Shown here one piece after another: positions 1-64,000 of a DNA stretch of 64,000 nucleotides. The stretch comes from Candidatus Magasanikiibacteriota bacterium (GTDB taxonomy: Bacteria; Patescibacteriota; Patescibacteriia; Magasanikbacterales; 2-02-FULL-50-9b). The position numbers and the translations under genes are program-made. Location of the stretch: positions 46,560 to 110,559 of the forward strand of contig CAITMK010000001.1 of assembly GCA_903893485.1 (NCBI GenBank). The letters are read 5' to 3'. Positions within the stretch are counted from its first letter, which is position 1. Each line of letters opens with the position of its first letter. The notes under the pieces were generated by a model, which was given only the letters and a program-made list of their open reading frames with translations, was not told where the DNA came from and did not search any database.

Positions 1-573
1 AAGCCCAAGTTTTCGTCGCGCTTCATCAGCCAAAATTGAAATCGCAAATTTAGTATAATCGACCGCATCGGGTGAAATAATGATTTTTTTTTCAGCAATT
101 CCCTTTTCAATAAAAAAACTTTTTAGTCCATTAGAAATTACAATAACATGAGCAACTCTTTTTGCTACCGCTCGAATAATACTATTCCACCGCCCGGTGT
201 GCGCTTCATAGATTTTTTTTCCGCGCGCAAATACGCAGGCCAGCAGTAGTGCGTACTCATCACGACTATAAATAACATCAGGCTTGCGAGCCCAAACGGT
301 TCGCAACGCACTACAGGCAAACGTAATTGACTGAAAAATAAATCCTGCACGCCCTAAAAAAACAGTATCAATTGTTCCAACGTATTGGATCTTAAAATTA
401 CTCTGAATTCCGTAATACAAAAATGGGTCTTGCGTAATTTCATTGCGCCGCCCTGGCACAACCAACGTTACTTCGGCCCCTGCACGCGCAAATGCCTCAC
501 ACATGCTCATGATTTGAATGCCATGCGCCTTTTCCGTTGGCAATCGAGAATTAGTGAGATACAACAACTTCAT
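1..573 (-). CDS. Glycosyltransferase family 4 (group 1), N-terminal part. The ORF runs off the left edge of the window.
   Basis: Reverse-strand ATG at 573-571 gives MKLLYLTNSRLPTEKAHGIQIMSMCEAFARAGAEVTLVVPG..., with no stop before position 1. The GT4 N-domain motifs EKxGG-like and VTLV are present. The start overlaps the upstream gene's stop as ATGA. Confidence 0.7.
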   Translation of the reverse strand, partial: MKLLYLTNSRLPTEKAHGIQIMSMCEAFARAGAEVTLVVPGRRNEITQDPFLYYGIQSNFKIQYVGTIDTVFLGRAGFIFQSITFACSALRTVWARKPDVIYSRDEYALLLACVFARGKKIYEAHTGRWNSIIRAVAKRVAHVIVISNGLKSFFIEKGIAEKKIIISPDAVDYTKFAISILADEARRKLGL

Positions 574-1406
574 AAAAAATGTTGCTCATAAAAAACGCGT
601 GTTCCGAGTACAATAAGCATAAGTTGATACCGCAGCGATTGTGCAACAAACTTAATTGGTAATACATTTTTTACGCCGTATCTAAGATACGTCAAAATAA
701 CCCGCACACAAATTACCGCGGACGCACGTACATTCCGATAGATAATATATTTGAAATATTGAGAAACAGTGATGGTATGCCCTCGATACTCCTGAAGGGC
801 AAGCCCCAAATAATAACTCGTCTTTTCTCGAAATTCGGCATAAGGACGATAACTAAAATATACAATATTTTTTGCAACCAACTCTTTTGTTTTTTCACCG
901 ATAATCCAACGCTCATGAACCTTTTTTCCAGCGCGCAAATAAGTATCGCCAAGTGTATTGTACAAACGAAGCATCGAAATATGTGGATATGACCACGCAT
1001 GCTGAACCACCACACCATCACCATCGTCCAACACAATCAGATCTTTCGCCTGAAGAGCAACAAAAGGATCATTTTTTTTCACCACCTCGCGAATTTCATC
1101 AATGAGTCCTTCAGAAAACCATTCATCAGAATCAATATTTACCACCCAATGATGAGTTGCTGCAGCAAGACCCTTTTGACGTACCTCCGTAAAATTATCA
1201 ATGCGAATATTTGGCTCATCAGTTTCCTTTTGTTTAATAATTCGAGCACCAAATTCTTTTGCAATTGCATGAGTCGCATCGGTACTATTTCCATCAACTA
1301 AAATAATTTCGGCAAAATCAGCAATACTTACAAGGCAGCGCCGAAGCACCTTTTCTGAATTTAATGTTGGAATGATTGCGGTACAAGGAATTCGCTCGTG
1401 TTGCAT
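570..1406 (-). CDS. Glycosyltransferase family 2
   Basis: 278 aa. IIPTLNSEKVLRRCL...ILVDGNSTDAT...DSDEW is a typical GT-A/GT2 signature. Its stop overlaps the GT4 start by 4 nt, which suggests translational coupling. Confidence 0.8.
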   Translation of the reverse strand: MQHERIPCTAIIPTLNSEKVLRRCLVSIADFAEIILVDGNSTDATHAIAKEFGARIIKQKETDEPNIRIDNFTEVRQKGLAAATHHWVVNIDSDEWFSEGLIDEIREVVKKNDPFVALQAKDLIVLDDGDGVVVQHAWSYPHISMLRLYNTLGDTYLRAGKKVHERWIIGEKTKELVAKNIVYFSYRPYAEFREKTSYYLGLALQEYRGHTITVSQYFKYIIYRNVRASAVICVRVILTYLRYGVKNVLPIKFVAQSLRYQLMLIVLGTRVFYEQHFL

Positions 1407-1407
1407 A

Positions 1408-2517
1408 CTAGTATGATACGTAAAATTCCTTTATACACGCGATCGTATAATCCATTTCTTCTCGAGTCATCTCAGGAAACATAGGGAGTGAGAGAATGCG
1501 TTTACAAACAGCTTCGGTACGAGGCAGATCCCCCACTGAGTAATCAAGATGTTCGAGAGCTTTTTGTAAATGTAACGAGACAGGATAGTGGATACCGGTC
1601 GAAACACCTTTTTGAATTAAAAAATGTTGAAGTGCATCGCGCTGCGCGGTTTGAATCACAAATAAATGCATATTCGAGATGTTTCCATTTGCTATGGTTT
1701 CTACTGTCACATCGCCAACTCCTGATAACTGCTCACGGTAATATGCGGCATGCTCATTTCGAAGCTTGTTCCAGTGTGATATATATTTTAATTTTACACT
1801 CAAAATAGCACCCTGAATGCCATCCATGCGCATATTATATCCGAGCATCACATGCACATAACGTTCATAGCACCCATGATTACGAAGCGCTCGTGCCTCC
1901 ATCGCAATTCGATCATCATTGGTAATAAGTGCACCGCCCTCACCATACGCACCTAAATTTTTTCCTGGATAAAAACTAAATGCGGCGGCCACACCAAACG
2001 CCCCGGGCTGTTTTCCATTTTGAAATGCACCATATGCCTGACACGCATCCTCAAGAACTTGCAAATTATGCAATTTCGCGAACACCATGACACCATCCAT
2101 CGGTACCATCTGCCCATAAATATGAACCGGGATTATTGCCTTTGTTTTCTGAGTAACTTTTTTTTCTGCATCGATCAAATCTATTGCGTAGGAACCATCT
2201 GCGATATCAACAAACACGGGTATCGCACCGACCGACAAAATTGCTTCTGCCGTAGCGATAAACGTGTGCGCCGGAAGAAGTACCTCATCGCCAGGACCAA
2301 TACGCATGGTACGAAGCGCGATAACAAGTGCGGAGGTGCCTGTATTTACCGCGACACAATGCTTCACACCACAAGCTGCAGCAAGAGACGATTCAAAATC
2401 AGACACACCTTTCCCCAAAACAAAATCAGCATTCTCCATAACTGAAGAAATCGCTAAAGATATTTCATCTTTTAGATATGCGTATTGGCGCTTTAAATCA
2501 ATAAATGGCACTTCCAT
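1408..2517 (-). CDS. DegT/DnrJ/EryC1/StrS-family PLP-dependent sugar aminotransferase
   Basis: 369 aa. FIDLKRQY...GDEVLLPAHTFIATAEAI...AIIPVHIYGQ...SFYPGKNLGAYGEGGALITND is the hallmark of nucleotide-sugar aminotransferases. Confidence 0.88.
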   Translation of the reverse strand: MEVPFIDLKRQYAYLKDEISLAISSVMENADFVLGKGVSDFESSLAAACGVKHCVAVNTGTSALVIALRTMRIGPGDEVLLPAHTFIATAEAILSVGAIPVFVDIADGSYAIDLIDAEKKVTQKTKAIIPVHIYGQMVPMDGVMVFAKLHNLQVLEDACQAYGAFQNGKQPGAFGVAAAFSFYPGKNLGAYGEGGALITNDDRIAMEARALRNHGCYERYVHVMLGYNMRMDGIQGAILSVKLKYISHWNKLRNEHAAYYREQLSGVGDVTVETIANGNISNMHLFVIQTAQRDALQHFLIQKGVSTGIHYPVSLHLQKALEHLDYSVGDLPRTEAVCKRILSLPMFPEMTREEMDYTIACIKEFYVSY

Positions 2518-2533
2518 AAATAATTTTTATTAA

Positions 2534-3502
2534 CTATTCGATCACGACATTTCGCTGAACGCCATTTATAAAACCTAACACATGTGAGTTTTCTTCATTG
2601 ATAATATACGGCTTTGGTTTATAGGTAAGTCGATACAAAATTCGTTCAGCATACTCCGCACCAACCCCGAGGATCAAAAACAACACTGTCATATTTATCA
2701 AGAAAAACGGTACCCCAAAGACATCTGAGAGAGATTGCCCCGAATGCGTGGCAGCTGCTAATACCCAAACGCAAAGTAGTATAAAATTAGCCGCACTCAT
2801 GATAAACGAAATACTGCGCGCAATCCGCAGAGGCTGAAAAGATCTGACAAACACAACCTCATACATGATACCAAACAATTTCTTCAAATCACTCTCTGCG
2901 TTATTCTGCTTGTGATATTGAAAAAGTTCATAGGGTAATCCATTTCGAATTGCCGTCAATAAAAACTCACGAGAGACATCATCGTCTTTTAATGCAACAA
3001 GCATTTCAGGACGCCCAATTGCACACAACGTGGTAGCGTGAACTGGAATTTTTACATGTAGAAACTTTTTACAATACCAACTTGAGAGTGCAAGGCAAGC
3101 TCGATACAGCACTGACTTATCCGTCGGAGGAGTTACCCCAACGAGCAATCGATCACCTTTAATGCGCTCTGCAATTATTTCAAGAACCGCGCTCACCGAA
3201 TCATTTTCTGGAGCTACCACAACGACACAATCACCGATTACATTCTCGAGCCCTAAGCGAAACGCACGATTTTGTCCTTGTTTTTTAGACAAACGCAAAA
3301 ACCGTAAATTAAGAATTTTTTGCAAAAGCTCTTGAGCCTCCTTCTGAACAAGAATGTCATCGGTATTATCAACGAACACGATCTCATAATTTTCGTATTC
3401 ACTCATCAAAGAATCACCGAGGTCTGCAATATAGCAATCAAATTCCTTATGATATTTATTAATAACAATGAGCACCGAGATAAAGTAATTTTCAATTTTC
3501 AT
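2534..3502 (-). CDS. Membrane-anchored family-2 glycosyltransferase, like the polyprenyl-phosphate sugar transferases DPM1/GtrB
   Basis: 322 aa. The N-terminal GT2 domain (ISVLIVINKYHKEF...FVDNTDD) is followed by two C-terminal hydrophobic helices. Confidence 0.65.
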   Translation of the reverse strand: MKIENYFISVLIVINKYHKEFDCYIADLGDSLMSEYENYEIVFVDNTDDILVQKEAQELLQKILNLRFLRLSKKQGQNRAFRLGLENVIGDCVVVVAPENDSVSAVLEIIAERIKGDRLLVGVTPPTDKSVLYRACLALSSWYCKKFLHVKIPVHATTLCAIGRPEMLVALKDDDVSREFLLTAIRNGLPYELFQYHKQNNAESDLKKLFGIMYEVVFVRSFQPLRIARSISFIMSAANFILLCVWVLAAATHSGQSLSDVFGVPFFLINMTVLFLILGVGAEYAERILYRLTYKPKPYIINEENSHVLGFINGVQRNVVIE

Positions 3503-4632
3503 AGTGAGGTGATATCAAGTTGAATTTCCTGCAAAATATCGTAGATATTATCAATTTTTGAACCGAGTACCGCGTGGAAGTTTTTGATACCGCAATTTTT
3601 TTTAAATAAAATCGGACGCGCATCATCACTTTCCGTTACCGGTAAGATTGTTTTAAACTCCCATAATGACTCCCCAGAGTATACGACATCTTTAAGCGCA
3701 GGCACATACCGCATTCCATCACGCTGCATATACACAAATTTAGAGCGCGCTTCCGGCAATGCCAGCGGTACATGCGTATGCATATCTTGCGGAGAATCCT
3801 GCCATTCAACATGCGGCGTATAACGCACATGACTCAAGGTATGTTTTTGTAATGCCGGAAATGGCATGAGTGAAAAAAAAGGACCACACATTACGGTGAT
3901 ACCGATATTTTCGAACTGCGGTGGCACATCAACCAAGGCTAATTCAGTTAATTCATATTTAAGAGAAAGAAGTGGTAATCCCGAATCTGCAAGTAATCTA
4001 TTAATTCCCGAATAGGTGCAGTTATATACACGATCAGCAGTAATGGTTTCAGTGGCCCCATGAACATCTTGCAATAATACTGAGATTTTTCCATCCGCAA
4101 GACCACTCACTTGTATCGCCGTTGTTTGCAATGCAATCGCTATCTTATTTTGAATCATTTTTTCCAAAACAATTTCTTTAAGAACTGTTGCGTCAAAAAT
4201 AGATTCTTCTGCCAAAAATACATCCTCAATAATACTTGAATCAAAATAATTTAAAACTTTAGGTTGGGGCTGAGCTATTCGCGCACCAGCACGCTGCATA
4301 AATAAACGAAACTGCCCTGCATTAATTTTAGAATTAAGTCGACTAATTGCGTAATACGAATCAAAATTAGTTATAACCGCTCGCTGATAGTCTGCAATAA
4401 AATGTGGGTAATTAATTGCAGAACGCGTTGCTGTTCGAAGATTTCGAGGATAATGATGCCCCGCATGAATACGCGCCTGATTTGAAAAAGATGCACGAGA
4501 AAGTAGTGCATCTTTTTGTTCAATAACTGCAATGTGAGAAAATTGTAAACTTAAAAAGTTAGCTATTTCACAGCCATAAAACCCGCCGCCAATCACGATG
4601 ACGTCAAAATGTTTTCTATGTAAAATAGCCAC
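3499..4632 (-). CDS. FAD-dependent oxidoreductase
   Basis: 377 aa. The N-terminal dinucleotide-binding motif is DVIVIGGGFYGCEIA. It overlaps the downstream GT2 by 4 nt, and its role within the glycosylation locus is unknown. Confidence 0.6.
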   Translation of the reverse strand: MAILHRKHFDVIVIGGGFYGCEIANFLSLQFSHIAVIEQKDALLSRASFSNQARIHAGHHYPRNLRTATRSAINYPHFIADYQRAVITNFDSYYAISRLNSKINAGQFRLFMQRAGARIAQPQPKVLNYFDSSIIEDVFLAEESIFDATVLKEIVLEKMIQNKIAIALQTTAIQVSGLADGKISVLLQDVHGATETITADRVYNCTYSGINRLLADSGLPLLSLKYELTELALVDVPPQFENIGITVMCGPFFSLMPFPALQKHTLSHVRYTPHVEWQDSPQDMHTHVPLALPEARSKFVYMQRDGMRYVPALKDVVYSGESLWEFKTILPVTESDDARPILFKKNCGIKNFHAVLGSKIDNIYDILQEIQLDITSL

Positions 4633-4648
4633 ACAATATTTTTATGAA

Positions 4649-5131
4649 TTATTCCCGTTCATCTTCGGTGTAAACGTGCAAGTAATCAGTGCGGCTATAA
4701 TCGTACAATTCATCTTCTGAAAAGAAGCGTGGAACCTCAAGCATTGCATTTTCAACCGTGTCTGATGCATGAATTACGTTACAAGCAACACTCATCGCCA
4801 AATCGCCACGAATTGAACCTGCTTCTGCAACACGCGCTTTCGTAATACCAGTAATCTGGCGAACCGCAGCAACAACTTCTAAGCCTTCCAAACAAATTGC
4901 AACCACTGGTGATGACATCATAAAACGTTCAACACCTGGATAAAACGGCTTGCCTGCAATGTGCGCATAGTGTTCGCGGAGTACTGCTTCGTCCAAACGC
5001 ATCATTTTAAGGCCGACAATTTTAAGGCCTTTGCGTTCAAAGCGGTTAATAATTTCGCCGACGAGTGCGCGCTGAATTGCGTCTGGCTTGATTAAAATCA
5101 ATGTTTTTTCTGACAATCCGGTGAAATTCAT
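4649..5131 (-). CDS. ndk: Nucleoside diphosphate kinase
   Basis: LILIKPDAIQRALVGEIINRFERKGLKIVGLKMM...YAHIAGKPFY matches the NDK family. The start is taken at the internal Met (MNFTG); the ORF track extends to 5167. Confidence 0.88.
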   Translation of the reverse strand: MNFTGLSEKTLILIKPDAIQRALVGEIINRFERKGLKIVGLKMMRLDEAVLREHYAHIAGKPFYPGVERFMMSSPVVAICLEGLEVVAAVRQITGITKARVAEAGSIRGDLAMSVACNVIHASDTVENAMLEVPRFFSEDELYDYSRTDYLHVYTEDERE

Positions 5132-5223
5132 ATGAGTAAATAACAAATTATGCCCAAATCGTAACATAACTTTGACGATTCGGCAAGGGCGTCTTATACT
5201 ATAAGCACTAATTAATTGTACCT

Positions 5224-5643
5224 ATGAAAAAAACACTTTCAATCTTGATCGTGGCAGCAGCCGGCTTAGCTCTTATTGGCGCGGGTTGCGAAAAAAAAGC
5301 GGATGATACAAGCGCAAATACCGCGCAAAATGCCATCGAAATTAACAAAGCACCTACGCCAAATGTAGTGGCGGTAACCTATAATCCAACTGGATTGGCT
5401 CAAAAAACCATTACCGTGCAAGCTGGCGACTACGTTGAATTTCGCAACAGCGACTTAGTACCACACTGGCCAGCGAGCGCGCCACACCCAACGCACACCG
5501 ATTACCCAGAACTTAACCCGGGCTCAGCAATTCCAGCGGGCGAACTCTGGCGTTTCACTGCCACCAAGAAAGGTATGTGGAAATTCCACGACGAATCAAA
5601 TCCAACCGACGTTCGTTTCCAAGGCGTTTTGATCGTTCAGTAA
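5224..5643 (+). CDS. Small secreted lipoprotein, possibly a cupredoxin-like fold
   Basis: 139 aa. The signal peptide carries the lipobox LIGAGC. The His-rich C-terminus is ...VPHWPASAPHPTHTDYP...WKFHDESNP. Confidence 0.5.
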   Translation: MKKTLSILIVAAAGLALIGAGCEKKADDTSANTAQNAIEINKAPTPNVVAVTYNPTGLAQKTITVQAGDYVEFRNSDLVPHWPASAPHPTHTDYPELNPGSAIPAGELWRFTATKKGMWKFHDESNPTDVRFQGVLIVQ

Positions 5644-7635
5644 TTACAGTTCATCGATTGAGCGAAGGAAACTTTTTCCACGCCAATTCACGGATTGTTC
5701 ATCTGGCTCGTAGGTTACCTCGGCGACCTGCGAGCTTTTGTGTTCTGAATCAAACAGCGCTTCGCTCAGCTCTTCCAAAAATGGCGACGGCGACATAAGA
5801 TATTCATTGTTTTTGCCACCAAGCGATGCGTAGGTCAAAAACAAATTGCGGCGCGCGCGAGTCACCGCAACATAAAACAAGCGGCGTTCTTCTTCCATAC
5901 CACCTTCTTCCAACGATGCACGCTCACTTGGAAACGCATTCGCAACCAAACTTACAATAAACACCGTATCCCATTCCAAACCTTTTGATTGATGAATCGT
6001 TGAGAGAATAACTTTTTCAGCAACATCAGTATTTTTGCCTTTGAACTGTTCTTGCAGCGCGGTCTCTGCTAAAAAAGTTTTCAGATCCGTTGAGCGATCC
6101 GTAAAATTTGCAAGCTGATCGATGTCAGCAATGCGATCATCGCCATTGGTAAATTCTTTATGCGCATAAAAATCATATGCACTTTTAATCACGCGGATTT
6201 TGTCGCCAACCGTGCCGTGCGAATGCGCAATATTTTCAAAGGTACGCACCACCACATCCCAACCACGCGCCGCACGTTTTTCAATTTCAACGGGCGAGCC
6301 CATAAAAAGTTCCGATGTTTGTGCGCGCAGTTTTACTTGATCATAAATTTTACGCGCCGATTCCAAACCAATTCCCTCTTGCTGCACGAGCATACGATGC
6401 CACGCGATAGAATCCTTGGGCGACGCAAACGCACGCAAATATGCCAAAACATCTTTGATATGCGCGCGTTCAAAAAAACGTTGGCCACCACGATATTCGT
6501 ATGGCACCCCACGCTCAGTTAATTCAAATTCCAAAAGTTGTGAATGAAACGATGATCGAAACAAAATCGCAATTTCAGAAAGTGGGCGGCCTTCTTTTCG
6601 ATACTTTTGGATAATATCAACGATGTGTTCTGCCTCATGCGCAGTAGTGTCGGAGCGAATAATCGTCGGCTTGGTGTGATTGCCAAGCGCACTGCGCAAC
6701 TCTTTTTGAAACTGATTTTTATTTTGTTTAATTACTTCGTTTGCTAATTCCAAAATTTGTGGCGACGAACGATAGTTCGTAAGCAAATGAAAAATACGCG
6801 CGCCAGGATATTGTTTTGCAAAATCCAAAATATTTGCAATGTCCGCCGCGCGAAAAGAATAAATCGATTGCGCATCATCACCCACGGCCAAAATATTTCC
6901 ATTCACACTACACATGTGTTGCACAATGCGTGCCTGCACGCGATTCGTATCTTGATATTCATCAACCAGCACATATCGAAACTGCGAAGAAAGTTTCACG
7001 CGAATTTCTGGAAATTCCGTGAGCAATTTAAGCCATAAAACTAACAAATCGTCGAAGTCAGCAAAATTACTTTCGCGCTTGCGCTTTTCATACATGGCAA
7101 ACCAATGCACCATGTCGGTTGCGGCACCAAAAAATCGCGGCGCTTTAATGTCGACCGCTTCTTCCAAATTAATCATGGCGTTGCGCGAATACGAATACGT
7201 TTCCATCATCACGTTTACCGATGGAATTTTTTTTGATTTTGTATCAACGCCTTCATCTTTTAAAATTTGAGAAAATAAACTACGCGAATCTTCTGAATCT
7301 AAAATAGTAATGTGCGCAGAAAAACCAAGTTCCTTTGCATATTTGTTTACCAAACGAAACCCAATATTATGAAATGTGCCACTCCACAAATTTTGGGGGG
7401 CGCTGCCCATAAGTTGCTTTACGCGATCAAGCATTTGATTCGCCGCTTTGTTGGTAAATGTTAAAAGTAAAATCGAATCCGCGGGGATTCCATGTTCGAG
7501 CAAATATGCCACACGAAATGTAATCGTACGCGTTTTGCCCGAGCCCGCGCCGGCCAAAACCAAACAAGGCCCCTCACCATCTGTCACTACCGGTAATTGT
7601 TCTTCATTCAGTTCTTTTGCAAAATCAATAGGCAT
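5644..7635 (-). CDS. uvrD: ATP-dependent DNA helicase of the UvrD/PcrA/Rep family
   Basis: 663 aa. The Walker A motif is VLAGAGSGKTRTITFRVAYLL. UvrD motifs include DEYQDTN and further downstream helicase motifs. Confidence 0.9.
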   Translation of the reverse strand: MPIDFAKELNEEQLPVVTDGEGPCLVLAGAGSGKTRTITFRVAYLLEHGIPADSILLLTFTNKAANQMLDRVKQLMGSAPQNLWSGTFHNIGFRLVNKYAKELGFSAHITILDSEDSRSLFSQILKDEGVDTKSKKIPSVNVMMETYSYSRNAMINLEEAVDIKAPRFFGAATDMVHWFAMYEKRKRESNFADFDDLLVLWLKLLTEFPEIRVKLSSQFRYVLVDEYQDTNRVQARIVQHMCSVNGNILAVGDDAQSIYSFRAADIANILDFAKQYPGARIFHLLTNYRSSPQILELANEVIKQNKNQFQKELRSALGNHTKPTIIRSDTTAHEAEHIVDIIQKYRKEGRPLSEIAILFRSSFHSQLLEFELTERGVPYEYRGGQRFFERAHIKDVLAYLRAFASPKDSIAWHRMLVQQEGIGLESARKIYDQVKLRAQTSELFMGSPVEIEKRAARGWDVVVRTFENIAHSHGTVGDKIRVIKSAYDFYAHKEFTNGDDRIADIDQLANFTDRSTDLKTFLAETALQEQFKGKNTDVAEKVILSTIHQSKGLEWDTVFIVSLVANAFPSERASLEEGGMEEERRLFYVAVTRARRNLFLTYASLGGKNNEYLMSPSPFLEELSEALFDSEHKSSQVAEVTYEPDEQSVNWRGKSFLRSIDEL

Positions 7636-7636
7636 G

Positions 7637-12219
<4,583 letters not shown>

Positions 12220-12260
12220 AACAACAGTATACCAAACAAATCGCCAAGCGAGTGAGAGTC

Positions 12261-12289
12261 TTGACAAAATATGCATTATGGTGTAGTCT
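12261..12289 (+). promoter_or_regulatory. Sigma70-like promoter for island A (TTGACA-N17-TAGTCT)
   Basis: An exact -35 hexamer and a 17-nt spacer are read directly. The -10 is weak. Confidence 0.4.
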
Positions 12290-12315
12290 CCTCCTTCCAA
12301 CACTGGAGGCCCACC

Positions 12316-12678
12316 ATGGGAAGGTTACACACACTCAGAGAAGCGCACGAAGCGGCGAAGAAACGTCTCGACGAAGTCTATGCCGAGGACGCGGCTGCGG
12401 CCGTCGAAATCCTGAAGGCAAAGGTTCCGGAGAGCTTGAGTCAGTGGAAAGAAAAGACAAAGCTCTTTCATTATCTGACGACAATCGGTGGCTTTACCGC
12501 CGAATACGAAACAGGTACCGCGGAAGACAGGTCGTTCCTCAAAGAACTGGGGTTCACAAACCTTCGCACCTTCACGAAGGCCCTGCAGACACTGAAGAAG
12601 GCCTGGGCCGGGGAGGTGGGTATCTGGATCACCCACCAATCCGGACGCCACATCACAGTCACGTTCTCCGCGATCTGA
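12316..12678 (+). CDS. Hypothetical protein, GC-rich island A
   Basis: 120 aa, MGRLHTLREAHEAAKKRLDEVYAED... A strong SD (GGAGG) lies 7 nt upstream, with a TTGACA-N17-TAGTCT promoter-like element further upstream. The GC content is clearly above the flanks. Confidence 0.6.
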   Translation: MGRLHTLREAHEAAKKRLDEVYAEDAAAAVEILKAKVPESLSQWKEKTKLFHYLTTIGGFTAEYETGTAEDRSFLKELGFTNLRTFTKALQTLKKAWAGEVGIWITHQSGRHITVTFSAI

Positions 12679-12717
12679 TCGCACGCCATGTCCCCAACCC
12701 GGACCTCTGGCGGTTTT

Positions 12718-13746
12718 TTATTTTATGAACATTCCATCTCCAAAACTGAAAAACCGATATTCGCGATTAATCGCGTCGGCATAAATTTTCTTTAAATGTT
12801 CCAACCCGCCTTCCCCTAAAAATGCACTGACGAGTAAAAGTAATGTCGATTTCGGCAAATGAAAATTCGTCACAAGTCCATCGATGATTTTAAATGTGTA
12901 GCCAGGGTTGATAAAAATATTTATGTCACCTTCGAATGATTCGCCTGCCAAAATTTTTTCAGCGGCACCTTCAAGCGCACGCGTCGTAGTGGTGCCAACA
13001 GCAATCACACGCCGACCCACTTTTTTCGCCTCCGCAATCGCTCCTGCAGTTTCACGATCGACACTTACCCACTCACTGTGCATTGGATGCGCTTCAACTT
13101 CTTCAGTTTTCACAGGCTGAAACGTACCAATCCCCACGTGCAGTGTAACTTCCAAAAATGTCACGCCCGATGCCTGAATCTTTGCACGTAAGTCCTCTGT
13201 GAAGTGAAATCCTGCGGTTGGAGCCGCGACAGATCCAGTATGACGCGCATACACGGTTTGATACTCACCAAGCGTTGTAGGGCCATTTTTCACGTAGGGC
13301 GGGAGCGGAATCTCGCCGTGTTCATTTGCGAAATCGATAACCTCGGCAGCTGACATTTTTTCACCGCCTCGTGAAAATTTCATTTCGAATTCACCATCTT
13401 CGTGGCGCACGGTAACCTCACCAATAACAGTACCGGGTAATTCAACCCGCATTCCAGGCTGCAACTTTTTTCCAGGCTTTCCAAGGCAGAGCCATGCCTC
13501 ACTCGATGGACGAAGCAATAAAATTTCAACCGTACCAACACGAAGTCGTGCGCGAAACACTTTTGTGTTATTAAAAACCAATACATCATCTGGGCGTAAA
13601 TATTTTACAATATCAAAAAATTGTTCGTGGCGTGTTTCCCCGCTTGTGCGATCCACAACCAACAACTTCGAATGATCACGCGGCTCTACAGATTTCTGCG
13701 CGATACGTTCGGTGGGTAAAAAATAATCAAGTTCAGAGGTTTTCAT
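12718..13746 (-). CDS. queA: S-adenosylmethionine:tRNA ribosyltransferase-isomerase
   Basis: 342 aa. YFLPTERIAQKSVEPRDHSKLLVVDR...PLPPYVKN...GTTTTRALE are QueA signatures. It is convergent with tgt. Confidence 0.9.
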   Translation of the reverse strand: MKTSELDYFLPTERIAQKSVEPRDHSKLLVVDRTSGETRHEQFFDIVKYLRPDDVLVFNNTKVFRARLRVGTVEILLLRPSSEAWLCLGKPGKKLQPGMRVELPGTVIGEVTVRHEDGEFEMKFSRGGEKMSAAEVIDFANEHGEIPLPPYVKNGPTTLGEYQTVYARHTGSVAAPTAGFHFTEDLRAKIQASGVTFLEVTLHVGIGTFQPVKTEEVEAHPMHSEWVSVDRETAGAIAEAKKVGRRVIAVGTTTTRALEGAAEKILAGESFEGDINIFINPGYTFKIIDGLVTNFHLPKSTLLLLVSAFLGEGGLEHLKKIYADAINREYRFFSFGDGMFIK

Positions 13747-14684
13747 TTGAGATATTTTTTATTTGCGATTTGCTCATCGAGTGTACGCGCGTAATGTGCA
13801 ACACCGTCAGGTCCGACTAAGAAAAAAATATAGTTATTTGGCGTTGGATTTTCTGCAGCTTCAATTGCGTCAAGTCCTGGATTACTGATCGGCCCTATTG
13901 GCAGTCCGCGCGCCGCATATGTGTTCCATGGCGAATTACTCTTTCGTTCAAGCGCCGTTGTGTACACGCTATCACGCGCGCTTGCATATGAAACCGTGGA
14001 ATCAAATTGCAGCGCCATACCCATTTTTAATCGGCGCCAAATAATGTCGGCAACCATTTTGCGATCAGCTTCGCTACGCACCTCTTTTTCCAAAATACTT
14101 GCAACGGTCACCACATCGTGCGAGGCGCGACCATTAGTCCTACGACCAAAATTATCAAGCATGGTGTGCACCAGTCCATCAACACCAAGACCCTTTGCAT
14201 CATAATAGTACGTGTCAGGAAATAAATATCCCTCGAGTGAAATAGTATCTGGCGCATCTTTTAAAAAAGAAAATTCGCTGCGATATTTTTTGTCTGCTCC
14301 ACCAATTTTCGCGGGCGTACCCACAAGCGCATATAATTTTTTTGCGCCAGACGGATCAACCGTTGCAATAATTTTTTGGATATCGCGCAAATCACTTCCT
14401 TCGGGGATTGTAATGCGCACCGCCGTATCGGCCGGCGAATCAAACAAATGTGCAACGCATAAAAAATTGCAATTCGCTGGAACCGCCACAGCGCCCGGAT
14501 ACACATGTTTAATGAATGGTCGAATCAAAAACCCAATACGAATTATTTTTGCAGCAACTAATTTTTGCGCCGCCGCAGACACCGAATCGCCCGGCGCAAT
14601 TTCAATAACACCCGGCTGCACACGCGTTCCCCACCATCCAAAAAATAAAATCGCCAAAAGCAAAACAGCAAAGAACTTTTTCAT
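13743..14684 (-). CDS. mltG: Endolytic murein transglycosylase MltG (YceG-like)
   Basis: An N-terminal TM helix is followed by a YceG domain (GYLFPDTYYYD, ASILEKE, PWNTYAARGLPIGPISNPG). The start is taken at MKKFF. Confidence 0.82.
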   Translation of the reverse strand: MKKFFAVLLLAILFFGWWGTRVQPGVIEIAPGDSVSAAAQKLVAAKIIRIGFLIRPFIKHVYPGAVAVPANCNFLCVAHLFDSPADTAVRITIPEGSDLRDIQKIIATVDPSGAKKLYALVGTPAKIGGADKKYRSEFSFLKDAPDTISLEGYLFPDTYYYDAKGLGVDGLVHTMLDNFGRRTNGRASHDVVTVASILEKEVRSEADRKMVADIIWRRLKMGMALQFDSTVSYASARDSVYTTALERKSNSPWNTYAARGLPIGPISNPGLDAIEAAENPTPNNYIFFLVGPDGVAHYARTLDEQIANKKYLK

Positions 14685-14685
14685 A

Positions 14686-15738
14686 TTATTTATTAAAACG
14701 TTCTGCAAGCGCGCTCACCTGCGACGCCAAATCTGCGCGGCACACCAATACATACGCATCAGTTTCCACCACAATTAAATCATCGACACCAACACACACA
14801 ACGGTTTTCTTTCCGTCGCCATGCACCATATTGCGATGCGCATCAACAAATTCCGCAGTTGCATGCGATGCTACATTACTCGATTCATCTGCGGGCAATA
14901 ATTCCTTCAGCACCGGCCATTTGCCAACATCAGACCAACCCCACTCGCCCGCCATAAATGCAGCGCGCGCTGGTGCTTGCTTGGTCAGCAATGATTCGAT
15001 AGAAATAATTGGCAACTGCGCAGCTGCAGCGCGCGCAGCATCTTCATCACCAGCAGCTAACAATTTTTGCACCTCACACACTTGCTGCCACACCTGCGGT
15101 GCAAGCGTCTCAAACAAATTCTTAATCGTATCCAAACGCCAGACGTACATACCTGTGTGTGCATACCACGAATGCGATTTGATCATCTCGCCACATGTTT
15201 CTGCATCAGGCTTTTCCACCCAATCGGTAAGCGGCCCAAAGTCGCCGTCAAAATTTGCGCGCACATAACTATATCCGGGATCAATTAACTGTGGCGTTAC
15301 CACCGGCATAATAATTTCATCGGGATGCGCGCCAACATGCGCCGCAATTTTTTGCAGCGACGCCTGAAATAATTCTGGATGCGCAATAAAATCATCAGCG
15401 GGAATTGTTGCAACAACAGCGTCACCAGAAATGCCGCGCGCCAAAAGCGACGCGACTTCAAATGCAATCGCCGGCCCCGTATTCCGTTTTAAAATTTCCG
15501 AAAAAATATTTTGTGGCAAAATTTCTGGCACTTGCACGCCAACTAAATCTGCATGGCGCTGATTCACCGACACAAAAATATTTTCATATCCAAATGGCGC
15601 CACGCGCGCTACAGTTTCCTGCAACATCGTGCGATCCGAAAAAACCGGAACAAATTGTTTTGGCAATGCGCTGGTTGAAAGTGGCCACAAACGTGTGCCC
15701 GTGCCGCCTGCGCGAATTACAATATATAACGCTTCCAT
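14686..15738 (-). CDS. manC: Mannose-1-phosphate guanylyltransferase (GDP-mannose pyrophosphorylase)
   Basis: VIRAGGTGTRLWPLS is the nucleotidyltransferase signature. About 350 aa, with no C-terminal isomerase domain. Confidence 0.8.
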   Translation of the reverse strand: MEALYIVIRAGGTGTRLWPLSTSALPKQFVPVFSDRTMLQETVARVAPFGYENIFVSVNQRHADLVGVQVPEILPQNIFSEILKRNTGPAIAFEVASLLARGISGDAVVATIPADDFIAHPELFQASLQKIAAHVGAHPDEIIMPVVTPQLIDPGYSYVRANFDGDFGPLTDWVEKPDAETCGEMIKSHSWYAHTGMYVWRLDTIKNLFETLAPQVWQQVCEVQKLLAAGDEDAARAAAAQLPIISIESLLTKQAPARAAFMAGEWGWSDVGKWPVLKELLPADESSNVASHATAEFVDAHRNMVHGDGKKTVVCVGVDDLIVVETDAYVLVCRADLASQVSALAERFNK

Positions 15739-16268
15739 ATCTTAAGGGTGAGAGCAGATATTACCATGCCCAGCACCCATCCGGCAATAACATCGCTCGG
15801 ATAATGAACCCCCACAAAAACACGTAAAATACCAATACAAAACGCCAAAATTCCGCCCCAAATTGCAGACTTTTTATGGCCAAATTTCCAAAGCCACACC
15901 GCCCCTGCGGCTGCCAGTGTTGCATGCTCAGAGGGAAACGATTTTAACACACTTGGCGGACTAACAAACGGAATAAACCCAATCGTTACAAATGGCCGCG
16001 CGCGAAAATAAAGCGCGCCAAAAAAACGATTTACCAAATACGAAACCGACAAAATTAAAACCAGCAAAAGTAGCGCATTAAATCGCCGGCGTTTTTGCAG
16101 ATGCCACCACACCGAAATGGTAACGCCGGCAAGCACCACAGGCAAAATATAATTCAAAAAAACTACTAATTTACGCCAAGCCGGTGCTGAGATTCCAAGT
16201 CCGTGAAAAAAGATGACGATATTTGCATCCAACATATATTCAGTATACCAAACTAAATAAAAAAACAC
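15717..16268 (-). CDS. PAP2-family (undecaprenyl-diphosphate-like) phosphatase
   Basis: Polytopic membrane protein carrying PSEH and GVHYPSDV, the acid-phosphatase motifs. Confidence 0.8.
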   Translation of the reverse strand: MFFYLVWYTEYMLDANIVIFFHGLGISAPAWRKLVVFLNYILPVVLAGVTISVWWHLQKRRRFNALLLLVLILSVSYLVNRFFGALYFRARPFVTIGFIPFVSPPSVLKSFPSEHATLAAAGAVWLWKFGHKKSAIWGGILAFCIGILRVFVGVHYPSDVIAGWVLGMVISALTLKIWKRYIL

Positions 16269-16300
16269 TTGCAGCCGCCCCCGAAGGACAACTGGAAGTG
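16252..16300 (-). terminator. Rho-independent terminator downstream of the island B gene
   Basis: On the minus strand, a CACTT-C-CAG...CTG-C-AAGTG stem-loop is followed by TTTTTATTTAG. Confidence 0.5.
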
Positions 16301-16325
16301 TTTGCTCGCGCCTGCTACGAGAGGC

Positions 16326-17003
16326 TTACTTATCGCGCGCCGTGACGATTGCACGCTTGGCATGCCGCATCACGAATCGCAGGATGTGGCTTTCGTTCGG
16401 ATCAACGAGCGTTACCGCGAGGCCGACAAAGTGTGACAGCCGGCTTTCGATGTGGCACGGTACAAACTCAAACGAAACCGGAACACCGCGCGCAACCGCG
16501 TGCCCCACATACCGAATTCGTCGCTGACTTTCTCCAAGCGCCACCACCTCTGCACCAAGTTCGTACAGATGTGCAATGGCCGCGAATTCCTGTGAGCACG
16601 AAAACGCCCACATATCTTCAATGGGCCAACCATCGAAGGGCGTGATAATGTCGTCACTCATGAGCCCCGAATGGCCAAGTAAGTAATCCTTGCCTGACCA
16701 CGCGTAGGACTTACCGTTTCCATGATGATCGCCGCCCAAAAGCACGATTGCTTTGTAACCGCCTTCGTTGTACAGCTCCACGGCCCGATCGAGCAGCGCC
16801 TTGAATCGATCTTCAATTTCACCATCAGCGCTCACTTCTCGGCCGAGCACAACCAAGTATTTCCAACCAGCAAGCGGTGCGCCGGGCATCTCCCCCAGTT
16901 CTTCCAGTTGATCCAGCCGCCGTTCCAATCGCAGACTGTAAAAAACCCACTGTAAAAAGAAAGGTCCAAATACCACCAGAGCCGCAAATCCAAAATACTG
17001 CAT
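16326..17003 (-). CDS. DUF218/YdcF-like (SanA/ElyC family) protein, GC-rich island B
   Basis: YLVVLGREVSADGE...AIVLLGGDHHGNG fits the DUF218 core. An N-terminal TM helix is present. A strong SD (GAGGAGG) lies 6 nt upstream of the ATG at 17003. The GC content is about 58%. Confidence 0.55.
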   Translation of the reverse strand: MQYFGFAALVVFGPFFLQWVFYSLRLERRLDQLEELGEMPGAPLAGWKYLVVLGREVSADGEIEDRFKALLDRAVELYNEGGYKAIVLLGGDHHGNGKSYAWSGKDYLLGHSGLMSDDIITPFDGWPIEDMWAFSCSQEFAAIAHLYELGAEVVALGESQRRIRYVGHAVARGVPVSFEFVPCHIESRLSHFVGLAVTLVDPNESHILRFVMRHAKRAIVTARDK

Positions 17004-17038
17004 CGTTCGCCTCCTCGCCATTTCGGCAGGTTGCCAGA

Positions 17039-17067
17039 ATCCTATCTCTATTTTATAAAAAAGTCAA
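17039..17067 (-). promoter_or_regulatory. Promoter-like element for island B (TTGACT-N17-TAGGAT)
   Basis: Read on the minus strand; the -35 overlaps the gpmI stop codon. The -10 is weak. Confidence 0.3.
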
Positions 17068-17072
17068 TGCTA

Positions 17073-18635
17073 TTAAATCAGCGCCCGTCCACTCATTTCC
17101 ACTGGCTGCGGAATTCCCATGGCTTTTAAAATTGTTGGCGCAACATCAGCGAGCATGCCAACCGGTGGCAAGAGCGATAAATCACCTTCAATCACATCAC
17201 CCGATGGGCCGGTCTGCCCTTCCCAATCGCCGCTAATCGCCAAAAACGGAATTGGACTGGTTGAATGTTCTTTATCTTTTTCGTGCGTGTGCAAATTCAC
17301 CACTTCTTCAGCATTGCCATGATCCGCGGTAATAAAAACCGCGCCATGTTTAGCCAGCGTAATTGCAACTACAAGCCCCATTGCCTTATCCACGGCCTCC
17401 ACGCCGCGCACCGTGGCGTTATAGTCGCCCGTATGCCCGACCATGTCAGCATTCGCAAAATTAATCACCACAAAATCGTATTTGTTGGATTCAATCGCAT
17501 CCACTGCAGCTTTTGCAACTTTCATCGCGGACATTTCTGGCGCTTCGGCATAACTTGCAACTTGCGGCGAAGGAATCACCAAACGATCCTCGCCAGGCCA
17601 CGCTTTTTCAACCGTACCATTCAAAAAAAATGTGACGTGCGCATATTTTTCTGTTTCCGCAACATGAAATTGCTTTTTGCCCGCGTCCGAAATAACTTCG
17701 GCAAGTGTATTTTTTATAACCTCAGGCGGATAACAAACCAAAGTTGGCAGTCCCTTTTCATATTCCGTCATGGTTGCAAAAAGAAGTGGCGTAATTCGGG
17801 TGCAACTAAATTTATCAAAATCAGGCATCACAAATGCGCGCGTTAATTCACGTGCGCGGTCCGGGCGAAAATTAAAAAATAAAACCGTGTCACCCGGCGC
17901 TACCAAACCGTCGGCGTTAATAACGGTCGGAATAAATTCTTCGTCATACACTTTTGCCGCGTATGATTTATCAAGCGCATCGATTGCATCCGCATTCTGC
18001 GGGCCCGCACCTTCAGTCATGGCGCGATACATTTTTTCAATGCGATCCCAGCGATTGTCACGGTCCATCGCATAAAAACGTCCGCCCATGGTGGCAATTT
18101 TTCCAACGCCAATCGATTTCATTTTGCTTTGCAGCCGCTCAATAAAATATTTTCCCGAATCAAATTTAGAATCGCGGCCATCTAAAATTGCATGGATATA
18201 TACGTTATCTAATTTTTGCGTTTTACAAAATTCTAATAACGCAAATAAATGTTCGTCGGAACTATGCACATTACCTGCCGAAACAAGTCCAAGCAAATGC
18301 AGTTTGCCACCTTTTTTTGCCGCCGCTGCAACTTTCAGCAGCGTTTCATTTTGAAAAAAAGTTTTATCCGCAATTTCCTTGCCAATGCGCGGCAACGTCT
18401 GATAATACACGCGCCCCGCACCAATATTTAAGTGGCCAACTTCTGAATTTCCCATTTCGCCCCACGACAAACCCACTTCAACACCCGACGCCTGGATCGT
18501 CATGGCCGGATATGTTTTCACCCACTTTGAAAAATTCGGCGTTTTGGCGCGGGTAATTGCATTACCCTCTTCATCCGGCGCCACGCCCCATCCGTCGTTA
18601 ATAATAAGTACAGTAGGTCTAAAATTATTCATCAC
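17073..18635 (-). CDS. gpmI: 2,3-bisphosphoglycerate-independent phosphoglycerate mutase
   Basis: 520 aa. TPNFSKW...SGVEVGLSWGEMGNSEVGHLNIGAGRVYYQ matches the iPGM metal-binding signature. Confidence 0.92.
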   Translation of the reverse strand: MMNNFRPTVLIINDGWGVAPDEEGNAITRAKTPNFSKWVKTYPAMTIQASGVEVGLSWGEMGNSEVGHLNIGAGRVYYQTLPRIGKEIADKTFFQNETLLKVAAAAKKGGKLHLLGLVSAGNVHSSDEHLFALLEFCKTQKLDNVYIHAILDGRDSKFDSGKYFIERLQSKMKSIGVGKIATMGGRFYAMDRDNRWDRIEKMYRAMTEGAGPQNADAIDALDKSYAAKVYDEEFIPTVINADGLVAPGDTVLFFNFRPDRARELTRAFVMPDFDKFSCTRITPLLFATMTEYEKGLPTLVCYPPEVIKNTLAEVISDAGKKQFHVAETEKYAHVTFFLNGTVEKAWPGEDRLVIPSPQVASYAEAPEMSAMKVAKAAVDAIESNKYDFVVINFANADMVGHTGDYNATVRGVEAVDKAMGLVVAITLAKHGAVFITADHGNAEEVVNLHTHEKDKEHSTSPIPFLAISGDWEGQTGPSGDVIEGDLSLLPPVGMLADVAPTILKAMGIPQPVEMSGRALI

Positions 18636-18653
18636 AGGATTATAGTAACCACA

Positions 18654-19325
18654 TTACAGCCCAGCAAATTCAGCAGGCATCTGATAATCAGGAAATTTCT
18701 GGGAAAATTTATCGCCAGATTTTTTTATATCTGCCGCAACACTTTTGTATTCTGGTGAGTTTGACAGCTTAAGTCCTGCAAATGCCTGCAGAATCGCATA
18801 TTTTTGAGACATAGCATCCAAATCCATCTTTATACCACTAATAAACATGTTAGGAGAACGATGATGTTCAGCCATGTTAGCCTCCATCGATGGAGTAAGT
18901 CCTGTAAATTTAAACATCTTTTGTTTTTCGGAAAGCGTACCCTCGGAAAGAACACGTGATTGCGTACCAATTGCCCCATCTTCATCCTTCCCCTGAAAAA
19001 ATGAATATGAGATCTGATATTCACTATCTGCATGATTGACCAAATTTAATTTTGATGTATGATCACCATCACCGCTCTCAAGTATAGAGAACGAAGCTGT
19101 TCCAAATTGTGTCTCTCCTTGTGCTAATAACTTAAGACCATTTTCAGGTCTTGGTGCTGACGGAGGTCGTTCATCTGCATGAGCATTTGAAACAGCGCCA
19201 CCCATTAAACTCATCGCAACAAGTGCGCCGGAAATACGTTTTGCGAGTAACGAAGAAAGGCCTGTTTTTTTAGGTCCTACTGAAGATGACTCTTGATTAT
19301 TTGTCGATGGTTTTTCAAAACTCAT
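18654..19325 (-). CDS. Secreted hypothetical protein
   Basis: 223 aa. The signal peptide is ...ISGALVAMSLMGGAVSNAHA. No recognisable domain. Confidence 0.5.
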   Translation of the reverse strand: MSFEKPSTNNQESSSVGPKKTGLSSLLAKRISGALVAMSLMGGAVSNAHADERPPSAPRPENGLKLLAQGETQFGTASFSILESGDGDHTSKLNLVNHADSEYQISYSFFQGKDEDGAIGTQSRVLSEGTLSEKQKMFKFTGLTPSMEANMAEHHRSPNMFISGIKMDLDAMSQKYAILQAFAGLKLSNSPEYKSVAADIKKSGDKFSQKFPDYQMPAEFAGL

Positions 19326-19346
19326 AAAATTCTGTTATTACATTAT

Positions 19347-20585
19347 TTATTTAAATGCTTCAATTTCCATCACGCGATTATATTTTTCAACGCGCTCGCT
19401 GCGGCTCATTGAGCCTGACTTTAAAAAGTCTGCCCCAACCGCAACTGCCAAATCGGCAATAAACGTATCGGTTGTTTCGCCGCTGCGGTGCGAGACAGAA
19501 ATTTTGTATTTATTTTTTTGTGCGAGCAAAATAGTATCAATCGTTTCAGAAACCGTACCGATTTGATTTAACTTAATGAGCACCGCATTTGCAACTTTGC
19601 GATCAATTCCCATTTGAACACGTTTTATGTTCGTGACAAATAAGTCGTCACCCACGATCGTAATCACGCGACCCAATTTTGCCGTAAACTTTTGCCAGTT
19701 TTCCCAATCATCTTCGTGAAGCGGATCTTCAACGGAAACCAAAGGATATTTTTGAACCCAACCCGCAACCATTGCGATCATTTCATCACCGGTTTTTTTA
19801 ACACCTTCAAAATTATAAACACCACGCTCATAAAATTCGGACGCTGCCATATCCATGCCTAATTTCACATCGATTCCTGGTTTATACCCCGCTTTGGTGA
19901 TTGCAGTTAATAATGTTTGCAACGCTTTTTCCGAGCTGCCCAAATGCGGTGCAAAACCACCTTCGTCGCCAACACCAGTCGATTGTTTTTCAGATTTCAA
20001 AAGCGCTTTCAGTGCTGCAAAAACTTCTGCACCAACACGCACACGCTCCGCCAACTTTTTCTGTTGCGGAATAATCATGAATTCCTGTGTTGATAAACCT
20101 GAATCCGCATGCACCCCACCATTAATCACATTCATGGTTGGATATGGCAATTTTTTGCCGGGTTTTAAATGAAATGTTTTTTGCAATGACTGCCAAAGTT
20201 CCATTTTATTTGCTACCGCACCCGCACGAGCCACCGCAAGTGACACGCCTAAAATCGCATTTGCACCCAATTTTGTCTTATTTTCAGTGCCATCAAGCGC
20301 GCACATGAGTTCGTCAATGATACGCTGTTGACGCACGTCTGCCCCAAGCAGCAACGGTGCAATTTTTTTCTCAATATTTTTAACCGCATTTAAAACACCT
20401 TTGCCGCCAAAACGCTTTTTATCGCCATCACGCAGCTCAAGTGCTTCGTGAGAACCGGTTGACGCACCGCTTGGCACACTTGCGCTGACTGTTATTTTAT
20501 CATCAATGGTTAAAAAAACACGCACCGTAGGATTGCCACGCGAATCTAAAATTTCTTGCGCGGCGATTTTGGTAATTTTTGGCAT
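19347..20585 (-). CDS. eno: Enolase
   Basis: MPKITKIAAQEILDSRGNPTVRVFL... with full-length conservation. Confidence 0.95.
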   Translation of the reverse strand: MPKITKIAAQEILDSRGNPTVRVFLTIDDKITVSASVPSGASTGSHEALELRDGDKKRFGGKGVLNAVKNIEKKIAPLLLGADVRQQRIIDELMCALDGTENKTKLGANAILGVSLAVARAGAVANKMELWQSLQKTFHLKPGKKLPYPTMNVINGGVHADSGLSTQEFMIIPQQKKLAERVRVGAEVFAALKALLKSEKQSTGVGDEGGFAPHLGSSEKALQTLLTAITKAGYKPGIDVKLGMDMAASEFYERGVYNFEGVKKTGDEMIAMVAGWVQKYPLVSVEDPLHEDDWENWQKFTAKLGRVITIVGDDLFVTNIKRVQMGIDRKVANAVLIKLNQIGTVSETIDTILLAQKNKYKISVSHRSGETTDTFIADLAVAVGADFLKSGSMSRSERVEKYNRVMEIEAFK

Positions 20586-20590
20586 ACGAT

Positions 20591-21364
20591 TTATTCTAAT
20601 TCGAACGTTACATTTACCTGACTTGTTACATCAAGAGATCCGGCCTGAACATCTGGCGCCGCAACAGGCCCACCACCCATGCCTACTGCATCTTTTGCAA
20701 ACATAATTGGCCCTGGTGGAATATTACCTGCAGATTCATCGAATCCGACAATCTTACCCAAATGCACACCTAACTGATCGGCTAATTTCTGTGCTTTTTC
20801 TTTTGCATCAGCAACAGCTTTTTCACGAGCCTGCGCCTGCAAATTTGATGGTTCATCGATGGTGAACGTCACGCCATTTACCTGATTTGCACCAAGCTCG
20901 CCAGCCTTCGCAAGCACTGCTGAGATTTTAGTTAGATCACGAATTTTTACTTCCAAACTTTGGGTAACTGAATAACCCGTTATAGTGCTGCCAGTTTTTT
21001 GATCGTACGAATAGTTTGGATTGATCTGATATTGTGCGGTTTGTACGTCAGCAGCTGCAATACCCAACGTCTGAAGTGCAGCAACCATTTTGTTCATACG
21101 ATCGGTATTTTCTGCTTGTGCGCTCGCAACGTCTGCTTTTTGTGTTACCAATCCAATGTTTGAAACAGCGATTGTTGGTGTTGCAATAATTTTACCCGTG
21201 CCTGAAATAACAATTGTGCGTGGCGATTCTGGCAAACGGCCAATTTGACCATATGCTTTAATATTATTCACAATCAGCGTGACCAAAAAGACAGCAAGCG
21301 TGAGCATGACGAGTTTCTTGAGCGGCCCGCCATGATGTAATCCGCAGGGTTGAATATGTTCCAT
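20591..21364 (-). CDS. SIMPL-domain (DUF541) periplasmic protein
   Basis: N-terminal TM/signal, then ...GVTFTIDEPSNLQAQAREKAVADAKEKAQKLADQLG..., typical of SIMPL. Confidence 0.65.
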   Translation of the reverse strand: MEHIQPCGLHHGGPLKKLVMLTLAVFLVTLIVNNIKAYGQIGRLPESPRTIVISGTGKIIATPTIAVSNIGLVTQKADVASAQAENTDRMNKMVAALQTLGIAAADVQTAQYQINPNYSYDQKTGSTITGYSVTQSLEVKIRDLTKISAVLAKAGELGANQVNGVTFTIDEPSNLQAQAREKAVADAKEKAQKLADQLGVHLGKIVGFDESAGNIPPGPIMFAKDAVGMGGGPVAAPDVQAGSLDVTSQVNVTFELE

Positions 21365-21378
21365 ATGTTTTGATTATA

Positions 21379-22437
21379 TCACTTTTTAAGAAGCGGCGTG
21401 ACCCCTGGCAACTTTGCGCCGCCCAAAAACTCAAGCATGGCGCCACCACCTGTAGAAATATGCGCAAAATTCCGCGTTAACTTGAGCTTTATAATACGCG
21501 AGGTTGTTTCGCCCCCACCCACAATGACACACGCGCCCTTCCCGCCAAGCCGAGCAAGCAATCGCGCGAGCAGTTCAGTGCCTCGGTCAAACGGTTTTTT
21601 TTCAAAATACCCTGCAGGACCATTCCAAATGATGGTTTTAGCGCGCGTAAGTTTTTTTGCCATGGATTCAATTGCGTCTGGTCCAATATCAAAAATTTTG
21701 TGCTGAAAATAAACTACATCTTCAGGAAGAAGAACATTTTTATGTTTTAACAACGATCGCGCGACTGCAATTGAAGACACATCAACAAGCGACTCGCCCA
21801 CATCTTGTCCATCAGCCGCAAAAAAATTATTTGCAACCGCACCGACTACAAATATTTCGGCAGCAATTGGTAAAAACTTTTTTATAACCGGCACTTTTGT
21901 TTCTAGTTTTGCGCCGCCAATAATTAAGGCAAGTGGTTTTTTTGGTGCAGTCATGGCACTACTCAGTGCAACAAATTCTTTTTCAAATTGAATGCCTGCA
22001 TACGATGGTAAGAGTTTAGTAATCGCAGCAACTGACGTATGCGCCCGATGCGCCGATGCAAAAGATTCATTCACAAAGAGGTCCTGCCCCGTCGCGAGCT
22101 CGCGCGCATAACCTACATCATTTTTTTCTTCACGCGCATCAAAACGCACGTTCGGCAAAAAATGTAATTTTGTTTTTAATTTTTTCTCTAAATATTTTTG
22201 CACGGGTGCAAGTGACAATGCGGCAACTTTTTTTCCATCAGGCCGGCCCATATGCCCCATCACCGTAATCACCGCTTTTTTGCGAAGCAAAAATTTAAAT
22301 GTTGCAAGTGCGGTGTCGAGTCGATACGATTCTTCCGGCGCAATACTTCCGCGACGCACCACAACATCAGAATCGATACGCACAAGCACGCGTGTACCTT
22401 TAGTAATCGGAGCATCAGCAAGTGTACGGAGTTTCAT
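21379..22437 (-). CDS. pgk: Phosphoglycerate kinase
   Basis: RVDSDV...GHMGRPDGK...IIGGAKLETKV...VIVGGGETT. The start is taken at MKLRTL. Confidence 0.92.
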   Translation of the reverse strand: MKLRTLADAPITKGTRVLVRIDSDVVVRRGSIAPEESYRLDTALATFKFLLRKKAVITVMGHMGRPDGKKVAALSLAPVQKYLEKKLKTKLHFLPNVRFDAREEKNDVGYARELATGQDLFVNESFASAHRAHTSVAAITKLLPSYAGIQFEKEFVALSSAMTAPKKPLALIIGGAKLETKVPVIKKFLPIAAEIFVVGAVANNFFAADGQDVGESLVDVSSIAVARSLLKHKNVLLPEDVVYFQHKIFDIGPDAIESMAKKLTRAKTIIWNGPAGYFEKKPFDRGTELLARLLARLGGKGACVIVGGGETTSRIIKLKLTRNFAHISTGGGAMLEFLGGAKLPGVTPLLKK

Positions 22438-22438
22438 A

Positions 22439-23440
22439 TTATTTCTTTCCCACCTTCTCAATCATCTCAACTAACCGATGTGAATATCCCCATTCATTAT
22501 CGTACCATGCCAAAATTTTAACCAAATCACCATCGATAACTTGCGTAAACGCTAAATCAACAATGCACGAGGCAGTATTACCAACCACGTCGTGCGATAC
22601 CAGCGCTTCTTCAGAACAAACTAAAATCCCTTTCCAGCGCGTCAATTTACTCGCTGCAACGAGCGCTGCGTTTACTTCGGTCACCGTTGTTTTTGTTTTC
22701 GTGATAAAACAGAAATCAGAAAGTGAACCAACTGGCGTTGGCACACGAATTGAAATGCCATCAAAAAGTCCTTTGAGTTCTGTAATCGTTTCAGTCACTG
22801 CAATTGCCGCGCCGGTTGTTGTTGGCACCATATTTAATGCTGCCGCGCGGCCACGACGAAAATCTTTGTGCGGCCCGTCCACCAGCGCTTGATCCGCAGT
22901 ATACGAATGAATTGTTGTCATTGCAGCTTTGGCAATACCAAATTTTTCGTGGAGCACTGAAGTAACGGGTGCGACACAGTTAGTGGTGCAACTCGCATTG
23001 TTAAAAATTTTTGTGCGGCCAAGTTTTTCGTCGTTCACACCACGCACAAAAGTTGGCACGTCACCACCTTTTGCTGGCGCAGATAGAATTGCCGCACCAG
23101 CGCCCGCGGAAATATGTTTTTGTAAACCTTCTAAATCCGTAAAGCGCCCCGTCGATTCAATAACCACGTCAACCTCAAATTTTTTCCATGGAAGCTGCGC
23201 CGGATCTTTTTCTTGCACAACCGGAATCGTCACGCCATCCACCACAAGCGCGCCATTTTTTGCCGATACGTCATGTGGCCATACACCATACACCGAATCG
23301 TGCTTCAACAAATACGCCAAATTTTCTGCATCACCCAAATCATTGAGCGCAACAAATTCAATTTTTTTATTTTCAAAACCTGCCTTAAAAACCTGGCGCC
23401 CAATGCGCCCAAACCCATTAATTGCTACACGAATTGCCAT
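22439..23440 (-). CDS. gap: Glyceraldehyde-3-phosphate dehydrogenase
   Basis: MAIRVAINGFGRIGRQVFK...ASCTTNCVAP. Confidence 0.95.
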   Translation of the reverse strand: MAIRVAINGFGRIGRQVFKAGFENKKIEFVALNDLGDAENLAYLLKHDSVYGVWPHDVSAKNGALVVDGVTIPVVQEKDPAQLPWKKFEVDVVIESTGRFTDLEGLQKHISAGAGAAILSAPAKGGDVPTFVRGVNDEKLGRTKIFNNASCTTNCVAPVTSVLHEKFGIAKAAMTTIHSYTADQALVDGPHKDFRRGRAAALNMVPTTTGAAIAVTETITELKGLFDGISIRVPTPVGSLSDFCFITKTKTTVTEVNAALVAASKLTRWKGILVCSEEALVSHDVVGNTASCIVDLAFTQVIDGDLVKILAWYDNEWGYSHRLVEMIEKVGKK

Positions 23441-23470
23441 AATTTTATAAAATATACAAATAGTATAGCA

Positions 23471-23510
23471 TAAAAAAATGCCGACAGAATCTCCGAAGAG
23501 AAACTGCCGG
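23471..23510 (-). terminator. Rho-independent terminator for the island C gene
   Basis: On the minus strand, a compound hairpin CCGGCAG-TCTC-UUCG-GAGA-CUGUCGG is followed by CATTTTTTTATGC. Confidence 0.65.
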
Positions 23511-23539
23511 ACTTAAAACTTGAATCGCGCGATGAGACG

Positions 23540-24091
23540 CTATTCCTCGATCGGCTCCGTGCCCATGAGAAGCAGGGTGCGGCGCAGCGGCTGCCGACTC
23601 TTCACGTAGCGGTTCAGCAGATCCCAGTGCGACGCGACAAAAGCCCGTGCAAGCCGTCCGTGGCTGAATGCCGCATTGGATTCAGCAAACACGCACGGGT
23701 AATAGGTCTGCCCGTCCTGCTGCCAGGCCGTACCAGGAAACACCAGCACCGTTGAATTGGTGTCGAGCCCCAGTTCGGCGGGCAACTGAGCCCCCGCTTG
23801 AAGATTCGCGAGCAGCTCGATAGCATGTTCGCGACCAGCAGCGCTCGGCGGCATGTCACGCGCAATGCGCTCTTCCAGCTTGCTCTGCGTGTTCCTGCTG
23901 CGCGCAATGCGCGTAGCGCTCAAACGCTGAGGACCGAACGGCCCCGCAACATCCCAAGCCAGACGACGTCCGTCGACTTTCGACTTGAAGATATGCTCCG
24001 CCTCTGCCAAAGCCACCGTTATCAGATATTTTTTCAATGCCGCATTTCCCACAAGGCCCCCCTTTGCCGCGCTGGTTGTAGCGCGGGACAA
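23540..24091 (-). CDS. Hypothetical protein, GC-rich island C
   Basis: About 170-183 aa with no recognisable domain. The ORF-track start is a TTG. The true start is probably the GTG just downstream, 4 nt after a GGGGGG run, because a CCGCGCT/AGCGCGG hairpin sits at the extreme 5' end. Confidence 0.5.
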   Translation of the reverse strand: MSRATTSAAKGGLVGNAALKKYLITVALAEAEHIFKSKVDGRRLAWDVAGPFGPQRLSATRIARSRNTQSKLEERIARDMPPSAAGREHAIELLANLQAGAQLPAELGLDTNSTVLVFPGTAWQQDGQTYYPCVFAESNAAFSHGRLARAFVASHWDLLNRYVKSRQPLRRTLLLMGTEPIEE

Positions 24092-24096
24092 AAGTT

Positions 24097-24125
24097 ACAT
24101 TAGCAATAATATAAGCCGGTGTCAA
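24097..24125 (-). promoter_or_regulatory. Sigma70-like promoter for island C (TTGACA-N17-TAATGT)
   Basis: Read on the minus strand. The -35 is an exact hexamer. It is divergent from the NUDIX gene. Confidence 0.5.
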
Positions 24126-24162
24126 TGGTGATTATTTATGAATCATGCTAATCTAACTATCT

Positions 24163-24615
24163 ATGGAGCACCCCGAAAAATTCCGCCCTTACGCGGCAGC
24201 ATATTTAGTTTTAATTAAAAATGACAAAATTTTATTATCGCGACGCGCCAATACAGGTTATCAAGATGGAAACTACAGTTTAGTTGCTGGCCATTTGGAT
24301 GGTGGCGAAACTGTATTACAGTGTATTACACGCGAAGCAACCGAAGAGGCTAATATTATTTTGTCGCCACAAAATTTAGACGTAATTTTAACCTTACATC
24401 GCCAGAGTCCATCGGATCGAGAATATTTTGATTTTTATGTGGGTGCTACAAATTGGACCGGTGAAATAAAAAACATGGAGCCGAAAAAATGCGATGATCT
24501 CGCGTGGTTTGATCTGGCGAATTTGCCAGAAAATATTTTGCCTGATGTAAAATTTGCACTGGATCAAATTAACGCTGGCAACCATTTTGCTGAATTTGGT
24601 TGGCCTTTAAAATAA
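24163..24615 (+). CDS. NUDIX hydrolase
   Basis: The Nudix box is GHLDGGETVLQCITREATEEANI. Confidence 0.88.
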   Translation: MEHPEKFRPYAAAYLVLIKNDKILLSRRANTGYQDGNYSLVAGHLDGGETVLQCITREATEEANIILSPQNLDVILTLHRQSPSDREYFDFYVGATNWTGEIKNMEPKKCDDLAWFDLANLPENILPDVKFALDQINAGNHFAEFGWPLK

Positions 24616-24644
24616 AAACACCGCACAAGGAAAACCCCGTGCGG
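24608..24644 (-). terminator. Rho-independent terminator for the island D mini-gene
   Basis: On the minus strand, CCGCAC-GGGGTTTTCCTT-GTGCGG is followed by TGTTTTTATTTTA. It lies directly after the 24676..24915 ORF. The plus-strand NUDIX stop sits inside the A-tract. Confidence 0.65.
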
Positions 24645-24675
24645 CACGCATTGCTGCTTGAAGCGCTGGTTGGCG

Positions 24676-24915
24676 CTATTTCGGATCGTCTGTTTTGACC
24701 CGCTTGCCGTCGGCCCCCATACCAACGACTTCGAATTCAAAACCTTCCGAGCCTTCAAGCGGTGGCGTCACGATTTTGACACCAGCAGCGCCAAGCGTGT
24801 TCTCCGTCGCCGCCCGACTATTCGGTACAAGTACCTCATTACCCACCCGACGTTCAGACCGCTTTGGACGCGTCGGCAACACCACTGGCAAATCCTCTGG
24901 CCGTTCATTACACAT
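24676..24915 (-). CDS. Small hypothetical protein (about 79 aa), GC-rich island D
   Basis: MCNERPEDLPVVLPTRPKRSERRVGNEVLVPNSR...KIVTPPLEGSEGFEFEVVGMGADGKRVKTDDPK. A GGGGGAAG SD-like run sits before the ATG. The ORF is bracketed by the tsf terminator upstream and its own terminator downstream. GC-rich. Confidence 0.5.
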   Translation of the reverse strand: MCNERPEDLPVVLPTRPKRSERRVGNEVLVPNSRAATENTLGAAGVKIVTPPLEGSEGFEFEVVGMGADGKRVKTDDPK

Positions 24916-24960
24916 AACTTCCCCCACAATTGCGCTCGGTTAGCGCGGTTGGACCTCATA

Positions 24961-24988
24961 ATAACAAAAAGCTGGCCTTTCGGCCAGC
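24961..24988 (-). terminator. Rho-independent terminator of tsf
   Basis: On the minus strand, the perfect 7-bp hairpin GCTGGCC-GAAA-GGCCAGC is followed by TTTTTGTTATT. Confidence 0.85.
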
Positions 24989-25011
24989 CCTTGCGATTTG
25001 CAACCAAGAAA

Positions 25012-25608
25012 TTATTCCTGGCCCAAATGAAAACGCACAAATCGCTTCATCTGGATGTTTTCACCCATCTTAGCGATACCTGATTTCACCAAATCTTCGA
25101 TGGTCATGTTTTCATCTTTCACAAATGCCTGTTTCATCAAACAAACGTCAGTGTAAAATTTAGCCAACTTACCTTCAACGATTTTTGCAATCATTTCTTC
25201 TGGTTTGTTTGCGGCTTTCAACTCTTCCTTGTAGAACTCACGTTCTTTTTCTGCCAATTCTGGTGGCACTTCTGATTCGTCCAAGTACAATGGATTCATT
25301 GCAGCAATGTGAATCGCAATGTCGTGCGCAAGCTGCTTGAAACCGTCAGTGCGTGCTACAAAATCTGTTTCACAACGGAGCTCAACCATTACGCCAACTT
25401 TTTGGTTGCCATGAATGTATGAGTACACGATACCTTCACCTGCAACGCGGTCTGACTTTTTGCCAGCTTTCAAAATACCCTTTTTACGAAGTAATTCTTC
25501 TGCAGCAGCCATGTCACCATTGGTTTCATCCAATGCCGCTTTGACGTCTACGATACCAGCGCCTGTTTTTTCACGAAGTGCGACAACTAACTTTGCATCG
25601 ATTGCCAT
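25012..25608 (-). CDS. tsf: Elongation factor Ts
   Basis: MAIDAKLVVALREKTGAGIVDVKAAL... is conserved over the full length. The start is taken at MAIDAK. Confidence 0.93.
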   Translation of the reverse strand: MAIDAKLVVALREKTGAGIVDVKAALDETNGDMAAAEELLRKKGILKAGKKSDRVAGEGIVYSYIHGNQKVGVMVELRCETDFVARTDGFKQLAHDIAIHIAAMNPLYLDESEVPPELAEKEREFYKEELKAANKPEEMIAKIVEGKLAKFYTDVCLMKQAFVKDENMTIEDLVKSGIAKMGENIQMKRFVRFHLGQE

Positions 25609-25620
25609 ACTAATGAACAA

Positions 25621-26367
25621 TTATTGTTGATTGATAATAACTTTTTCTGCTTTGCCTTCTGACTTTGCAGCGGCTGCAGGAGCTGCGGCGCGGCCTTCGA
25701 TAACTGCGTCTGCAATTAATTTGGTAACCAATTCAATTGCGCGAACCGCGTCATCGTTTGATGGAATTGGGAATGTAACCAATTCTGGGTTTACGTTTGT
25801 ATCGGTAATTGCGATGGTTGGAATTTTCTTTACCAATGTTTCGGTGATTGCAGTTTTTTCGGTGCGGATGTCAACCAAGTACATGGCATCTGGCATGCGC
25901 TTTAAGGTTGCAAGACCTTCAAAAATCAAATGTTTTTTCTGGAATTCGTCTTCCAAAACAACACGTTCTTTTTTGGTGTACTTGTCCCAACCGCCGTTTT
26001 CACGGTCAGCTGCTGACTTGCGGTAGTGTTCCAAACGTTTGCCGATTTCATCGAAGTTTGTTACCAAACCACCGATCCAGCGTTCTGTGATGTAAGGCAT
26101 ACCACAGCGATTTGCTTCGCGAATGATGATGTCCTTAGCCTGACGCTTGGTACCAACAAACAAAACAGTTTTGCCCTGAGCTGAAAGTTGCTTAATAAAA
26201 TCCAAAGCCTCAGCGATTTTTTGCTGGGTGATTTCCAAGTTAATTACATGGATACCCTGGCGTTCGCCAAACAAATAAGGCTTAATCTTAGGGTGCCAAC
26301 GCGTTGAGCGATGGCCAAAGTGCATACCGGCTTGGATCATATCCAAGAGTTCTGGTGTTTTTGGCAT
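25621..26367 (-). CDS. rpsB: 30S ribosomal protein S2
   Basis: MPKTPELLDMIQAGMHFGHRSTRWHPKIKPYLFGERQGIHVINL... Confidence 0.95.
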   Translation of the reverse strand: MPKTPELLDMIQAGMHFGHRSTRWHPKIKPYLFGERQGIHVINLEITQQKIAEALDFIKQLSAQGKTVLFVGTKRQAKDIIIREANRCGMPYITERWIGGLVTNFDEIGKRLEHYRKSAADRENGGWDKYTKKERVVLEDEFQKKHLIFEGLATLKRMPDAMYLVDIRTEKTAITETLVKKIPTIAITDTNVNPELVTFPIPSNDDAVRAIELVTKLIADAVIEGRAAAPAAAAKSEGKAEKVIINQQ

Positions 26368-26457
26368 AAATAGTCCTTTTTACGACATCGGCATCGCGCG
26401 GGAGCCAGGAAGGCAGGGCCCGAGCGGTTTGTAGCCGACTGATTGATTAATGCGCGT

Positions 26458-26486
26458 AGTTTAGCAGAAGGTGATAAAAAGGTCAA
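26458..26486 (-). promoter_or_regulatory. rpsB promoter (TTGACC-N17-TAAACT) with a leader of about 90 nt
   Basis: Read on the minus strand. The long GC-rich structured leader (GGGCCCTGCCTTCCTGGCTCCC) before the rpsB ATG is reminiscent of S2 autoregulatory leaders. Confidence 0.5.
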
Positions 26487-26487
26487 G

Positions 26488-26539
26488 AATAAAAAAACCC
26501 ACCAGCGAGTCGCGAAAAGCGGCGACTACGAACTGGCGG
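26488..26539 (-). terminator. Rho-independent terminator for the island E gene
   Basis: On the minus strand, the outer stem CCGCCAG/CUGGUGG (one G-U pair) encloses the inner hairpin AGUCGC-N8-GCGACU and is followed by GTTTTTTTATTC. Confidence 0.6.
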
Positions 26540-26560
26540 ATTTATGCCTTTTGCCGTGCA

Positions 26561-27034
26561 TCAAAACGGCGCGGACTTTTCCCCGATGAAATTCATGAGG
26601 TCCTGCCCGATATCGGTCATGTCGGACTCGCTGAATCCAATGAGCCCTTTGGTAAAGCAGTCCTTGCCCGTCGTGTAAAGAAACCTCATCACGAGCGTAC
26701 GACGCTGACCTTCGAGTTCCACTGGGGTCGAGACAGTCAGCCAACACAGGATTTCCTGAATAGCGGTTCCGTAACGCTCAAAGTCGTCGATGGTCACCAC
26801 CTCTTCATTCAGCCTGACGAGCGGATCGAGCGCCCTGAATCCGGCGATGAGCGTCGGGATCATGGGATCATGGATCTCGCGGGGCATGCGAAATGGATTT
26901 GACTTATACTTCCGTTTCGGCGGATTGAGCGTGCGATCGACCATCCGTTGCAACGCTTCACAGGCACATGAAGCCGCATGAATCGCTCGCATATCGAGCG
27001 CAAGTCTAACCCCTACCAAATTTGTAGTACCCAT
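26561..27034 (-). CDS. Hypothetical protein, GC-rich island E
   Basis: 157 aa, MGTTNLVGVRLALDMRAIHAASCACEALQRMVDR... with no recognisable domain. SD GAGGTGA. GC-rich. Confidence 0.55.
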   Translation of the reverse strand: MGTTNLVGVRLALDMRAIHAASCACEALQRMVDRTLNPPKRKYKSNPFRMPREIHDPMIPTLIAGFRALDPLVRLNEEVVTIDDFERYGTAIQEILCWLTVSTPVELEGQRRTLVMRFLYTTGKDCFTKGLIGFSESDMTDIGQDLMNFIGEKSAPF

Positions 27035-27069
27035 GGTTTCACCTCAATTGCGCAAGCGTGCGCGAGCAA

Positions 27070-27098
27070 ATAGTACGACTCAAATTGAGTATTGTCAA
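27070..27098 (-). promoter_or_regulatory. Strong sigma70-like promoter for island E (TTGACA-N17-TACTAT)
   Basis: Read on the minus strand. The -35 overlaps the prfA stop codon. The spacer carries the small palindrome ACTCAA-T-TTGAGT. Confidence 0.6.
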
Positions 27099-28141
27099 TC
27101 CTCCGCCTCGTCCACCTTCTTCAACGCCAGAACGATTTCCTCAATATTCCCATCCATGATCTTCGGCAAATTGTGCCATGATTCTTCGATGCGATGATCA
27201 GTCACGCGGTCTTGTGGGAAATTATAGGTGCGAATTTTTTCGCTGCGGTCGCCGCTACCAATTTGCGATTTACGTTTCGCGGCGCGCTCGGCGGCAACGC
27301 GCGCAACTTCGGCTTCAAAAACACGAGCACGCATCACTTGCATTGCACGTTCTTTATTTTGCGTTTGCGAACGTTCGTCCTGACAGGTCACTACAATGCC
27401 CGTTGGAATATGCACCATGCGGATTGCACTGTATGTGGTGTTCACGGACTGGCCGCCCGCGCCCTGGGATGTGGTGGTTTCAATTTTTAAATCCTTCAAG
27501 TCCAAAACAATATCAACTGCTTCTGGCTCTGGCATGATTGCCACGGTCACGGCGCTGGTGTGCACGCGGCCGGCCTTTTCGGTTTCAGGTACACGCTGCA
27601 CGCGGTGCACGCCGGATTCAAACTGCAGCTCGCCGTACACGCCGCGGCCTTTAATTTCAAAAACAACTTCTTTAACACCGCCAATGCCCGTGCGGCTCAT
27701 GGAAATGAGATCAACTTTCCATCCGCGAGTGCCCGCGAACATGGAATACATGCGATATAATTCTGCGGCGAAAAGTCCTGCTTCATCGCCACCCACACCT
27801 GCGCGGATTTCAACGATAACGTTTTTGTTTGCAAATGGATCTGGTTCGCGGAGCAAATCTTTCAGCTGCACGTGTAAATTCTCGAGCTGCGCTTTCAAAT
27901 CTTCAACTTCGGCTTTCGCCAGGTCAATCATTTCAATATCTTCTTCCACAGCGACCATTTTTTCTGCGTCAGCCAGCGCCGCTTCTTTTTGATCAATCTC
28001 ACGGAGCACTTCTGCAGCAGGTTTGATTTCAGAATACCGCTGCGAAACCTGTTTTAATTTAAAAGCGTCTCCAATGACCGTTGGGTCTTGGAGCGCTTTT
28101 TCGAGCTCTTCAAATTCGGCGAGGATGGTATCGCCTTTCAT
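27095..28141 (-). CDS. prfA: Peptide chain release factor 1
   Basis: The GGQ motif ([25 protein letters not shown]) plus the RF-1 family context. Confidence 0.93.
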
Positions 28142-28147
28142 GGCAAA

Positions 28148-28438
28148 TTATTTACCAGCTGCAGTTTTGTCTGCACGCTTTGCTTTGCGCGCCTGTTCCT
28201 TTTCCGCTTTAGAGCGAGTTGAAACAGCAGCTGCGGCAATTTTGGTAGCTTTGTCTTGAAACTTCTCGATACGACGAGCAGTGTCAACAAAGTTCTGTTT
28301 ACCCGTGTAAAATGGGTGACATTTGCTGCAAAGTTCAATACGAAGCGCTGGCTGCGTTGAACCAACCTCAAAAGTGTTACCACATGCGCAGGTCACGTTA
28401 GCATTTGGAGTGTAGTTTGGGTGGATGGCCTTTTTCAT
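28148..28438 (-). CDS. rpmE: 50S ribosomal protein L31 with a Lys/Ala-rich C-terminal extension
   Basis: [48 protein letters not shown] matches L31. The start is at the internal Met; the ORF track starts from a TTG. Confidence 0.88.
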
Positions 28439-28531
28439 AGTGAAAGTAGTGTACATTTTAAGCCGGCGGTTGTCAAGAGTAAAAAAACAGACCCACCCCG
28501 CGCAACGTATGTCGCGCAAAGGCAGGTCAAA

Positions 28532-28993
28532 TTACCACGGGTCCTCACCCCGCAGAAGCTTCGCTTTTCGATCATCCCGAGTCCTTTGCTGCCAGTCAAG
28601 CTTTGCTCTCCAGCGTGCCGGGTCAGCGTCCATTCGCTCTGCATACGTCAGCTGCCTCGGCACGTTTCGTTGCAAACGCAGCTCCTTAGAGGAGATGCCG
28701 ATGATGTGTGCAACATGGGCGATTGCGGTCATTTCGTCGGCAATATTTTCAAACTCCTTGTAGATTCTGACAACCGATCCGCCTGCACCACATGCCTGGC
28801 ATAGGTATTGATTTGACCTACGATTCACGCGGAATGAGGCGGTCTTCTCGGCGTGAAACGGGCAGATGAAAACGAGCGCTCGCGCATTTCGCCGCACTGG
28901 CAAATAGCCGAACGATTTGAGTGCCTTTTCAATTGGATATGCCAGAACTCGCCTCATGAGTTCTGGACTGAACATCATGTGACGCTTTGACAT
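28532..28993 (-). CDS. Stand-alone CHC2 zinc-finger protein (DnaG-primase-type Zn-binding domain), GC-rich island F
   Basis: CPFHAEKTASFRVNRRSNQYLCQACGAGG matches the CHC2 primase zinc-finger signature CPFHxEKTPSF...CFGCG. 153 aa. SD GGAG. GC-rich. Proteins of this kind are typical of phage and plasmid replication modules. Confidence 0.65.
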   Translation of the reverse strand: MSKRHMMFSPELMRRVLAYPIEKALKSFGYLPVRRNARALVFICPFHAEKTASFRVNRRSNQYLCQACGAGGSVVRIYKEFENIADEMTAIAHVAHIIGISSKELRLQRNVPRQLTYAERMDADPARWRAKLDWQQRTRDDRKAKLLRGEDPW

Positions 28994-29013
28994 TTTAACT
29001 CCATCGAGTGTGC

Positions 29014-29090
29014 CCGCCGGGTTTGGTGGTGGAATCCCCTTGGAAATGACGGTTCTGCTCTGTCATCGTTGGCCGCCGGCGGGCACGTCC
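29014..29090 (-). promoter_or_regulatory. Structured GC-rich 5' leader of the CHC2 gene: an 11-bp inverted repeat enclosing an inner hairpin
   Basis: GTGCCCGCCGG...(about 50 nt with the inner ATGAC/GTCAT stem)...CCGGCGGGCAC, read directly from the sequence. Confidence 0.4.
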
Positions 29091-29192
29091 TGCTGCCAAA
29101 GCATCAGGTACCAACGAATCGGGGCCAACTGGCCAAAGAGATTAATAAAACGGTACAGTGATAAAGCTGTCTCTGTCAAGCATGCTTAGGAC

Positions 29193-29231
29193 AAAACTAA
29201 ATTGTATTAAAGTGTAATACAATTTAGTTTT
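29193..29231. repeat. Perfect 17-bp AT-rich inverted repeat (AAAACTAAATTGTATTA-aagtg-TAATACAATTTAGTTTT) followed by a T-tract
   Basis: Read directly. It lies between the island F TTGACA and the prmC start. It could be an operator or protein-binding site, or a plus-strand terminator or insulator. Confidence 0.6.
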
Positions 29232-29257
29232 TATTATTTTTGTGCTACCATAACCAC

Positions 29258-30043
29258 ATGAAAATCCGTGAAATTCTAAAAAAATCATCCCCAGACGATG
29301 AATACTTATTACGTTTTGTATTAAAAAAATCTCGTGCAGAATTGTTGCGCGATTTTGGCGCCGAAGTCCGTCAAGCCACACTCACCAAATTTCGTGAGCT
29401 CAAAAAAAAACGTGCCGACGGAATACCAATGCAATACATTGTTGGCGCCGCATGGTTTTACGGATTAGAATTTTTTGTGACGAAAACAGTATTAATCCCC
29501 CGCCCGGAAACTGAAATTTTAGTTGAACGAGCACTGGCAGCGCACGCTGAAATCGTAATCGACATCGGCACGGGCAGTGGTGCAATCGCCGTCTCTCTCG
29601 CTAAAAATTCTCGCTCTAAAATTATTGCCGCAGATATTTCCGAATCCGCTTTAAAAATTGCACACAAAAATTCGCGCCGCCACAAAACAAAAATTAAATT
29701 TTATAAAAGCAATTTGCTCACCACGATTCCCTGGCCTCGAACACAATCCGTGCTCATCGCTGCAAATCTTCCATATCTTTCGAATGCACGCATGAAATCA
29801 CTCACCACCGAAGTTCGCCGTGAGCCACGTCTCGCATTATATGGCGGCCCCGATGGCCTGCAACTATACAAAAAACTTTTCGCACAAATTCGTGCGCGCA
29901 AATCGCCGACCCAAACCGTAACCGTCCTCGCCGAAATCGACCCGGAGCAGAAAAAAAATCTCGCCGCCCTGGTGGGCGACGAGAAGATTTCTTTCTTCAA
30001 GGATCTGTCGGGCGCCGTGCGCCTCGCAGAAATTATTTTTTAG
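29258..30043 (+). CDS. prmC: Release-factor glutamine N5-methyltransferase (PrmC/HemK family)
   Basis: The SAM-binding motif is VIDIGTGSGAIAVSLA. The catalytic motif ANLPY is a variant of NPPY. Pairing with the nearby prfA supports the assignment. Confidence 0.75.
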   Translation: MKIREILKKSSPDDEYLLRFVLKKSRAELLRDFGAEVRQATLTKFRELKKKRADGIPMQYIVGAAWFYGLEFFVTKTVLIPRPETEILVERALAAHAEIVIDIGTGSGAIAVSLAKNSRSKIIAADISESALKIAHKNSRRHKTKIKFYKSNLLTTIPWPRTQSVLIAANLPYLSNARMKSLTTEVRREPRLALYGGPDGLQLYKKLFAQIRARKSPTQTVTVLAEIDPEQKKNLAALVGDEKISFFKDLSGAVRLAEIIF

Positions 30044-30752
30044 CAGCAGGTGCTTTTGCAGCTGGAGCAGCTTTTGCGCCAGGTTTTGCAGCAGCATCAG
30101 TTGCAGCAGCTTCGTCTTCTTTCTTCTTACCAACAACTTCAACTTTAGTAACATCGGCTGCATTTGCAGCTTCCATAGCCTTGAGCTGATCTTCAGTAAG
30201 TGGAGCTGAAACCTTAGCAACAACTTCGTCTGCTTCGTCCAAAATGGTAACACCTTCTGGAGCTTTGATGTCGCCAATGGTGATCACCGCGTCAAAATCT
30301 GACAATGCTTCCAAAGGAATTGCGATGGTACGTACCAAATGAATTGGCAAACAGCGAACAGTAACCGCGTCTTTAATTTTAAGCAAAGTACCACCCATGT
30401 GCTTAACCGCTTCTGATTCACCAGTAAATTCGAGTGAAACGTCTGTTTCGAGTTCTTTTTTCATTGAAACCGCAAAGAAATCAACGTGGGTAAATGCGTT
30501 GGTAACTGGGTTGGTCTGAACTGCTTTAATCAAAGTTGGGATTTTTTCGGTGCCAAAATCCAATTCAACCAATGTTGATTCACCAGCTTCGCGAAAAGCT
30601 TTCTGAAAAAGATGAGCATCAACAGAAAGTGCGCGTGAGCCTTCTAAATCTGGGCCGTACACAATTGCTGGGATTTTGCGTGTTGCACGAATATTCTGTG
30701 CAATGCTGTGTGAACCGGTGGTGCGATCTGTTGCAGTTAAGACAATTGACAT
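30033..30752 (-). CDS. rplY: 50S ribosomal protein L25/general stress protein Ctc, with an Ala/Lys-rich tail
   Basis: MSIVLTATDRTTGSHSIAQNIRATRKIPAIVYGP... matches the L25 fold, followed by a low-complexity AKPGAKAAPAAKAPAAKK tail. Confidence 0.85.
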   Translation of the reverse strand: MSIVLTATDRTTGSHSIAQNIRATRKIPAIVYGPDLEGSRALSVDAHLFQKAFREAGESTLVELDFGTEKIPTLIKAVQTNPVTNAFTHVDFFAVSMKKELETDVSLEFTGESEAVKHMGGTLLKIKDAVTVRCLPIHLVRTIAIPLEALSDFDAVITIGDIKAPEGVTILDEADEVVAKVSAPLTEDQLKAMEAANAADVTKVEVVGKKKEDEAAATDAAAKPGAKAAPAAKAPAAKK

Positions 30753-30753
30753 A

Positions 30754-31098
30754 TTAGTTCAAAAAAGTTTCTTTGGTAATTTCTCCGTGAAGTGAAGCTT
30801 CATGCCACGAGATCACATCGTCGAAATCGACAGCGTCGACTTCTACAAAACGGAGGATATCATCGGACGAAGCGTCGGTAATGAGGCCGAGCGAAGAGAC
30901 ACCATTTGGATTATGCGTGATAAGCGCGGCCACCGAATGTTTGCATTTAGCACACGTAACGTGGACCAAATGTTTGTTGTCTGATTCGTTTAAAACCTTA
31001 ATCTCGAGTGGCTCATACACGGTTTCACACAGGGGACATTGTTGAACGAGTTTCATCCCGTCCTCAGCGTTTGTGCGTTTTTTTCGCTTCGGGGCCAT
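30754..31098 (-). CDS. Small hypothetical protein with a Cys4 zinc-ribbon-like motif
   Basis: 114 aa. CPLC...CAKC pairs, with a basic N-terminus MAPKRKKR. Confidence 0.45.
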   Translation of the reverse strand: MAPKRKKRTNAEDGMKLVQQCPLCETVYEPLEIKVLNESDNKHLVHVTCAKCKHSVAALITHNPNGVSSLGLITDASSDDILRFVEVDAVDFDDVISWHEASLHGEITKETFLN

Positions 31099-31156
31099 AG
31101 AAATAACCAGCTAATAGAAAGAATAATAGCAGAAGGCTTAAAAAATTGCAAGAGGG

Positions 31157-32239
31157 TTATACCTGGTGGCTGGCGATGCTCTGAACGATGCCGACTAAGA
31201 CCAAATTCATAACAAGCGAAGACCCACCATAACTCACAAAAGGAAGCGCGATACCGGTAAGCGGCAATATTCCCGTGGCGCCACCAACATTAACCACAAT
31301 TTGAACCAGCCAAAGCCCCAAGGCGCCCATAATAACAGGTTGCGTAAAGTCATCGCGGCAACTACCCGCAATGCGTACCAAGCGCCAACCAATAATGCCA
31401 TAACAAATAAACAGCGCCAGCACGCCCACAAAACCTAATTCCTCGCCAACCACGCTAAACACAAAATCAGTTTGGCGTTCTGGCAAAAAACTCAACTGGT
31501 TTTGCGAGCCATATCCAAATCCACGGCCCCAAAATTTGCCCGAACCAACTGCAATGATTGATTGTTGCACGTTATACCCCGCCCCGAGCGGATCCTTGCC
31601 TGGATTAATAAATGAAACAAAACGTTCTTTTTGATATGGCTTCAAAATACCGACCCAACCAACAACACCAATTACCATGACCGTACCAAGCAAAAGTAAA
31701 ACGAACGATCGACGTGTGCCCACAATTAATACAAGCAAAAACCAAAGTGCTGCCAAAACCAGCGAACCACCCAAATCTGGTTGGAGCATTACCAACGCCA
31801 TTGGTAAAATTGCAACCAGTGCAGTGCCAAAGAAAAACAACGCACTGGTAAACACGCGGCCACGCCGATCAATCACACGGGCTAATGTTAGCAGCAACGC
31901 AATTTTTACAAATTCAAGCGGTTGAAACGAAAAACCACCTAAAACAAACCAGCCCTTTGTACTACGAATAGTTGCGCCCACAACAAGCACGGCGCCGAGC
32001 AAAAGCAAACCAATGCCATACCACATGCGGCTTGTGGCACGATAAAATTCAGGGTGCACGGTGCCGAGCAAAAGTGCAACTATGGATCCGATACCCAGCG
32101 CGAGCGATTGACGCCCAAGCAAATAAAACCCAACGCCACGACTCAAATCAACACTTGCAATTGCCAAAAAACCAATCGCAACGGCTCCGAGCACTGCCCC
32201 ACACAATATCCAATCAAAATGTCTAAATTCGTATCGCAT
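31157..32239 (-). CDS. SEDS-family peptidoglycan polymerase (RodA/FtsW)
   Basis: Ten-TM protein with ...VGSGKFWGRGFGYGSQNQLSFLPERQTDFVFSVVGEELGFVG... Confidence 0.88.
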   Translation of the reverse strand: MRYEFRHFDWILCGAVLGAVAIGFLAIASVDLSRGVGFYLLGRQSLALGIGSIVALLLGTVHPEFYRATSRMWYGIGLLLLGAVLVVGATIRSTKGWFVLGGFSFQPLEFVKIALLLTLARVIDRRGRVFTSALFFFGTALVAILPMALVMLQPDLGGSLVLAALWFLLVLIVGTRRSFVLLLLGTVMVIGVVGWVGILKPYQKERFVSFINPGKDPLGAGYNVQQSIIAVGSGKFWGRGFGYGSQNQLSFLPERQTDFVFSVVGEELGFVGVLALFICYGIIGWRLVRIAGSCRDDFTQPVIMGALGLWLVQIVVNVGGATGILPLTGIALPFVSYGGSSLVMNLVLVGIVQSIASHQV

Positions 32240-32263
32240 ATTTCAGCGATTACCTTATCACAA

Positions 32264-33184
32264 TCATTGGCTCACGTACACGTTGTTATCAAAAACATCC
32301 ACGGTTGGAATAATTTGAATGTCATCCACGGTCATACCCGTGACATAATTTCGCAAATCAATTTGGCGCGTTTCGAAGGTTTTAAAATCTTTTACCGTTA
32401 TATATTCAAAACCAATAACATTTCCACCGCGCATAAGCAAAATTTGCAGCGGCACTTCGTAAAAATTAAACGCAGTACGATTTGAAATGCTAAACGTAAT
32501 TTGATTTCCCGGATTTGTATCCACGGCGCCCGCAGAAATAACACCTTGTGGAGTAAACGTTGCACCAGTTATATCAAACGTTGCGTGCGATTTTATAAAA
32601 TTTGGAATATCCGCCACCACATGTGGATCAATGCGTGTCCAAGAAATATCAACGACTTGCAGCGACGTGCTAGTAAGCACGCTGGTATTTTTTTGACCAA
32701 GCGCTAACAAATATTTATGCTCGCCCGGAATTACAAAAGTGGTTTGCGTATCAGTTGTTTTGTCGCCATCGAGCGTAAAATTAAAATGAACCGTTGCGTA
32801 CCAATTTGCATTTGTGTTTTGCACTTCAGCCGCAAAATCAACAGTTCCATTGCCGCCATCGAATGTTTGCGCGCTTCCGAGCACCAGCGGCGTAGGCGCC
32901 GTTGCCTGCAAACGGTTGACTGACGAAATCTGCAGTCGCTTTGCAAGCGCAATAACTAGCGCGTCTTCGCGTGGTGAACCCGCAAATAAATATGAACCAA
33001 ACTGAAACACCGCATACACAATAAGAATTGCATCAATCGCGATGAGCGCCATGATCATTAAATTGCGCAGCAAAATTTTGTGCGTGACAATCCAATAACT
33101 GCGCGATAATTCTTTTGAAGAAAATTGATCCGCGCTGGACGCTTCAAATTGTTTTATTTTATTATCAAAGGAGCTTTGTGCCAT
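32264..33184 (-). CDS. Membrane-anchored hypothetical protein
   Basis: 306 aa. A single N-terminal TM helix is followed by a beta-rich extracytoplasmic region. No recognisable domain. Confidence 0.5.
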   Translation of the reverse strand: MAQSSFDNKIKQFEASSADQFSSKELSRSYWIVTHKILLRNLMIMALIAIDAILIVYAVFQFGSYLFAGSPREDALVIALAKRLQISSVNRLQATAPTPLVLGSAQTFDGGNGTVDFAAEVQNTNANWYATVHFNFTLDGDKTTDTQTTFVIPGEHKYLLALGQKNTSVLTSTSLQVVDISWTRIDPHVVADIPNFIKSHATFDITGATFTPQGVISAGAVDTNPGNQITFSISNRTAFNFYEVPLQILLMRGGNVIGFEYITVKDFKTFETRQIDLRNYVTGMTVDDIQIIPTVDVFDNNVYVSQ

Positions 33185-33196
33185 GGTGGCAGTATA

Positions 33197-35227
<2,031 letters not shown>

Positions 35228-35272
35228 TCATTCTTTAAATCATTTTGCAGTTTACCATTAAGCGCTATGTGT

Positions 35273-35320
35273 ACGCAAATAAAAACGCCGACGCATCGCC
35301 CCTCCCCAGGCAATGCGTCG
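35273..35320 (-). terminator. Rho-independent terminator closing the island G operon
   Basis: On the minus strand, CGACGCAT-N16-ATGCGTCG (8 bp) is followed by GCGTTTTTATTTG. Confidence 0.7.
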
Positions 35321-35334
35321 ACAAAGTTGTACCG

Positions 35335-35901
35335 CTACGTCGCTTCAGCCGAAAAGCCGAACTGCAACGCGGTCTGTTGTTGGTGCCACGGCTTCTTCAC
35401 GTCGTACATGGCAAGCGCTTGATGAAACGCATCGTCCAGCACCTTGTAGATCGGGTGATGAACGCTGCCGCCCACGACGTGCTCCTGCAGGAACTCCATC
35501 TGATCGATCAGCATCTCGGCGCGCAGATGCAAAAGCGCGAACAGGTCGTTGCCGCGAAACTCTGCGAGCTCCAGATACAGCAGATGCATGTACGCGAGGC
35601 CCGTTTTCTCATCCTCTTTCATCCAGCCCCACGCAAATTCCGTGCGCGCGATGACCTGACGGAACTTGGCCGGCACCGTGCACCGCACATACGGCACCGG
35701 CAAACCGGACGCCGTGTCGATGAGGTAGCCCGACGCCAACTTGGGCAGCAGATCCGGCGGGTCCAGCTCCGTGACGAGCAAAAAGCGATCTTGAAAACCG
35801 CCATGCGTGACGAACCGACGCCAGCCCGTGGTAGCGTGCAACCACCAGCGGCCAGGATCCACCACGACTTCAACATCTTGAACCAAATCTTGAGAACTCA
35901 T
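35335..35901 (-). CDS. Hypothetical protein (island G, gene 3 of 3)
   Basis: 188 aa. AGGAG lies 7 nt before the ATG. GC-rich (over 60% in places). No recognisable domain. Confidence 0.6.
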   Translation of the reverse strand: MSSQDLVQDVEVVVDPGRWWLHATTGWRRFVTHGGFQDRFLLVTELDPPDLLPKLASGYLIDTASGLPVPYVRCTVPAKFRQVIARTEFAWGWMKEDEKTGLAYMHLLYLELAEFRGNDLFALLHLRAEMLIDQMEFLQEHVVGGSVHHPIYKVLDDAFHQALAMYDVKKPWHQQQTALQFGFSAEAT

Positions 35902-36037
35902 TTAGAAACTCCTGAGCAAAGGTCAGCAGGTTTGCCGACAAGAAAAAAGGATACTCGTAAATCGCTCTTATGTCAATATAAAAAATATCGTCGCCAACCC
36001 AAGGTAGTGGGCCAGCGACGCGTAACCGCTCTAAATA

Positions 36038-36457
36038 TCAACTCGACGTTGGTGTGGGTTCATCCACCTCGATTCCGTTAGACGAAAGGTTCTCGACCAT
36101 CATCTGTAAAAATGCGATCGTGAGCAGCTGCTGAAGCATCATTCGTGCAACTATCCCAGTGAACTCATGAAGCTCCGCCTTCTGACGAACGATAAAGTCT
36201 TCATCAGAAAGCATCCGCAGCTGAATAGCCTTCCACTCATTGGCATCCAAAAGCGGTTGCAGCTGCTCCATCACCCCGAGCCCGGTCTCCGAATCCGGAA
36301 TCGCATATAACCGGTACTCGGTAAATTCCTGGTTACGAATCGCGATGTAGAACACTCCAACGAGATCCTTGAATTCATTGTAATCGAGCAGATGGCCAAT
36401 ATGACCGCATGTTTCAAGAACATACGCCGGCTTTGTGGCTGCGTCTGGTTTGCTCAT
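36038..36457 (-). CDS. Hypothetical protein (island G, gene 2 of 3)
   Basis: 139 aa. A perfect AGGAGG lies 6 nt before the ATG. No recognisable domain. Confidence 0.6.
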   Translation of the reverse strand: MSKPDAATKPAYVLETCGHIGHLLDYNEFKDLVGVFYIAIRNQEFTEYRLYAIPDSETGLGVMEQLQPLLDANEWKAIQLRMLSDEDFIVRQKAELHEFTGIVARMMLQQLLTIAFLQMMVENLSSNGIEVDEPTPTSS

Positions 36458-36467
36458 CGTGTACCTC

Positions 36468-36980
36468 CTACTTCTTCACAGCCAGAAACAAGCACAGCTC
36501 GCTCCAACCAATATTGTTGAATGAAATGTCCAACGCGCGGCCACCTGCGAGCTCGTCCAAAAACGCGTACCCCTTGAAACCGAGTATTTCCAGCTCTGTA
36601 CCGAGGCACACAACCGGGAACTGAAGTTGCATATTGCGATATTTCGCCGCAAACGCCAACAGCTCAAGCAGTGTCGCCGGTCGAAGCCCACATGCACCCA
36701 TCTCAAAAAGAGCTTCCTCGGCCGTAACAACCCGCCGAAAATAAATCACCTCGAACCGAATTGTACGCTGCCCGTACTCAAAGATGTGGCGCAGCACTTG
36801 TATGCGCGTAAATTCTGGATGCTTCCAGTCGAACGCTGCCGCCGCAATCAAATCCTTGAACAAAATCTCGTAGTCCATGCGCACCAGCGCACTTACTACC
36901 CTAAACGCCGTTGCAAGCGCGGCCGCTTTTTTTGCCAGCTTACCCAAGTCAACATCTCTCCAATCTTCAAATGTCGCCAT
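36468..36980 (-). CDS. Hypothetical protein (island G, gene 1 of 3)
   Basis: 170 aa from MATFEDWRDVD. GGGAGGG lies 4 nt before the ATG, and the stop is 10 nt before the start of gene 2. No recognisable domain. Confidence 0.6.
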   Translation of the reverse strand: MATFEDWRDVDLGKLAKKAAALATAFRVVSALVRMDYEILFKDLIAAAAFDWKHPEFTRIQVLRHIFEYGQRTIRFEVIYFRRVVTAEEALFEMGACGLRPATLLELLAFAAKYRNMQLQFPVVCLGTELEILGFKGYAFLDELAGGRALDISFNNIGWSELCLFLAVKK

Positions 36981-37007
36981 GATACCCTCCCAGAGTTTGG
37001 TACCCAA

Positions 37008-37036
37008 AAATTAGCACCAAAATAGCCACAAGTCAA
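37008..37036 (-). promoter_or_regulatory. Sigma70-like promoter of the island G operon (TTGACT-N17-TAATTT, with an extended-10 TGn)
   Basis: Read on the minus strand. Its -35 sits back-to-back with the -35 of the secE promoter (AGTCAAgaTTTGACA). Confidence 0.55.
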
Positions 37037-37039
37037 GAT

Positions 37040-37068
37040 TTGACAAATCACACCCAATTCGCTACACT
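37040..37068 (+). promoter_or_regulatory. secE-nusG-rplK promoter (TTGACA-N17-TACACT)
   Basis: Exact -35, 17-nt spacer and a good -10, about 40 nt before the secE ATG. Confidence 0.55.
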
Positions 37069-37080
37069 ATTCCTATCTGC

Positions 37081-37100
37081 GCCCCACGGGGCTCTTTTTT
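37081..37100 (+). promoter_or_regulatory. Short GC hairpin plus T-tract in the secE leader (attenuator- or terminator-like)
   Basis: GCCCC-ac-GGGGC then TCTTTTTT, ending 10 nt before the secE ATG. Confidence 0.3.
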
Positions 37101-37110
37101 AGATAAAATT

Positions 37111-37302
37111 ATGTCACCTATCGACAAGCTCGCAACGTACCTGAAAGGCGCAAACGAAGAACTGCGCAAAGTAGTTTGGCCAACAAAAGACGAAACGATT
37201 CAAGCAACCATCGTGGTTATTGCCATGAGCATTGGTTTAGCCGCTTTCTTCTGGGTCCTTGACCTCATCTTCACAAAAGCCCTTTCGTACCTTATTAAGT
37301 AA
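37111..37302 (+). CDS. secE: Preprotein translocase subunit SecE
   Basis: 63 aa with a single TM helix. The position upstream of nusG supports the call. Confidence 0.85.
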   Translation: MSPIDKLATYLKGANEELRKVVWPTKDETIQATIVVIAMSIGLAAFFWVLDLIFTKALSYLIK

Positions 37303-37303
37303 T

Positions 37304-37849
37304 ATGCCAAAACAAACCCAAGAACTTGGTCGCCGATGGTATGTGATCCACACCTACTCCGGCTACGAAGACAACGTGTCTCGCAATCTCCTTCACCGCG
37401 TCGAAACCATGGCAATGAGTGACAAAATCTTCAACGTCCTGGTTCCAACAGAAAAAAAGATCAAAATCAAAAACGGCAAACGTCACACCGTAATCGAAAA
37501 GATCTTCCCTGGCTACGTGTTCGTTGAAATGAACGTGCAAGATGACTCATGGTATGTGGTGCGCAACACACCAAACGTTACCGGCTTCGTTGGCTCAGGC
37601 AACACACCAACCCCAATCTCAGAAGCAGAAATGAAAGCCCTCCAGAAGCGTATGGGCGTGGACGAACCTAAATATCACATCGATGTTACGGTTGGTTCTG
37701 CGGTCAAAATCGTTGACGGACCATTCAAAAACCTCGATGGCAAAATTAGCGACATCGATGAGGCACGCGGCAAAATCAAGGTCCTTGTTTCCATGTTCGG
37801 ACGTGAAACTCCAGTGGAACTTGACTTTTTACAGATAAAGAAAGTATAA
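37304..37849 (+). CDS. nusG: Transcription termination/antitermination factor NusG
   Basis: [15 protein letters not shown]...[11 protein letters not shown]... (NGN domain) plus a C-terminal KOW ([15 protein letters not shown]). Confidence 0.92.
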
Positions 37850-37859
37850 TCCTGCCACT

Positions 37860-38282
37860 ATGGCTAAAAAGATCAAAACCGTTATCAAATTGCAGATTCC
37901 AGGCGGCGCAGCTACCCCAGCACCTCCAGTAGGTCCAGCTTTGGGTCAGCATGGCTTAAACATCCAGGAATTTGTTACCAAATTCAATGCAGCAACTGCA
38001 GATCGCCGTGGCGAAACTGCTCCTTGCGAAATCACTGTTTACGATGATCGTACTTTTACTTTCATCCTCAAAACTCCTCCAGCTTCTGACCTTATCAAAA
38101 AGGCAGCAAAAATCACTTCTGGCTCTAAAAAGGCTCCAGGTGACAAAGTTGGCCGCATTACCAAAGCTCAGGCCTTGGAAATTGCAGCTCGCAAGATGCC
38201 AGACCTTAACACCACTAATCCAGAAGCAGCAGCTCGCATGATTGCTGGTACTGCTCGCCAGATGGGTGTAGATGTTATCTAA
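37860..38282 (+). CDS. rplK: 50S ribosomal protein L11
   Basis: [44 protein letters not shown]. Confidence 0.95.
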
Positions 38283-38295
38283 TCTCACGCAAAAT

Positions 38296-38325
38296 TAAAA
38301 ACCGCCCTTCGGGGCGGTTTTTTGT
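38296..38325. terminator. Bidirectional Rho-independent terminator after rplK
   Basis: AAAAA-CCGCCC-TTCG-GGGCGG-TTTTTTG. It also terminates the convergent island H gene. Confidence 0.85.
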
Positions 38326-38387
38326 TGCAAAAAAAAGACGCCAGTTGGTATCAGTAGCGCGCAGCCACCGACATACCTTCTGACGTT

Positions 38388-39066
38388 TCACTTCCTGAAC
38401 AAGGCCCGCAGCACGCTCAGCGAAAATTCGAATCGAATCACGCGCAAGTCGCCGTCCGCCAATTCAAGATGTTTCTTCATGGCGCTGTGCGAGGACATGG
38501 TCCGCGCCTGTTCGTAGACCTCAATCGCAGTACCCGGCGGAAACAGATTGATCTGATCGACCGAGGTAACACGCTGCGAAAACGCGGTCGGCGCCTCGCT
38601 GCCCGCTCCCTGCACCTCCACGAAATGCGTGTAGTGCTGACGAACACGTGTCTGACCACCAAACGGTGCCGCAATAACCCCATGCCCCTTTACTGGTAGC
38701 GCAAGCTCATGATACGGGCCGGAAGCGTCGGTAGCACCCGGCCGCAGTTGCTGCCGAAGCACCCAACGATGTTTGCCGCCGTCAACATCAGACCACCAGA
38801 TCACCAGCGTCGCGTCAGCCATGAGGCTGAGCACCGCGCGATCCCCTCTACGAATCGCGATGCCCGCGAGCAGTCCACCGGCGAACGGTGTCATGCACAC
38901 GACACCACTTTCCGGCGTAACGGACATACTTTCGCGACTAAGCCCGACGCTTTTCAGCGCTTGGATTGCAGGCAATGTCACCCGACCATCCAAGCACTCA
39001 AACAGCAGGTCTTTGGGTTTCTTCACAGATACCGGCGGCTCCTCGAGCCGAATGTCTGACTGGCAC
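38388..39066 (-). CDS. Hypothetical protein, GC-rich island H
   Basis: About 225 aa, MCQSDIRLEEPP... AGGAGG lies 6 nt before the ATG. GC-rich. No recognisable domain. Confidence 0.55.
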
Positions 39067-39094
39067 ATGGCCAACCTCCTTCGAAATGTGGTTT

Positions 39095-39139
39095 AAGATA
39101 ACAAAAGAGCACCGCCAACAATATCAAATTGTTGGCGGT
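39095..39139 (-). terminator. thrS Rho-independent terminator (12-bp perfect palindrome)
   Basis: On the minus strand, ACCGCCAACAAT-ttgat-ATTGTTGGCGGT is followed by GCTCTTTTGTTATCTT, 15 nt after the thrS stop. The same span also reads as TTGACA-N17-TATTGT, which could drive the downstream island H gene. Confidence 0.75.
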
Positions 39140-39160
39140 TTGTCAATAGTAGCTCTTAAA

Positions 39161-40969
39161 TTATGCTGAACGCTCTGAGGAAACCTTTACGGCGTATTCA
39201 ATAAATTCGTCCGCGGACAAAATAAGCGGCTCTTTTACACCACGAACACGGATCTGAAGCGCACCGCCGTCAACTTCTTTTTGACCAAACACAATAGAAA
39301 GTGGGATTTTTTCGGTTTCTGATTTGCGAACTTTCGCACCAATTGTTCCGGCGTCCGCGTCCATTTCAGCGCGAATTCCCGCGGCCCGCAAACGACGAAC
39401 AAATAACATTGCCGCGTCTGCAAACGCATCTGAAACTGGCAGTAAGCGTACCTGCACCGGAGCAAGCCAAATTGGAAACGCGCCCGCGAAATGCTCGATT
39501 GCAATACTAATAAATCGCTCAAACGAACCCATGATCGCGCAATGGATCATGACGATTTGTTCTTTTTCGCTCTGCTCGTTAACACAGGTCAAACCAAAAC
39601 TCTTTGGCTGGTTAAAATCCAATTGAATCGTTGCCACCTGCCATGAACGGCCAAGTGAATCTTTTGCCATGAAATCAATCTTTGGACCGTAAAAAGCTGC
39701 TTCGCCTGGACCATCGGTCCACTCGACCTTCTTTTCGCTCAAAATATCACGAAGTGCCTGCTCTGCCTTATCCCAATCTTCTGCAGCGCCCAAATATTTT
39801 TCTGGCGCTGCAGAATCACGGCGTGACAAACGTGGCACCAACGTAAAACCAAACGCGTTATAAAAAGTCTGAATAATATTCCACACAATTTCAGCCTCTT
39901 GGCCGATTTGCGACACGCGGCAAAATACATGCGCATCATCTTGTGTAATCGAAAGCACACGTGACAAGCCCGACAATTCACCAGATTGCTCATCGCGATA
40001 CACCATGGTGGTTTCGGCGTAACGAATCGGCAAATCGCGATATGAACGCTGTTCGCTTGCATAAATCTGCGTGTGATGTGGGCAGTTCATCGGCTTCATT
40101 GCAAACAAATGATCTTCACGCGTTTTGATTTTAAACAAATCCTCAGCGTATTTTGCCCAATGGCCAGATGTTTCGTATAAATCTTTTTTGGTAATGTGAG
40201 GAATGGTCACACGCTGATAATCGTATGCCTTGCGGAGGCTCCACACAAAATCATTCAATGTTTCGCGGAGCATGGTTCCCTTTGGTGTCCAAAGCGGCAA
40301 GCCCGGACCAACCAAATCGGAAAACACAAACAAACCCATTTCCTTGCCCAATTTACGATGGTCGCGCTTTTCAGCTTCTTCTTGCCAACGCAAAAATTCG
40401 TCCAACTCCGTTTGTGTTGCAAAAGCCAAACCATACACGCGAGTGAGCTGATCGTTTTCTGAATTGCCACGCCAATACGCGCCAGCAATTTTATTCAATT
40501 TAAATGCACCAATTTTGCCCGTGTCAGTTACGTGTGGTCCGCGGCACAAATCAACAAATTCGCCAGTTTCATAAACACTCGCAACCAATGGTTTTTCTGG
40601 ATCAAAATCCTGCAATTCTTCTTCTTTCAAATTTGTGGTGCCACGAGTTTTCAAATCGCGAAGCAATTCAACTTTATATGTTTGCCCGCGGCCAGCAAAA
40701 AATTCAATCGCTTCATCGATTGGCATTTCGCGGCGCGTAAATGGCAATTTGCGTCCAGCCAATTCGCGCATTTTGTTTTCGATCATTTCAAAATCTTCGG
40801 CGCTTAACGTTTTTGGAGTTTTAACATCGTAATAAAATCCATTTTCAATAACTGGGCCAACACCAAACTGTGTTCCTGGATATAATTCATTTAAAGCAGC
40901 CGCAAGCAAATGCGCGGTTGAATGGCGCATTGCATCAATTTCGGTAAATTCGTGAATATGTTTTGCCAT
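39161..40969 (-). CDS. thrS: Threonyl-tRNA synthetase
   Basis: 602 aa with class II aaRS motifs and a C-terminal anticodon-binding domain. Full-length conservation. Confidence 0.93.
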   Translation of the reverse strand: MAKHIHEFTEIDAMRHSTAHLLAAALNELYPGTQFGVGPVIENGFYYDVKTPKTLSAEDFEMIENKMRELAGRKLPFTRREMPIDEAIEFFAGRGQTYKVELLRDLKTRGTTNLKEEELQDFDPEKPLVASVYETGEFVDLCRGPHVTDTGKIGAFKLNKIAGAYWRGNSENDQLTRVYGLAFATQTELDEFLRWQEEAEKRDHRKLGKEMGLFVFSDLVGPGLPLWTPKGTMLRETLNDFVWSLRKAYDYQRVTIPHITKKDLYETSGHWAKYAEDLFKIKTREDHLFAMKPMNCPHHTQIYASEQRSYRDLPIRYAETTMVYRDEQSGELSGLSRVLSITQDDAHVFCRVSQIGQEAEIVWNIIQTFYNAFGFTLVPRLSRRDSAAPEKYLGAAEDWDKAEQALRDILSEKKVEWTDGPGEAAFYGPKIDFMAKDSLGRSWQVATIQLDFNQPKSFGLTCVNEQSEKEQIVMIHCAIMGSFERFISIAIEHFAGAFPIWLAPVQVRLLPVSDAFADAAMLFVRRLRAAGIRAEMDADAGTIGAKVRKSETEKIPLSIVFGQKEVDGGALQIRVRGVKEPLILSADEFIEYAVKVSSERSA

Positions 40970-40970
40970 A

Positions 40971-41000
40971 GAAGATAAAAAAGGCCCTCGCGGGGCCTTT
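40971..41000 (-). terminator. Rho-independent terminator downstream of the 41033 gene
   Basis: On the minus strand, AAAGGCCC-cgcga-GGGCCTTT is followed by TTTATCTTC. Confidence 0.7.
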
Positions 41001-41032
41001 ACTATACTGAATTATGTATTTTTGCGCAAGGA

Positions 41033-41896
41033 TTATAAGCGCTCATCAAGTGGAGATTTTGTGGGCTGCACTCGATTCTGATCTGCCATACGTTTGAGCA
41101 CGGCCATTGGATCTTCAGCTTGTGGCGCAACTACCGGAGCGGGCGGTTGCTGCACAGGTTGCCCTATATATTGTGGTGGTGGCTGAGTTGGTATTGGCGG
41201 CATCACAGGCTGATTATTCATCGGCGCAACTGGCATCTGACCAGATCCATATTGCTCTGGCCCGCCATAACCAGGGGCATATCCGGGTTGTCCCGTCCAA
41301 GGCATTTGTGGCGGTGCAAACCGTGGATCTGGATTATAATTTGGACCATACACGCCCGGTGTATTTACTGGGTGATACTGTGGCGCACCAGAATAAACAT
41401 AGCCTGGAGGTGCCATTTGTGGCTGCGGGTATCCTCTCATATTTGGTGGTGGTGGCGGCATTGGCCCACCATATCCCATATTTGAACCACCCATCCCCAT
41501 GCCACTATAACGTGGACTGCCATCTGGCCAAACAGCCTGCCCTGGCATCGCTGCTCGACCGGTGCCGCCGACCATACGCATCTGAGGCATGTTTACACCA
41601 ACTCCACCAGAAACATAAACATTAATTCCCGGATTTGCCTCGGCTTCAGCTGGATGAATTGCGTTTAAAGCGCTTAAAGCACCCGCAGCTAAAAGTGCAT
41701 TACGAACTGATCGTGATGCATGCGAACCGGTCATGCGGAATTTAGCAAAAATTCGACTCAACACATGTGGATTTTCTGCACGTAAAGTTGTCGCAGCTTC
41801 GCTCGCACGCTGTTTTGTATAAACTTCTACACCACTTAACCCATGAGCAGCGCGATCTTCTGGTCTTGGCGCCCAATTATGTTTATCCATGTTCAT
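41033..41896 (-). CDS. Pro/Gly/Tyr/Gln-rich low-complexity protein
   Basis: 287 aa. The N-terminal ~55 aa precede an internal signal-peptide-like segment (RSVRNALLAAGALSALNAIHPAEA). The remainder is PG-rich repeats (GYGGPMPPPPPNMRGYPQPQMAPPGYVYSGAPQYH...). There is a 1-nt gap to the upstream gene. Confidence 0.5.
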   Translation of the reverse strand: MNMDKHNWAPRPEDRAAHGLSGVEVYTKQRASEAATTLRAENPHVLSRIFAKFRMTGSHASRSVRNALLAAGALSALNAIHPAEAEANPGINVYVSGGVGVNMPQMRMVGGTGRAAMPGQAVWPDGSPRYSGMGMGGSNMGYGGPMPPPPPNMRGYPQPQMAPPGYVYSGAPQYHPVNTPGVYGPNYNPDPRFAPPQMPWTGQPGYAPGYGGPEQYGSGQMPVAPMNNQPVMPPIPTQPPPQYIGQPVQQPPAPVVAPQAEDPMAVLKRMADQNRVQPTKSPLDERL

Positions 41897-41897
41897 A

Positions 41898-42197
41898 TTA
41901 TTTTTTCTGAGTTGCTAAAAATTGCTCCCGAAAAGACTCGCGTGATTCTGCCAAAATTGCATCCCCCGCGCCAACATGTGAACGTACAAACTCGATGATT
42001 GCGTCTTGATCCGGGTCATCGCGCATAAAATCCTCAAGATTATTAAACTCGGTCTGAGGCAACTTATCAAGCAAATTAAGCACAAAAAGTTGCTTAAGCT
42101 GCAGTTCCAAATCTGCAATCAGCTCTTCGTGCTGATCTGGCGCTAATTCAATAGCACTTTCGGCCAAAAGACCCTCGACAAAAGAACGTTCATCCAT
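41898..42197 (-). CDS. Small acidic hypothetical protein
   Basis: 99 aa, highly acidic. Co-oriented with 41033..41896 with a 1-nt gap. Confidence 0.45.
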   Translation of the reverse strand: MDERSFVEGLLAESAIELAPDQHEELIADLELQLKQLFVLNLLDKLPQTEFNNLEDFMRDDPDQDAIIEFVRSHVGAGDAILAESRESFREQFLATQKK

Positions 42198-42324
42198 ACG
42201 ATTTCAAATAATGTAGCTAAAGTATATCACACTTGACGAAACACACCGTAAATGATATCCTGTGGACACTTCATTCATGTGGGAGACTGGCCTTGGCCGT
42301 CGCTAACCACGTAACAAAATCACT

Positions 42325-43011
42325 ATGGCACACGTTGGAAAAACGTACGCAGCAGCAGCTTCATTGATCGACAAGAAAAAAACGTATCCTTTAGACGAAG
42401 CAATCGCTTTGATTGAAAAGTTCCCAAAGCGTTCATTCGACGAATCAATTGAATTGCACATGCACTTGGGCATTGACCCAAAAAAAGGTGATCAGCAGGT
42501 TCGCGGTACATTTGTACTCGCTCACTCAGCTGGTAAACAGAAGCGCATTATCGCTTTTGTAAACTCTTCAGAAGAAAAGGAAGCGAAAGACGCTGGCGCT
42601 GACATTGTTGGCGGCGAAGAATTGATTGAAGAAATCATCAAAACTGGTAAATTGGACTTCGACATCGCCGTTGCAACTCCATCAATGATGCCTAAGCTTT
42701 CAAAGCTTGCTAAAACTTTGGGGCCAAAAGGTTTAATGCCTAACCCAAAAACAGACACCGTTTCACCAAACGTAACCAAAATGATCTCGGAACTTCGCCG
42801 TGGTAAGGTTGCTTTCAAAAACGATGACACTGGCAACATGCACCTCCCTGTTGCAAAACGTTCACAGACAACAGAACAGCTCAAAGAAAACTTGACGATC
42901 GCAATTGACGCCGTAAAACGCGCAAAGCCTGCATCATCAAAAGGTACTTACATTGCAAGTGCGTTTCTTACCACTTCAATGGGTCCAAGCGTAAAGATCA
43001 ACTTGGCATAA
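42325..43011 (+). CDS. rplA: 50S ribosomal protein L1
   Basis: MAHVGKTYAAAASLIDKKKTYPLDEAIALIEKFPKRSFDESIELHMHLGIDPKKGDQQVRGTFVLAHSAG... Confidence 0.93.
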   Translation: MAHVGKTYAAAASLIDKKKTYPLDEAIALIEKFPKRSFDESIELHMHLGIDPKKGDQQVRGTFVLAHSAGKQKRIIAFVNSSEEKEAKDAGADIVGGEELIEEIIKTGKLDFDIAVATPSMMPKLSKLAKTLGPKGLMPNPKTDTVSPNVTKMISELRRGKVAFKNDDTGNMHLPVAKRSQTTEQLKENLTIAIDAVKRAKPASSKGTYIASAFLTTSMGPSVKINLA

Positions 43012-43020
43012 TCGCCAAAC

Positions 43021-43052
43021 AAAAAAGCCTCCGGGAAACCGGAGGCTTTTTT
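43021..43052. terminator. Bidirectional Rho-independent terminator after rplA
   Basis: AAAAAA-GCCTCCGG-GAAA-CCGGAGGC-TTTTTT. Confidence 0.9.
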
Positions 43053-43062
43053 AATTCAGCTT

Positions 43063-43761
43063 TTAGCGCTGAACCATCGAGATGTTAGAAACTTGGATCG
43101 AAGCATCTTCGGTGTAGAAACCATATTTGCCGTCGGCTGTTAACACGTCCTTTGCAGACATGGTGTACTGCATGGTTTTTTTGCCGTTAATCGTCATGGT
43201 GATCACATTATTCGCTACATCAAGTGTAACGTTATAATTGGTGTTGATCGGAAACATATCTTGGCCAAAGTTTGAGGTATACAAGAAATCTTGCTTGTTA
43301 TTCAAAAGCGATTCACCCATTTCAACACCGTAACCAGCTGGTTTCAAAATAATATATTTGAAAGCGCCGGTATCTTTGTAGCCAAAAACCAACCAACCAA
43401 CTTCCCATGCATTTGGCGCAGATCCGGTACGGAGCTGGCTTACTGTTTTCATGGTGTAATTCAGCTGGAATGGCTGATGAACACTAACGTTACTCACGGT
43501 TAATGCAGAATGGGTTTCGCCAGGCTGCGTTGATGCCATTGGCGCCATTGCAAGCATTTGAGTTGCCGGATTCCATGTAACAGAGCCGTAACCATCAAAA
43601 ATAGTAGTGCCACCCCAATTTGCAGTGCTTGCTTGCACCTGCGTTTGTGCCGGTGTTTTTGTTTTAATTTTTACCTTTGTCTTAGCCAACGCAAAACCCT
43701 GTGGCAAAACTACCACAAAAACCGCTAACATTGCGCCCGCTAAAAGGTTATATTTTTTCAT
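43063..43761 (-). CDS. Secreted hypothetical protein, possibly a jelly-roll/lectin-like fold
   Basis: 232 aa. Signal peptide MKKYNLLAGAMLAVFVVVLPQGFALA, then a beta-rich region. No confident family. Confidence 0.5.
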   Translation of the reverse strand: MKKYNLLAGAMLAVFVVVLPQGFALAKTKVKIKTKTPAQTQVQASTANWGGTTIFDGYGSVTWNPATQMLAMAPMASTQPGETHSALTVSNVSVHQPFQLNYTMKTVSQLRTGSAPNAWEVGWLVFGYKDTGAFKYIILKPAGYGVEMGESLLNNKQDFLYTSNFGQDMFPINTNYNVTLDVANNVITMTINGKKTMQYTMSAKDVLTADGKYGFYTEDASIQVSNISMVQR

Positions 43762-43802
43762 AGAATTACGAAAAGTAATACCTTATTATTACCACAAAAT
43801 CG

Positions 43803-44243
43803 CTATTTTGTCAATGCTGCAATCGCCAAAGCAATATTCGGTGCGCAATCGGCTGGCAAATTGGCAATATCATGCCACGCCCATTCGCGAACTTCTGCGT
43901 CAGGCGTAATTTCCCCGCCGATAATTTTGGCTACATAATGTATCAAAATCACCCATTCACGCACCCCATTTTTAGTGCGTTCAAATTGCAAAACCGCCGG
44001 ATCGCCAGACAATTCAACATCCACACCTAATTCTTCTTTCACTTCGCGAATTGCATTTGCGCGCGGTGAATTATCGTCGAATAATCGACCACCTGGAAAT
44101 TTCCAAAACGTGTCGTCACCATGTTTTACCAGCGCAACTTTGCCATCCTGAATAATCACAGGCCCGGTTGCAATCGTCAGTGCCATTGGTTCACCCGCCG
44201 GCGTAACACTTGGATACGAATAGTATTCAATCATATAAATCAC
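43803..44243 (-). CDS. NUDIX hydrolase
   Basis: The Nudix box is GGRLFDDNSPRANAIREVKEELGV. Confidence 0.85.
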   Translation of the reverse strand: MIYMIEYYSYPSVTPAGEPMALTIATGPVIIQDGKVALVKHGDDTFWKFPGGRLFDDNSPRANAIREVKEELGVDVELSGDPAVLQFERTKNGVREWVILIHYVAKIIGGEITPDAEVREWAWHDIANLPADCAPNIALAIAALTK

Positions 44244-44309
44244 TGTATCAAAAAAATAACCTCCGGGCCAGCGCGAACGCTAACACCGAAGGGTTACTGC
44301 TCGCGAGGG

Positions 44310-44936
44310 TTATCCCGCGGCGTGTGGCTCATCCACCAAAGAGACGGAAAACGGCAGCCACTGCGCAAGCGCGGCGCTCAGCTCAAGCCGAAACGCACCT
44401 TCGCCAATCATTCCGGACAATTCGATGAGTTTTCCATGCCAATTCACAAACGCCTGTACTTGTTCACGATCATGCACGTCGCTGAACTCGACACGAATCT
44501 TGTATAGAATCTGCGTTGGCCTCTGTCCACGGTTGTGTGCCACATGACACATTTGAAAATCCATTACTGGATCCACCGTGAAGATGCGCTGCATATCCCG
44601 CGAATGCACGCCTGGCGGCGGCACATAAACATCCAGCGACGGATAATACGGAAGCCACCAGAAACTGCGGTTCGGTGAAAGATCCTTTGGCAGAACAATA
44701 ACCAGTGTTCCACGCGCCTTGAGCCCGTCGGAGACGTGTGATGCAAGAAGAAAGCAGACTCCGGCAACGAGCAGCATGATCACTGTCGGTACTACTGCCG
44801 GAAAAAGTGGGTACGCCAACGCAAGCGCCACAAAGAGGATGCAGCCACCAGAAGAGTTCAGAAGATAAAGCAATCGCCGACTCGCAGGCGGAGCAACCTT
44901 CGCCAGACAAGGAAGTTTATTCGTAGAATCCGACAT
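44310..44936 (-). CDS. Hypothetical membrane protein, GC-rich island I
   Basis: About 208 aa from MSDSTNK, with two N-terminal TM helices. GGGAG lies 6 nt upstream. The ORF track extends to 44981. GC-rich. Confidence 0.5.
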   Translation of the reverse strand: MSDSTNKLPCLAKVAPPASRRLLYLLNSSGGCILFVALALAYPLFPAVVPTVIMLLVAGVCFLLASHVSDGLKARGTLVIVLPKDLSPNRSFWWLPYYPSLDVYVPPPGVHSRDMQRIFTVDPVMDFQMCHVAHNRGQRPTQILYKIRVEFSDVHDREQVQAFVNWHGKLIELSGMIGEGAFRLELSAALAQWLPFSVSLVDEPHAAG

Positions 44937-44985
44937 GACCGACTCCCATAGCTCACTTGGAGCACGTCCTTCATTGGACATTACA

Positions 44986-45014
44986 GGTATACCAGCCTAT
45001 GGCCATAGTGTCAA
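44986..45014 (-). promoter_or_regulatory. Sigma70-like promoter for island I (TTGACA-N17-TATACC), with the perfect palindrome CTATGGCCATAG in the spacer
   Basis: Read on the minus strand. The 12-bp palindrome fills most of the spacer and could be an operator. Confidence 0.45.
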
Positions 45015-45077
45015 AATAGGATCAAAGACTACAATCACTTGCGAGTATCAAAACTTTCCTTTACAATGCTTCCAACT

Positions 45078-45644
45078 ATGCTTAGCGACCGCGACATCCG
45101 CGCAGCCTTGGCTGCAGGAAAAATCAAAATCAGTCCATCTGTTCCAGACAACGCGGTCCAGCCTGCGAGCTTGGATTTGCATCTTGCCAACACGTTTTGG
45201 GTCTTTCCTCCAAGCAACGAAATTTTTGATCCTCGCAGCCCAATCACCGATGATTCACATCGCACCCCAACCATCACCGATGAATTTGATATCTATCCGG
45301 GCCAATTTGTTTTAGCATCAACCACGGAACACGTGTCGCTTGGCCCTGCGCACGCTGCGCGCATCGAAGGCAAATCTTCACTTGGCCGTCTTGGATTGTT
45401 TGTACACATCACCGCGGGTTTTATCGACCCAGGTTTTGCAGGCAATATCACGCTCGAACTTTTAAATGTTTCTGGCCGTCCGCTTCGTTTGCACGCTGGC
45501 ATGAAAATCGCGCAGCTCAGCATTCAAGAATTAACTTCACCCGCTGAACGCCCATACGGCCATCCAGAACTCGGCAGCAAATACCAAGGCCAAACCGTTG
45601 CAACCCCAAGTTTGTATCACCTCAATAAAGACACCGAAGTATGA
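45078..45644 (+). CDS. dcd: dCTP deaminase
   Basis: MLSDRDIRAALAAGKIKISP...HVSLGPAHAARIEGKSSLGRLGLFVHITAGFIDPGFAGNITLE matches the Dcd/dUTPase-fold signature. Confidence 0.88.
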   Translation: MLSDRDIRAALAAGKIKISPSVPDNAVQPASLDLHLANTFWVFPPSNEIFDPRSPITDDSHRTPTITDEFDIYPGQFVLASTTEHVSLGPAHAARIEGKSSLGRLGLFVHITAGFIDPGFAGNITLELLNVSGRPLRLHAGMKIAQLSIQELTSPAERPYGHPELGSKYQGQTVATPSLYHLNKDTEV

Positions 45645-46183
45645 AATTAATTTTGGGTTTTGTCGGCCACATCGGCAGTGGAAAAGGTGCGGCTTGTAAA
45701 TACTTACAAGAAAAACATGATATCGGCTATTACCGATATTCAACAATGCTTCGAGATATTTTAACGCGTTTGTATTTGCCACAAGATCGCGATCACATGA
45801 TCCATACCTCCGAAATGATTCGCCGCGAATTTGGCGAAAATATTATTGGTCATGTAATGAAAGAGGATGTCATGCGCGATACACACGAAATTGTGTGCAT
45901 CGATGGCATTCGCCGTTTGGAAGATTTATTTGAGCATCCAAATTTAGTTTTGGTTTTTATTAACAGCGACGAACGCGTACGATTTGAACGTCTTGCGGCG
46001 CGCGCAGAAAATACTGATGACACTAAAAAAACTTTTGAAGAATTTTTAGCCGATGAAAAACGTTCAACAGAATTAACAATCGATACGGTCGCCGCACGCG
46101 CCACAGAAACGATTTATAATAATGGCACGATCGAAGAATTTCAAGCAGCGCTCGACGCACTGATTACAAAACATGCCAATTAA
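45641..46183 (+). CDS. P-loop nucleotide/nucleoside kinase-like protein (dNMP-kinase / AAA_18-like)
   Basis: Walker A ILGFVGHIGSGKGAACKYL. About 180 aa. A 4-nt overlap with dcd suggests a coupled role in nucleotide metabolism. Confidence 0.5.
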   Translation: MKLILGFVGHIGSGKGAACKYLQEKHDIGYYRYSTMLRDILTRLYLPQDRDHMIHTSEMIRREFGENIIGHVMKEDVMRDTHEIVCIDGIRRLEDLFEHPNLVLVFINSDERVRFERLAARAENTDDTKKTFEEFLADEKRSTELTIDTVAARATETIYNNGTIEEFQAALDALITKHAN

Positions 46184-46919
46184 GCGTACTAAAATCGCAA
46201 CGTACAAATTTGACGCGCCGCTCCCCGGCCCGCCCATGATTTTATTTTCCGATTTGCATTTGTACGGCAAAAAAAATAGTTCGATTAGTGTTTTCCCCGA
46301 AGCCGTTGAACATTTATTTACGCTGCTCAAAAAATATCAATCGCGCGGCTACGAACTGTATGGCCTTGGCGATATTTTAGAAGGTTGGCGTTTTAATGCC
46401 AAACAAATTTTAAAACAGCATCCAGATTTTATGTGGCTCATTACGCGCCACGTGCATATTATTCGCGGCAACCACGATTGGGACGCGTGGAAAAAAATCC
46501 AAGCGCAATTTGGTAAAGAAACTTACGAATTTTTGCAGGTCGGCCCCATTTTTATGAGCCACGGCCACGAAGCTGACCCGATGAACAAACACCACGCCTG
46601 GTACAGCCGCTACGCAACAAAATTTGCGGGCGTTTTAAAACGCGCCGGGCTCGACATGGACGCGCTGCATCGCCGCGTTCGCACGCGCCACAAAGATAAA
46701 CTCAAAGAAATTTATCGCACGCATTCATTGCGTTTGCAACACACCATTGCCAAAGGCGCCACGATTTTTTGTTTTGGACATTTGCACATGCCCTACCTCG
46801 ATACCACGGACCCAAATTGCGTGGTGGTAAATTTAGGATCCATTGCCAACTACCAACGCGCCTTTTCGTACGTCGAAATTACGGAGCGCGAATTAATTTT
46901 GTGGAAAATCGAACTCTAG
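46173..46919 (+). CDS. Calcineurin-like metallophosphoesterase (LpxH-like)
   Basis: Motifs FSDLHLY, GDILEGW, RGNHDW, GHEADP and GHLH. Confidence 0.75.
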   Translation: MPIKRTKIATYKFDAPLPGPPMILFSDLHLYGKKNSSISVFPEAVEHLFTLLKKYQSRGYELYGLGDILEGWRFNAKQILKQHPDFMWLITRHVHIIRGNHDWDAWKKIQAQFGKETYEFLQVGPIFMSHGHEADPMNKHHAWYSRYATKFAGVLKRAGLDMDALHRRVRTRHKDKLKEIYRTHSLRLQHTIAKGATIFCFGHLHMPYLDTTDPNCVVVNLGSIANYQRAFSYVEITERELILWKIEL

Positions 46920-46938
46920 CATGATATACTAATCGTAT

Positions 46939-47871
46939 ATGCATGCACGCTCTTTATTTTTTTCATCACTCGCACTTTTATTTATTGGCGCAGGTTGCGG
47001 CGCAGCGCCCACACCGGTTGCAACATTTCCGGTTGTAACGCCAAATATTACGTCATCAACGCAGCCAACATTGCCGCCAATTGCGGATCCGTCGGCAAAC
47101 GCTGCAATGCTGCCGGCAGCTGCAACAAGCAGTACAATTTCTTTAGCCGTTGATCAAGCCGTTTTTGCAAACTGGAAAAATGGCGCGGTTTGGTACGAAG
47201 GAAAAATCACCGCAATTTCTGGTAAACTTTACACTATTAAATACAACGCGGGCGACACCGAAACTGACATCACCGAGAATCGGATTCTTGCAAAACCACC
47301 CGCCCCACCGCAAGATACCTACGCGGCAAAAGAAGTTGTCATTGCAAAAGAAACAAATGGCAGCTGGTACAAAGGATTGGTTAATAAAGATCACGGCACA
47401 ACAATCGATATTAATTTTGACGACAAATCATTTGGCACCGTAACCCGCGAAAATATTGTTCCTGCGGTTCCACACAAAACTGGCGCGGCAGCGGCAGCGA
47501 ATATAACAACCCCAGCAGCCGCAATCAAAACCGCTCGAATTTTCCTTGATCACACCAAAGTTTTAGTTAACTGGAAAGACGGTCCACGTTGGTGGAATGC
47601 AGTATTAAACCAACAAATCGGCGATCAATATTCCGTAACCTACGACGACGATCACAGCACTGAAAACGTGCCTGCAACGGCAATTGCGAATTTACCAACA
47701 ACCGCGGCTCGTACCACAACAATTGGTGACAAAATTATTGCCCGCGCTGCAAATGGTTATTGGTACAATGCAACCGTCAGCTCAGTAAACGGATTGTCAA
47801 TTGGCATTACCTTTTTTGATGGATTTGCCACTACAATTTCACCCACAGAATTTACACGCGCAGGCTCTTGA
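46939..47871 (+). CDS. Lipoprotein with four tandem Tudor/SH3-like repeats of about 40 aa
   Basis: Lipobox LLFIGAGC. The repeats are ANWKNGAVWYEGKITAISGKLYTIKYNAGDTE / KETNGSWYKGLVNKDHGTTIDINFDDKSFG / VNWKDGPRWWNAVLNQQIGDQYSVTYDDDHSTE / ARAANGYWYNATVSSVNGLSIGITFFDGFAT. Confidence 0.6.
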   Translation: MHARSLFFSSLALLFIGAGCGAAPTPVATFPVVTPNITSSTQPTLPPIADPSANAAMLPAAATSSTISLAVDQAVFANWKNGAVWYEGKITAISGKLYTIKYNAGDTETDITENRILAKPPAPPQDTYAAKEVVIAKETNGSWYKGLVNKDHGTTIDINFDDKSFGTVTRENIVPAVPHKTGAAAAANITTPAAAIKTARIFLDHTKVLVNWKDGPRWWNAVLNQQIGDQYSVTYDDDHSTENVPATAIANLPTTAARTTTIGDKIIARAANGYWYNATVSSVNGLSIGITFFDGFATTISPTEFTRAGS

Positions 47872-47916
47872 CGCAGATTTCTTTTTTTGCCCCCTGTCTG
47901 GTAAGATAGGCGGCAT

Positions 47917-49452
47917 ATGCCACTTGAATCACACGACCGCGACATCTTCGCAATCACCGGCCTTTCCCCAGAAGTTCAAGCAGTTGCTTTTGCAAAATAT
48001 TCTCGCTCGCAGGAGTCGGTGAAAACAACCATCGACGACTTAACCGACGAAAAGTCAGCCGAATTCCACGAGAAGTGGGTTATTGGCTATGGCGACGCGT
48101 CCGTGGCTGACATGGCAATGGTTGCAATCGCCATGGAAAATGTTTCCATGATCGCCTCAAAGGCCGTGGAAGACCATCGCATGGCAAGTTACCAGGAAAA
48201 GTCCACGCGCTACGTGCCGTTCGACCCGACTCGCTACCACAAGCCAGCGGTATTCATGGAAGACCCAGCGGCCCGCGAAATTTACATTAATGCCATCGAA
48301 AATTTAATGGCTGGCTACACCGAATTAACCGAGGGAATGATTGCCTATTTCCGCGCAAAATATCCAAAGCCCGAAGACAACACCGACAAACAATATGAAT
48401 CACGTTTGCGCGCGCGCTCCTTGGACGTTGCCCGCTACGTTTTGCCAATTTCAACGCTCACCAATTTGGGCATGATCGCATCAGCGCGCGAAATCCGTTA
48501 TATGGTTTCACGTTTGCTTGCATCGCCACAGCAGGAAGTCCGCGAAATCGGCGCAGAAATTAAACGCGCTGCTTTGGAAACCGCGTATAACCCGCAAGTT
48601 AAAAAAATTGAACCACTGATTGCGCGCCTCGCAGAAAACGGCGCCGAACCAGAAATTTTGGAGGCTTTGCGCGCAAGTTTGCGTTTGTCTGTTAAAGGCG
48701 CGCCAACATTAATCAAGCATACGGACCCACGCGAATATTTACTCAAAAAAGATCGCGTTGCAAAAATTGCCACCATGTTTTTGGAAGACGAAGCGCCCGT
48801 ATACGACGAACCACGTGTTGAATTATTATTAAATACCGAACCTGAAGACGAATTAGTTGCATCGTTACTATACCCACACACGAGCTTGTCGCTCCGCGCG
48901 CTTTTGGAAAAAATTTCATTACTCAGCAGCAACCAAAAACGTGCATTATTTGAATCTATCAACGAAAATCGCAGCAGTCACGACAACCTCAGCCGCGAAT
49001 TTGAAGTAGGCAACTATTTTATCTTCGACACGCTCATGGATTATGGCGCGTACCGCGATTTGCAGCGCCATCGTTTAACCAGTCAGCTTTCGCAGCCGCC
49101 ATCGCCAGCGCACGGCTACGAGGTCCCACGCGACTTGGCAGAAGCCGGATTGCTTCCCCGCTTTGAAGAACTCATGAGCGCCAACCGCGACGCATTCGAA
49201 CGTCTCGCCGAAATTAATGTCGACGAAGCACGCTACGTTTTAGCAATGGCATGGCGCAAACGCACCATCTTTAAAATGAATTTGCGCGAACTGTATCATG
49301 TGGTTGAACTCCGCACGCGCTCGGGCGGCCATTTCTCATATCGTACTTTGTGCTATGATATGTACGAATTACTCAAAAAGCATCATCCGATTTTGGCCAG
49401 CCACATTCGCGCAGTAAAAATGGATTTTGATGCAGATTTTTTTGGACGCTAA
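47917..49452 (+). CDS. thyX: Flavin-dependent thymidylate synthase, long (duplicated) form
   Basis: The ThyX signature RHR...S is DYGAYRDLQRHRLTSQ. There is also an N-terminal ThyX-like half (ARYVLPISTLTNLGMIASAREIRYMVSRL). At 511 aa it resembles the fused two-domain ThyX of chlamydiae. Confidence 0.8.
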   Translation: MPLESHDRDIFAITGLSPEVQAVAFAKYSRSQESVKTTIDDLTDEKSAEFHEKWVIGYGDASVADMAMVAIAMENVSMIASKAVEDHRMASYQEKSTRYVPFDPTRYHKPAVFMEDPAAREIYINAIENLMAGYTELTEGMIAYFRAKYPKPEDNTDKQYESRLRARSLDVARYVLPISTLTNLGMIASAREIRYMVSRLLASPQQEVREIGAEIKRAALETAYNPQVKKIEPLIARLAENGAEPEILEALRASLRLSVKGAPTLIKHTDPREYLLKKDRVAKIATMFLEDEAPVYDEPRVELLLNTEPEDELVASLLYPHTSLSLRALLEKISLLSSNQKRALFESINENRSSHDNLSREFEVGNYFIFDTLMDYGAYRDLQRHRLTSQLSQPPSPAHGYEVPRDLAEAGLLPRFEELMSANRDAFERLAEINVDEARYVLAMAWRKRTIFKMNLRELYHVVELRTRSGGHFSYRTLCYDMYELLKKHHPILASHIRAVKMDFDADFFGR

Positions 49453-49453
49453 T

Positions 49454-50158
49454 ATGTTTGTCATGGTAGACGGAATCGACGGGTCCGGCAAAAGCACAAT
49501 CACCAAAGCGTGGCGCGAAATGTTTGAAGCGCGCAGCGAGAAAATTTTTGACGCGGTTGCATTTGCAAAAGCGCAACGCCGCATTCCAACCATCGAAGAC
49601 GTTGGCGACGCGCACATTATTTTTTCCGCAGAGCCAACTTACGCAGGACTTGGCAAAGAGCTGCGCGACCACATGTTGTCGCCCGGCTCCACCGCAACGC
49701 CACGCGAAGTAACCGAAAAATTTGCCGAAGCGCGCGCCGAATTATATGAAGCAATGATAATTCCTGCACTTGCCGCGGGCAAAGTTATTATTCAGGATCG
49801 CGGACTTACGTCATCGCTTGCCTACCAGCCAACCATGAGCGAAGAGATTACCGAAGAATTTGTTGCGGGCTTACCTGGCAATCAGTTAGCGCTGCAGCAT
49901 CGCCCCGATTATGTTATTTTGTGCGACGTTCCCGCCGATGTTGCCATGAGTCGTCTTGCAGGCCGCACCGAAAAACAAGATGACTCAATTTTCGAGAAAA
50001 AAGAATACATGCTTCGCGTTGCCGCACGTTTTCAAACCACATCGTGGCAAAAATATTTAACCGATGCGGGCACTAAAATTATTGTGTTCAATGCCAATCA
50101 ACCAATCGCGCTGGCAATTCGTGCGGCGCAGCGCCTGCTCATTGATTTAGTGGTATAA
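49454..50158 (+). CDS. tmk: Thymidylate kinase
   Basis: MFVMVDGIDGSGKSTI is the P-loop. The start is 1 nt after the thyX stop. Confidence 0.85.
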   Translation: MFVMVDGIDGSGKSTITKAWREMFEARSEKIFDAVAFAKAQRRIPTIEDVGDAHIIFSAEPTYAGLGKELRDHMLSPGSTATPREVTEKFAEARAELYEAMIIPALAAGKVIIQDRGLTSSLAYQPTMSEEITEEFVAGLPGNQLALQHRPDYVILCDVPADVAMSRLAGRTEKQDDSIFEKKEYMLRVAARFQTTSWQKYLTDAGTKIIVFNANQPIALAIRAAQRLLIDLVV

Positions 50159-50167
50159 TACTGCCCT

Positions 50168-51667
50168 ATGTCATTGCAATTGGAGCCTGTTATCGGCCTT
50201 GAAATTCACGTTCAGCTCAAAACAAAAACAAAAATGTTTTGTAGTTGCGATAATCGTGGCGAAAATTTGCCGCCAAACACGGCAATTTGCCCGATTTGTT
50301 TAGCGCATCCGGGCACATTGCCATGGCCAAATGAACAGGCGGTCCGTTTTGCAGTTTTATTGGGAAGTGCGCTTGGCGCCCAGCTCGATCCTGTTTTGCG
50401 TTTCGATCGCAAACATTATTTTTATCCGGATTTACCAAAGGGCTACCAAATTTCACAGTTTGACCACCCAACTTGCAGCGGCGGCAGTTTTACCTTTGAA
50501 GTTCCTGGCACCAATGTGCCGCGCAATTCAGCGACCGTGCGTATCGAACGCGCACACCTAGAAGAAGACGCCGCAAAATCTTTTCACGGCACCGCGGGCG
50601 AAACATTGGTTGATTTTAATCGCGCCGGCACGCCGCTCATCGAAACTGTAACGCATCCAGATTTTAAAACACCATTTGAGGCACGCTGCTTTTTGCAGGA
50701 ATTACGATTGCTTGTTCGTACACTTGGCATTTCCGAAGGCGACATGGAAAAAGGTCATCTCCGCTGCGACGCAAATATTTCTATGCGCCCGGTTGGCGAC
50801 GAAAATTTATACGCAAAAACAGAAATCAAAAATTTAAACAGTTTCCGGTCCGTTGAACGCGCACTTGAATTTGAAATTAAACGCCAAAGTGAATTGTGGG
50901 AAGCTGGCACGCCGCCAACGCTCACCACCACACGCGGCTGGGACGATGCAAACCAAAAAACAACCGAGCAGCGCAGCAAAGAAGGCTTAAAAGATTATCG
51001 TTTTTTTCCAGAGCCTGATTTACCATTCTGTGATATTTCTGCAATCATTGCCGAAGAGCGCCGCCATTTGCCAGAATTGCCGCATGCCAAACGTGCGCGT
51101 TTTCAGGCTGAATACGGATTTACTGCACCAGATGCCCGCCAATTTGTTGAGCACGAATCTTTGGCCGAATACGCCGAAAACGTGATGAGCGAATTTTTGG
51201 CATGGGTCCGCAGCGAGCTGCCCGAAACCAGCGAAGAAGAATTTAAACCGCGCGCCGCAAAATTAGTTTCCGGCTGGTTGCTTTCAAAATATTTAGGTGC
51301 CCTTTCCGAAATGGGCCGCGAATTTTCGCGCGACATAATTACGCCAGAAAATTTTGCAGAACTTTTGACGTTGCTTTACCGCACAAAAATAAATTCAACC
51401 ACCGCGCAAACTGTTTTGAAAAAAATGATCGAAACCGGCGCTGATCCGTCACACATTTTAGAAGACGAAAAATTGACGGGCGCAGATGAACAATCAATTG
51501 ATTTGTGGATCGCCGAAGTCATCGCAGCAAATCCTGCGCAAGTCGCAGAATTTAAAGCCGGGAAATTTTCTTTGCTCCAATTTTTCCTTGGCCAAGTCAT
51601 GAAAAAATCTCGCGGCACCGCGGATCCAGAAACAACCGCAGAAAAAATCAAAGACGCGTTAGAATAA
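50168..51667 (+). CDS. gatB: Asp-tRNA(Asn)/Glu-tRNA(Gln) amidotransferase subunit B
   Basis: LEPVIGLEIHVQLKTKTKMFCSCDN... with full-length GatB conservation. Confidence 0.93.
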   Translation: MSLQLEPVIGLEIHVQLKTKTKMFCSCDNRGENLPPNTAICPICLAHPGTLPWPNEQAVRFAVLLGSALGAQLDPVLRFDRKHYFYPDLPKGYQISQFDHPTCSGGSFTFEVPGTNVPRNSATVRIERAHLEEDAAKSFHGTAGETLVDFNRAGTPLIETVTHPDFKTPFEARCFLQELRLLVRTLGISEGDMEKGHLRCDANISMRPVGDENLYAKTEIKNLNSFRSVERALEFEIKRQSELWEAGTPPTLTTTRGWDDANQKTTEQRSKEGLKDYRFFPEPDLPFCDISAIIAEERRHLPELPHAKRARFQAEYGFTAPDARQFVEHESLAEYAENVMSEFLAWVRSELPETSEEEFKPRAAKLVSGWLLSKYLGALSEMGREFSRDIITPENFAELLTLLYRTKINSTTAQTVLKKMIETGADPSHILEDEKLTGADEQSIDLWIAEVIAANPAQVAEFKAGKFSLLQFFLGQVMKKSRGTADPETTAEKIKDALE

Positions 51668-51677
51668 AAAATTTAAC

Positions 51678-52223
51678 TCAATCAAACGGAATATCCCGAA
51701 TCTGCGGTTTTGGCGGCAAAATTATTGGTTGCGCCATTTGCAACGGCGAACCACTAGCTACACCCGCCATAGTATGTGTGGTCACCCCGCCGCCAACTGA
51801 AACATGCGGTGTACTTCCCGGCCCACCAAACGCCGAAACTTTGTGCTGACTTGTCGCATCACCAAAAATCGAAACTGAATGTTTTTGTTCGCGCACCACA
51901 CTATCATTCATGCGTTCTTTATTGTATTCAGCCATGCGATCATCGCGACGGCCTTTATCTTGTACACGCGCCGCAACATTTGCAACTCGTTCGGCTTTTC
52001 TAAAAGTCGCTTCAGCAGCACGCGCATCATCGATGACGCCTTCACGTTCTAATCGACGCAAAACCATTTTTGCGTCGCGCGTAGTCGTTGTGGTACCTTG
52101 ATTTACCACCCCTTGCTGACCTATTCGCGAGAGTGCTCCACGCAGCGCGCTACCCTGCAAACCAGTTGCCGAGCTTAAGACATTTGTAAATCTTTGTGCA
52201 GAAAATCGTGGAGTGACTGACAT
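51678..52223 (-). CDS. Hypothetical protein
   Basis: 181 aa with no recognisable domain. Its 5' end overlaps the miaA 3' end by 49 nt in another frame, so the start is uncertain. Confidence 0.4.
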   Translation of the reverse strand: MSVTPRFSAQRFTNVLSSATGLQGSALRGALSRIGQQGVVNQGTTTTTRDAKMVLRRLEREGVIDDARAAEATFRKAERVANVAARVQDKGRRDDRMAEYNKERMNDSVVREQKHSVSIFGDATSQHKVSAFGGPGSTPHVSVGGGVTTHTMAGVASGSPLQMAQPIILPPKPQIRDIPFD

Positions 52224-53071
52224 ACTTCGTTAACATCAGTATACCATACGATATTTTTGTTACGCTTAAACCAGGTAATTTGGCGTTTAGCATATTGCGC
52301 AGTGTGCGTAATAAGTAATTCCTGCGCACTGGCCGCCGACATTTTACCATCTAAAAAATCGCAGATTTCTGGGACACCAATGGTTTGTATGCCAGGAGCG
52401 TCGGCCGCATATAAATTACGCGCGGCTGCGACCTCCGCAACCATTGCATCCCACGATACTAAAATACGCGATCTAATCCGTGCCAAAATTTGTTCCCGGC
52501 CAGGATTCCAACCAATCAAAAAAACTTCGTATGGTGATTCACCCGGCTCGCCAAATTCAGTGATTGATTTTCCCGTTGCCAAAAAAACTTCCAGCGCGCG
52601 CGCCACGCGACGTGGATTTTTCATATCAATTTTTGCAGCAACCGCGGGATCACATTTTGCCAATTCTTCGCATTGAACATCCGTGGACATTGCCAAAACC
52701 CGATTTCGAATCTCGGCAGGAACCCGCGGCGCCGCACCTTGACTGCGAAGCAATGCATCAACATATAAACCGCTGCCCCCAACCACAATTGGCAGATCAC
52801 TTACATTTTTTATTTCCGTATCTGCTTTTAAAACGTATTCCGCAAAAGAAAAAGGTGCTGACAAATTCAAAAATTCATACAGCAAGTGTTTTTCATCGGC
52901 TTTGTGCGCTGCGGTAACCGCGGTCAAACCCTGATATACCTGACGCGCATCAGCATTTATCACCGCGCCGCCAAATTTTAGCGCCAAAAAATCCGCCAGA
53001 TCCGACTTTCCACTAGCCGTTGGACCGACAATTACCGCCATGCGTTTTTTTTGTGCAAATTCTTGCGTCAT
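52175..53071 (-). CDS. miaA: tRNA dimethylallyltransferase
   Basis: MAVIVGPTASGKSDLADFLA (P-loop) ...VINADARQVYQGL... is the MiaA family. Confidence 0.88.
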   Translation of the reverse strand: MTQEFAQKKRMAVIVGPTASGKSDLADFLALKFGGAVINADARQVYQGLTAVTAAHKADEKHLLYEFLNLSAPFSFAEYVLKADTEIKNVSDLPIVVGGSGLYVDALLRSQGAAPRVPAEIRNRVLAMSTDVQCEELAKCDPAVAAKIDMKNPRRVARALEVFLATGKSITEFGEPGESPYEVFLIGWNPGREQILARIRSRILVSWDAMVAEVAAARNLYAADAPGIQTIGVPEICDFLDGKMSAASAQELLITHTAQYAKRQITWFKRNKNIVWYTDVNEVCQSLHDFLHKDLQMS

Positions 53072-53111
53072 ATATGGTATACTATCACCAATATTTTTTT
53101 CGTCAACCTCT

Positions 53112-54995
53112 ATGCAAGATCAAAAACCAAAAGTGATCATTAATCTTCCCCAGGCCAATCCTGAACAAGGAGATTCAGACCACTTTTTTGCGCAATTTCA
53201 AAAACAACATTCTGAAATTGCTGGATTGCTCCGCGATCTTACTGCGGTGCAAAATGAATTAACCGCAATTCAAAATGGTAAATTTGTTACCGCGGTCAAT
53301 GAAAGCAAAGCAACGCTCGAAGCTTTAAAAAAGCTCACGCCAAAACTGAACCAGCTAGGCGACAAACTTGATGGCTTATATGCTCAAGGCGACGAAACGC
53401 TCGCGGCAATGGGTATGGGCGAAGACTCGCCAGCGCGTCAATTATTCATCGAAGAACGTCAAAACTTTGAAAATCGAATTGATAACACCATTACACTTGC
53501 CGAACAGCTGGAACATGCGCAAACACGCCCAGAACGAGCGTCTGCCGCATTAAAAACTGAAAAGGCTCAGGATGTATTTAATTTGGATGCAGCTTTTGAC
53601 GATCAAAAAAAGAAAGCTCTTTTGGCAAAAATGCATTTCGGTGCCTTAAAACGTGAGGTTCAAAATATTGCCGACAATCAAAAGATGCCTAAAAATAAGG
53701 CACTCGATGAAATTTCAAGACTATTAGGCGACTATACTGAAAACGCCATCGATTTGCGTGCAACCAGTTCAAAAATACGTTTGGCAATTCTAAATGCTCC
53801 AAAATCTCTCGACAAAAAAACTGCCGCGGATAAGATTGATAGCATTTCAGATATTACCGGTGGCGTAATGAAAGAGGTTTTAACACTTATTCTTAATACT
53901 CGCGAAAAACTTCTGCAGGGTGAGCCTGAAGTTGCGCCGAAAGCCGCAGAAGCTGCACGACCAAAAAATACCGCTCGCGAAGACTGGGGTGCCGAAGCAG
54001 CAGAAGCAATTGCAAAATACGATAAAACAATGGCGCGCACAGCGTACCCTGTTCAAGAAACAATTGCCGACATGGACTTACAAAAAGCTATTGATACCGC
54101 CCCTGGCATGGGTTCAACGCGTGTACCAAGCAAAGCTGGCCCCGTAGGAGGTTATGGTCTCAACAAACCAAACACTCAGGCAACCACAGAATCACATGGG
54201 CCAGAAATGCCTGAAACAATTTCTCCAGAGCTCATCATGGCAAAAATTGCGGAGCTACAAAACCTTGAAAATCGTATTATGAATTCATATGGTACGGGCA
54301 AAAATGCCGTCGTAACAATTGAATTTGCCAAAGATCCTGAAACCGGCCTACCATCCACAACCGAAATTGCTGGAATGAAACATAAAGAAGGTTTTTTTGC
54401 AGGCCTTGGACGCCTTGGGCGCGCCGCACTTGGCAGATTAAATGCCGATGAGATGAGAGTTGATATGCATATCAACGAATACAACGAAAAGCTTGCTGAA
54501 ATTAAAAATCTCAAAACATTGGCCAAGGTTGCTTATGACGAAACCCGAATTATGCGGCCAACAATTTCAACCGCAAATCAGTCGATAATGGAGCGCATTG
54601 AAAACCGTCGCATGGAAGCCGGCAGACCAAATCAAGCTGAAATAATCAAACCCTACAACTATGCGGGAATTGATAATTGGTTAAAAAGCGGGGACGAAAG
54701 CGGAGACAGTCTGACCTCACAGCATGAAATTGAAATGCAAATGGCAAAAAATTACGAATTAAAAGCAAGTAAACTTCATGAAGTTTACCAAGATCTTAGT
54801 GAACCAAATAGCAAAATCACCTCTGTCGAAGCTTTGAAAATTGCATTGCAACAAGGAAAGCTTTTGGAAGATGGTGAACTTATGCCAGGCGAAAATCTCG
54901 AAAAAATGGTGACATCGTTTGGCAAATTCAACAAGAAAAATGCTGAGATATATCTTATCAAAACATTGAACCGCTTAAACGATCTCGCGGGCTAA
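53112..54995 (+). CDS. Large coiled-coil-rich hypothetical protein (about 627 aa)
   Basis: The start is taken at MQDQKPKV. Extensive heptad-like E/K/Q/L-rich segments. No TM helix and no recognisable domain. Confidence 0.55.
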   Translation: MQDQKPKVIINLPQANPEQGDSDHFFAQFQKQHSEIAGLLRDLTAVQNELTAIQNGKFVTAVNESKATLEALKKLTPKLNQLGDKLDGLYAQGDETLAAMGMGEDSPARQLFIEERQNFENRIDNTITLAEQLEHAQTRPERASAALKTEKAQDVFNLDAAFDDQKKKALLAKMHFGALKREVQNIADNQKMPKNKALDEISRLLGDYTENAIDLRATSSKIRLAILNAPKSLDKKTAADKIDSISDITGGVMKEVLTLILNTREKLLQGEPEVAPKAAEAARPKNTAREDWGAEAAEAIAKYDKTMARTAYPVQETIADMDLQKAIDTAPGMGSTRVPSKAGPVGGYGLNKPNTQATTESHGPEMPETISPELIMAKIAELQNLENRIMNSYGTGKNAVVTIEFAKDPETGLPSTTEIAGMKHKEGFFAGLGRLGRAALGRLNADEMRVDMHINEYNEKLAEIKNLKTLAKVAYDETRIMRPTISTANQSIMERIENRRMEAGRPNQAEIIKPYNYAGIDNWLKSGDESGDSLTSQHEIEMQMAKNYELKASKLHEVYQDLSEPNSKITSVEALKIALQQGKLLEDGELMPGENLEKMVTSFGKFNKKNAEIYLIKTLNRLNDLAG

Positions 54996-55012
54996 AAAGC
55001 TCTGGATAAATT

Positions 55013-55045
55013 AAAAATACGCGGATCAAACCGCGTATTTTTTTA
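55013..55045. terminator. Bidirectional Rho-independent terminator between convergent genes
   Basis: AAAAA-TACGCGG-atcaaa-CCGCGTA-TTTTTTT. Confidence 0.88.
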
Positions 55046-55061
55046 TGCCAAAGTTATAAGT

Positions 55062-56396
55062 TTATTGAATCGTAACTTTTATTCTTGATGGCACCTTTGG
55101 GGCATGATCAACCCAGAATGGAAAGAACGAAATATCCACATGCGTAATTCCCTTAATGCTGCTAAGCGCATCTACAATTTCCTGTTTACTACGACCCAAA
55201 AATTGCGCTGGTTGAAAGGCACTTGCATGCGCATCAAGCACTGCCTTGCCCTCGCGATACACCTGCAGCTTGGCCGTTTTTGTTTCAGCCGATAACGATT
55301 GCAACGAAACCGTTGGTGCATCACCTTCAAAAATTACTTTGTGATAGGGTGTTGGCGCTTGATTTGAAACCTCTGTATCAGCGGCACTATAAACCGAGGA
55401 TTTTGGATATGCCACAAATGCCATGGTTCCCTGCGCAGTCACTACAAAAGCGCTTGTTTCATCACCAGGCTTCGCGCTTGAATCTGCTTGCACAGAAACT
55501 GGCGAATGCAAAACAGCGTATGAATCTGGGATGGTAACCGTGGTAAGTGCGGTTTGGCCAATTTCAAATAATGCCTTACGCGCATTTTCCTTGGCGGCAT
55601 CAATGTCTTGCTGCGTCACAATCCCAACTTTACTTGAACCACCCGCCGTTGACGCAATTGATTTACCAAAAATTATTTTTTGATTCGCCGCAGAAAGACC
55701 AGGGATGGTAAAATTTCCAGCAGCCACGTCTCCTTCAGGACCTGTTTTATCAGCTACAATTTCCGCGGTTACCTGCCCACCCGCTGGAGCCGTAACCGAT
55801 TTGATTAAACGAAATAATACACCACCATCGCTCAAAAAACGCGTGGTTGCGACCAGTGATTGCACTGTTTTACCTTGATTATATATTGTAACCACGCCAT
55901 GTGATTTACCCGGCTTATCCGTTGTTGTCTGTGGCGAAACAGTAATTGAAGTGCTCGTAGTCACACTCAAAATAATACCTTGAAATGTGTCCGGCGCTAC
56001 TGCAGCAGTACTCGTTGAAACCAAACTTGCGTCAGTAATAGTTACTGGAAATGTTGCAGCAACCGGAATCGGTTCCTGCGTAATAACAATCGTGCCACGT
56101 TGAAATGTAAAAAACGCGATCACCCCAGCAACTACAATGGTAATTCCAAAAAATGCCAGTGAGATTCGACGGTATACATTTACTTTGTGAGGCGCGTGCG
56201 TCGCGGTATCAATCGAAATACGAGGGCGCTCACGACGTGGCGCTTCAACTTCTTCCACAACAGGGCTGGCGCGACGACGAGCCGTTGGACGACGTGTGAC
56301 TGTTTTGCGCACAGACTTTACGACGCGCTTTTTTTTGGGTGTTGACGGTTCAAAATACTCTCCGTCAATCGGTAAATCATTAAATTCTTCTGGCAT
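55062..56396 (-). CDS. Membrane-anchored hypothetical protein downstream of the secretion ATPase
   Basis: 444 aa. A basic cytoplasmic N-terminus (KKKRVVKSVRKTVTRRPTARRR) is followed by one TM helix and a Thr/Ser/Val-rich beta-type ectodomain. Confidence 0.55.
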   Translation of the reverse strand: MPEEFNDLPIDGEYFEPSTPKKKRVVKSVRKTVTRRPTARRRASPVVEEVEAPRRERPRISIDTATHAPHKVNVYRRISLAFFGITIVVAGVIAFFTFQRGTIVITQEPIPVAATFPVTITDASLVSTSTAAVAPDTFQGIILSVTTSTSITVSPQTTTDKPGKSHGVVTIYNQGKTVQSLVATTRFLSDGGVLFRLIKSVTAPAGGQVTAEIVADKTGPEGDVAAGNFTIPGLSAANQKIIFGKSIASTAGGSSKVGIVTQQDIDAAKENARKALFEIGQTALTTVTIPDSYAVLHSPVSVQADSSAKPGDETSAFVVTAQGTMAFVAYPKSSVYSAADTEVSNQAPTPYHKVIFEGDAPTVSLQSLSAETKTAKLQVYREGKAVLDAHASAFQPAQFLGRSKQEIVDALSSIKGITHVDISFFPFWVDHAPKVPSRIKVTIQ

Positions 56397-56401
56397 ATTT
56401 T

Positions 56402-58132
56402 TTATTCACTAACGCGGAACACTTCGGACAAGGCCGTTAAGCCATCCGCTGCCTTAAGTATACCATCTTGAGCCATGGTGACCATACCATCGGCCTGTGC
56501 CTGCGCCTGAATATCAAATTCAGACATTTGACCGGACAAAATAATCTTTTCAATGGACGGTGTCATAGTGAAAATTTCGTACACACCAACACGGCCCTTA
56601 TATCCAAGCATTTTACACTCTTTGCAACCCGGCGCGGTCATAAACTTGGCATTTTCAAGATCAAAATGTTCGCCGCTAGCTGGCGACAAGGTTTTCATAA
56701 TATCGGCAACGCGCGCCTTATCTGTGTCAGAAAGCGCGGTTACCACTTTACACGCAAGGCAAAGTCGACGCACCAAACGTTGGCCAATAATTGCGTTTAA
56801 TGCCGGCGCAAGCAAAAACGGCTTAACGCCCATGGAAAGAAAACGTGGAATTGCGCCAGACGCACTGTTGGTATGAATCGTTGAAAGCAATAAATGACCA
56901 GTCAGCGCGGCTTGAATTGCAACTTCAGCGGTTGGCAAATCACGGATTTCACCAACCATACAAATATCTGGATCCTGACGCAAAATTGATTTGAGCGCGT
57001 CAGCAAACGTATACCCTTTAGTTTGATCGATCTGTGATTGATTCACGCCTTCCAATTTATATTCAACAGGATCTTCAAGGGTGATAATTTTAACACCTGG
57101 CTGGTTTTTCTTTTTCAAAATGGTATACAACGATGTGGTTTTACCGGAACCAGTTGGACCGGTGGTAATAATCATGCCATTTGGACGATCAATTTCATGT
57201 GATAATTTTTCAAATGCTTTGCCACGAATACCAAGACCCTCGAAACTAGCGTCGCCCTGCGGCTTCAAAATACGCATTACAACGCTTTCGCCGTACGCAG
57301 TTGGAATTGTGGACACACGCACATCAATCTTTCCTTCTGCGAGCACCAAGGTGATGCGACCATCTTGCGGTTTGTCATCGATGTTGATTTTTAAACCTGC
57401 GAGCAGCTTCACACGTGAAATAATTTTTTTCCACGACTCCGACGGTACATCGCCAATTTCATGCAAAATACCATCTAAACGCAAACGAACAATCACCTTG
57501 TGTTCTTCCGCTTCAATATGCACATCAGATGCGTTCATTTTAAATGCCGCCGCAAACACCAATGTCACAAAATCAGTGGTGTTAATTTCCTTCATTTTCG
57601 CCGCTAATTCTGGAAGCGAATTAAAAAGCGATTGAAATTTTTCCAAATCTTCGTTCGTAATTCCAACATCACGCGTTACAGTAATAATTTTTGGAAGCGA
57701 TGCGTAAAGTGCCATTGCTTTGTCAAAACTTTCTTGCGAAATGACGTATGGAATTATTTTATTTTTTTTATCTACCGCAATGCGCTTTAAAAATTCCTGC
57801 ACCGCGGTATCTGCAATGCTCACGACACCAACACGCGCTTCTTGCCCTTCTGCAAAAAAACAAACCACGGAAAATTTGCGCGCGTCATCTTCGGAAAAAA
57901 GTTGCAGGGCTTCTGGCGGAATTGGAAACTTACGCAAATCCATGTAACGCAAATGATAATCCGCCGCAGAAGTTTGCGCCTGCTGCTCAAATTTTTCAAG
58001 TGCAACGGCATGCAATTTTTCGTGCAACCGAAGATCGGCTGTTTCTTCATCAACCGCAATGCCAGCCGCTTTTCCAGGAGTTGGCGTTCCTTGTTTTTTT
58101 AAAAGATCAGAAAGACCGGCAACAGCTCCCAT
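56402..58132 (-). CDS. pilB: Type II secretion / type IV pilus assembly ATPase (GspE/PilB family)
   Basis: Walker A ITTGPTGSGKTTSLYT. Also Asp/His boxes, the tetracysteine motif (CLACK...CKEC) and a GSPII_E N-terminal domain. Confidence 0.9.
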   Translation of the reverse strand: MGAVAGLSDLLKKQGTPTPGKAAGIAVDEETADLRLHEKLHAVALEKFEQQAQTSAADYHLRYMDLRKFPIPPEALQLFSEDDARKFSVVCFFAEGQEARVGVVSIADTAVQEFLKRIAVDKKNKIIPYVISQESFDKAMALYASLPKIITVTRDVGITNEDLEKFQSLFNSLPELAAKMKEINTTDFVTLVFAAAFKMNASDVHIEAEEHKVIVRLRLDGILHEIGDVPSESWKKIISRVKLLAGLKINIDDKPQDGRITLVLAEGKIDVRVSTIPTAYGESVVMRILKPQGDASFEGLGIRGKAFEKLSHEIDRPNGMIITTGPTGSGKTTSLYTILKKKNQPGVKIITLEDPVEYKLEGVNQSQIDQTKGYTFADALKSILRQDPDICMVGEIRDLPTAEVAIQAALTGHLLLSTIHTNSASGAIPRFLSMGVKPFLLAPALNAIIGQRLVRRLCLACKVVTALSDTDKARVADIMKTLSPASGEHFDLENAKFMTAPGCKECKMLGYKGRVGVYEIFTMTPSIEKIILSGQMSEFDIQAQAQADGMVTMAQDGILKAADGLTALSEVFRVSE

Positions 58133-58138
58133 AAAAAT

Positions 58139-59110
58139 TTATCCACGACGTGCAAAGGAACCTAAAAATCTAATCACTTTACTCACTGGCGAATCTGCAA
58201 CCATGTGGTCGAATAGCGCCACGACTGACATGAAAAACCAAGTGGTATAGATAGCCATCACCACCCAACAGGCGATAAATAATACGGCTAAGTTTACGAT
58301 TACTGCTGGTGCAAACAATCCAGTTGTTAATTTTACCAGTATTGCAAAGTAAAAAAGCGGCGCCCACAAAACGGCAAATACCAATTTTGATACAATAAGA
58401 AATACGGTATTGAGCACTAAAAATATTACACCAATTTCCAATGATGCAAGCCAATGTTTTGCAAATAAATTAGTTGCGCATGCCAACGCTTTACGTAATT
58501 TCATTTTCTCTAAGACGATATAGCATGTGGCGTACAATGCAATAAACGTAATGCAGATATCAAAAACCGCGAGCAATGCAAAACCGAGCACAAAAATAAC
58601 TTTTGGCCACCAAGCAAATGGAAAAGCTTCCACCATGTAACGAATTGCCGAAACACCACCAGTTACAATTAATGCAGAAATTCCTTTGACCACCAAAATG
58701 CCGAGAATTGCCCAAAAATGTTGGAACGCAGCAATCCACGCCGCCTTGAATGAATAAATTCGCTTACGAAAAATAAATTCACCGGCCGCAACAAGGGCAC
58801 CTTGCGCCTGAATCACTAAAAAGAAAAACAGGATCATCAAAATGCCAAGCAGCGCCGCAGAAATAATACCCCCAAAAATATCCCAGCCAGACGCCGCAAC
58901 AAACGAAGGAAAAAACCATGATTGCCCCGTGGCATTCACATGCGCCATGTCCAAACCTACTGACGTGATTTTAAAAAGTCCCGCGAGTGAATAAAAAAAT
59001 TGTGTTTGCCCCATGAAAAAAGCAAATGCGCCAAGCACCCAAAGCGCGGGATGCCGCCAGGTCACGCTCCACGCGTCTCGCAAAATGTGTCGATAAATTT
59101 TTTGTGCCAT
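58139..59110 (-). CDS. Polytopic integral membrane hypothetical protein
   Basis: 323 aa with about 8 predicted TM helices. It is not a GspF/PilC fold. Confidence 0.55.
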   Translation of the reverse strand: MAQKIYRHILRDAWSVTWRHPALWVLGAFAFFMGQTQFFYSLAGLFKITSVGLDMAHVNATGQSWFFPSFVAASGWDIFGGIISAALLGILMILFFFLVIQAQGALVAAGEFIFRKRIYSFKAAWIAAFQHFWAILGILVVKGISALIVTGGVSAIRYMVEAFPFAWWPKVIFVLGFALLAVFDICITFIALYATCYIVLEKMKLRKALACATNLFAKHWLASLEIGVIFLVLNTVFLIVSKLVFAVLWAPLFYFAILVKLTTGLFAPAVIVNLAVLFIACWVVMAIYTTWFFMSVVALFDHMVADSPVSKVIRFLGSFARRG

Positions 59111-59159
59111 AGATAAGAAGAACTATATGGCAACAGTATAACACATCCGCAAAAAAATG

Positions 59160-60263
59160 TTATGCGGCTTTGTCGCCTCTAAAAAAACTAAGAAATCGAG
59201 ATCCTAAACTTTTTTTATTAGCTTTTGCCTCCTCACGAACTTTACGCACATCATTTAAATAACGCACTTCTGCAGAAACATGGTCTGCCGCTGCATTTGC
59301 AGGTTCACGCAATGGACTTGTGTATAAACCTTGATGACTTCGAAGTCGATCGCTAACTTTATTCTTTCCCAACAATGCACGCGCTTGTTCTGGATTTGCC
59401 CCCATATATTCCTCTTGAGGTTCTTCCATATTTTCATTTGCAGGCTCAATGTTTTTTGGAAATGTAAGCGCAGAACCCAAGCCCATGCTGCGGCGAGCCG
59501 CGATACGTGATCGATCTGCGGTACTACCAAGAAGTTCGCTAGTGACATCTTCCATCGATTCTTCAGCAACATCTTCAGTATGATTAGCAGGTACTTCTGG
59601 CACCATGTCCGATGTAATTACCGTTTCTCCTTCCGCGGTATTTCCAAAAAAACGTTCCTCAGCCGTCTGATTATCTGCTGTAGCCAAACTTTCAGCTGAT
59701 TTACCACCACCTATTCGACTCGATGGCATTCCCGAATGCTCACGCATTGTACTTGCCAAACGTGTCTGAATATTTTTAGGAACGCTTTTTGCCATATCTG
59801 GAGCTGCGCCAAAATGCAAACCTGCGCGAACGACATCAGCACCTACTGTCTCTGCAGACAGTTCTGGCAACTCTGGCATACCTTCTGCAGCTTGCTTAGC
59901 TTGTAGTTGCGCAATATATTCAGGAGAAACTTTTACACCAGGCGCACCGCTCACAACGCCAACTGATTTGGCAGCGATTTCCGCATGTTTGGCTAAAACA
60001 TTTTTGCGCAGTATCGCTTCGCTTCCATCTTGGATGCTTAAAATTTCGCTATCATATTTTTGAATTTGTTTAAACATGCTGTCCAAAGGCCCTTTCCAAG
60101 CAGGATTTTTACCTTTCTCGGTTTGGTACTTACTATAAGTTTCAACAAGTTTTGCACGTGCTTCCTGTTTTTGTTTCAAGATACTTGGAACACCCTCACG
60201 TTTTGGGGGTAATTTATTTTCTTGAGCAGCTTCAGGTTTTATATTTTCAAATTTTTGAGCCAT
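59160..60263 (-). CDS. Soluble hypothetical protein
   Basis: 367 aa, hydrophilic and low-complexity, with no recognisable domain. An extended-10 TGcTATACT lies upstream. Confidence 0.5.
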   Translation of the reverse strand: MAQKFENIKPEAAQENKLPPKREGVPSILKQKQEARAKLVETYSKYQTEKGKNPAWKGPLDSMFKQIQKYDSEILSIQDGSEAILRKNVLAKHAEIAAKSVGVVSGAPGVKVSPEYIAQLQAKQAAEGMPELPELSAETVGADVVRAGLHFGAAPDMAKSVPKNIQTRLASTMREHSGMPSSRIGGGKSAESLATADNQTAEERFFGNTAEGETVITSDMVPEVPANHTEDVAEESMEDVTSELLGSTADRSRIAARRSMGLGSALTFPKNIEPANENMEEPQEEYMGANPEQARALLGKNKVSDRLRSHQGLYTSPLREPANAAADHVSAEVRYLNDVRKVREEAKANKKSLGSRFLSFFRGDKAA

Positions 60264-60320
60264 ACTAAAATTGATATGAAATAGTATAGCATACTTTTAT
60301 ATCAAAAAAATAAAAATTAA

Positions 60321-60352
60321 AAAACCGCCCTGCATGGGCGGCTTTTTGTTTT
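60321..60352 (-). terminator. Rho-independent terminator of ftsH
   Basis: On the minus strand, CCGCCC-atgca-GGGCGG is followed by TTTTTTAATTTTT. Confidence 0.85.
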
Positions 60353-60355
60353 ATA

Positions 60356-62188
60356 TTATTCAGCCTTTTTAACTCCGACCAATGCAACAAATTCTTCTTC
60401 TTCCAAAGTTTCTTTTGCGAGTAAGTGATCAGCAATTTTATCGAGCACTGCGCGATGCGTGGTCAAAATTTCAACCGCGCGACGACGTGCGTCTTCAACT
60501 AAACGTACAACTTCGGCATCGATCGCCTCTGCAGTTTTTTCACTGTAATCGCGAGCTTCCATGCTACCACGGCCCATGAACATTGCTTCTTCGGTTTCGC
60601 CGAAGGTGCGGGCGCCAAGTGAATCACTCATGCCGTAACGCATCACCGCGTCTTTTGCAATTTGTGTTGCGCTACGCAAATCACTTGATGGACCAGTCGA
60701 GATCATGTCATCACCAAAGATTAATTTTTCTGCAGCATAGCCACCCATTGCAACGGCCAAATCATCATAAAATTCGGCGCGAGTGTGATAGTGTTTGTCT
60801 TCGGTTGGCATTTTGAGTGTGTAACCGCCAGCATGGCCACGAGAAATAATTGAAACCTTACGAATCGGATCTGAGTATTTAAGCAAATGACCAACAAGCG
60901 CATGACCACCTTCGTGATATGCGGTCATCTTGCGTTCTTGTTCACTAAATACATGGCTGCGGCGTTCTGGACCAAGGATTACCTTGTCCACTGATTCCAA
61001 AATTTCGGTAACACCAACAGATTTTTTGGCGCGGCGTGCAGTTAAGATTGCAGCTTCATTCAAGAGGTTTGCTAAATCAGCACCCGTAAACCCTGGCGTG
61101 CGTTCTGCAATGTTACGAAGTGAAACATCTGCATCGAGTGGTTTATTTTTTGCGTGAATTCCCAAAATTGCTTCACGTTCGTTAATGTCTGGAAGTGAAA
61201 CGGTTACGCGACGGTCAAAGCGACCTGGGCGAAGAAGTGCTGGATCCAAAACATCTGGACGATTAGTTGCGGCGATCACAATAAGGCCGCCATTTGGCTG
61301 AAAGCCATCCATTTCCACCAAAATCTGATTCAAGGTCTGTTCGCGTTCATCATGTGAACCGCCCATACCCGAACCACGACGGCGACCAACAGCATCGATT
61401 TCATCGATAAAAATAATTGCTGGAGCCATTTTTTTTGCGCGACCAAACAAGTCGCGAACACGTGACGCACCAACGCCTACAAACATTTCTACGAATTCAG
61501 AACCTGACATGTGGAGAAATGGCACACCTGCCTCACCCGCAACCGCGCGAGCGAGCAATGTTTTACCCGTACCAGGCGAACCCATAAGCAGCACACCCTT
61601 TGGTGTTTTTGCACCTAAATTTGAAAACTTCTCTGGAGTCTTTAAAAATTCAACGATTTCCTTTAATTCTTCTTTTGATTCCTTCATGCCGGCAACATCG
61701 TCGAAGGTAACTTTAACCTTTTCGTCGATGTCCATTTCCTTGCCAGCTGCCTGGCCAAAACCCATGGCGCGATTATTGGCACCAGAAACCTGACGTGCCA
61801 TGTAATAAAATAACACGCCAATAAGTACAATTGGAGCAAAGATTGGCATAAGCATGCCAAACCAATATTCCCAGCCATGCTGATCAGTAACGGACAAATT
61901 TGCCGCCTGAAGCTGCTCTGGTGTAACACCCATTGCGCGCAAAACGGTTGGCAATGAATCACCAGGTTCCTTGCGAGACACAAGCGCGCTCCCGTCGCGC
62001 TTGGTCACGGTCAAGTTTACGTCGTTTACCTCAATTTTTTGAACTTCATTTTTTTCAATGGCTGCGGCCACGTCAGACAAACCAACTTCCGTTGGTGCCT
62101 GTTTGGTGCTACGAACCCCCTGCGCAATGAGCGCAAGAAGAATCATAGCCACCACAAAAATTCCAATGTTTTTGAGGAACGTACGCAT
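60356..62188 (-). CDS. ftsH: ATP-dependent zinc metalloprotease FtsH
   Basis: AAA+ Walker [26 protein letters not shown]. Also the SRH region and the zinc site HEGGHAL. The start is taken at MRTFLKNIG, to avoid the 50-nt overlap with rpsA implied by the ORF-track start at 62260. Confidence 0.92.
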
Positions 62189-62210
62189 AAATTTTTTGCT
62201 GATTAAGCGA

Positions 62211-63362
62211 TTATGCCGCTTTTTCTTCTGTGTCTTCTGTTTTCTCTGCTTTTTCGGCATGTGTTGATTTTGCTTTTGGTTTTACACCAGGAACGCGAAG
62301 GCCCAAACGGTGCTCTTCTGAATCAATTGATACGATATCAAATTCGTATGTATCGCCGATTTTGAACTGCTTTGCAATGTCTTCGATTGTTTCGTTTGAA
62401 AGTTCAGAAACATGAGCCAAGCCCTGAATTTCTGGATCCAATTCTACGAACAAACCGTAAGGATTGATTTTAACGATTTTACCTTTGACCACCTGGCCAA
62501 CCTTATACTTATCATTAATAGTCTTCCAAGGGTCTGGAGTCAAGCGCTTCATTGAAAGGAAGATCTTTTTTCCGTCGATTTGGATGATTTCAGCCTTTAC
62601 CATGTCACCTAAGCGGACAACGTCCTTTGGATGATCAATGCGCTGCCATGCGAGCTCTGAAATGTGTACCAAGCCTTCAATGCCATCGAATTTAACGAAG
62701 GCGCCGAATGCGGTGATTGCAGAAACTTCGCCTTCTACGGTCATACCAACCTTATATTTGTCTGGTACTACGTTTTTAACTTCGTCTGCAATTGCTTTTT
62801 CAGAAACAATCAATTTTTCTTCTTTTTCGTTCACGTCGATTACCTTAACAGGTAAATCTTGGCCAACAAATTCTTTGAGTTTTTCAAGAATTTTGTTTTT
62901 GTCGCCACCAGCAACACGTGGATAATGATCCCCAGATAACTGAGAAACTGGCAAAAATGCGTCCATGCCGTCTAAATCAACCATGAGACCGCCTTTATTT
63001 GCTTCCTTAATACGAGCCATTACCGTAACGCCTGAGCGACGGAGTTCTTCCAATTTTGTCCAAACGCGGGCGTGGCCTGCGCTGCGGAATGAAAGTTCCA
63101 TTTCGCCGTTTTCGTTTTCAAGTTCGATAACTGTTGCTTCTACCTCTGAACCGTCCTTAAGGTTGCGGTATTCTGAGCTTTCAGCATAAAGTTCTGTGCC
63201 ACGGATCACACCAGTGCGGAGCCCCTCGATATTAATACGCACTTCGTTGCGGCCAACTGATAATACTGTTCCCTTCAAAATGTCGCCTACCTTTGGCACG
63301 TTGCCAAAATGTTCGTCCAGGAGTTTAGCGAAAACGCCCGTTTTTGTTGCTGTGTTAGTCAT
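62211..63362 (-). CDS. rpsA: 30S ribosomal protein S1 (four S1 domains)
   Basis: Repeated S1/OB motifs (GTVLSV...; GMTVEGEVSAITAFGAFVKF; GQVVKGKIVKINPYGLFVEL). The start is taken at MTNTATK; the ORF-track extension to 63539 runs through a terminator hairpin and a promoter. Confidence 0.85.
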   Translation of the reverse strand: MTNTATKTGVFAKLLDEHFGNVPKVGDILKGTVLSVGRNEVRINIEGLRTGVIRGTELYAESSEYRNLKDGSEVEATVIELENENGEMELSFRSAGHARVWTKLEELRRSGVTVMARIKEANKGGLMVDLDGMDAFLPVSQLSGDHYPRVAGGDKNKILEKLKEFVGQDLPVKVIDVNEKEEKLIVSEKAIADEVKNVVPDKYKVGMTVEGEVSAITAFGAFVKFDGIEGLVHISELAWQRIDHPKDVVRLGDMVKAEIIQIDGKKIFLSMKRLTPDPWKTINDKYKVGQVVKGKIVKINPYGLFVELDPEIQGLAHVSELSNETIEDIAKQFKIGDTYEFDIVSIDSEEHRLGLRVPGVKPKAKSTHAEKAEKTEDTEEKAA

Positions 63363-63378
63363 ATGAATTAGTGGATGG

Positions 63379-63407
63379 ATTGTAACAGAGTGAGGCCGGG
63401 GCGTCAA
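63379..63407 (-). promoter_or_regulatory. rpsA promoter (TTGACG-N17-TACAAT)
   Basis: Read on the minus strand, immediately after the island J terminator and 19 nt before the rpsA ATG. Confidence 0.6.
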
Positions 63408-63408
63408 C

Positions 63409-63464
63409 CCCCAAAAATAAAAGTGCGCGGAACCTGTAGACGGTGGTGTCTGCAGGTTCCGCGC
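63409..63464 (-). terminator. Rho-independent terminator for the island J mini-gene
   Basis: On the minus strand, the 17-bp stem GCGCGGAACCTGCAGAC / GUCUACAGGUUCCGCGC (one G-U pair) is followed by ACTTTTATTTTTGGGGG. Confidence 0.8.
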
Positions 63465-63489
63465 GGAGGGCGCGTGAGAGTTGTTCGGC

Positions 63490-63690
63490 TTAGCAGTAAG
63501 CCAAGCCGCGACCGCCGGGGCCGTGCCGCACGCGGTCAATGGCCACAGGATCGATCGGCTGACCAGGCGGCCGGCGATCAGCTGCGCGGAACGGATGCCG
63601 ATTCAGTGCCGCGCGTGCCAGCGGCAAATCAAGCGTCTTCAACTTAGCGCCGAGATAGCTGGGCTGTTGCCCGACTTGATTCTGATTCAT
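63490..63690 (-). CDS. Small hypothetical protein (about 66 aa), GC-rich island J
   Basis: MNQNQVGQQPSYLGAKLKTLDLPLARAALNRHPFRAADRRPPGQPIDPVAIDRVRHGPGGRGLAYC. The ORF is framed by GGAG-N6-ATG, a consensus-like promoter and a strong terminator. GC-rich. Confidence 0.5.
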   Translation of the reverse strand: MNQNQVGQQPSYLGAKLKTLDLPLARAALNRHPFRAADRRPPGQPIDPVAIDRVRHGPGGRGLAYC

Positions 63691-63734
63691 GATCATCTCC
63701 TTCAGCCCAATATTGACGGGCTTGCTTGCGACAC

Positions 63735-63763
63735 ATTAAAGCACAATAAACACATTTTGTCAA
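63735..63763 (-). promoter_or_regulatory. Sigma70-like promoter for island J (TTGACA-N17-TTTAAT, with an extended-10 TGc)
   Basis: Read on the minus strand, 8 nt after the stop of the upstream GC-rich ORF. Confidence 0.55.
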
Positions 63764-63770
63764 CCCTGAA

Positions 63771-63998
63771 TTAGCGCCTCAGGGCATCCAAAACCGAACG
63801 AAATTCTGCCGGCAGCGCTGGATACTGTTCCAACGTTTGCTTAATCAAGACAACACTTTGAGTTGCCGTACACCAGGCGGCGGAACCTCGCGCCAAGAGC
63901 TGACACGAAATCGACCGCGGCAACACGTCGGTTTCCTTATGGAAAAACAGCAGGCTCCACTCGGTCTGAACCGAAAAAACCATATTACGAAGAACCAT
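63771..63998 (-). CDS. GC-rich hypothetical ORF at the window edge; it may extend past the right edge of the window
   Basis: ...LPRSISCQLLARGSAAWCTATQSVVLIKQTLEQYPALPAEFRSVLDALRR* with the stop at 63771. The true start is unknown because of the window edge. Confidence 0.35.
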   Translation of the reverse strand: MVLRNMVFSVQTEWSLLFFHKETDVLPRSISCQLLARGSAAWCTATQSVVLIKQTLEQYPALPAEFRSVLDALRR

Positions 63999-64000
63999 TT

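Follow-up and report, generated by a model that had tools for sequence, protein, structure and literature searches.

GC-rich orphan genes with their own predicted expression signals lie between housekeeping genes of a Patescibacteria chromosome and may reflect serial import

The window analyzed here, a 64-kb chromosome stretch of an uncultured Patescibacteria (CPR) bacterium with 45.8% GC overall, raises the question of how short GC-rich islets came to sit between genes such as gyrB, rpsB and tsf. The original prediction described ten islets (A to J) as moron-like cassettes, and at the positions it gave we examined 12 cargo ORFs in 11 transcription units (~12 units per 52 kb). We consider it reasonably probable, with room for doubt, that the islets are serially imported, insulated and separately expressed orphan genes, and not a mobile-element family.

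Computation of GC and GC3 gene by gene confirms that the islets are GC-richer than the backbone. The 12 cargo ORFs have a mean GC of 55.6% (range 49.5–62.3) and a mean GC3 of 62.1% (range 53.7–75.1), compared with 44.9 ± 3.0% and 40.4 ± 6.9% for 55 backbone ORFs (p ~ 6e-8 for GC, Mann-Whitney, and likewise for GC3). The ten intervals have 52.5–58.0% GC, placing them at the 94.5th–99.9th percentile of same-length windows; the range of 55–62% first assigned to them holds for C, H and J and is too high for A, B, D, E, F, G and I (52.5–55%). The dinucleotide signature, although normalised for base composition, also departs from that of the backbone, with a delta* of 0.135 that none of 300 backbone subsets reaches (0.045 ± 0.016). 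Backbone gene names were verified via precomputed Pfam on identical public contigs; tpi was rejected as the gene between pgk and eno, which is a SIMPL-domain protein.

Such a contrast could arise without import if the cargo consists of native, fast-evolving accessory genes of the lineage pan-genome, inherited vertically with frequent loss. High GC and SD leaders would then be a property of the gene class, brought about by selection or local mutational bias; GC-rich coding sequences might, for example, need an SD, unstructured leaderless initiation being closed to them. We regard this as unlikely, but as an alternative to be taken seriously. The differing composition-normalised signature argues against it, as do the other lineage-specific hypotheticals of the window: its native genes with no Pfam match (an 873-aa ORF, hyp223, hyp232, hyp99, hyp285 and hyp306) keep a backbone-like GC3 and lack an SD, so lineage-specificity alone does not cause high GC. 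Furthermore, no general trend for unique genes to be GC-richer was found across 22 CPR loci.

The cassettes were also predicted to carry their own expression signals, and most of them do. Exact TTGAC(A/T)-N16-18-TAnnnT sites number 11 in the 64 kb (4.5 ± 2.3 in shuffles), and eight of these lie immediately 5′ of cargo (A, B, C, E, F, G1, G3 and H); I and J have TTGACA and a 17-nt spacer with a weaker -10, and unit D has no promoter of its own. The further claim that the -35 overlaps the upstream stop codon in several cassettes is correct for E only; at B and H the -35 lies 10–14 nt past the stop. All 11 units close with a stable hairpin and T-tract, a predicted Rho-independent terminator. Cargo leaders are 30–150 nt long with a strong SD, which is correctly spaced from the start codon in 12 of 12 ORFs (66–226 codons), and the mean SD pairing energy is -8.1 kcal/mol for cargo versus -1.6 kcal/mol for backbone, although GC-rich upstream sequence inflates SD-like scores somewhat. 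Backbone genes lack an SD and often look leaderless, many having a -10 hexamer 6–9 nt before the ATG. By their match to consensus, the cargo promoters are putative near-consensus sigma-70 promoters, and the terminators and SD sites are likewise consensus matches; promoters and SD sites of this strength predict high expression of these small lineage-specific proteins. Promoter, gene, terminator and deviant composition together give the moron-like anatomy that had been described.

Cassette A (12261..12722, + strand) runs from a TTGACA-17-TAGTCT promoter (12261-12289) through a leader containing GGAGG and a 120-aa ORF (12316-12678; GC 55.1%, GC3 0.68) to a hairpin and T-tract abutting the queA stop. 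Seven public contigs have a called gene for exactly this 120-aa product, which has no Pfam, PHROG or PADLOC match. The remaining units are on the - strand. Cassette B (16262..17067), directly upstream of PAP2, has a TTGACT-17-TAGGAT promoter (17067-17039), the SD GAGGAGG, a 225-aa ORF (17003-16326) and a terminator at 16294-16272. In C (23471..24125) a TTGACA-17-TAATGT promoter (24125-24097) and the SD AAGGGGGG precede a 170-aa ORF with a GTG start (24052-23540; GC 60.2%, GC3 0.67), and the hairpin and T-tract come immediately ahead of the gap -10. Unit D (24608..24930) sits past the tsf terminator and comprises a 79-aa ORF (24915-24676) with the SD GGGGGAAG and a terminator (24647-24618); it is a called gene on nine public contigs. 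Cassette E (26488..27098) opens with TTGACA-17-TACTAT (27098-27070), the prfA stop TGA lying inside the -35, and continues with the SD GAGGTGA and a 157-aa ORF (27034-26561) to a compound hairpin and T7. It is followed by the native promoter of rpsB (TTGACC-17-TAAACT, 26486-26458) and the rpsB 5′ leader (together 26368..26486); this leader is conserved and structured, with seven compensatory pairs across four genomes. Cassette F (28484..29179) has a TTGACA-18-TACCGT promoter (29179-29150), a GC-rich leader of ~150 nt, the SD GGAG, a 153-aa ORF (28993-28532), and a hairpin and T-tract abutting the rpmE -35.

Islet G holds a two-gene operon and a single-gene cassette. The operon G3-G2 (35979..37036, - strand) has a TTGACT-17-TAATTT promoter (37036-37008), G3 (36980-36468, 170 aa), a 10-nt gap with GAGG inside it, G2 (36457-36038, 139 aa) and a terminator at 36020-35989; profile searches gave no family match for either protein. 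Cassette G1 (35276..35976, - strand) comprises a TTGACA-17-TATCCT promoter (35976-35948), the SD AGGAG and a 188-aa ORF (35901-35335; GC3 0.75), and it closes before the gyrB promoter with a terminator of 16 bp (35323-35286). A longer + strand ORF (35245-36081) was rejected as the G1 gene and is considered an antisense shadow, since the signals and public gene calls favor the - strand. In cassette H (38297..39146, - strand), the TTGACA-17-TATTGT promoter (39146-39118) and the hairpin of the thrS terminator are interleaved; the SD GGAGG and a 226-aa ORF (39068-38388) come next, followed by its own hairpin and T8 and then the bidirectional rplK terminator (38322-38297). H is identical on seven contigs from several samples. 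Cassette I (44248..45014, - strand) pairs a TTGACA-17-TATACC promoter (45014-44986) with a 223-aa (or 208-aa) ORF (44981-44310) containing two predicted TM helices, and its hairpin and T7 run into a -35-like TTGATA of the NUDIX gene; profile searches gave it no family match. Cassette J (63409..63763, - strand) carries a TTGACA-17-TTTAAT promoter (63763-63735), the SD GAAGGAG, a 66-aa ORF (63690-63490) and a strong hairpin and T-tract upstream of rpsA, and six contigs have a called gene for the 66-aa product.

It is highly improbable that the islets are non-coding, that is, GC-rich structured RNA or spacer in which scarce stop codons leave long ORFs. The ORFs of A, B, C, E, F, G, H and I are longer than those of composition-matched shuffles (0–13 of 500 reach the observed length), the called frame shows GC1 > GC2 and high GC3 in all cargo, and every cargo product is a called gene on 4–12 near-identical public contigs from several samples. 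The correctly spaced SD of all 12 ORFs, the Pfam domain in F, the motif-wise conservation of the B protein with a dN/dS of 0.19, and the TM helices in B and I also speak for coding, and no Rfam family matches the islets. A non-coding origin would agree better with D and J, in which ORF length does not exceed composition-matched shuffles (52/500 and 152/500, respectively), making the coding status of D less certain and that of J uncertain. It would also agree with the missing homologues of most cargo proteins and with the single-sequence AF2 model of H, which is uninformative (pLDDT 31.6).

The view that most cargo proteins have no recognisable homologues stands, both in profile libraries and, for H and C, in billion-scale protein sets. 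Except for F, none matches Pfam, PHROG, NCBIfam or PADLOC. The CHC2 primase-type zinc finger proposed for F is real: residues 30–103 match PF01807 (CHC2, Zn_ribbon_DnaG) at 53.1 bits against a gathering cutoff of 24.9 (E = 2.8e-14). F is a stand-alone DnaG-type CHC2 zinc ribbon, in which profile searches found no TOPRIM or primase catalytic domain, and it is the sole cargo protein with PHROG matches. The exhaustive homologue search (phmmer) covered H only and returned, from 1.84 billion representatives, H itself and one marginal match (E 9e-4), with no true homologue; C and B were searched via a word index, in which C found only itself in a 5.8-billion-cluster set. For the other cargo, the search comprised profile libraries, phage and plasmid DNA and PDB sequences, with 90% clusters inspected, and tblastn of the cargo other than F and J gave no match in phage or plasmid DNA. 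Acquisition from a host bacterium, as had been suggested, is unsupported by these results, because ordinary host chromosomal genes would be expected to have relatives. A search for a donor of the cassettes found none.

Three relative contigs (L081, L082 and L083; 4–17 kb) cover the junctions of E, F, C/D and B, and two of these, L082 and L083, are metagenome relatives with ~80% protein identity. In both, prfA and rpsB lie 136–165 bp apart and prmC and rpmE 46 bp apart, uninterrupted, and on this alignment E and F are therefore clean insertions, the edges of which coincide exactly with native promoter elements. Loss from the relatives is the formal alternative. The insert at E measures ~610 bp against L082 and L083 and stops precisely at the -35 of the conserved rpsB promoter; insertion of E and F left the native promoters and the rpsB leader undamaged. 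C is missing between tsf and gap in all three contigs, and the tsf|gap spacer is short in L082 and L083, so that synteny with these two favors insertion of E, F and the C/D block. Other orphans, likewise GC-rich and SD-led, occupy junctions in the relatives: prfA|rpsB and gap|pgk in L081, where they have TTGACA promoters, and ftsW|hyp100 and the site of B (gpmI|PAP2) in L082. None of them is related to the window cargo. Both the clean edges of E and F and the different, unrelated orphans at the same junctions argue against vertically inherited accessory genes.

The same edges could point to a dedicated insertion system, in which promoter-gene-terminator modules would integrate at the -35 of resident promoters by microhomology or a recombinase encoded elsewhere, and duplication of the hexamer would keep the cargo expressed along with the essential gene downstream. 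At E, the left edge is a TTGACA that adjoins the prfA stop at the native site, and the right edge is a TTGACC after which the native spacer and -10 follow. At F, the sequence ahead of the left TTGACA is still native (AAGCATGC here, AAGCATC in L082 and L083), and a second TTGACA precedes the native -10, 9 nt and the ATG of rpmE. An exact TTGACA or TTGACT also opens the cargo units in three genomes. We nevertheless find such a system improbable: these are the only two informative junctions, and any promoter-first unit inserted 5′ of another promoter looks alike. In addition, cargo in L081 lies upstream of rpmE with the native promoter context intact, the ftsW|hyp100 insert of L082 has no such repeat, the downstream junction of C does not fit, and neither a recombinase nor conserved ends were detected.

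The idea of an undescribed family of cassettes must also be set aside. All-against-all BLASTP and tblastn of the cargo gave nothing below E 0.4, and the islets have no common terminal or internal repeats, no flanking repeats and no att-like sites, nor do the unit ends carry repeated imperfect inverted repeats of the attC kind. No tRNA gene is present in the 64 kb, no integrase or transposase was found nearby, and profile searches detected no mobility domain in the cargo proteins. What the cassettes do have in common is a generic -35 hexamer and terminator T-tracts only, and without common sequence, repeats or mobility genes they are not one family. For native accessory genes, this lack of mobility signatures and of a donor is favorable.

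Cassette B is favorable to that alternative as well. A homologue with 52% identity in another lineage (L117) overlaps the start of the same PAP2 neighbor, so a B-type gene is present, and not absent, beside PAP2 there. Between the two, dN/dS is 0.19 with dS saturated, and together with their motif-wise conservation this comparison places B under purifying selection. B has an N-terminal TM helix and an alpha/beta domain with a putative YdcF-like fold that would fit a functional pairing with PAP2; a Pfam search, the proposed DUF218 included, gave it no match. It is probably an older membrane protein, functional and YdcF/SanA-like, that partners the adjacent PAP2 phosphatase. GC3 is 0.57 in B and 0.73 in the L117 homologue, versus 0.40 and 0.34 in their respective neighbors, and because high GC3 has been kept despite saturated dS and conserved PAP2 linkage, B contradicts a simple model of recent import that has not yet ameliorated. 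The moron picture does not apply to it.

Under serial import of insulated orphan genes, the reading we prefer for the islets, units would have been added mostly one by one at the boundaries of housekeeping operons. Their source would be an unsampled pool of higher GC with canonical SD-led expression signals; resident genes, by contrast, are AT-richer, lack an SD and are often leaderless. In a compact genome, the inserts kept would be those with their own promoter and a self-terminated transcript, which leave the flanking essential genes undisturbed, and such survivorship may best explain the uniform cassette architecture.

Phage morons, as described by Hendrix and colleagues, are extra promoter-gene-terminator units amid the conserved genes of lambdoid and HK97-like prophages. 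Like these, the cassettes are autonomous, deviate in composition from their flanks, are present or absent between syntenic neighbors, and encode small proteins of obscure role; absence from the same junction in syntenic relatives is seen for E, F and the C/D block. Unlike morons, they lie in the chromosome of a cell, with genes of the ribosome, glycolysis and replication around them (neighbors include gyrB, rpsB, tsf, prfA, gap, thrS and rplK) and no phage genes near, ~12 of them occur within 52 kb, and their GC is above that of the surroundings. Single-gene genomic islets and horizontal-transfer hotspots between core genes are another comparison; such hotspots in bacterial pangenomes were reportedly described by Oliveira, Touchon and Rocha in 2017. 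In a similar way, prfA|rpsB, tsf|gap and gpmI|PAP2 carry differing accessory content among relatives; however, these sites hold single transcription units, have no tRNA, no integrase and no remnants of mobile elements, and lie within the best-conserved housekeeping region of a reduced CPR genome. Genomic islands and integrative elements are no closer a match, as the 64-kb window and its cargo have no tRNA, repeats or mobility domains. Integron cassettes are promoterless, end in attC and lie beside the integrase gene intI. They too are unrelated small ORFs of mostly obscure role gained singly, whereas the units here are dispersed, have their own promoters and terminators, and show no attC-like repeats. 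For most E. coli ORFans, synteny indicates import, and orphans of gut species have a GC equal to that of conserved genes, virus-like ones being lower (Vakirlis and Kupczok 2024, PMC11293555; uz-Zaman and Ochman 2026, PMC13012023). The cargo resembles bacterial ORFans in being short, in having no homologues beyond the species and in its import-type synteny, but it stands ~11 points above the backbone in GC and 22 points above it in GC3, and its transcription and translation signals differ from those of the resident genes.

Across the window, whose overall composition is 45.8% GC, the ten GC-rich islets that sit between housekeeping genes (A–J) stand apart from their surroundings. The 12 ORFs they carry, which we refer to as cargo (islet G holds three, G1–G3), average 55.6% GC and 62.1% GC3, compared with 44.9 ± 3.0% GC and 40.4 ± 6.9% GC3 for the 55 resident ORFs that form the backbone (Mann–Whitney p ~ 6e-8 for GC and GC3). 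The ten intervals of the original prediction range from 52.5 to 58.0% GC and fall at the 94.5th–99.9th percentile among windows of the same length; the contrast is thus real on computation, although the figure of 55–62% GC given at the time is too high for seven of the ten. The difference extends to the dinucleotide relative-abundance signature, which is normalised for base composition: pooled cargo lies at a delta* of 0.135 from the backbone, a distance that none of 300 backbone subsets reaches (0.045 ± 0.016).

Most of the islets appear to be coding. Stop-free runs are longer than in composition-matched shuffles for A, B, C, E, F, G, H and I, the called frames show GC1 > GC2 with high GC3, amino-acid usage is ordinary for GC-rich genes, transmembrane segments occur in B and I, and every cargo product is a called gene in public assemblies. 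The runs of D and J do not go beyond composition-matched shuffles, and for these two coding may be doubtful. A structured-RNA reading of the islets, which found no Rfam match, was dropped for most in view of the strong coding signals and is kept only for D and J. Upstream of J, a further GC-rich ORF (63771–64000, minus strand; 51.8% GC, GC3 0.58) continues past the window's edge and is truncated.

One alternative is that the cargo consists of native, class-specific genes rather than imports, and against this stand the native hypotheticals of the same window, which resemble the backbone. The 873-aa ORF, hyp223, hyp232, hyp99, hyp285 and hyp306 (named by protein length in aa) have no Pfam match, yet their GC3 is backbone-like and they are not preceded by a Shine–Dalgarno (SD) sequence, so that lack of homologues alone does not predict the cargo signature. 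The lineage-specific 873-aa ORF (9682–12303, minus strand) has no Pfam match and is backbone-like in both composition and codon usage. A lineage-specific 285-aa protein (41033–41890, minus strand), probably Pro/Gly-rich, contains internal GTGGTGGTGG repeats; its codon usage is also backbone-like, with high GC1 and GC2 and low GC3.

The promoters and terminators read in the original prediction hold at the sequence level. Exact TTGAC[AT]-N16–18-TAnnnT sites number only 11 in 64 kb (4.5 ± 2.3 in shuffles); eight immediately precede A, B, C, E, F, G1, G3 and H, and the remaining three serve rpmE, secE and rplK. I and J have TTGACA and a 17-nt spacer with a weaker -10, and no promoter of its own was found for D. 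A stable hairpin with a T-tract closes all 11 cargo transcription units, G3 and G2 forming one operon. A generic scan gives totals only about 1.5 sd above shuffles; the evidence is the placement of the best sites, not their number. The prmC start is separated from the F promoter by a perfect 17-bp AT-rich inverted repeat (29190–29235; AAAACTAAATTGTATTA ... TAATACAATTTAGTTTT), which might act as a bidirectional terminator or an operator, or be the scar of a recombination event.

Translation signals provide a second dichotomy, one that the original prediction had missed. All cargo genes are preceded by leaders in which a strong SD stands at proper spacing (GGAGG, GAGGTG, AAGGAG or GGGGG), and the mean SD pairing energy is -8.1 kcal/mol for cargo against -1.6 kcal/mol for the backbone, which mostly has no SD. 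Instead, many first-in-operon backbone genes have a -10 hexamer (TACACT, TATAAT, TAGAAT or TATACT) that ends 6–9 nt before the ATG, an arrangement seen in none of the cargo genes. Examples are found at rpmE (28438–28476), rplK (37821–37860) and gpmI, and upstream of 20585 (eno), 21364 (a SIMPL-domain gene), 33184 (hyp306) and 46939. The same SD-less arrangement is present at rpmE, gap, pgk and PAP2 in L081 and L082, two metagenome contigs of relatives. Such placement of the -10 implies leaderless mRNAs as a principal way of gene expression for this CPR lineage. On the idea that GC-rich CPR relatives were donors with SD use, a crude survey of the high-GC loci L084, L087 and L088 did not see strong SD use.

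Searches for homologues of the cargo returned very little. Against Pfam, PHROGs, NCBIfam and PADLOC only F is matched: it is a stand-alone 153-aa protein with a DnaG-type CHC2 zinc ribbon and no catalytic primase domain. Its zinc ribbon also accounts for the only PADLOC matches, through RT-DnaG-like models, and membership in a defence system was rejected. For H, the one cargo protein searched exhaustively, 1.84 billion representatives yielded only itself and one marginal protein (E 9e-4); a codon-degenerate DNA pattern made from H has no match in metagenome contigs, and AF2 without an alignment gives it a pLDDT of 31.6. C matched only itself. There was no match for a concatenate of eleven cargo proteins that left out F and J by tblastn to 50,697 phage and 72,556 plasmid records, no relative of F, G1 or E in viral-contig scans, and nothing in PDB sequence searches with B, G1, G3 and C. 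B has one homologue, at 52% identity. The family of cassettes suggested in the original prediction is not borne out: the cargo proteins are mutually unrelated and the islets have no repeats in common; shared mobile-element ends and paralogy were looked for among the cassettes and likewise not found.

The rpsB gene of the window reaches at most about 53% identity to any GTDB species representative. The best matches are Patescibacteria/CPR (Buchananbacteria, Falkowbacteria, Kerfeldbacteria and several mislabelled MAGs), and the best-matching CPR genomes have in common the local order gyrB ... L25 - prmC - prfA - rpmE | rpsB - tsf - gap. The same strain (99.96% DNA identity) occurs in several public metagenome assemblies, from samples such as ERZ18661749, ERZ27313554 and ERR4194672, the longest contig measuring 115,558 bp, and precomputed Pfam annotation on these contigs bears out the backbone gene names proposed earlier, except that the gene between pgk and eno encodes a SIMPL-domain protein and is not tpi. 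No tRNA genes or Rfam families are present in the 64-kb window.

A metagenome scan with tsf found three short contigs of relatives, L081, L082 and L083 (tsf 81%, gap 80–83%, prfA 76–78% and gpmI 77–78% identity to the window), which cover junctions other than those of A, G, H, I and J. In the synteny comparison that the original prediction called for, the site of E is uninterrupted in relatives: prfA and rpsB are 136–165 bp apart in L082 and L083. The same is true of the site of F, with prmC and rpmE 46 bp apart in L082. In the alignment, about 610 bp are cleanly inserted at E, with the prfA stop on one side and a conserved rpsB promoter and structured leader on the other; the F insertion measures about 700 bp and precedes a conserved rpmE -10, 9 nt and ATG. 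These clean insertions argue against native cargo. The rpsB 5' leader (window 26368–26457, minus strand; L082 about 5560–5660; L083 about 1445–1548; L081 about 3770–3880) is conserved in the four genomes; its fold is a long hairpin in which 7 base pairs are compensatory. Nothing in Rfam matches it at gathering score, and it may be a clade-specific S2 autoregulatory leader. The rpmE-prfA pair (window 27095–28519) is inverted relative to the distant CPR loci L002, L006, L005 and L001, which have prmC-prfA-rpmE with every gene divergent from rpsB. Being common to the window and L081–L083, the inversion predates the E and F insertions, and a causal link from one to the other is ruled out because L082 and L083 carry the inversion without E or F.

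Where the relatives have junction cargo of their own, it is unrelated to that of the window, and such unrelated occupants at the same junctions of sister genomes again speak against native genes. In the window, the tsf|gap spacer is occupied by D, a NUDIX gene and C; in L082 it has only an opposite-strand MazG-like gene, and in L081 two other small ORFs. The opposite-strand nucleotide pyrophosphohydrolases at this site, NUDIX in the window (24163–24615, plus strand) and MazG-like in L082 (6977–7360, minus strand), look like a non-orthologous replacement. At prfA|rpsB, L081 carries a 433-aa orphan (56.5% GC, TTGACA-17-TAGTTT, GGAGG) beside a MazF/PemK-like toxin gene (L081:1804–2187; Pfam E 7.6e-7), the only clearly selfish-element-type gene in any junction insert examined. 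L081 also has a 158-aa orphan at gap|pgk (61% GC, GC3 0.72), while in L082 the ftsW|hyp100 junction contains two GC-rich orphans and the site of B a 181-aa orphan with AAGGAGG and a TTGACA promoter. Turnover at junctions is not confined to GC-rich genes, as the low-GC hyp223 between eno and gpmI (18654–19325, minus strand; 223 aa, 40% GC, GC3 0.27, no SD or Pfam match) is missing both in L082, where eno and gpmI are 3 bp apart, and in L081, which has a different 106-aa ORF. The window, L081 and L082 show the GC-rich orphan pattern, and L002, L004 and L007 contribute individual cases; a CPR-wide rule that unique genes are GC-richer was rejected, with 10 of 22 distant CPR loci fitting it (Wilcoxon p 0.9).

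Cassette B, between gpmI and PAP2, is the exception and lends the native-gene alternative real support. Its one homologue, on the 1-kb contig L117, overlaps the start of a PAP2 gene, the neighbour of B in the window as well. The two proteins are conserved motif-wise with a dN/dS of 0.19 and a saturated dS of 2.5, and both genes are high in GC3 relative to their neighbours (0.57 and 0.40 for B, 0.73 and 0.34 in L117); with dS saturated, a recent import that ameliorates slowly is no explanation for this high GC. A two-sequence AF2 model (pLDDT 69) predicts an N-terminal membrane helix and a Rossmann-like domain. Membrane-anchored DUF218 proteins such as SanA and ElyC act in envelope lipid-carrier metabolism, a role that fits a PAP2 partner. 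The native-gene reading is nevertheless weakened by the evidence from the other junctions and by the backbone-like hypotheticals.

The most economical account is serial import of complete expression modules into operon boundaries, from an unsampled, higher-GC, SD-using gene pool. Selection would keep only those inserts that leave the flanking essential genes free of both read-through and silencing, and this would explain the insulated look of the survivors. As to how import might occur, insertion targeted to promoters is suggested by the TTGAC hexamers that bound both E and F, the left copy at F lying in native upstream context; as a further two junctions break this pattern, the mechanism stays a lead.

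Bacterial orphan genes may arise by import or by invention, and their origin is under debate (PMC13012023, PMC11293555). The orphans described here are set apart from residents by three independent marks, namely base composition and dinucleotide signature, promoter type, and mode of translation initiation, and two cassettes have insertion boundaries resolved to the base pair, which together would provide a clear-cut natural example of import into a reduced, symbiotic lineage. Horizontal gain in such lineages is thought to be limited, and it is unusual that the imports would be GC-richer than the recipient genome. The pairing of SD-less, apparently leaderless housekeeping genes with SD-led cargo bears on how CPR ribosomes choose start sites and predicts that a functional anti-SD is kept in this lineage. 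If expression is confirmed, the small, highly expressed, species-specific cargo proteins would be candidates for host-interaction or conflict functions that distinguish close CPR populations.

Among known systems, the cassettes are members neither of integron cassettes nor of genomic islands in the usual sense. They look the same as phage morons, and the likeness drawn in the original prediction is apt as to anatomy; the difference is that they lie on a cellular chromosome with no phage link found, and we therefore do not class them as morons. A bolder proposal, which we consider unlikely, is that high-GC "plug-in" modules (consensus promoter, SD-led orphan ORF, terminator) reach the clade from a private, unsampled pool, integrate without a recognisable integrase at or beside resident -35 hexamers between essential operons and turn over rapidly between sister species. 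These modules would be a chromosomal counterpart of phage morons, supplying otherwise minimal, leaderless-mRNA genomes with lineage-specific proteins at high expression, which might serve, for instance, in host attachment or in conflict with phage or host.

Follow-up and report, generated by a model that had tools for sequence, protein, structure and literature searches.

A GC-rich single-gene island encoding a stand-alone primase-type zinc-binding domain in a Candidatus Magasanikiibacteriota bacterium

The gene unit and its product

In the 64-kb stretch of Candidatus Magasanikiibacteriota DNA analyzed in this study (here called the window), a GC-rich island of ~660 bp (~28480-29140, here named island F) is located between rpmE-prfA, which follow downstream on the same strand, and the divergently oriented prmC. 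Island F is a self-contained unit consisting of a candidate promoter, a leader, a ribosome-binding site, an open reading frame (ORF) and a terminator. The features of the unit and the adjoining rpmE promoter, in the direction of reading, are as follows.

29150..29179, minus strand: candidate sigma-70-type promoter, TTGACA-18 nt-TACCGT, with a perfect -35 and a weak -10 box (relaxed hexamer scan)
28994..29140, minus strand: GC-rich (59%) 5' leader of 147 nt, separating the start codon from the candidate promoter (composition, fold)
29010..29086, minus strand: long-range hairpin with perfect 11-nt arms and a 55-nt loop that contains an inner 6-bp hairpin (29045-29067)
28999..29002, minus strand: Shine-Dalgarno sequence GGAG, separated by 5 nt from the ATG at 28993 (sequence reading)
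28532..28993, minus strand: ORF of 153 amino acids for a stand-alone DnaG-type zinc-binding-domain protein (ORF translation, Pfam)
28673..28972, minus strand: complete primase zinc-binding domain, codons 8-107 (Pfam, alignment, AF2/Foldseek)
28862-28864, 28853-28855, 28799-28801 and 28790-28792, minus strand: zinc ligands C44, H47, C65 and C68, respectively (alignment)
28553..28645, minus strand: long, charged C-terminal alpha-helix, codons 117-147, without a recognized family (AF2, pLDDT 86-95)
28481..28528, minus strand: intrinsic terminator directly past the stop codon, with a ~17-bp stem (28490-28528) followed by U7 (RNA fold)
28476-28448, minus strand: rpmE promoter, TTGACA-17-TACACT, immediately past the island F terminator (promoter scan)

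The candidate promoter was the better of two candidates obtained in a relaxed minus-strand scan upstream of the ORF (9/12 matches) and did not pass a stricter promoter scan. It is located in AT-rich, host-like DNA just beyond the GC-rich block, and the 5' leader has the length given above if this promoter is used. The terminator folds with -28.1 kcal/mol (z=-3.03), and only 2/200 shuffled sequences folded as well.

The N terminus of the encoded protein, here referred to as the CHC2 protein, reads MSKRHMMFSPEL; a database gene call that starts at Met6 (148 amino acids) also exists for this ORF. An earlier note on this DNA, made by reading the sequence, had described a 153-amino-acid protein with a CHC2 zinc-binding signature and no primase catalytic domain, and the profile searches bore out both parts of this description. 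The motifs quoted there, ICPFHAEKTASF, YLCQACGAGG and ICPFHAEKTASFRVNRRSNQYLCQACGAGGS, are all present, and Pfam family PF01807 (Zn_ribbon_DnaG, CHC2 zinc finger) matches residues 30 to 103 with E=2.8e-14 and 53.1 bits, which is above the gathering cut-off of 24.9 bits. No second domain was found by Pfam, and neither Toprim nor DNAG_N or DnaB_bind gave a match. The NCBIfam model TIGR01391 for dnaG is matched with 55 bits, below its cut-off of 283.6 bits, and is covered solely at model positions 23 to 103 of 414; the primase core is thus absent from the CHC2 protein. In the PHROGs collection, the protein matches primase families and a 177-position family of unknown function. A defense-related role was rejected, since the PADLOC matches arise solely through the zinc-binding domain (ZBD) of DRT/RT-DnaG fusions and the locus shows no defense context.

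In an alignment of 41 sequences (the CHC2 protein and 40 matches), the four zinc ligands C44, H47, C65 and C68 all fall in invariant columns, as do F46, E49, S53 and G72. Two near-invariant glycines are replaced by A37 and A67, and GGS takes the place of the usual GGD motif; judged from the alignment, these substitutions could mean relaxed constraint. An AlphaFold2 (AF2) model built on the same alignment reached a mean pLDDT of 89.9, with about 95 over residues 10 to 100. Its best match in the PDB by Foldseek is 1d0q_A (E=4e-6, target-normalized TM score of 0.80, root mean square deviation of 1.8 Å over 98 columns), followed by the Aquifex DnaG and T4 gp61. The zinc ribbon and helical subdomain of a primase ZBD are accordingly both present in the predicted structure, and the Foldseek matches, like the profiles, reveal no catalytic domain. 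In the model, the ZBD is followed by a short linker, the charged helix of residues 117 to 147 and a tail ending in GEDPW. The C-terminal part thus consists of a single helix for which Pfam and Foldseek yielded no family match and no helicase-binding domain; it is weakly similar to the helix that follows the ZBD in Toprim-less ZBD proteins, e.g., P0014. Having neither a Toprim nor a helicase-binding domain, the CHC2 protein is unable to make primers alone.

As a side observation, the C-terminal GEDPW (28532-28546) combines acidic residues, a proline and a terminal aromatic residue and is reminiscent of the tip of SSB, a likeness that extends over four residues only. The C-terminal tip of SSB, D-I-P-F, docks onto many replication proteins.

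Leader structure and genomic setting

The earlier note had also pointed to an 11-bp inverted repeat upstream of the gene that encloses a second hairpin. We recovered this arrangement, with the arms GTGCCCGCCGG at 29010-29020 and CCGGCGGGCAC at 29076-29086 and the inner hairpin at 29045-29067. According to block shuffles, ~1.7 inverted-repeat pairs of 11-mers of this type are expected per 64 kb, and the chance of finding one such pair inside the ~250-nt spacer is about 0.007. The repeat is therefore mildly unexpected in this spacer, though not exceptional across all 64 kb. We rejected it as a recurring element: the arms occur at the same spacing in 77 metagenome contigs and two viral contigs, and all of these pairs enclose unrelated GC-rich loops, which indicates chance occurrence in high-GC DNA.

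The proposal that the leader is structured received weak support. Its 88-nt core has a minimum free energy of -32.5 kcal/mol (z=-2.25; 4/200 shuffles folded as well), and the whole 147 nt fold with z=-1.43. A search of Rfam 15 gave no match at gathering or E-value thresholds; in the region 28400-29300, the best subthreshold match, on the leader, reached 19 bits where 60 are required. The GGAG lies 7 nt downstream of the stem, which terminates at 29010, and is left unpaired; no U-tract was found 3' of the stem. Furthermore, a 48-codon open frame runs through the leader and stops 2 nt short of the ATG of the CHC2 gene; neither a codon-position GC signal nor similarity to ORFs located upstream in analogous loci was detected for this frame. 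The leader may represent a structured 5' untranslated region or, equally, leftover donor sequence, e.g., the 3' remnant of an upstream gene.

A second dyad lies further upstream, in the spacer towards prmC. At 29193-29231, 27 nt ahead of the start codon of prmC, we observed a perfect 17-bp palindrome of A and T only (AAAACTAAATTGTATTA / TAATACAATTTAGTTTT) with a 5-nt loop, which folds with -15.7 kcal/mol (z=-4.1), is followed by a T-rich tract on the plus strand and is the strongest dyad in the window. From its sequence and its position in a divergent spacer, it could act either as a terminator or as an operator.

The composition of the CHC2 gene is foreign to its surroundings. Its GC content is 53.0% compared to a window mean of 45.8%, and its GC3 is 0.58 compared to 0.30 to 0.52 in 14 host genes, while the DNA beyond 29140 has a GC content of 29%. 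The gene is hence GC-rich, as had been claimed, but the excess is modest. Profile scans of the genes at 19.3 to 47.9 kb yielded exclusively housekeeping genes (including those for enolase, PGK, GAPDH, tsf, rpsB, L25, FtsW, GyrB, NusG, L11, ThrRS and L1) and ORFans without a family match; phage or plasmid genes were not among them. The att or integrase remnants that the earlier note had suggested looking for did not turn up: profile scans revealed no integrase or transposase within ~10 kb, and the 64-kb window contains no tRNA, Rfam family, repeat family or att-like direct repeat. In addition, tblastn searches with DnaG, DnaB and D5-helicase queries found no partner helicase or primase in the 64-kb window (±28 kb), and none of its frames contains a Toprim-like sequence. 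One weak tblastn match to DnaG at 43072-43455 (E=0.007) was rejected as a primase core; the ORF at this position belongs to no Pfam family.

Comparison with relatives delimits the island on its downstream side. The closest relative, a metagenome-assembled genome (MAG) of Candidatus Magasanikbacteria (L004) whose RF1 is 76% identical, can be aligned from the -10 box of rpmE onward alone; upstream of this box, its sequence is unrelated and contains another ORF. The RF1 identity places the host in the Candidate Phyla Radiation (CPR/Patescibacteria). The order of the neighboring genes also differs between relatives. In the window, prmC (29240-30043) lies upstream of rpmE-prfA in divergent orientation, whereas a more distantly related member of the Magasanikbacteria (L006, 5306-7216) shows the co-directional order rpmE-prfA-prmC, and islands F and E occupy both junctions of this prmC rearrangement. 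Another small ORF, of 114 amino acids (30754-31098, minus strand), was observed between the genes for L25 and FtsW; it gave no match in Pfam, contains two CxxC pairs (CPLCE...CAKCK) and, from its sequence, may encode a small zinc-ribbon protein.

The CHC2 protein is rare. A word-indexed search of 5.8 billion proteins returned the protein itself alone, and an exhaustive HMMER search of 1.84 billion representatives returned the protein itself followed by a best other match of 34% identity (E=1e-15), the remaining matches being generic CHC2 domains of 34 to 45% identity. Among these representatives there is hence no orthologue above 34% identity. Likewise, tblastn against phages and plasmids identified no specific donor and gave primase ZBDs of 27 to 45% identity alone. 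Every contig that carries the CHC2 gene belongs to the same species and has identical DNA, so the intactness of the ORF is uninformative with regard to selection. One ENA contig (L084) matches the window perfectly up to a junction at 28756, in the middle of the CHC2 gene, and then continues into an unrelated fragment (L084 1-128); these 128 nt appear GC-rich by eye and encode a class-II aminoacyl-tRNA synthetase (ProRS-like) motif on the other strand. This contig may be an assembly chimera or a strain variant in which the CHC2 gene is truncated. Another contig (L085) and one further contig end at window position 28833.

Related zinc-binding domains and possible origin

The earlier note had called stand-alone CHC2 proteins typical of phage and other mobile-element replication modules, and PHROG families, matches in BFVD and the gene contexts of related proteins agree with this. 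A profile built from the window protein and five Toprim-less ZBD proteins retrieved CHC2-only proteins, and the gene contexts of seven of them were examined. Three lie beside or near helicase genes: P0024 (229 amino acids) abuts a D5_N/DUF5906 (SF3) helicase gene, the gene for P0154 (297 amino acids) overlaps that for DnaB in a phage-like locus that also contains HNH, RNA ligase and PNKP genes, and P0153 (267 amino acids) is two small ORFs away from DnaB. P0160 (160 amino acids) is encoded by the first half of a dnaG that is split within an rpsU-dnaG-rpoD operon, P0181 and P0193 (208 and 137 amino acids) adjoin rpoD fragments in assemblies where many genes are broken, and P0243 (212 amino acids), from a sample in the accession series of the P0181 and P0193 assemblies, has uninformative neighbors. 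BFVD furthermore contains many phage proteins of 100 to 210 amino acids that consist essentially of a CHC2 ZBD. Many short, apparently stand-alone CHC2 matches turned out to be frameshifted or partial dnaG calls and were excluded as evidence for a stand-alone family. Stand-alone ZBDs are a known feature of mobile-element replication modules, where they normally occur with a helicase partner.

The window protein shares its fold, the C-H-C-C ligands and the motifs CPFHxEKTxSF and CxxCGxGG with the DnaG ZBD (PF01807; 1d0q, Geobacillus/Bacillus stearothermophilus). In DnaG, however, the ZBD is the N terminus of an enzyme of ~600 amino acids with Toprim RNA polymerase and DnaB-binding domains, whereas in the window protein it stands alone with an unrelated helix. 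The identity to any known ZBD is 26 to 45%, and the near-invariant glycines of DnaG correspond to A37 and A67. Likeness is also seen to the Toprim-less ZBD proteins of phages and integrative elements (P0024, P0154, P0153; PHROG 11992 and 360; ORFs of mycobacteriophages and Cutibacterium phages annotated as DNA primase in BFVD). Like the window protein, they are small, of foreign composition and without a catalytic domain, and their ZBD is followed by a helical extension. Their genes, however, are translationally coupled to, or located near, DnaB or D5/SF3 helicase genes in recognizable mobile elements, whereas the window gene encodes a shorter protein (153 compared to 229 to 297 amino acids) and is transcriptionally isolated at rpmE-prmC, with neither a helicase neighbor nor a mobile-element context. 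Split or frameshifted chromosomal dnaG calls (P0160, P0181, P0193) likewise result in short predicted proteins that are chromosomally encoded and contain CHC2 alone, but they are found in an rpsU-dnaG-rpoD neighborhood with the rest of dnaG or rpoD fragments downstream, and in some of the assemblies genes are visibly fragmented. The window ORF, in contrast, has a proper stop codon and a terminator, and no Toprim sequence is present in any frame.

We favor, with a probability of about 0.5, the view that island F is a horizontally acquired monocistronic gene for an orphaned mobile-element ZBD which, if active, acts in trans on a primase/helicase. With no partner helicase beside it, the gene is an orphan. 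A mobile-element origin, as the earlier note had proposed, is plausible from composition and analogy; the foreign composition and the unrelated sequence of L004 upstream of the rpmE -10 box speak for it, but no hallmark of a mobile element was found nearby. The gene would derive from a phage or integrative element, namely from a replication module of the kind that encodes a Toprim-less ZBD beside a DnaB- or D5-type helicase. The protein is presumably expressed, and any activity can be sketched as follows. Via its zinc ribbon, the protein would bind to single-stranded template DNA, and it would act in trans on the primase/helicase complex of the host, thereby influencing at which sites primers are started or whether they are started at all; protein-protein contact would be the role of the C-terminal helix. 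We know of no free ZBD for which trans action comparable to that of full-length DnaG has been shown. The DnaG ZBD reads a template trinucleotide, and a ZBD can cooperate in trans with the RNA polymerase domain of a second primase molecule (Larson et al. 2010, PMC2978363), the latter having been observed between full-length chimeric primases with covalently attached ZBDs and not with a free ZBD.

The main rival of an orphaned ZBD is a silent or functionless relic, that is, a recently acquired and not yet decayed fragment of a mobile-element replication module without a host role, which we consider possible though on balance unlikely. An orphan gene without a helicase or primase partner, a composition that has not drifted towards that of the host, the lack of orthologues and the substitution of conserved glycines would all be expected of such a fragment, and with identical copies throughout, the intact ORF does not speak for selection. 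On the other hand, the ORF is intact with all zinc ligands and a confidently predicted fold, it is preceded by a good Shine-Dalgarno sequence and followed by a strong dedicated terminator, and other GC-rich islands carry canonical TTGACA promoters and terminators of their own, suggesting that such genes are expressed. The following three explanations are less likely still. A small DNA-binding regulator or autoregulator would have its operator in the 11-bp inverted repeat of the leader or in the AT-rich palindrome between rpmE and prmC. In its favor, the CHC2 gene has two dyad symmetries upstream, and zinc ribbons can bind nucleic acid; yet the DnaG ZBD is known as a reader of single-stranded template and not as a binder of duplex operators, a half-site spacing of 55 nt is atypical of operators, and there are no homologous loci in which co-occurrence could be followed. 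We therefore regard a regulator as decidedly improbable.

Even less probability is given to a split host primase, in which the host DnaG would lack a ZBD and the CHC2 gene would supply it as an essential subunit in trans. Cooperation in trans between ZBD and RNA polymerase domains does occur (PMC2978363), and split ZBD/Toprim gene calls exist elsewhere. An essential gene, however, would have orthologues in related genomes, where none exceeds 34% identity, and the composition of the CHC2 gene is foreign; moreover, the split cases adjoin the rest of dnaG or rpoD fragments, some of them in fragmented assemblies, and the window contains none of this. Finally, a single ORF together with a ~77-nt inverted repeat with an imperfect loop superficially resembles an integron-type gene cassette with its attC site. 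This explanation is already contradicted and hardly credible: the repeat is located 5' and not 3' of the ORF, its arms GTGCCCGCCGG/CCGGCGGGCAC lack the core sites RYYYAAC/GTTRRRY, no integrase is present among the profile-scanned genes, and the islands form no array, being set apart by essential genes and having no repeat in common.

Returning to an orphaned ZBD that acts in trans, a more far-reaching version of this reading, which we consider a long shot, is that the free ZBD docks via its C-terminal helix and its acidic-aromatic tail on the host primase/helicase or on an SSB-binding pocket, where it would re-program or block primer initiation, and, more broadly, that at least seven GC-rich single-gene ORFan islands located among core genes of the window, island F included, reflect an undescribed mode of gene capture in CPR bacteria. 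If docking of this kind were true, the CHC2 protein would be a natural primase specificity or anti-primase factor captured by a CPR bacterium with a reduced genome, and any action on the host primosome would make it a natural tool for studying how a ZBD controls primer initiation in trans. By itself, the CHC2 gene matters little, stand-alone CHC2 zinc domains already being abundant in phage, plasmid and metagenome catalogues. Island F is useful as a clean, well-delimited foreign single gene that lies between essential genes of a streamlined CPR genome and has its own expression signals.

Further GC-rich islands in the window

Six further GC-rich single-ORF islands were observed between housekeeping genes, all on the minus strand (16326-17021, 23540-24091, 26561-27034, 35335-35901, 38388-39074 and 63490-63696). 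GC3 is 0.58 to 0.75 in the five that were measured, and the five that were scanned (all except 63490-63696) gave no match in Pfam, PHROG, NCBIfam or PADLOC. The islands 35335-35901 and 38388-39074 are both equipped with a TTGACA-17 promoter and a strong terminator of their own, and 26561-27034 has a TTGACA-17-TACTAT promoter. The latter island (island E) is missing from the syntenic site in a relative (L005), where rpsB follows prfA directly with a gap of 137 nt. The notion of a GC-rich cassette population put forward in the earlier note found no mechanistic support, as the islands have neither sequence nor flanking repeats in common (blastn-short returned chance 11- to 13-mers alone). Taken together, the GC-rich ORFan islands with host-type promoters form a wider pattern that may be more interesting than the CHC2 gene.

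A GC-rich hairpin was furthermore noticed at 63425-63464 (GCGCGGAACCTG...CAGGTTCCGCGC), followed by TTTTATTTTT on the minus strand. It lies directly after a GC-rich ORF of 68 amino acids and upstream of a large ORF (62211-63539). Judged by eye, this ORF and the hairpin appear to repeat the architecture of island F, a foreign ORF followed by its own terminator.

Follow-up and report, generated by a model that had tools for sequence, protein, structure and literature searches.

The window, by which we mean the whole stretch of DNA analyzed here, comprises 64,000 nucleotides of a genome assigned to Candidatus Magasanikiibacteriota. Near its end, on the minus strand and ahead of the gene for ribosomal protein S1 (rpsA), lies a short unit made up of a putative promoter, a Shine-Dalgarno sequence, an open reading frame (ORF) of 66 codons, and a predicted terminator (Table 1). 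Positions 63371 to 63710 form the strongest GC island of the window, reaching a maximum of 0.70 in 150-nt windows compared with a window mean of 0.458. A sequence-only reading had described this unit as TTGACA-N17-TTTAAT with an extended -10, GGAG-N6-ATG, a 66-aa GC-rich ORF, and a terminator with a 17-bp stem, followed directly by an rpsA promoter of the form TTGACG-N17-TACAAT. Every one of these elements could be located on the minus strand. The ORF has 66 codons and a GC content of 0.632, and its coding status is backed by comparison with a diverged homolog on contig L089; the two terminator arms of 17 nt are 94% complementary, with one C/A mismatch, and are followed by a run of T.

Table 1. 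Features in and around the unit ahead of rpsA (window positions unless a contig is named).
Feature	Coordinates	Strand	Details
3' end of the 145-aa orphan gene (last 75 codons plus stop)	63771..64000	minus	continues past the end of the window
Full 145-aa orphan gene	L002:2312-2749		first gene of the cassette, co-oriented with the 66-aa gene
Putative promoter of the small gene	63735..63763	minus	-35 TTGACA 63763-63758, 17-nt spacer, -10 TTTAAT 63740-63735
Extended -10 TG of that promoter	63743-63742	minus
5' stem-loop of the predicted transcript	63704..63722	minus	AGCCCG / UGGGCU, 7-nt loop; just upstream of the Shine-Dalgarno sequence
Shine-Dalgarno sequence GGAG	63697..63700	minus	6 nt ahead of the start codon
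66-aa ORF (66 codons plus TAA)	63490..63690	minus	ATG 63690-63688; TAA 63492-63490
Predicted intrinsic terminator	63413..63464	minus	arms 63464-63448 and 63441-63425, 17 nt each, 6-nt loop
Terminator tail AC-TTTTATTTTT	63422-63413	minus	then GGGGG, then the rpsA promoter
Putative rpsA promoter TTGACG-N17-TACAAT with TG	63379..63407	minus	-35 63407-63402, -10 63384-63379; outside the cassette
rpsA (ribosomal protein S1, 383 aa)	62211..63362	minus	ATG 63362; four S1 domains, E = 4e-55

Two identical contigs, L002 and L003, run past the end of the window and show the complete neighborhood. There, the gap between rpsA and a gene of the Lactamase_B_3 family is 961 bp long and contains a 145-aa gene and, 80 nt downstream of it in the same orientation, the 66-aa gene. 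The 145-aa gene has a TTGACA promoter and a GGGGAG ribosome-binding site of its own. The gene calls for L002 and L003 list a 186-aa ORF and no 66-aa ORF, and we considered whether these contigs might represent a strain variant; this was rejected, as the DNA is 100% identical and the calls differ only in how the genes were predicted. The 66-aa ORF itself was called by gene callers on seven contigs. Those contigs that encode exactly the same 66-aa protein are 100% identical in DNA and so represent the same strain found in several samples.

Relatives of the 66-aa protein are very rare. When 1.84 billion cluster representatives were searched exhaustively with HMMER, exactly one further relative emerged, P0002, a 64-aa protein matching with an E value of 1e-13. 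Its identity to the 66-aa protein is 67% over the matched stretch, and amino acid identity to its lineage is 59 to 67%. P0002 is encoded on L089, a contig of 740 bp, where its gene directly follows a homolog of the 145-aa gene; the two are adjacent and co-oriented there as well (143 aa, partial, followed by 64 aa). Two lineages of the 66-aa family are thus known, and the contigs other than L089 are 98 to 100% identical. A word-indexed search of 5.8 billion proteins, run with the single sequence and with a two-sequence profile, recovered only the protein's own cluster and P0002; the same kind of search with the 145-aa protein recovered only its own cluster. Back-translated peptide patterns, scanned against contigs from JGI metagenomes and IMG/VR, yielded no relatives. 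A DNA pattern combining the conserved 5' stem with the Shine-Dalgarno sequence had four metagenome matches, all in unrelated coding contexts, which were rejected as chance. On the basis of these searches, the 66-aa protein appears to constitute an undescribed family restricted to a narrow clade of Magasanikiibacteriota.

The comparison between the window and L089, which covers the cassette up to the point short of the terminator where the L089 contig stops, also shows which expression signals have been kept. The promoter ahead of the 66-aa gene has the characteristics of a sigma-70-type promoter with an extended -10, its hexamer spacing falling within 16 to 18 nt. The pattern TTGACA-N14-TGN-TWTAAT, with at most one mismatch allowed, matches the 64-kb window at this site only, and 0.06 matches would be expected by chance. 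A generic promoter scan had omitted the site because TTTAAT does not have the A that the scan requires at position 2 of the -10. Both hexamers are identical in the window and L089, and the spacer between them has diverged; likewise, the 6-bp 5' stem is identical in L089 and its 7-nt loop has diverged. L089 keeps GGAG-N6-GTG where the window has GGAG-N6-ATG. A second in-frame ATG in the window, at position 63696, abuts the GGAG and is absent from the L089 homolog.

We then compared the region upstream of rpsA in 80 related Magasanikiibacteriota species. The closest of these at the species level, L009, has an S1 protein with 82% identity to that of the window, and the remaining relatives have about 55 to 62%. 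No DNA or protein similarity to the island was found near rpsA in any of the 80 species, and none of them contains a relative of either cassette protein. A gene of the Lactamase_B_3 family is divergent from rpsA in 52 of the 80 relatives. The gap between the two genes measures 175 to 391 bp in 25 of these 52, and 0.5 to 3.5 kb in the other 27. The larger gaps carry a varied cargo that includes two reverse transcriptases, an rve-type transposase, a RelB/YafQ toxin-antitoxin pair, and a DUF559 endonuclease, along with a GNAT acetyltransferase, protein kinases, methyltransferases, and orphan genes. This distribution points to an ancestral divergent gap of about 175 to 391 bp and suggests that, in Magasanikiibacteriota, the gap is a hot spot for the insertion of accessory and mobile cargo.

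Base composition also sets the two cassette genes apart from their neighbors. GC at third codon positions (GC3) is 0.55 in the 145-aa gene and 0.66 in the 66-aa gene, compared with 0.39 to 0.40 in the flanking Lactamase_B_3 gene and rpsA. The L089 copies are higher still, at 0.62 for the 145-aa homolog and 0.74 for the 66-aa homolog. About half of the GC-richness of the 66-aa gene comes from amino acid composition, as Gly, Ala, Arg, and Pro make up 47% of the protein, and the raised GC3 adds more. Because GC3 is raised in both genes, the cassette may well have been acquired from a GC-richer donor. No terminal repeats, insertion scars, or target duplications were found around the cassette, and neither an integrase nor a tRNA marks its ends. 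It encodes no transposase domain, and no other copies of it were found in the window. An insertion sequence, a MITE, or an autonomous mobile element was rejected on these grounds (no terminal repeats, no transposase, no further copies in the window).

The sequence-only reading had proposed an insertion that brought or evolved its own expression signals, to be checked against the rpsA upstream regions of related genomes. That proposal agrees well with the absence of the unit near rpsA in all 80 relatives and with the short ancestral gap. It had also described the insertion as a minimal unit, and this part needs amendment. The promoter, ORF, and terminator are self-contained, as described, but the unit does not stand alone; it makes up the 3' half of a cassette that holds two genes in about 0.9 kb. 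As far as the sequence comparisons indicate, the island forms the distal half of a two-gene cassette that is lineage-specific, compositionally foreign, and situated in a variable slot.

In GC-rich DNA, stop codons are rare and long ORFs arise by chance, and three ORFs of 68 to 97 aa do overlap at this locus on both strands. In this context, we sought evidence in the L089 comparison that bears on coding. Between the window and L089, the stop positions align (TAA in one, TAG in the other), and the single indel, of 6 nt, preserves the frame. Differences at codon positions 1, 2, and 3 number 15, 21, and 34 (binomial P = 0.006, for this one pair). The Nei-Gojobori dN/dS for the same pair is 0.34 in the frame of the ORF and 2.7 and 1.2 in the other sense frames. 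When the same substitutions were placed at random, 24.5 ± 2.7 residues remained identical, compared with the 37 observed, a number that none of 20,000 simulations reached. On the opposite strand, one frame that is open in both lineages gave a dN/dS of 1.5. Another gave 0.33 and is broken by stop codons in both lineages, and it is therefore not coding. A plus-strand ORF of 97 aa, whose GC3 pattern had at first looked more gene-like, was rejected with a dN/dS of 1.5 and no plus-strand expression signals. Since the start, the stop, and the Shine-Dalgarno spacing are kept, the indel is in frame, and a dN/dS below 1 is specific to this frame, the 66-aa ORF very probably represents a genuine protein-coding gene, a judgment made from one diverged sequence pair.

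The ORF might instead be spurious, lying in noncoding GC-rich DNA that was acquired, or in a gene for a small regulatory RNA extending from the promoter to the terminator. The scarcity of stops at high GC, the overlapping ORFs, and the antisense frame open in both lineages are all compatible with this, as are the single nonidentical homolog among 1.84 billion representatives and the low confidence of the AlphaFold model. The whole transcript from promoter to terminator also folds more stably than shuffled sequence, with a z score of -4.1. However, that score is due to the terminator alone. The transcript body without it scores -0.9 in the window and -0.06 in L089, and no compensatory pairs were seen between the two bodies. 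A search of the whole window against Rfam 15 at gathering thresholds returned no matches. At the locus itself, nothing relevant appeared at E values up to 10, the best being an unrelated sRNA at 0.39, and ARAGORN found no tRNA or tmRNA. An RNA gene or chance ORF would also leave the frame-restricted dN/dS, the excess of third-position changes, the in-frame indel, and the conserved start, stop, and Shine-Dalgarno spacing to be accounted for. We consider this explanation unlikely.

The predicted 66-aa protein is basic and hydrophilic, with a pI of 10.8, a net charge of about +6, and a GRAVY score of -0.64. Its conserved blocks are YLGAKL-x2-LDLPLARAAL, PIDP, and, near the C terminus, RV-x-HGPGGRG; the first 10 or so residues are variable. 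AlphaFold2 predicts four short helices (residues 12 to 19, 22 to 30, 33 to 37, and 48 to 56) and an unstructured C-terminal tail, at a pLDDT of 58. For the 145-aa protein, the prediction is all-helical, at a pLDDT of 43. With such low values, a fold was assigned to neither protein. The 145-aa protein shows 65% amino acid identity to its partial L089 homolog, with a dN/dS of 0.19 at a dS similar to that of the 66-aa gene. Neither protein matched Pfam, NCBIfam, or PADLOC even at an E value of 10, and neither had a match in PHROGs. Sequence searches of the PDB with both gave nothing credible. A tblastn search of phage and plasmid collections with both proteins gave one chance-level match only, and the island had no blastn match among plasmids and phages. 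A type I toxin was rejected for the 66-aa protein, which has no hydrophobic segment and is strongly basic and hydrophilic.

The pairing of the two genes raises the question of a toxin-antitoxin or antiphage module, with the small basic protein serving as antitoxin or regulator and overexpressed from the internal promoter. The arrangement would suit such a module: two small genes in the same orientation that are inherited together in two lineages, with an extra strong promoter for the distal one and a single shared terminator. So would the patchy distribution and foreign composition of the cassette. A bona fide RelB/YafQ pair occupies the same slot in one relative. Against this, the profile databases, including PADLOC, are empty for both proteins, no credible PDB match or assignable fold exists for either, and the 66-aa protein has no recognizable DNA-binding domain. 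The gene order is also out of keeping, as most type II systems neither place the large gene first nor leave 80 nt with an internal promoter between their genes. A module of this kind is, in our estimation, as improbable as a spurious ORF. A looser suggestion, that the 66-aa protein is a nucleic-acid-binding or partner-binding component working with the co-inherited 145-aa protein, is speculative, adjacency and co-inheritance being the sole basis for a functional link between the two.

At its downstream end, the unit comes very close to the rpsA promoter. The stop codon of the 66-aa ORF lies 25 nt ahead of the terminator stem. The hairpin at 63464-63425 has a folding energy of about -31 kcal/mol and a z score of -6.3 versus shuffled sequences. 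Its GC-rich stem-loop with a 6-nt loop, followed by AC-UUUUAUUUUU, fits an intrinsic (Rho-independent) terminator. It ends 17 nt ahead of the rpsA -35, and the transcript would end 6 nt ahead of it. The rpsA promoter, downstream of the terminator, has 10 of 12 consensus matches, and the start region of rpsA reads TTGACG-N17-TACAAT-ccatccactaattcat-ATG, with 16 nt and no Shine-Dalgarno sequence between the -10 and the ATG. In L009, which carries other cargo in the slot and does not have the cassette, the corresponding region reads TTGACT-N17-TAAACT-ccttctacttattcat-ATG, so that a promoter and short leader lie nearly equally far from the ATG. Because an equivalent promoter is present in this cassette-less relative, the rpsA promoter predates the cassette and stayed intact, in line with the earlier suggestion that the insertion had not disrupted it. 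The most economical interpretation of this layout is that the terminator stops transcription from both cassette promoters and keeps the rpsA promoter insulated.

The relatives have a different element at the corresponding position. In 52 of the 80, an RNA of about 78 nt with two hairpins lies directly upstream of rpsA, with the layout AAGC-stem-CC(A/G)AUUUAGUGG-stem-CACUC-hairpin-AAGGGAUAAGCAG-U7. In the alignment of this leader, 96.8% of the cells are paired, compensatory changes occur in 14 of the 16 pairs, and covariation is scored at 0.61; shuffles reach 0.22 and slid controls no more than 0.18. A covariance model of the leader, R1, matched 52 of the 80 relatives at E values of 5e-5 or lower. 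With filters off, the model had no match in L009 and none in the window, where the best score was 5 bits (E = 3.4). In the one locus of a relative that was tested, the leader had no match in Rfam. It is apparently undescribed and is a candidate S1 autoregulatory element. The clade of the window and L009 has lost the structured leader, and by inference its rpsA mRNA would have a very short leader with no Shine-Dalgarno sequence.

These observations bear on the possibility that the unit regulates rpsA as its leader, either as a leader peptide with a terminator acting as attenuator or as a long structured S1 autoregulatory leader. The unit does sit on the same strand as rpsA and immediately ahead of it, with its terminator just before the rpsA -35. 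A 10-nt copy of the terminator 3' arm, GTTCCGCGCA, occurs inside the ORF and could pair with the 5' arm as an antiterminator. This 10-mer, however, is not conserved in L089, whose contig stops short of the terminator, and about 0.2 copies are expected by chance by our estimate, which is near chance expectation for so GC-rich a stretch. The rpsA gene owns a promoter past the terminator, and L009 has its equivalent with no such unit. A leader-peptide attenuator, for which no promoter should stand between leader and gene, was rejected on that account. The ORF is 66 codons long, shows purifying selection on the protein, and leaves 25 nt between its stop and the terminator stem. The sequence-only reading would have been undone by finding the same sequence in relatives as a conserved rpsA leader with no ORF. 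No such case was found; the conserved leader of the relatives is a different two-hairpin RNA with a different sequence and no match in the window, and the island is not a version of it. We regard a regulatory leader as very unlikely. Least likely of all, and hardly to be expected, is that the 66-aa protein, alone or with its 145-aa partner, is a new factor, specific to this lineage, that acts on the ribosome, on S1, or on rpsA expression, in which case it would have been recruited beside rpsA in a clade without the leader and its position would be functional rather than incidental.

The reading we favor, and consider probable, is that the island is a gene that is expressed independently and encodes a 66-aa basic protein of an undescribed family, the second gene in a two-gene cassette of about 0.9 kb inserted at the rpsA slot. 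Both genes would have come from a GC-richer donor, as their GC3 suggests. The extended -10 promoter, which directly follows the stop of the 145-aa gene, would start a transcript near position 63728. The conserved 6-bp stem-loop before the GGAG would then be a probable mRNA stabilizer or a binding site for a regulator. Translation would begin at the ATG at 63690, as the conservation of start and stop, the in-frame indel, and the dN/dS below 1 suggest. The hairpin and its U-tract would end both the small-gene transcript and any read-through from the 145-aa gene, shielding the promoter of the essential rpsA gene. Speculatively, the 66-aa protein might act together with the 145-aa protein, for example, as the nucleic-acid-binding or partner-neutralizing part of an accessory module.

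With this locus, a Candidate Phyla Radiation genome gains one well-supported small-protein gene family. The locus further provides an instance of a GC-rich island with full expression signals whose coding status can be tested from a single diverged homolog, and of an essential ribosomal gene apparently shielded from inserted cargo by a strong terminator. As such, the 66-aa gene is an ordinary lineage-specific finding that would not surprise a specialist, and its biological stakes are modest unless the protein has a ribosome-related or defense function. The rpsA leader RNA of the relatives may be the weightier observation, as the regulation of S1 is uncharted in this phylum. That leader, R1, and the island share their position and strand ahead of rpsA and have no similarity in sequence or structure.

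Several comparisons with known systems can be made. Species-specific orphan genes are commonly short, disordered, and under purifying selection; they usually match the GC content of their genome, and de novo candidates are usually lower (PMC11293555). The 66-aa gene resembles prokaryotic orphan small-protein genes in encoding a short, basic, and largely disordered protein, by prediction, in being confined to a narrow clade, and in showing purifying selection. It differs from orphan genes in composition, its GC of 0.63 and GC3 of 0.66 being far above the genome values of 0.46 and about 0.40, and in carrying unusually complete expression signals. The slot resembles integration hot spots in having conserved flanks, the Lactamase_B_3 gene and rpsA, with contents that vary between species, and the cassette departs from them in having no integrase, tRNA target, or direct or inverted repeats. 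A stable hairpin and U-tract placed before an independent promoter is a classic arrangement that prevents promoter occlusion by transcription from upstream. The terminator described here is like such insulating terminators in that a very stable GC-rich hairpin and U-tract stand right before the rpsA promoter, and, judged by its sequence, it would serve the same function.

The slot that separates rpsA from the Lactamase_B_3 gene, which in the window's lineage holds the two-gene cassette, is, by sequence comparison, an insertion hot spot. Of 52 species compared, 25 had a gap of 175 to 391 bp between these divergent genes. In the remaining species the gap was 0.5 to 3.5 kb, and the cargo there included a RelB/YafQ toxin-antitoxin pair, an rve transposase, reverse transcriptases, a DUF559 endonuclease, a GNAT acetyltransferase, kinases, methyltransferases, and orphans. 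The slot of L009, the closest species-level relative, carries a 128-aa and a 187-aa ORF, neither of which showed a Pfam match or any similarity to the window's cassette.

Public gene calls around the cassette disagree although the DNA is identical (L002:2189-2749 and L002:1573-2196, on a contig of the same lineage reaching past the window end). The upstream orphan gene was called at either 145 aa or 186 aa, and the 145-aa start has a promoter and a GGGGAG ribosome binding site. The 66-aa gene was called on some contigs and missed on others. For the Lactamase_B_3 gene, the calls gave a length of either 189 or 238 aa, whereas comparison to L009 points to a product of 207 aa, starting MHISWLGQS.

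Within the 66-aa ORF, the 10-mer GTTCCGCGCA is a copy of the terminator 3' arm and could pair with the terminator 5' arm. The repeat is not kept in L089, a contig of the second lineage carrying cassette homologs, and its occurrence is near chance expectation.

Other compositional islands of the window may represent a reservoir of genes that were acquired or are orphans. The GC3 of most of their ORFs was 0.54 to 0.67, versus 0.27 to 0.45 for core genes; the ORF at 12252-12728 was included for its overall GC of 0.54 and not for its GC3 (0.46). Among 10 GC-rich ORFs tested, 9 had no Pfam family, and the sole match was a DnaG-type zinc ribbon (28532-28993). None of these islands showed sequence similarity to the 66-aa gene unit.

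Locations of features in the window and in related contigs
Feature	Location	Remark
rpsA leader RNA	L037:3920-3997; L086:3923-4000; L081:3886-3964	examples; 49 more loci in the alignment
rpsA promoter region	window 63362-63407; L009:3957-4003	sigma-70-like
10-mer repeat	window 63583-63592 and 63425-63434	L002:2928-2937 and 3087-3096
Slot examples, related species	L070:2401-3986; L042:2694-3971; L031:832-3971; L080:420-3971	drawn from contigs L009-L088
L009 slot ORF, 128 aa	L009:3366-3752	minus strand
L009 slot ORF, 187 aa	L009:2634-3197	
Other compositional islands	window 12252-12728; 16326-17021; 23540-24091; 26561-27034; 28532-28993; 35245-36081; 36038-37007; 38388-39074; 44310-44981	

ARAGORN found no tRNA or tmRNA genes in window positions 1-64000, and there were no Rfam gathering-level matches across the 64 kb. 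In both the window and L009, the rpsA -10 element lies only 16 nt from the ATG, with no Shine-Dalgarno sequence (in the window, the intervening stretch is ccatccactaattcat), which implies that the rpsA mRNA of this clade would be nearly leaderless. A two-hairpin leader RNA conserved in relatives was found in neither.

That RNA is about 78 nt long and ends in AAGGGAUAAGCAG followed by a U-run; among 80 species, Magasanikiibacteriota or related, 52 carry it immediately 5' of rpsA. Covariation in the alignment of these loci was strong: 96.8% of cells were paired, compensatory changes occurred in 14 of the 16 pairs, and the score was 0.61 versus 0.22 in shuffles. A search with the L037 locus gave no Rfam match, and the relatives' RNA is a candidate for an undescribed S1 autoregulatory leader.
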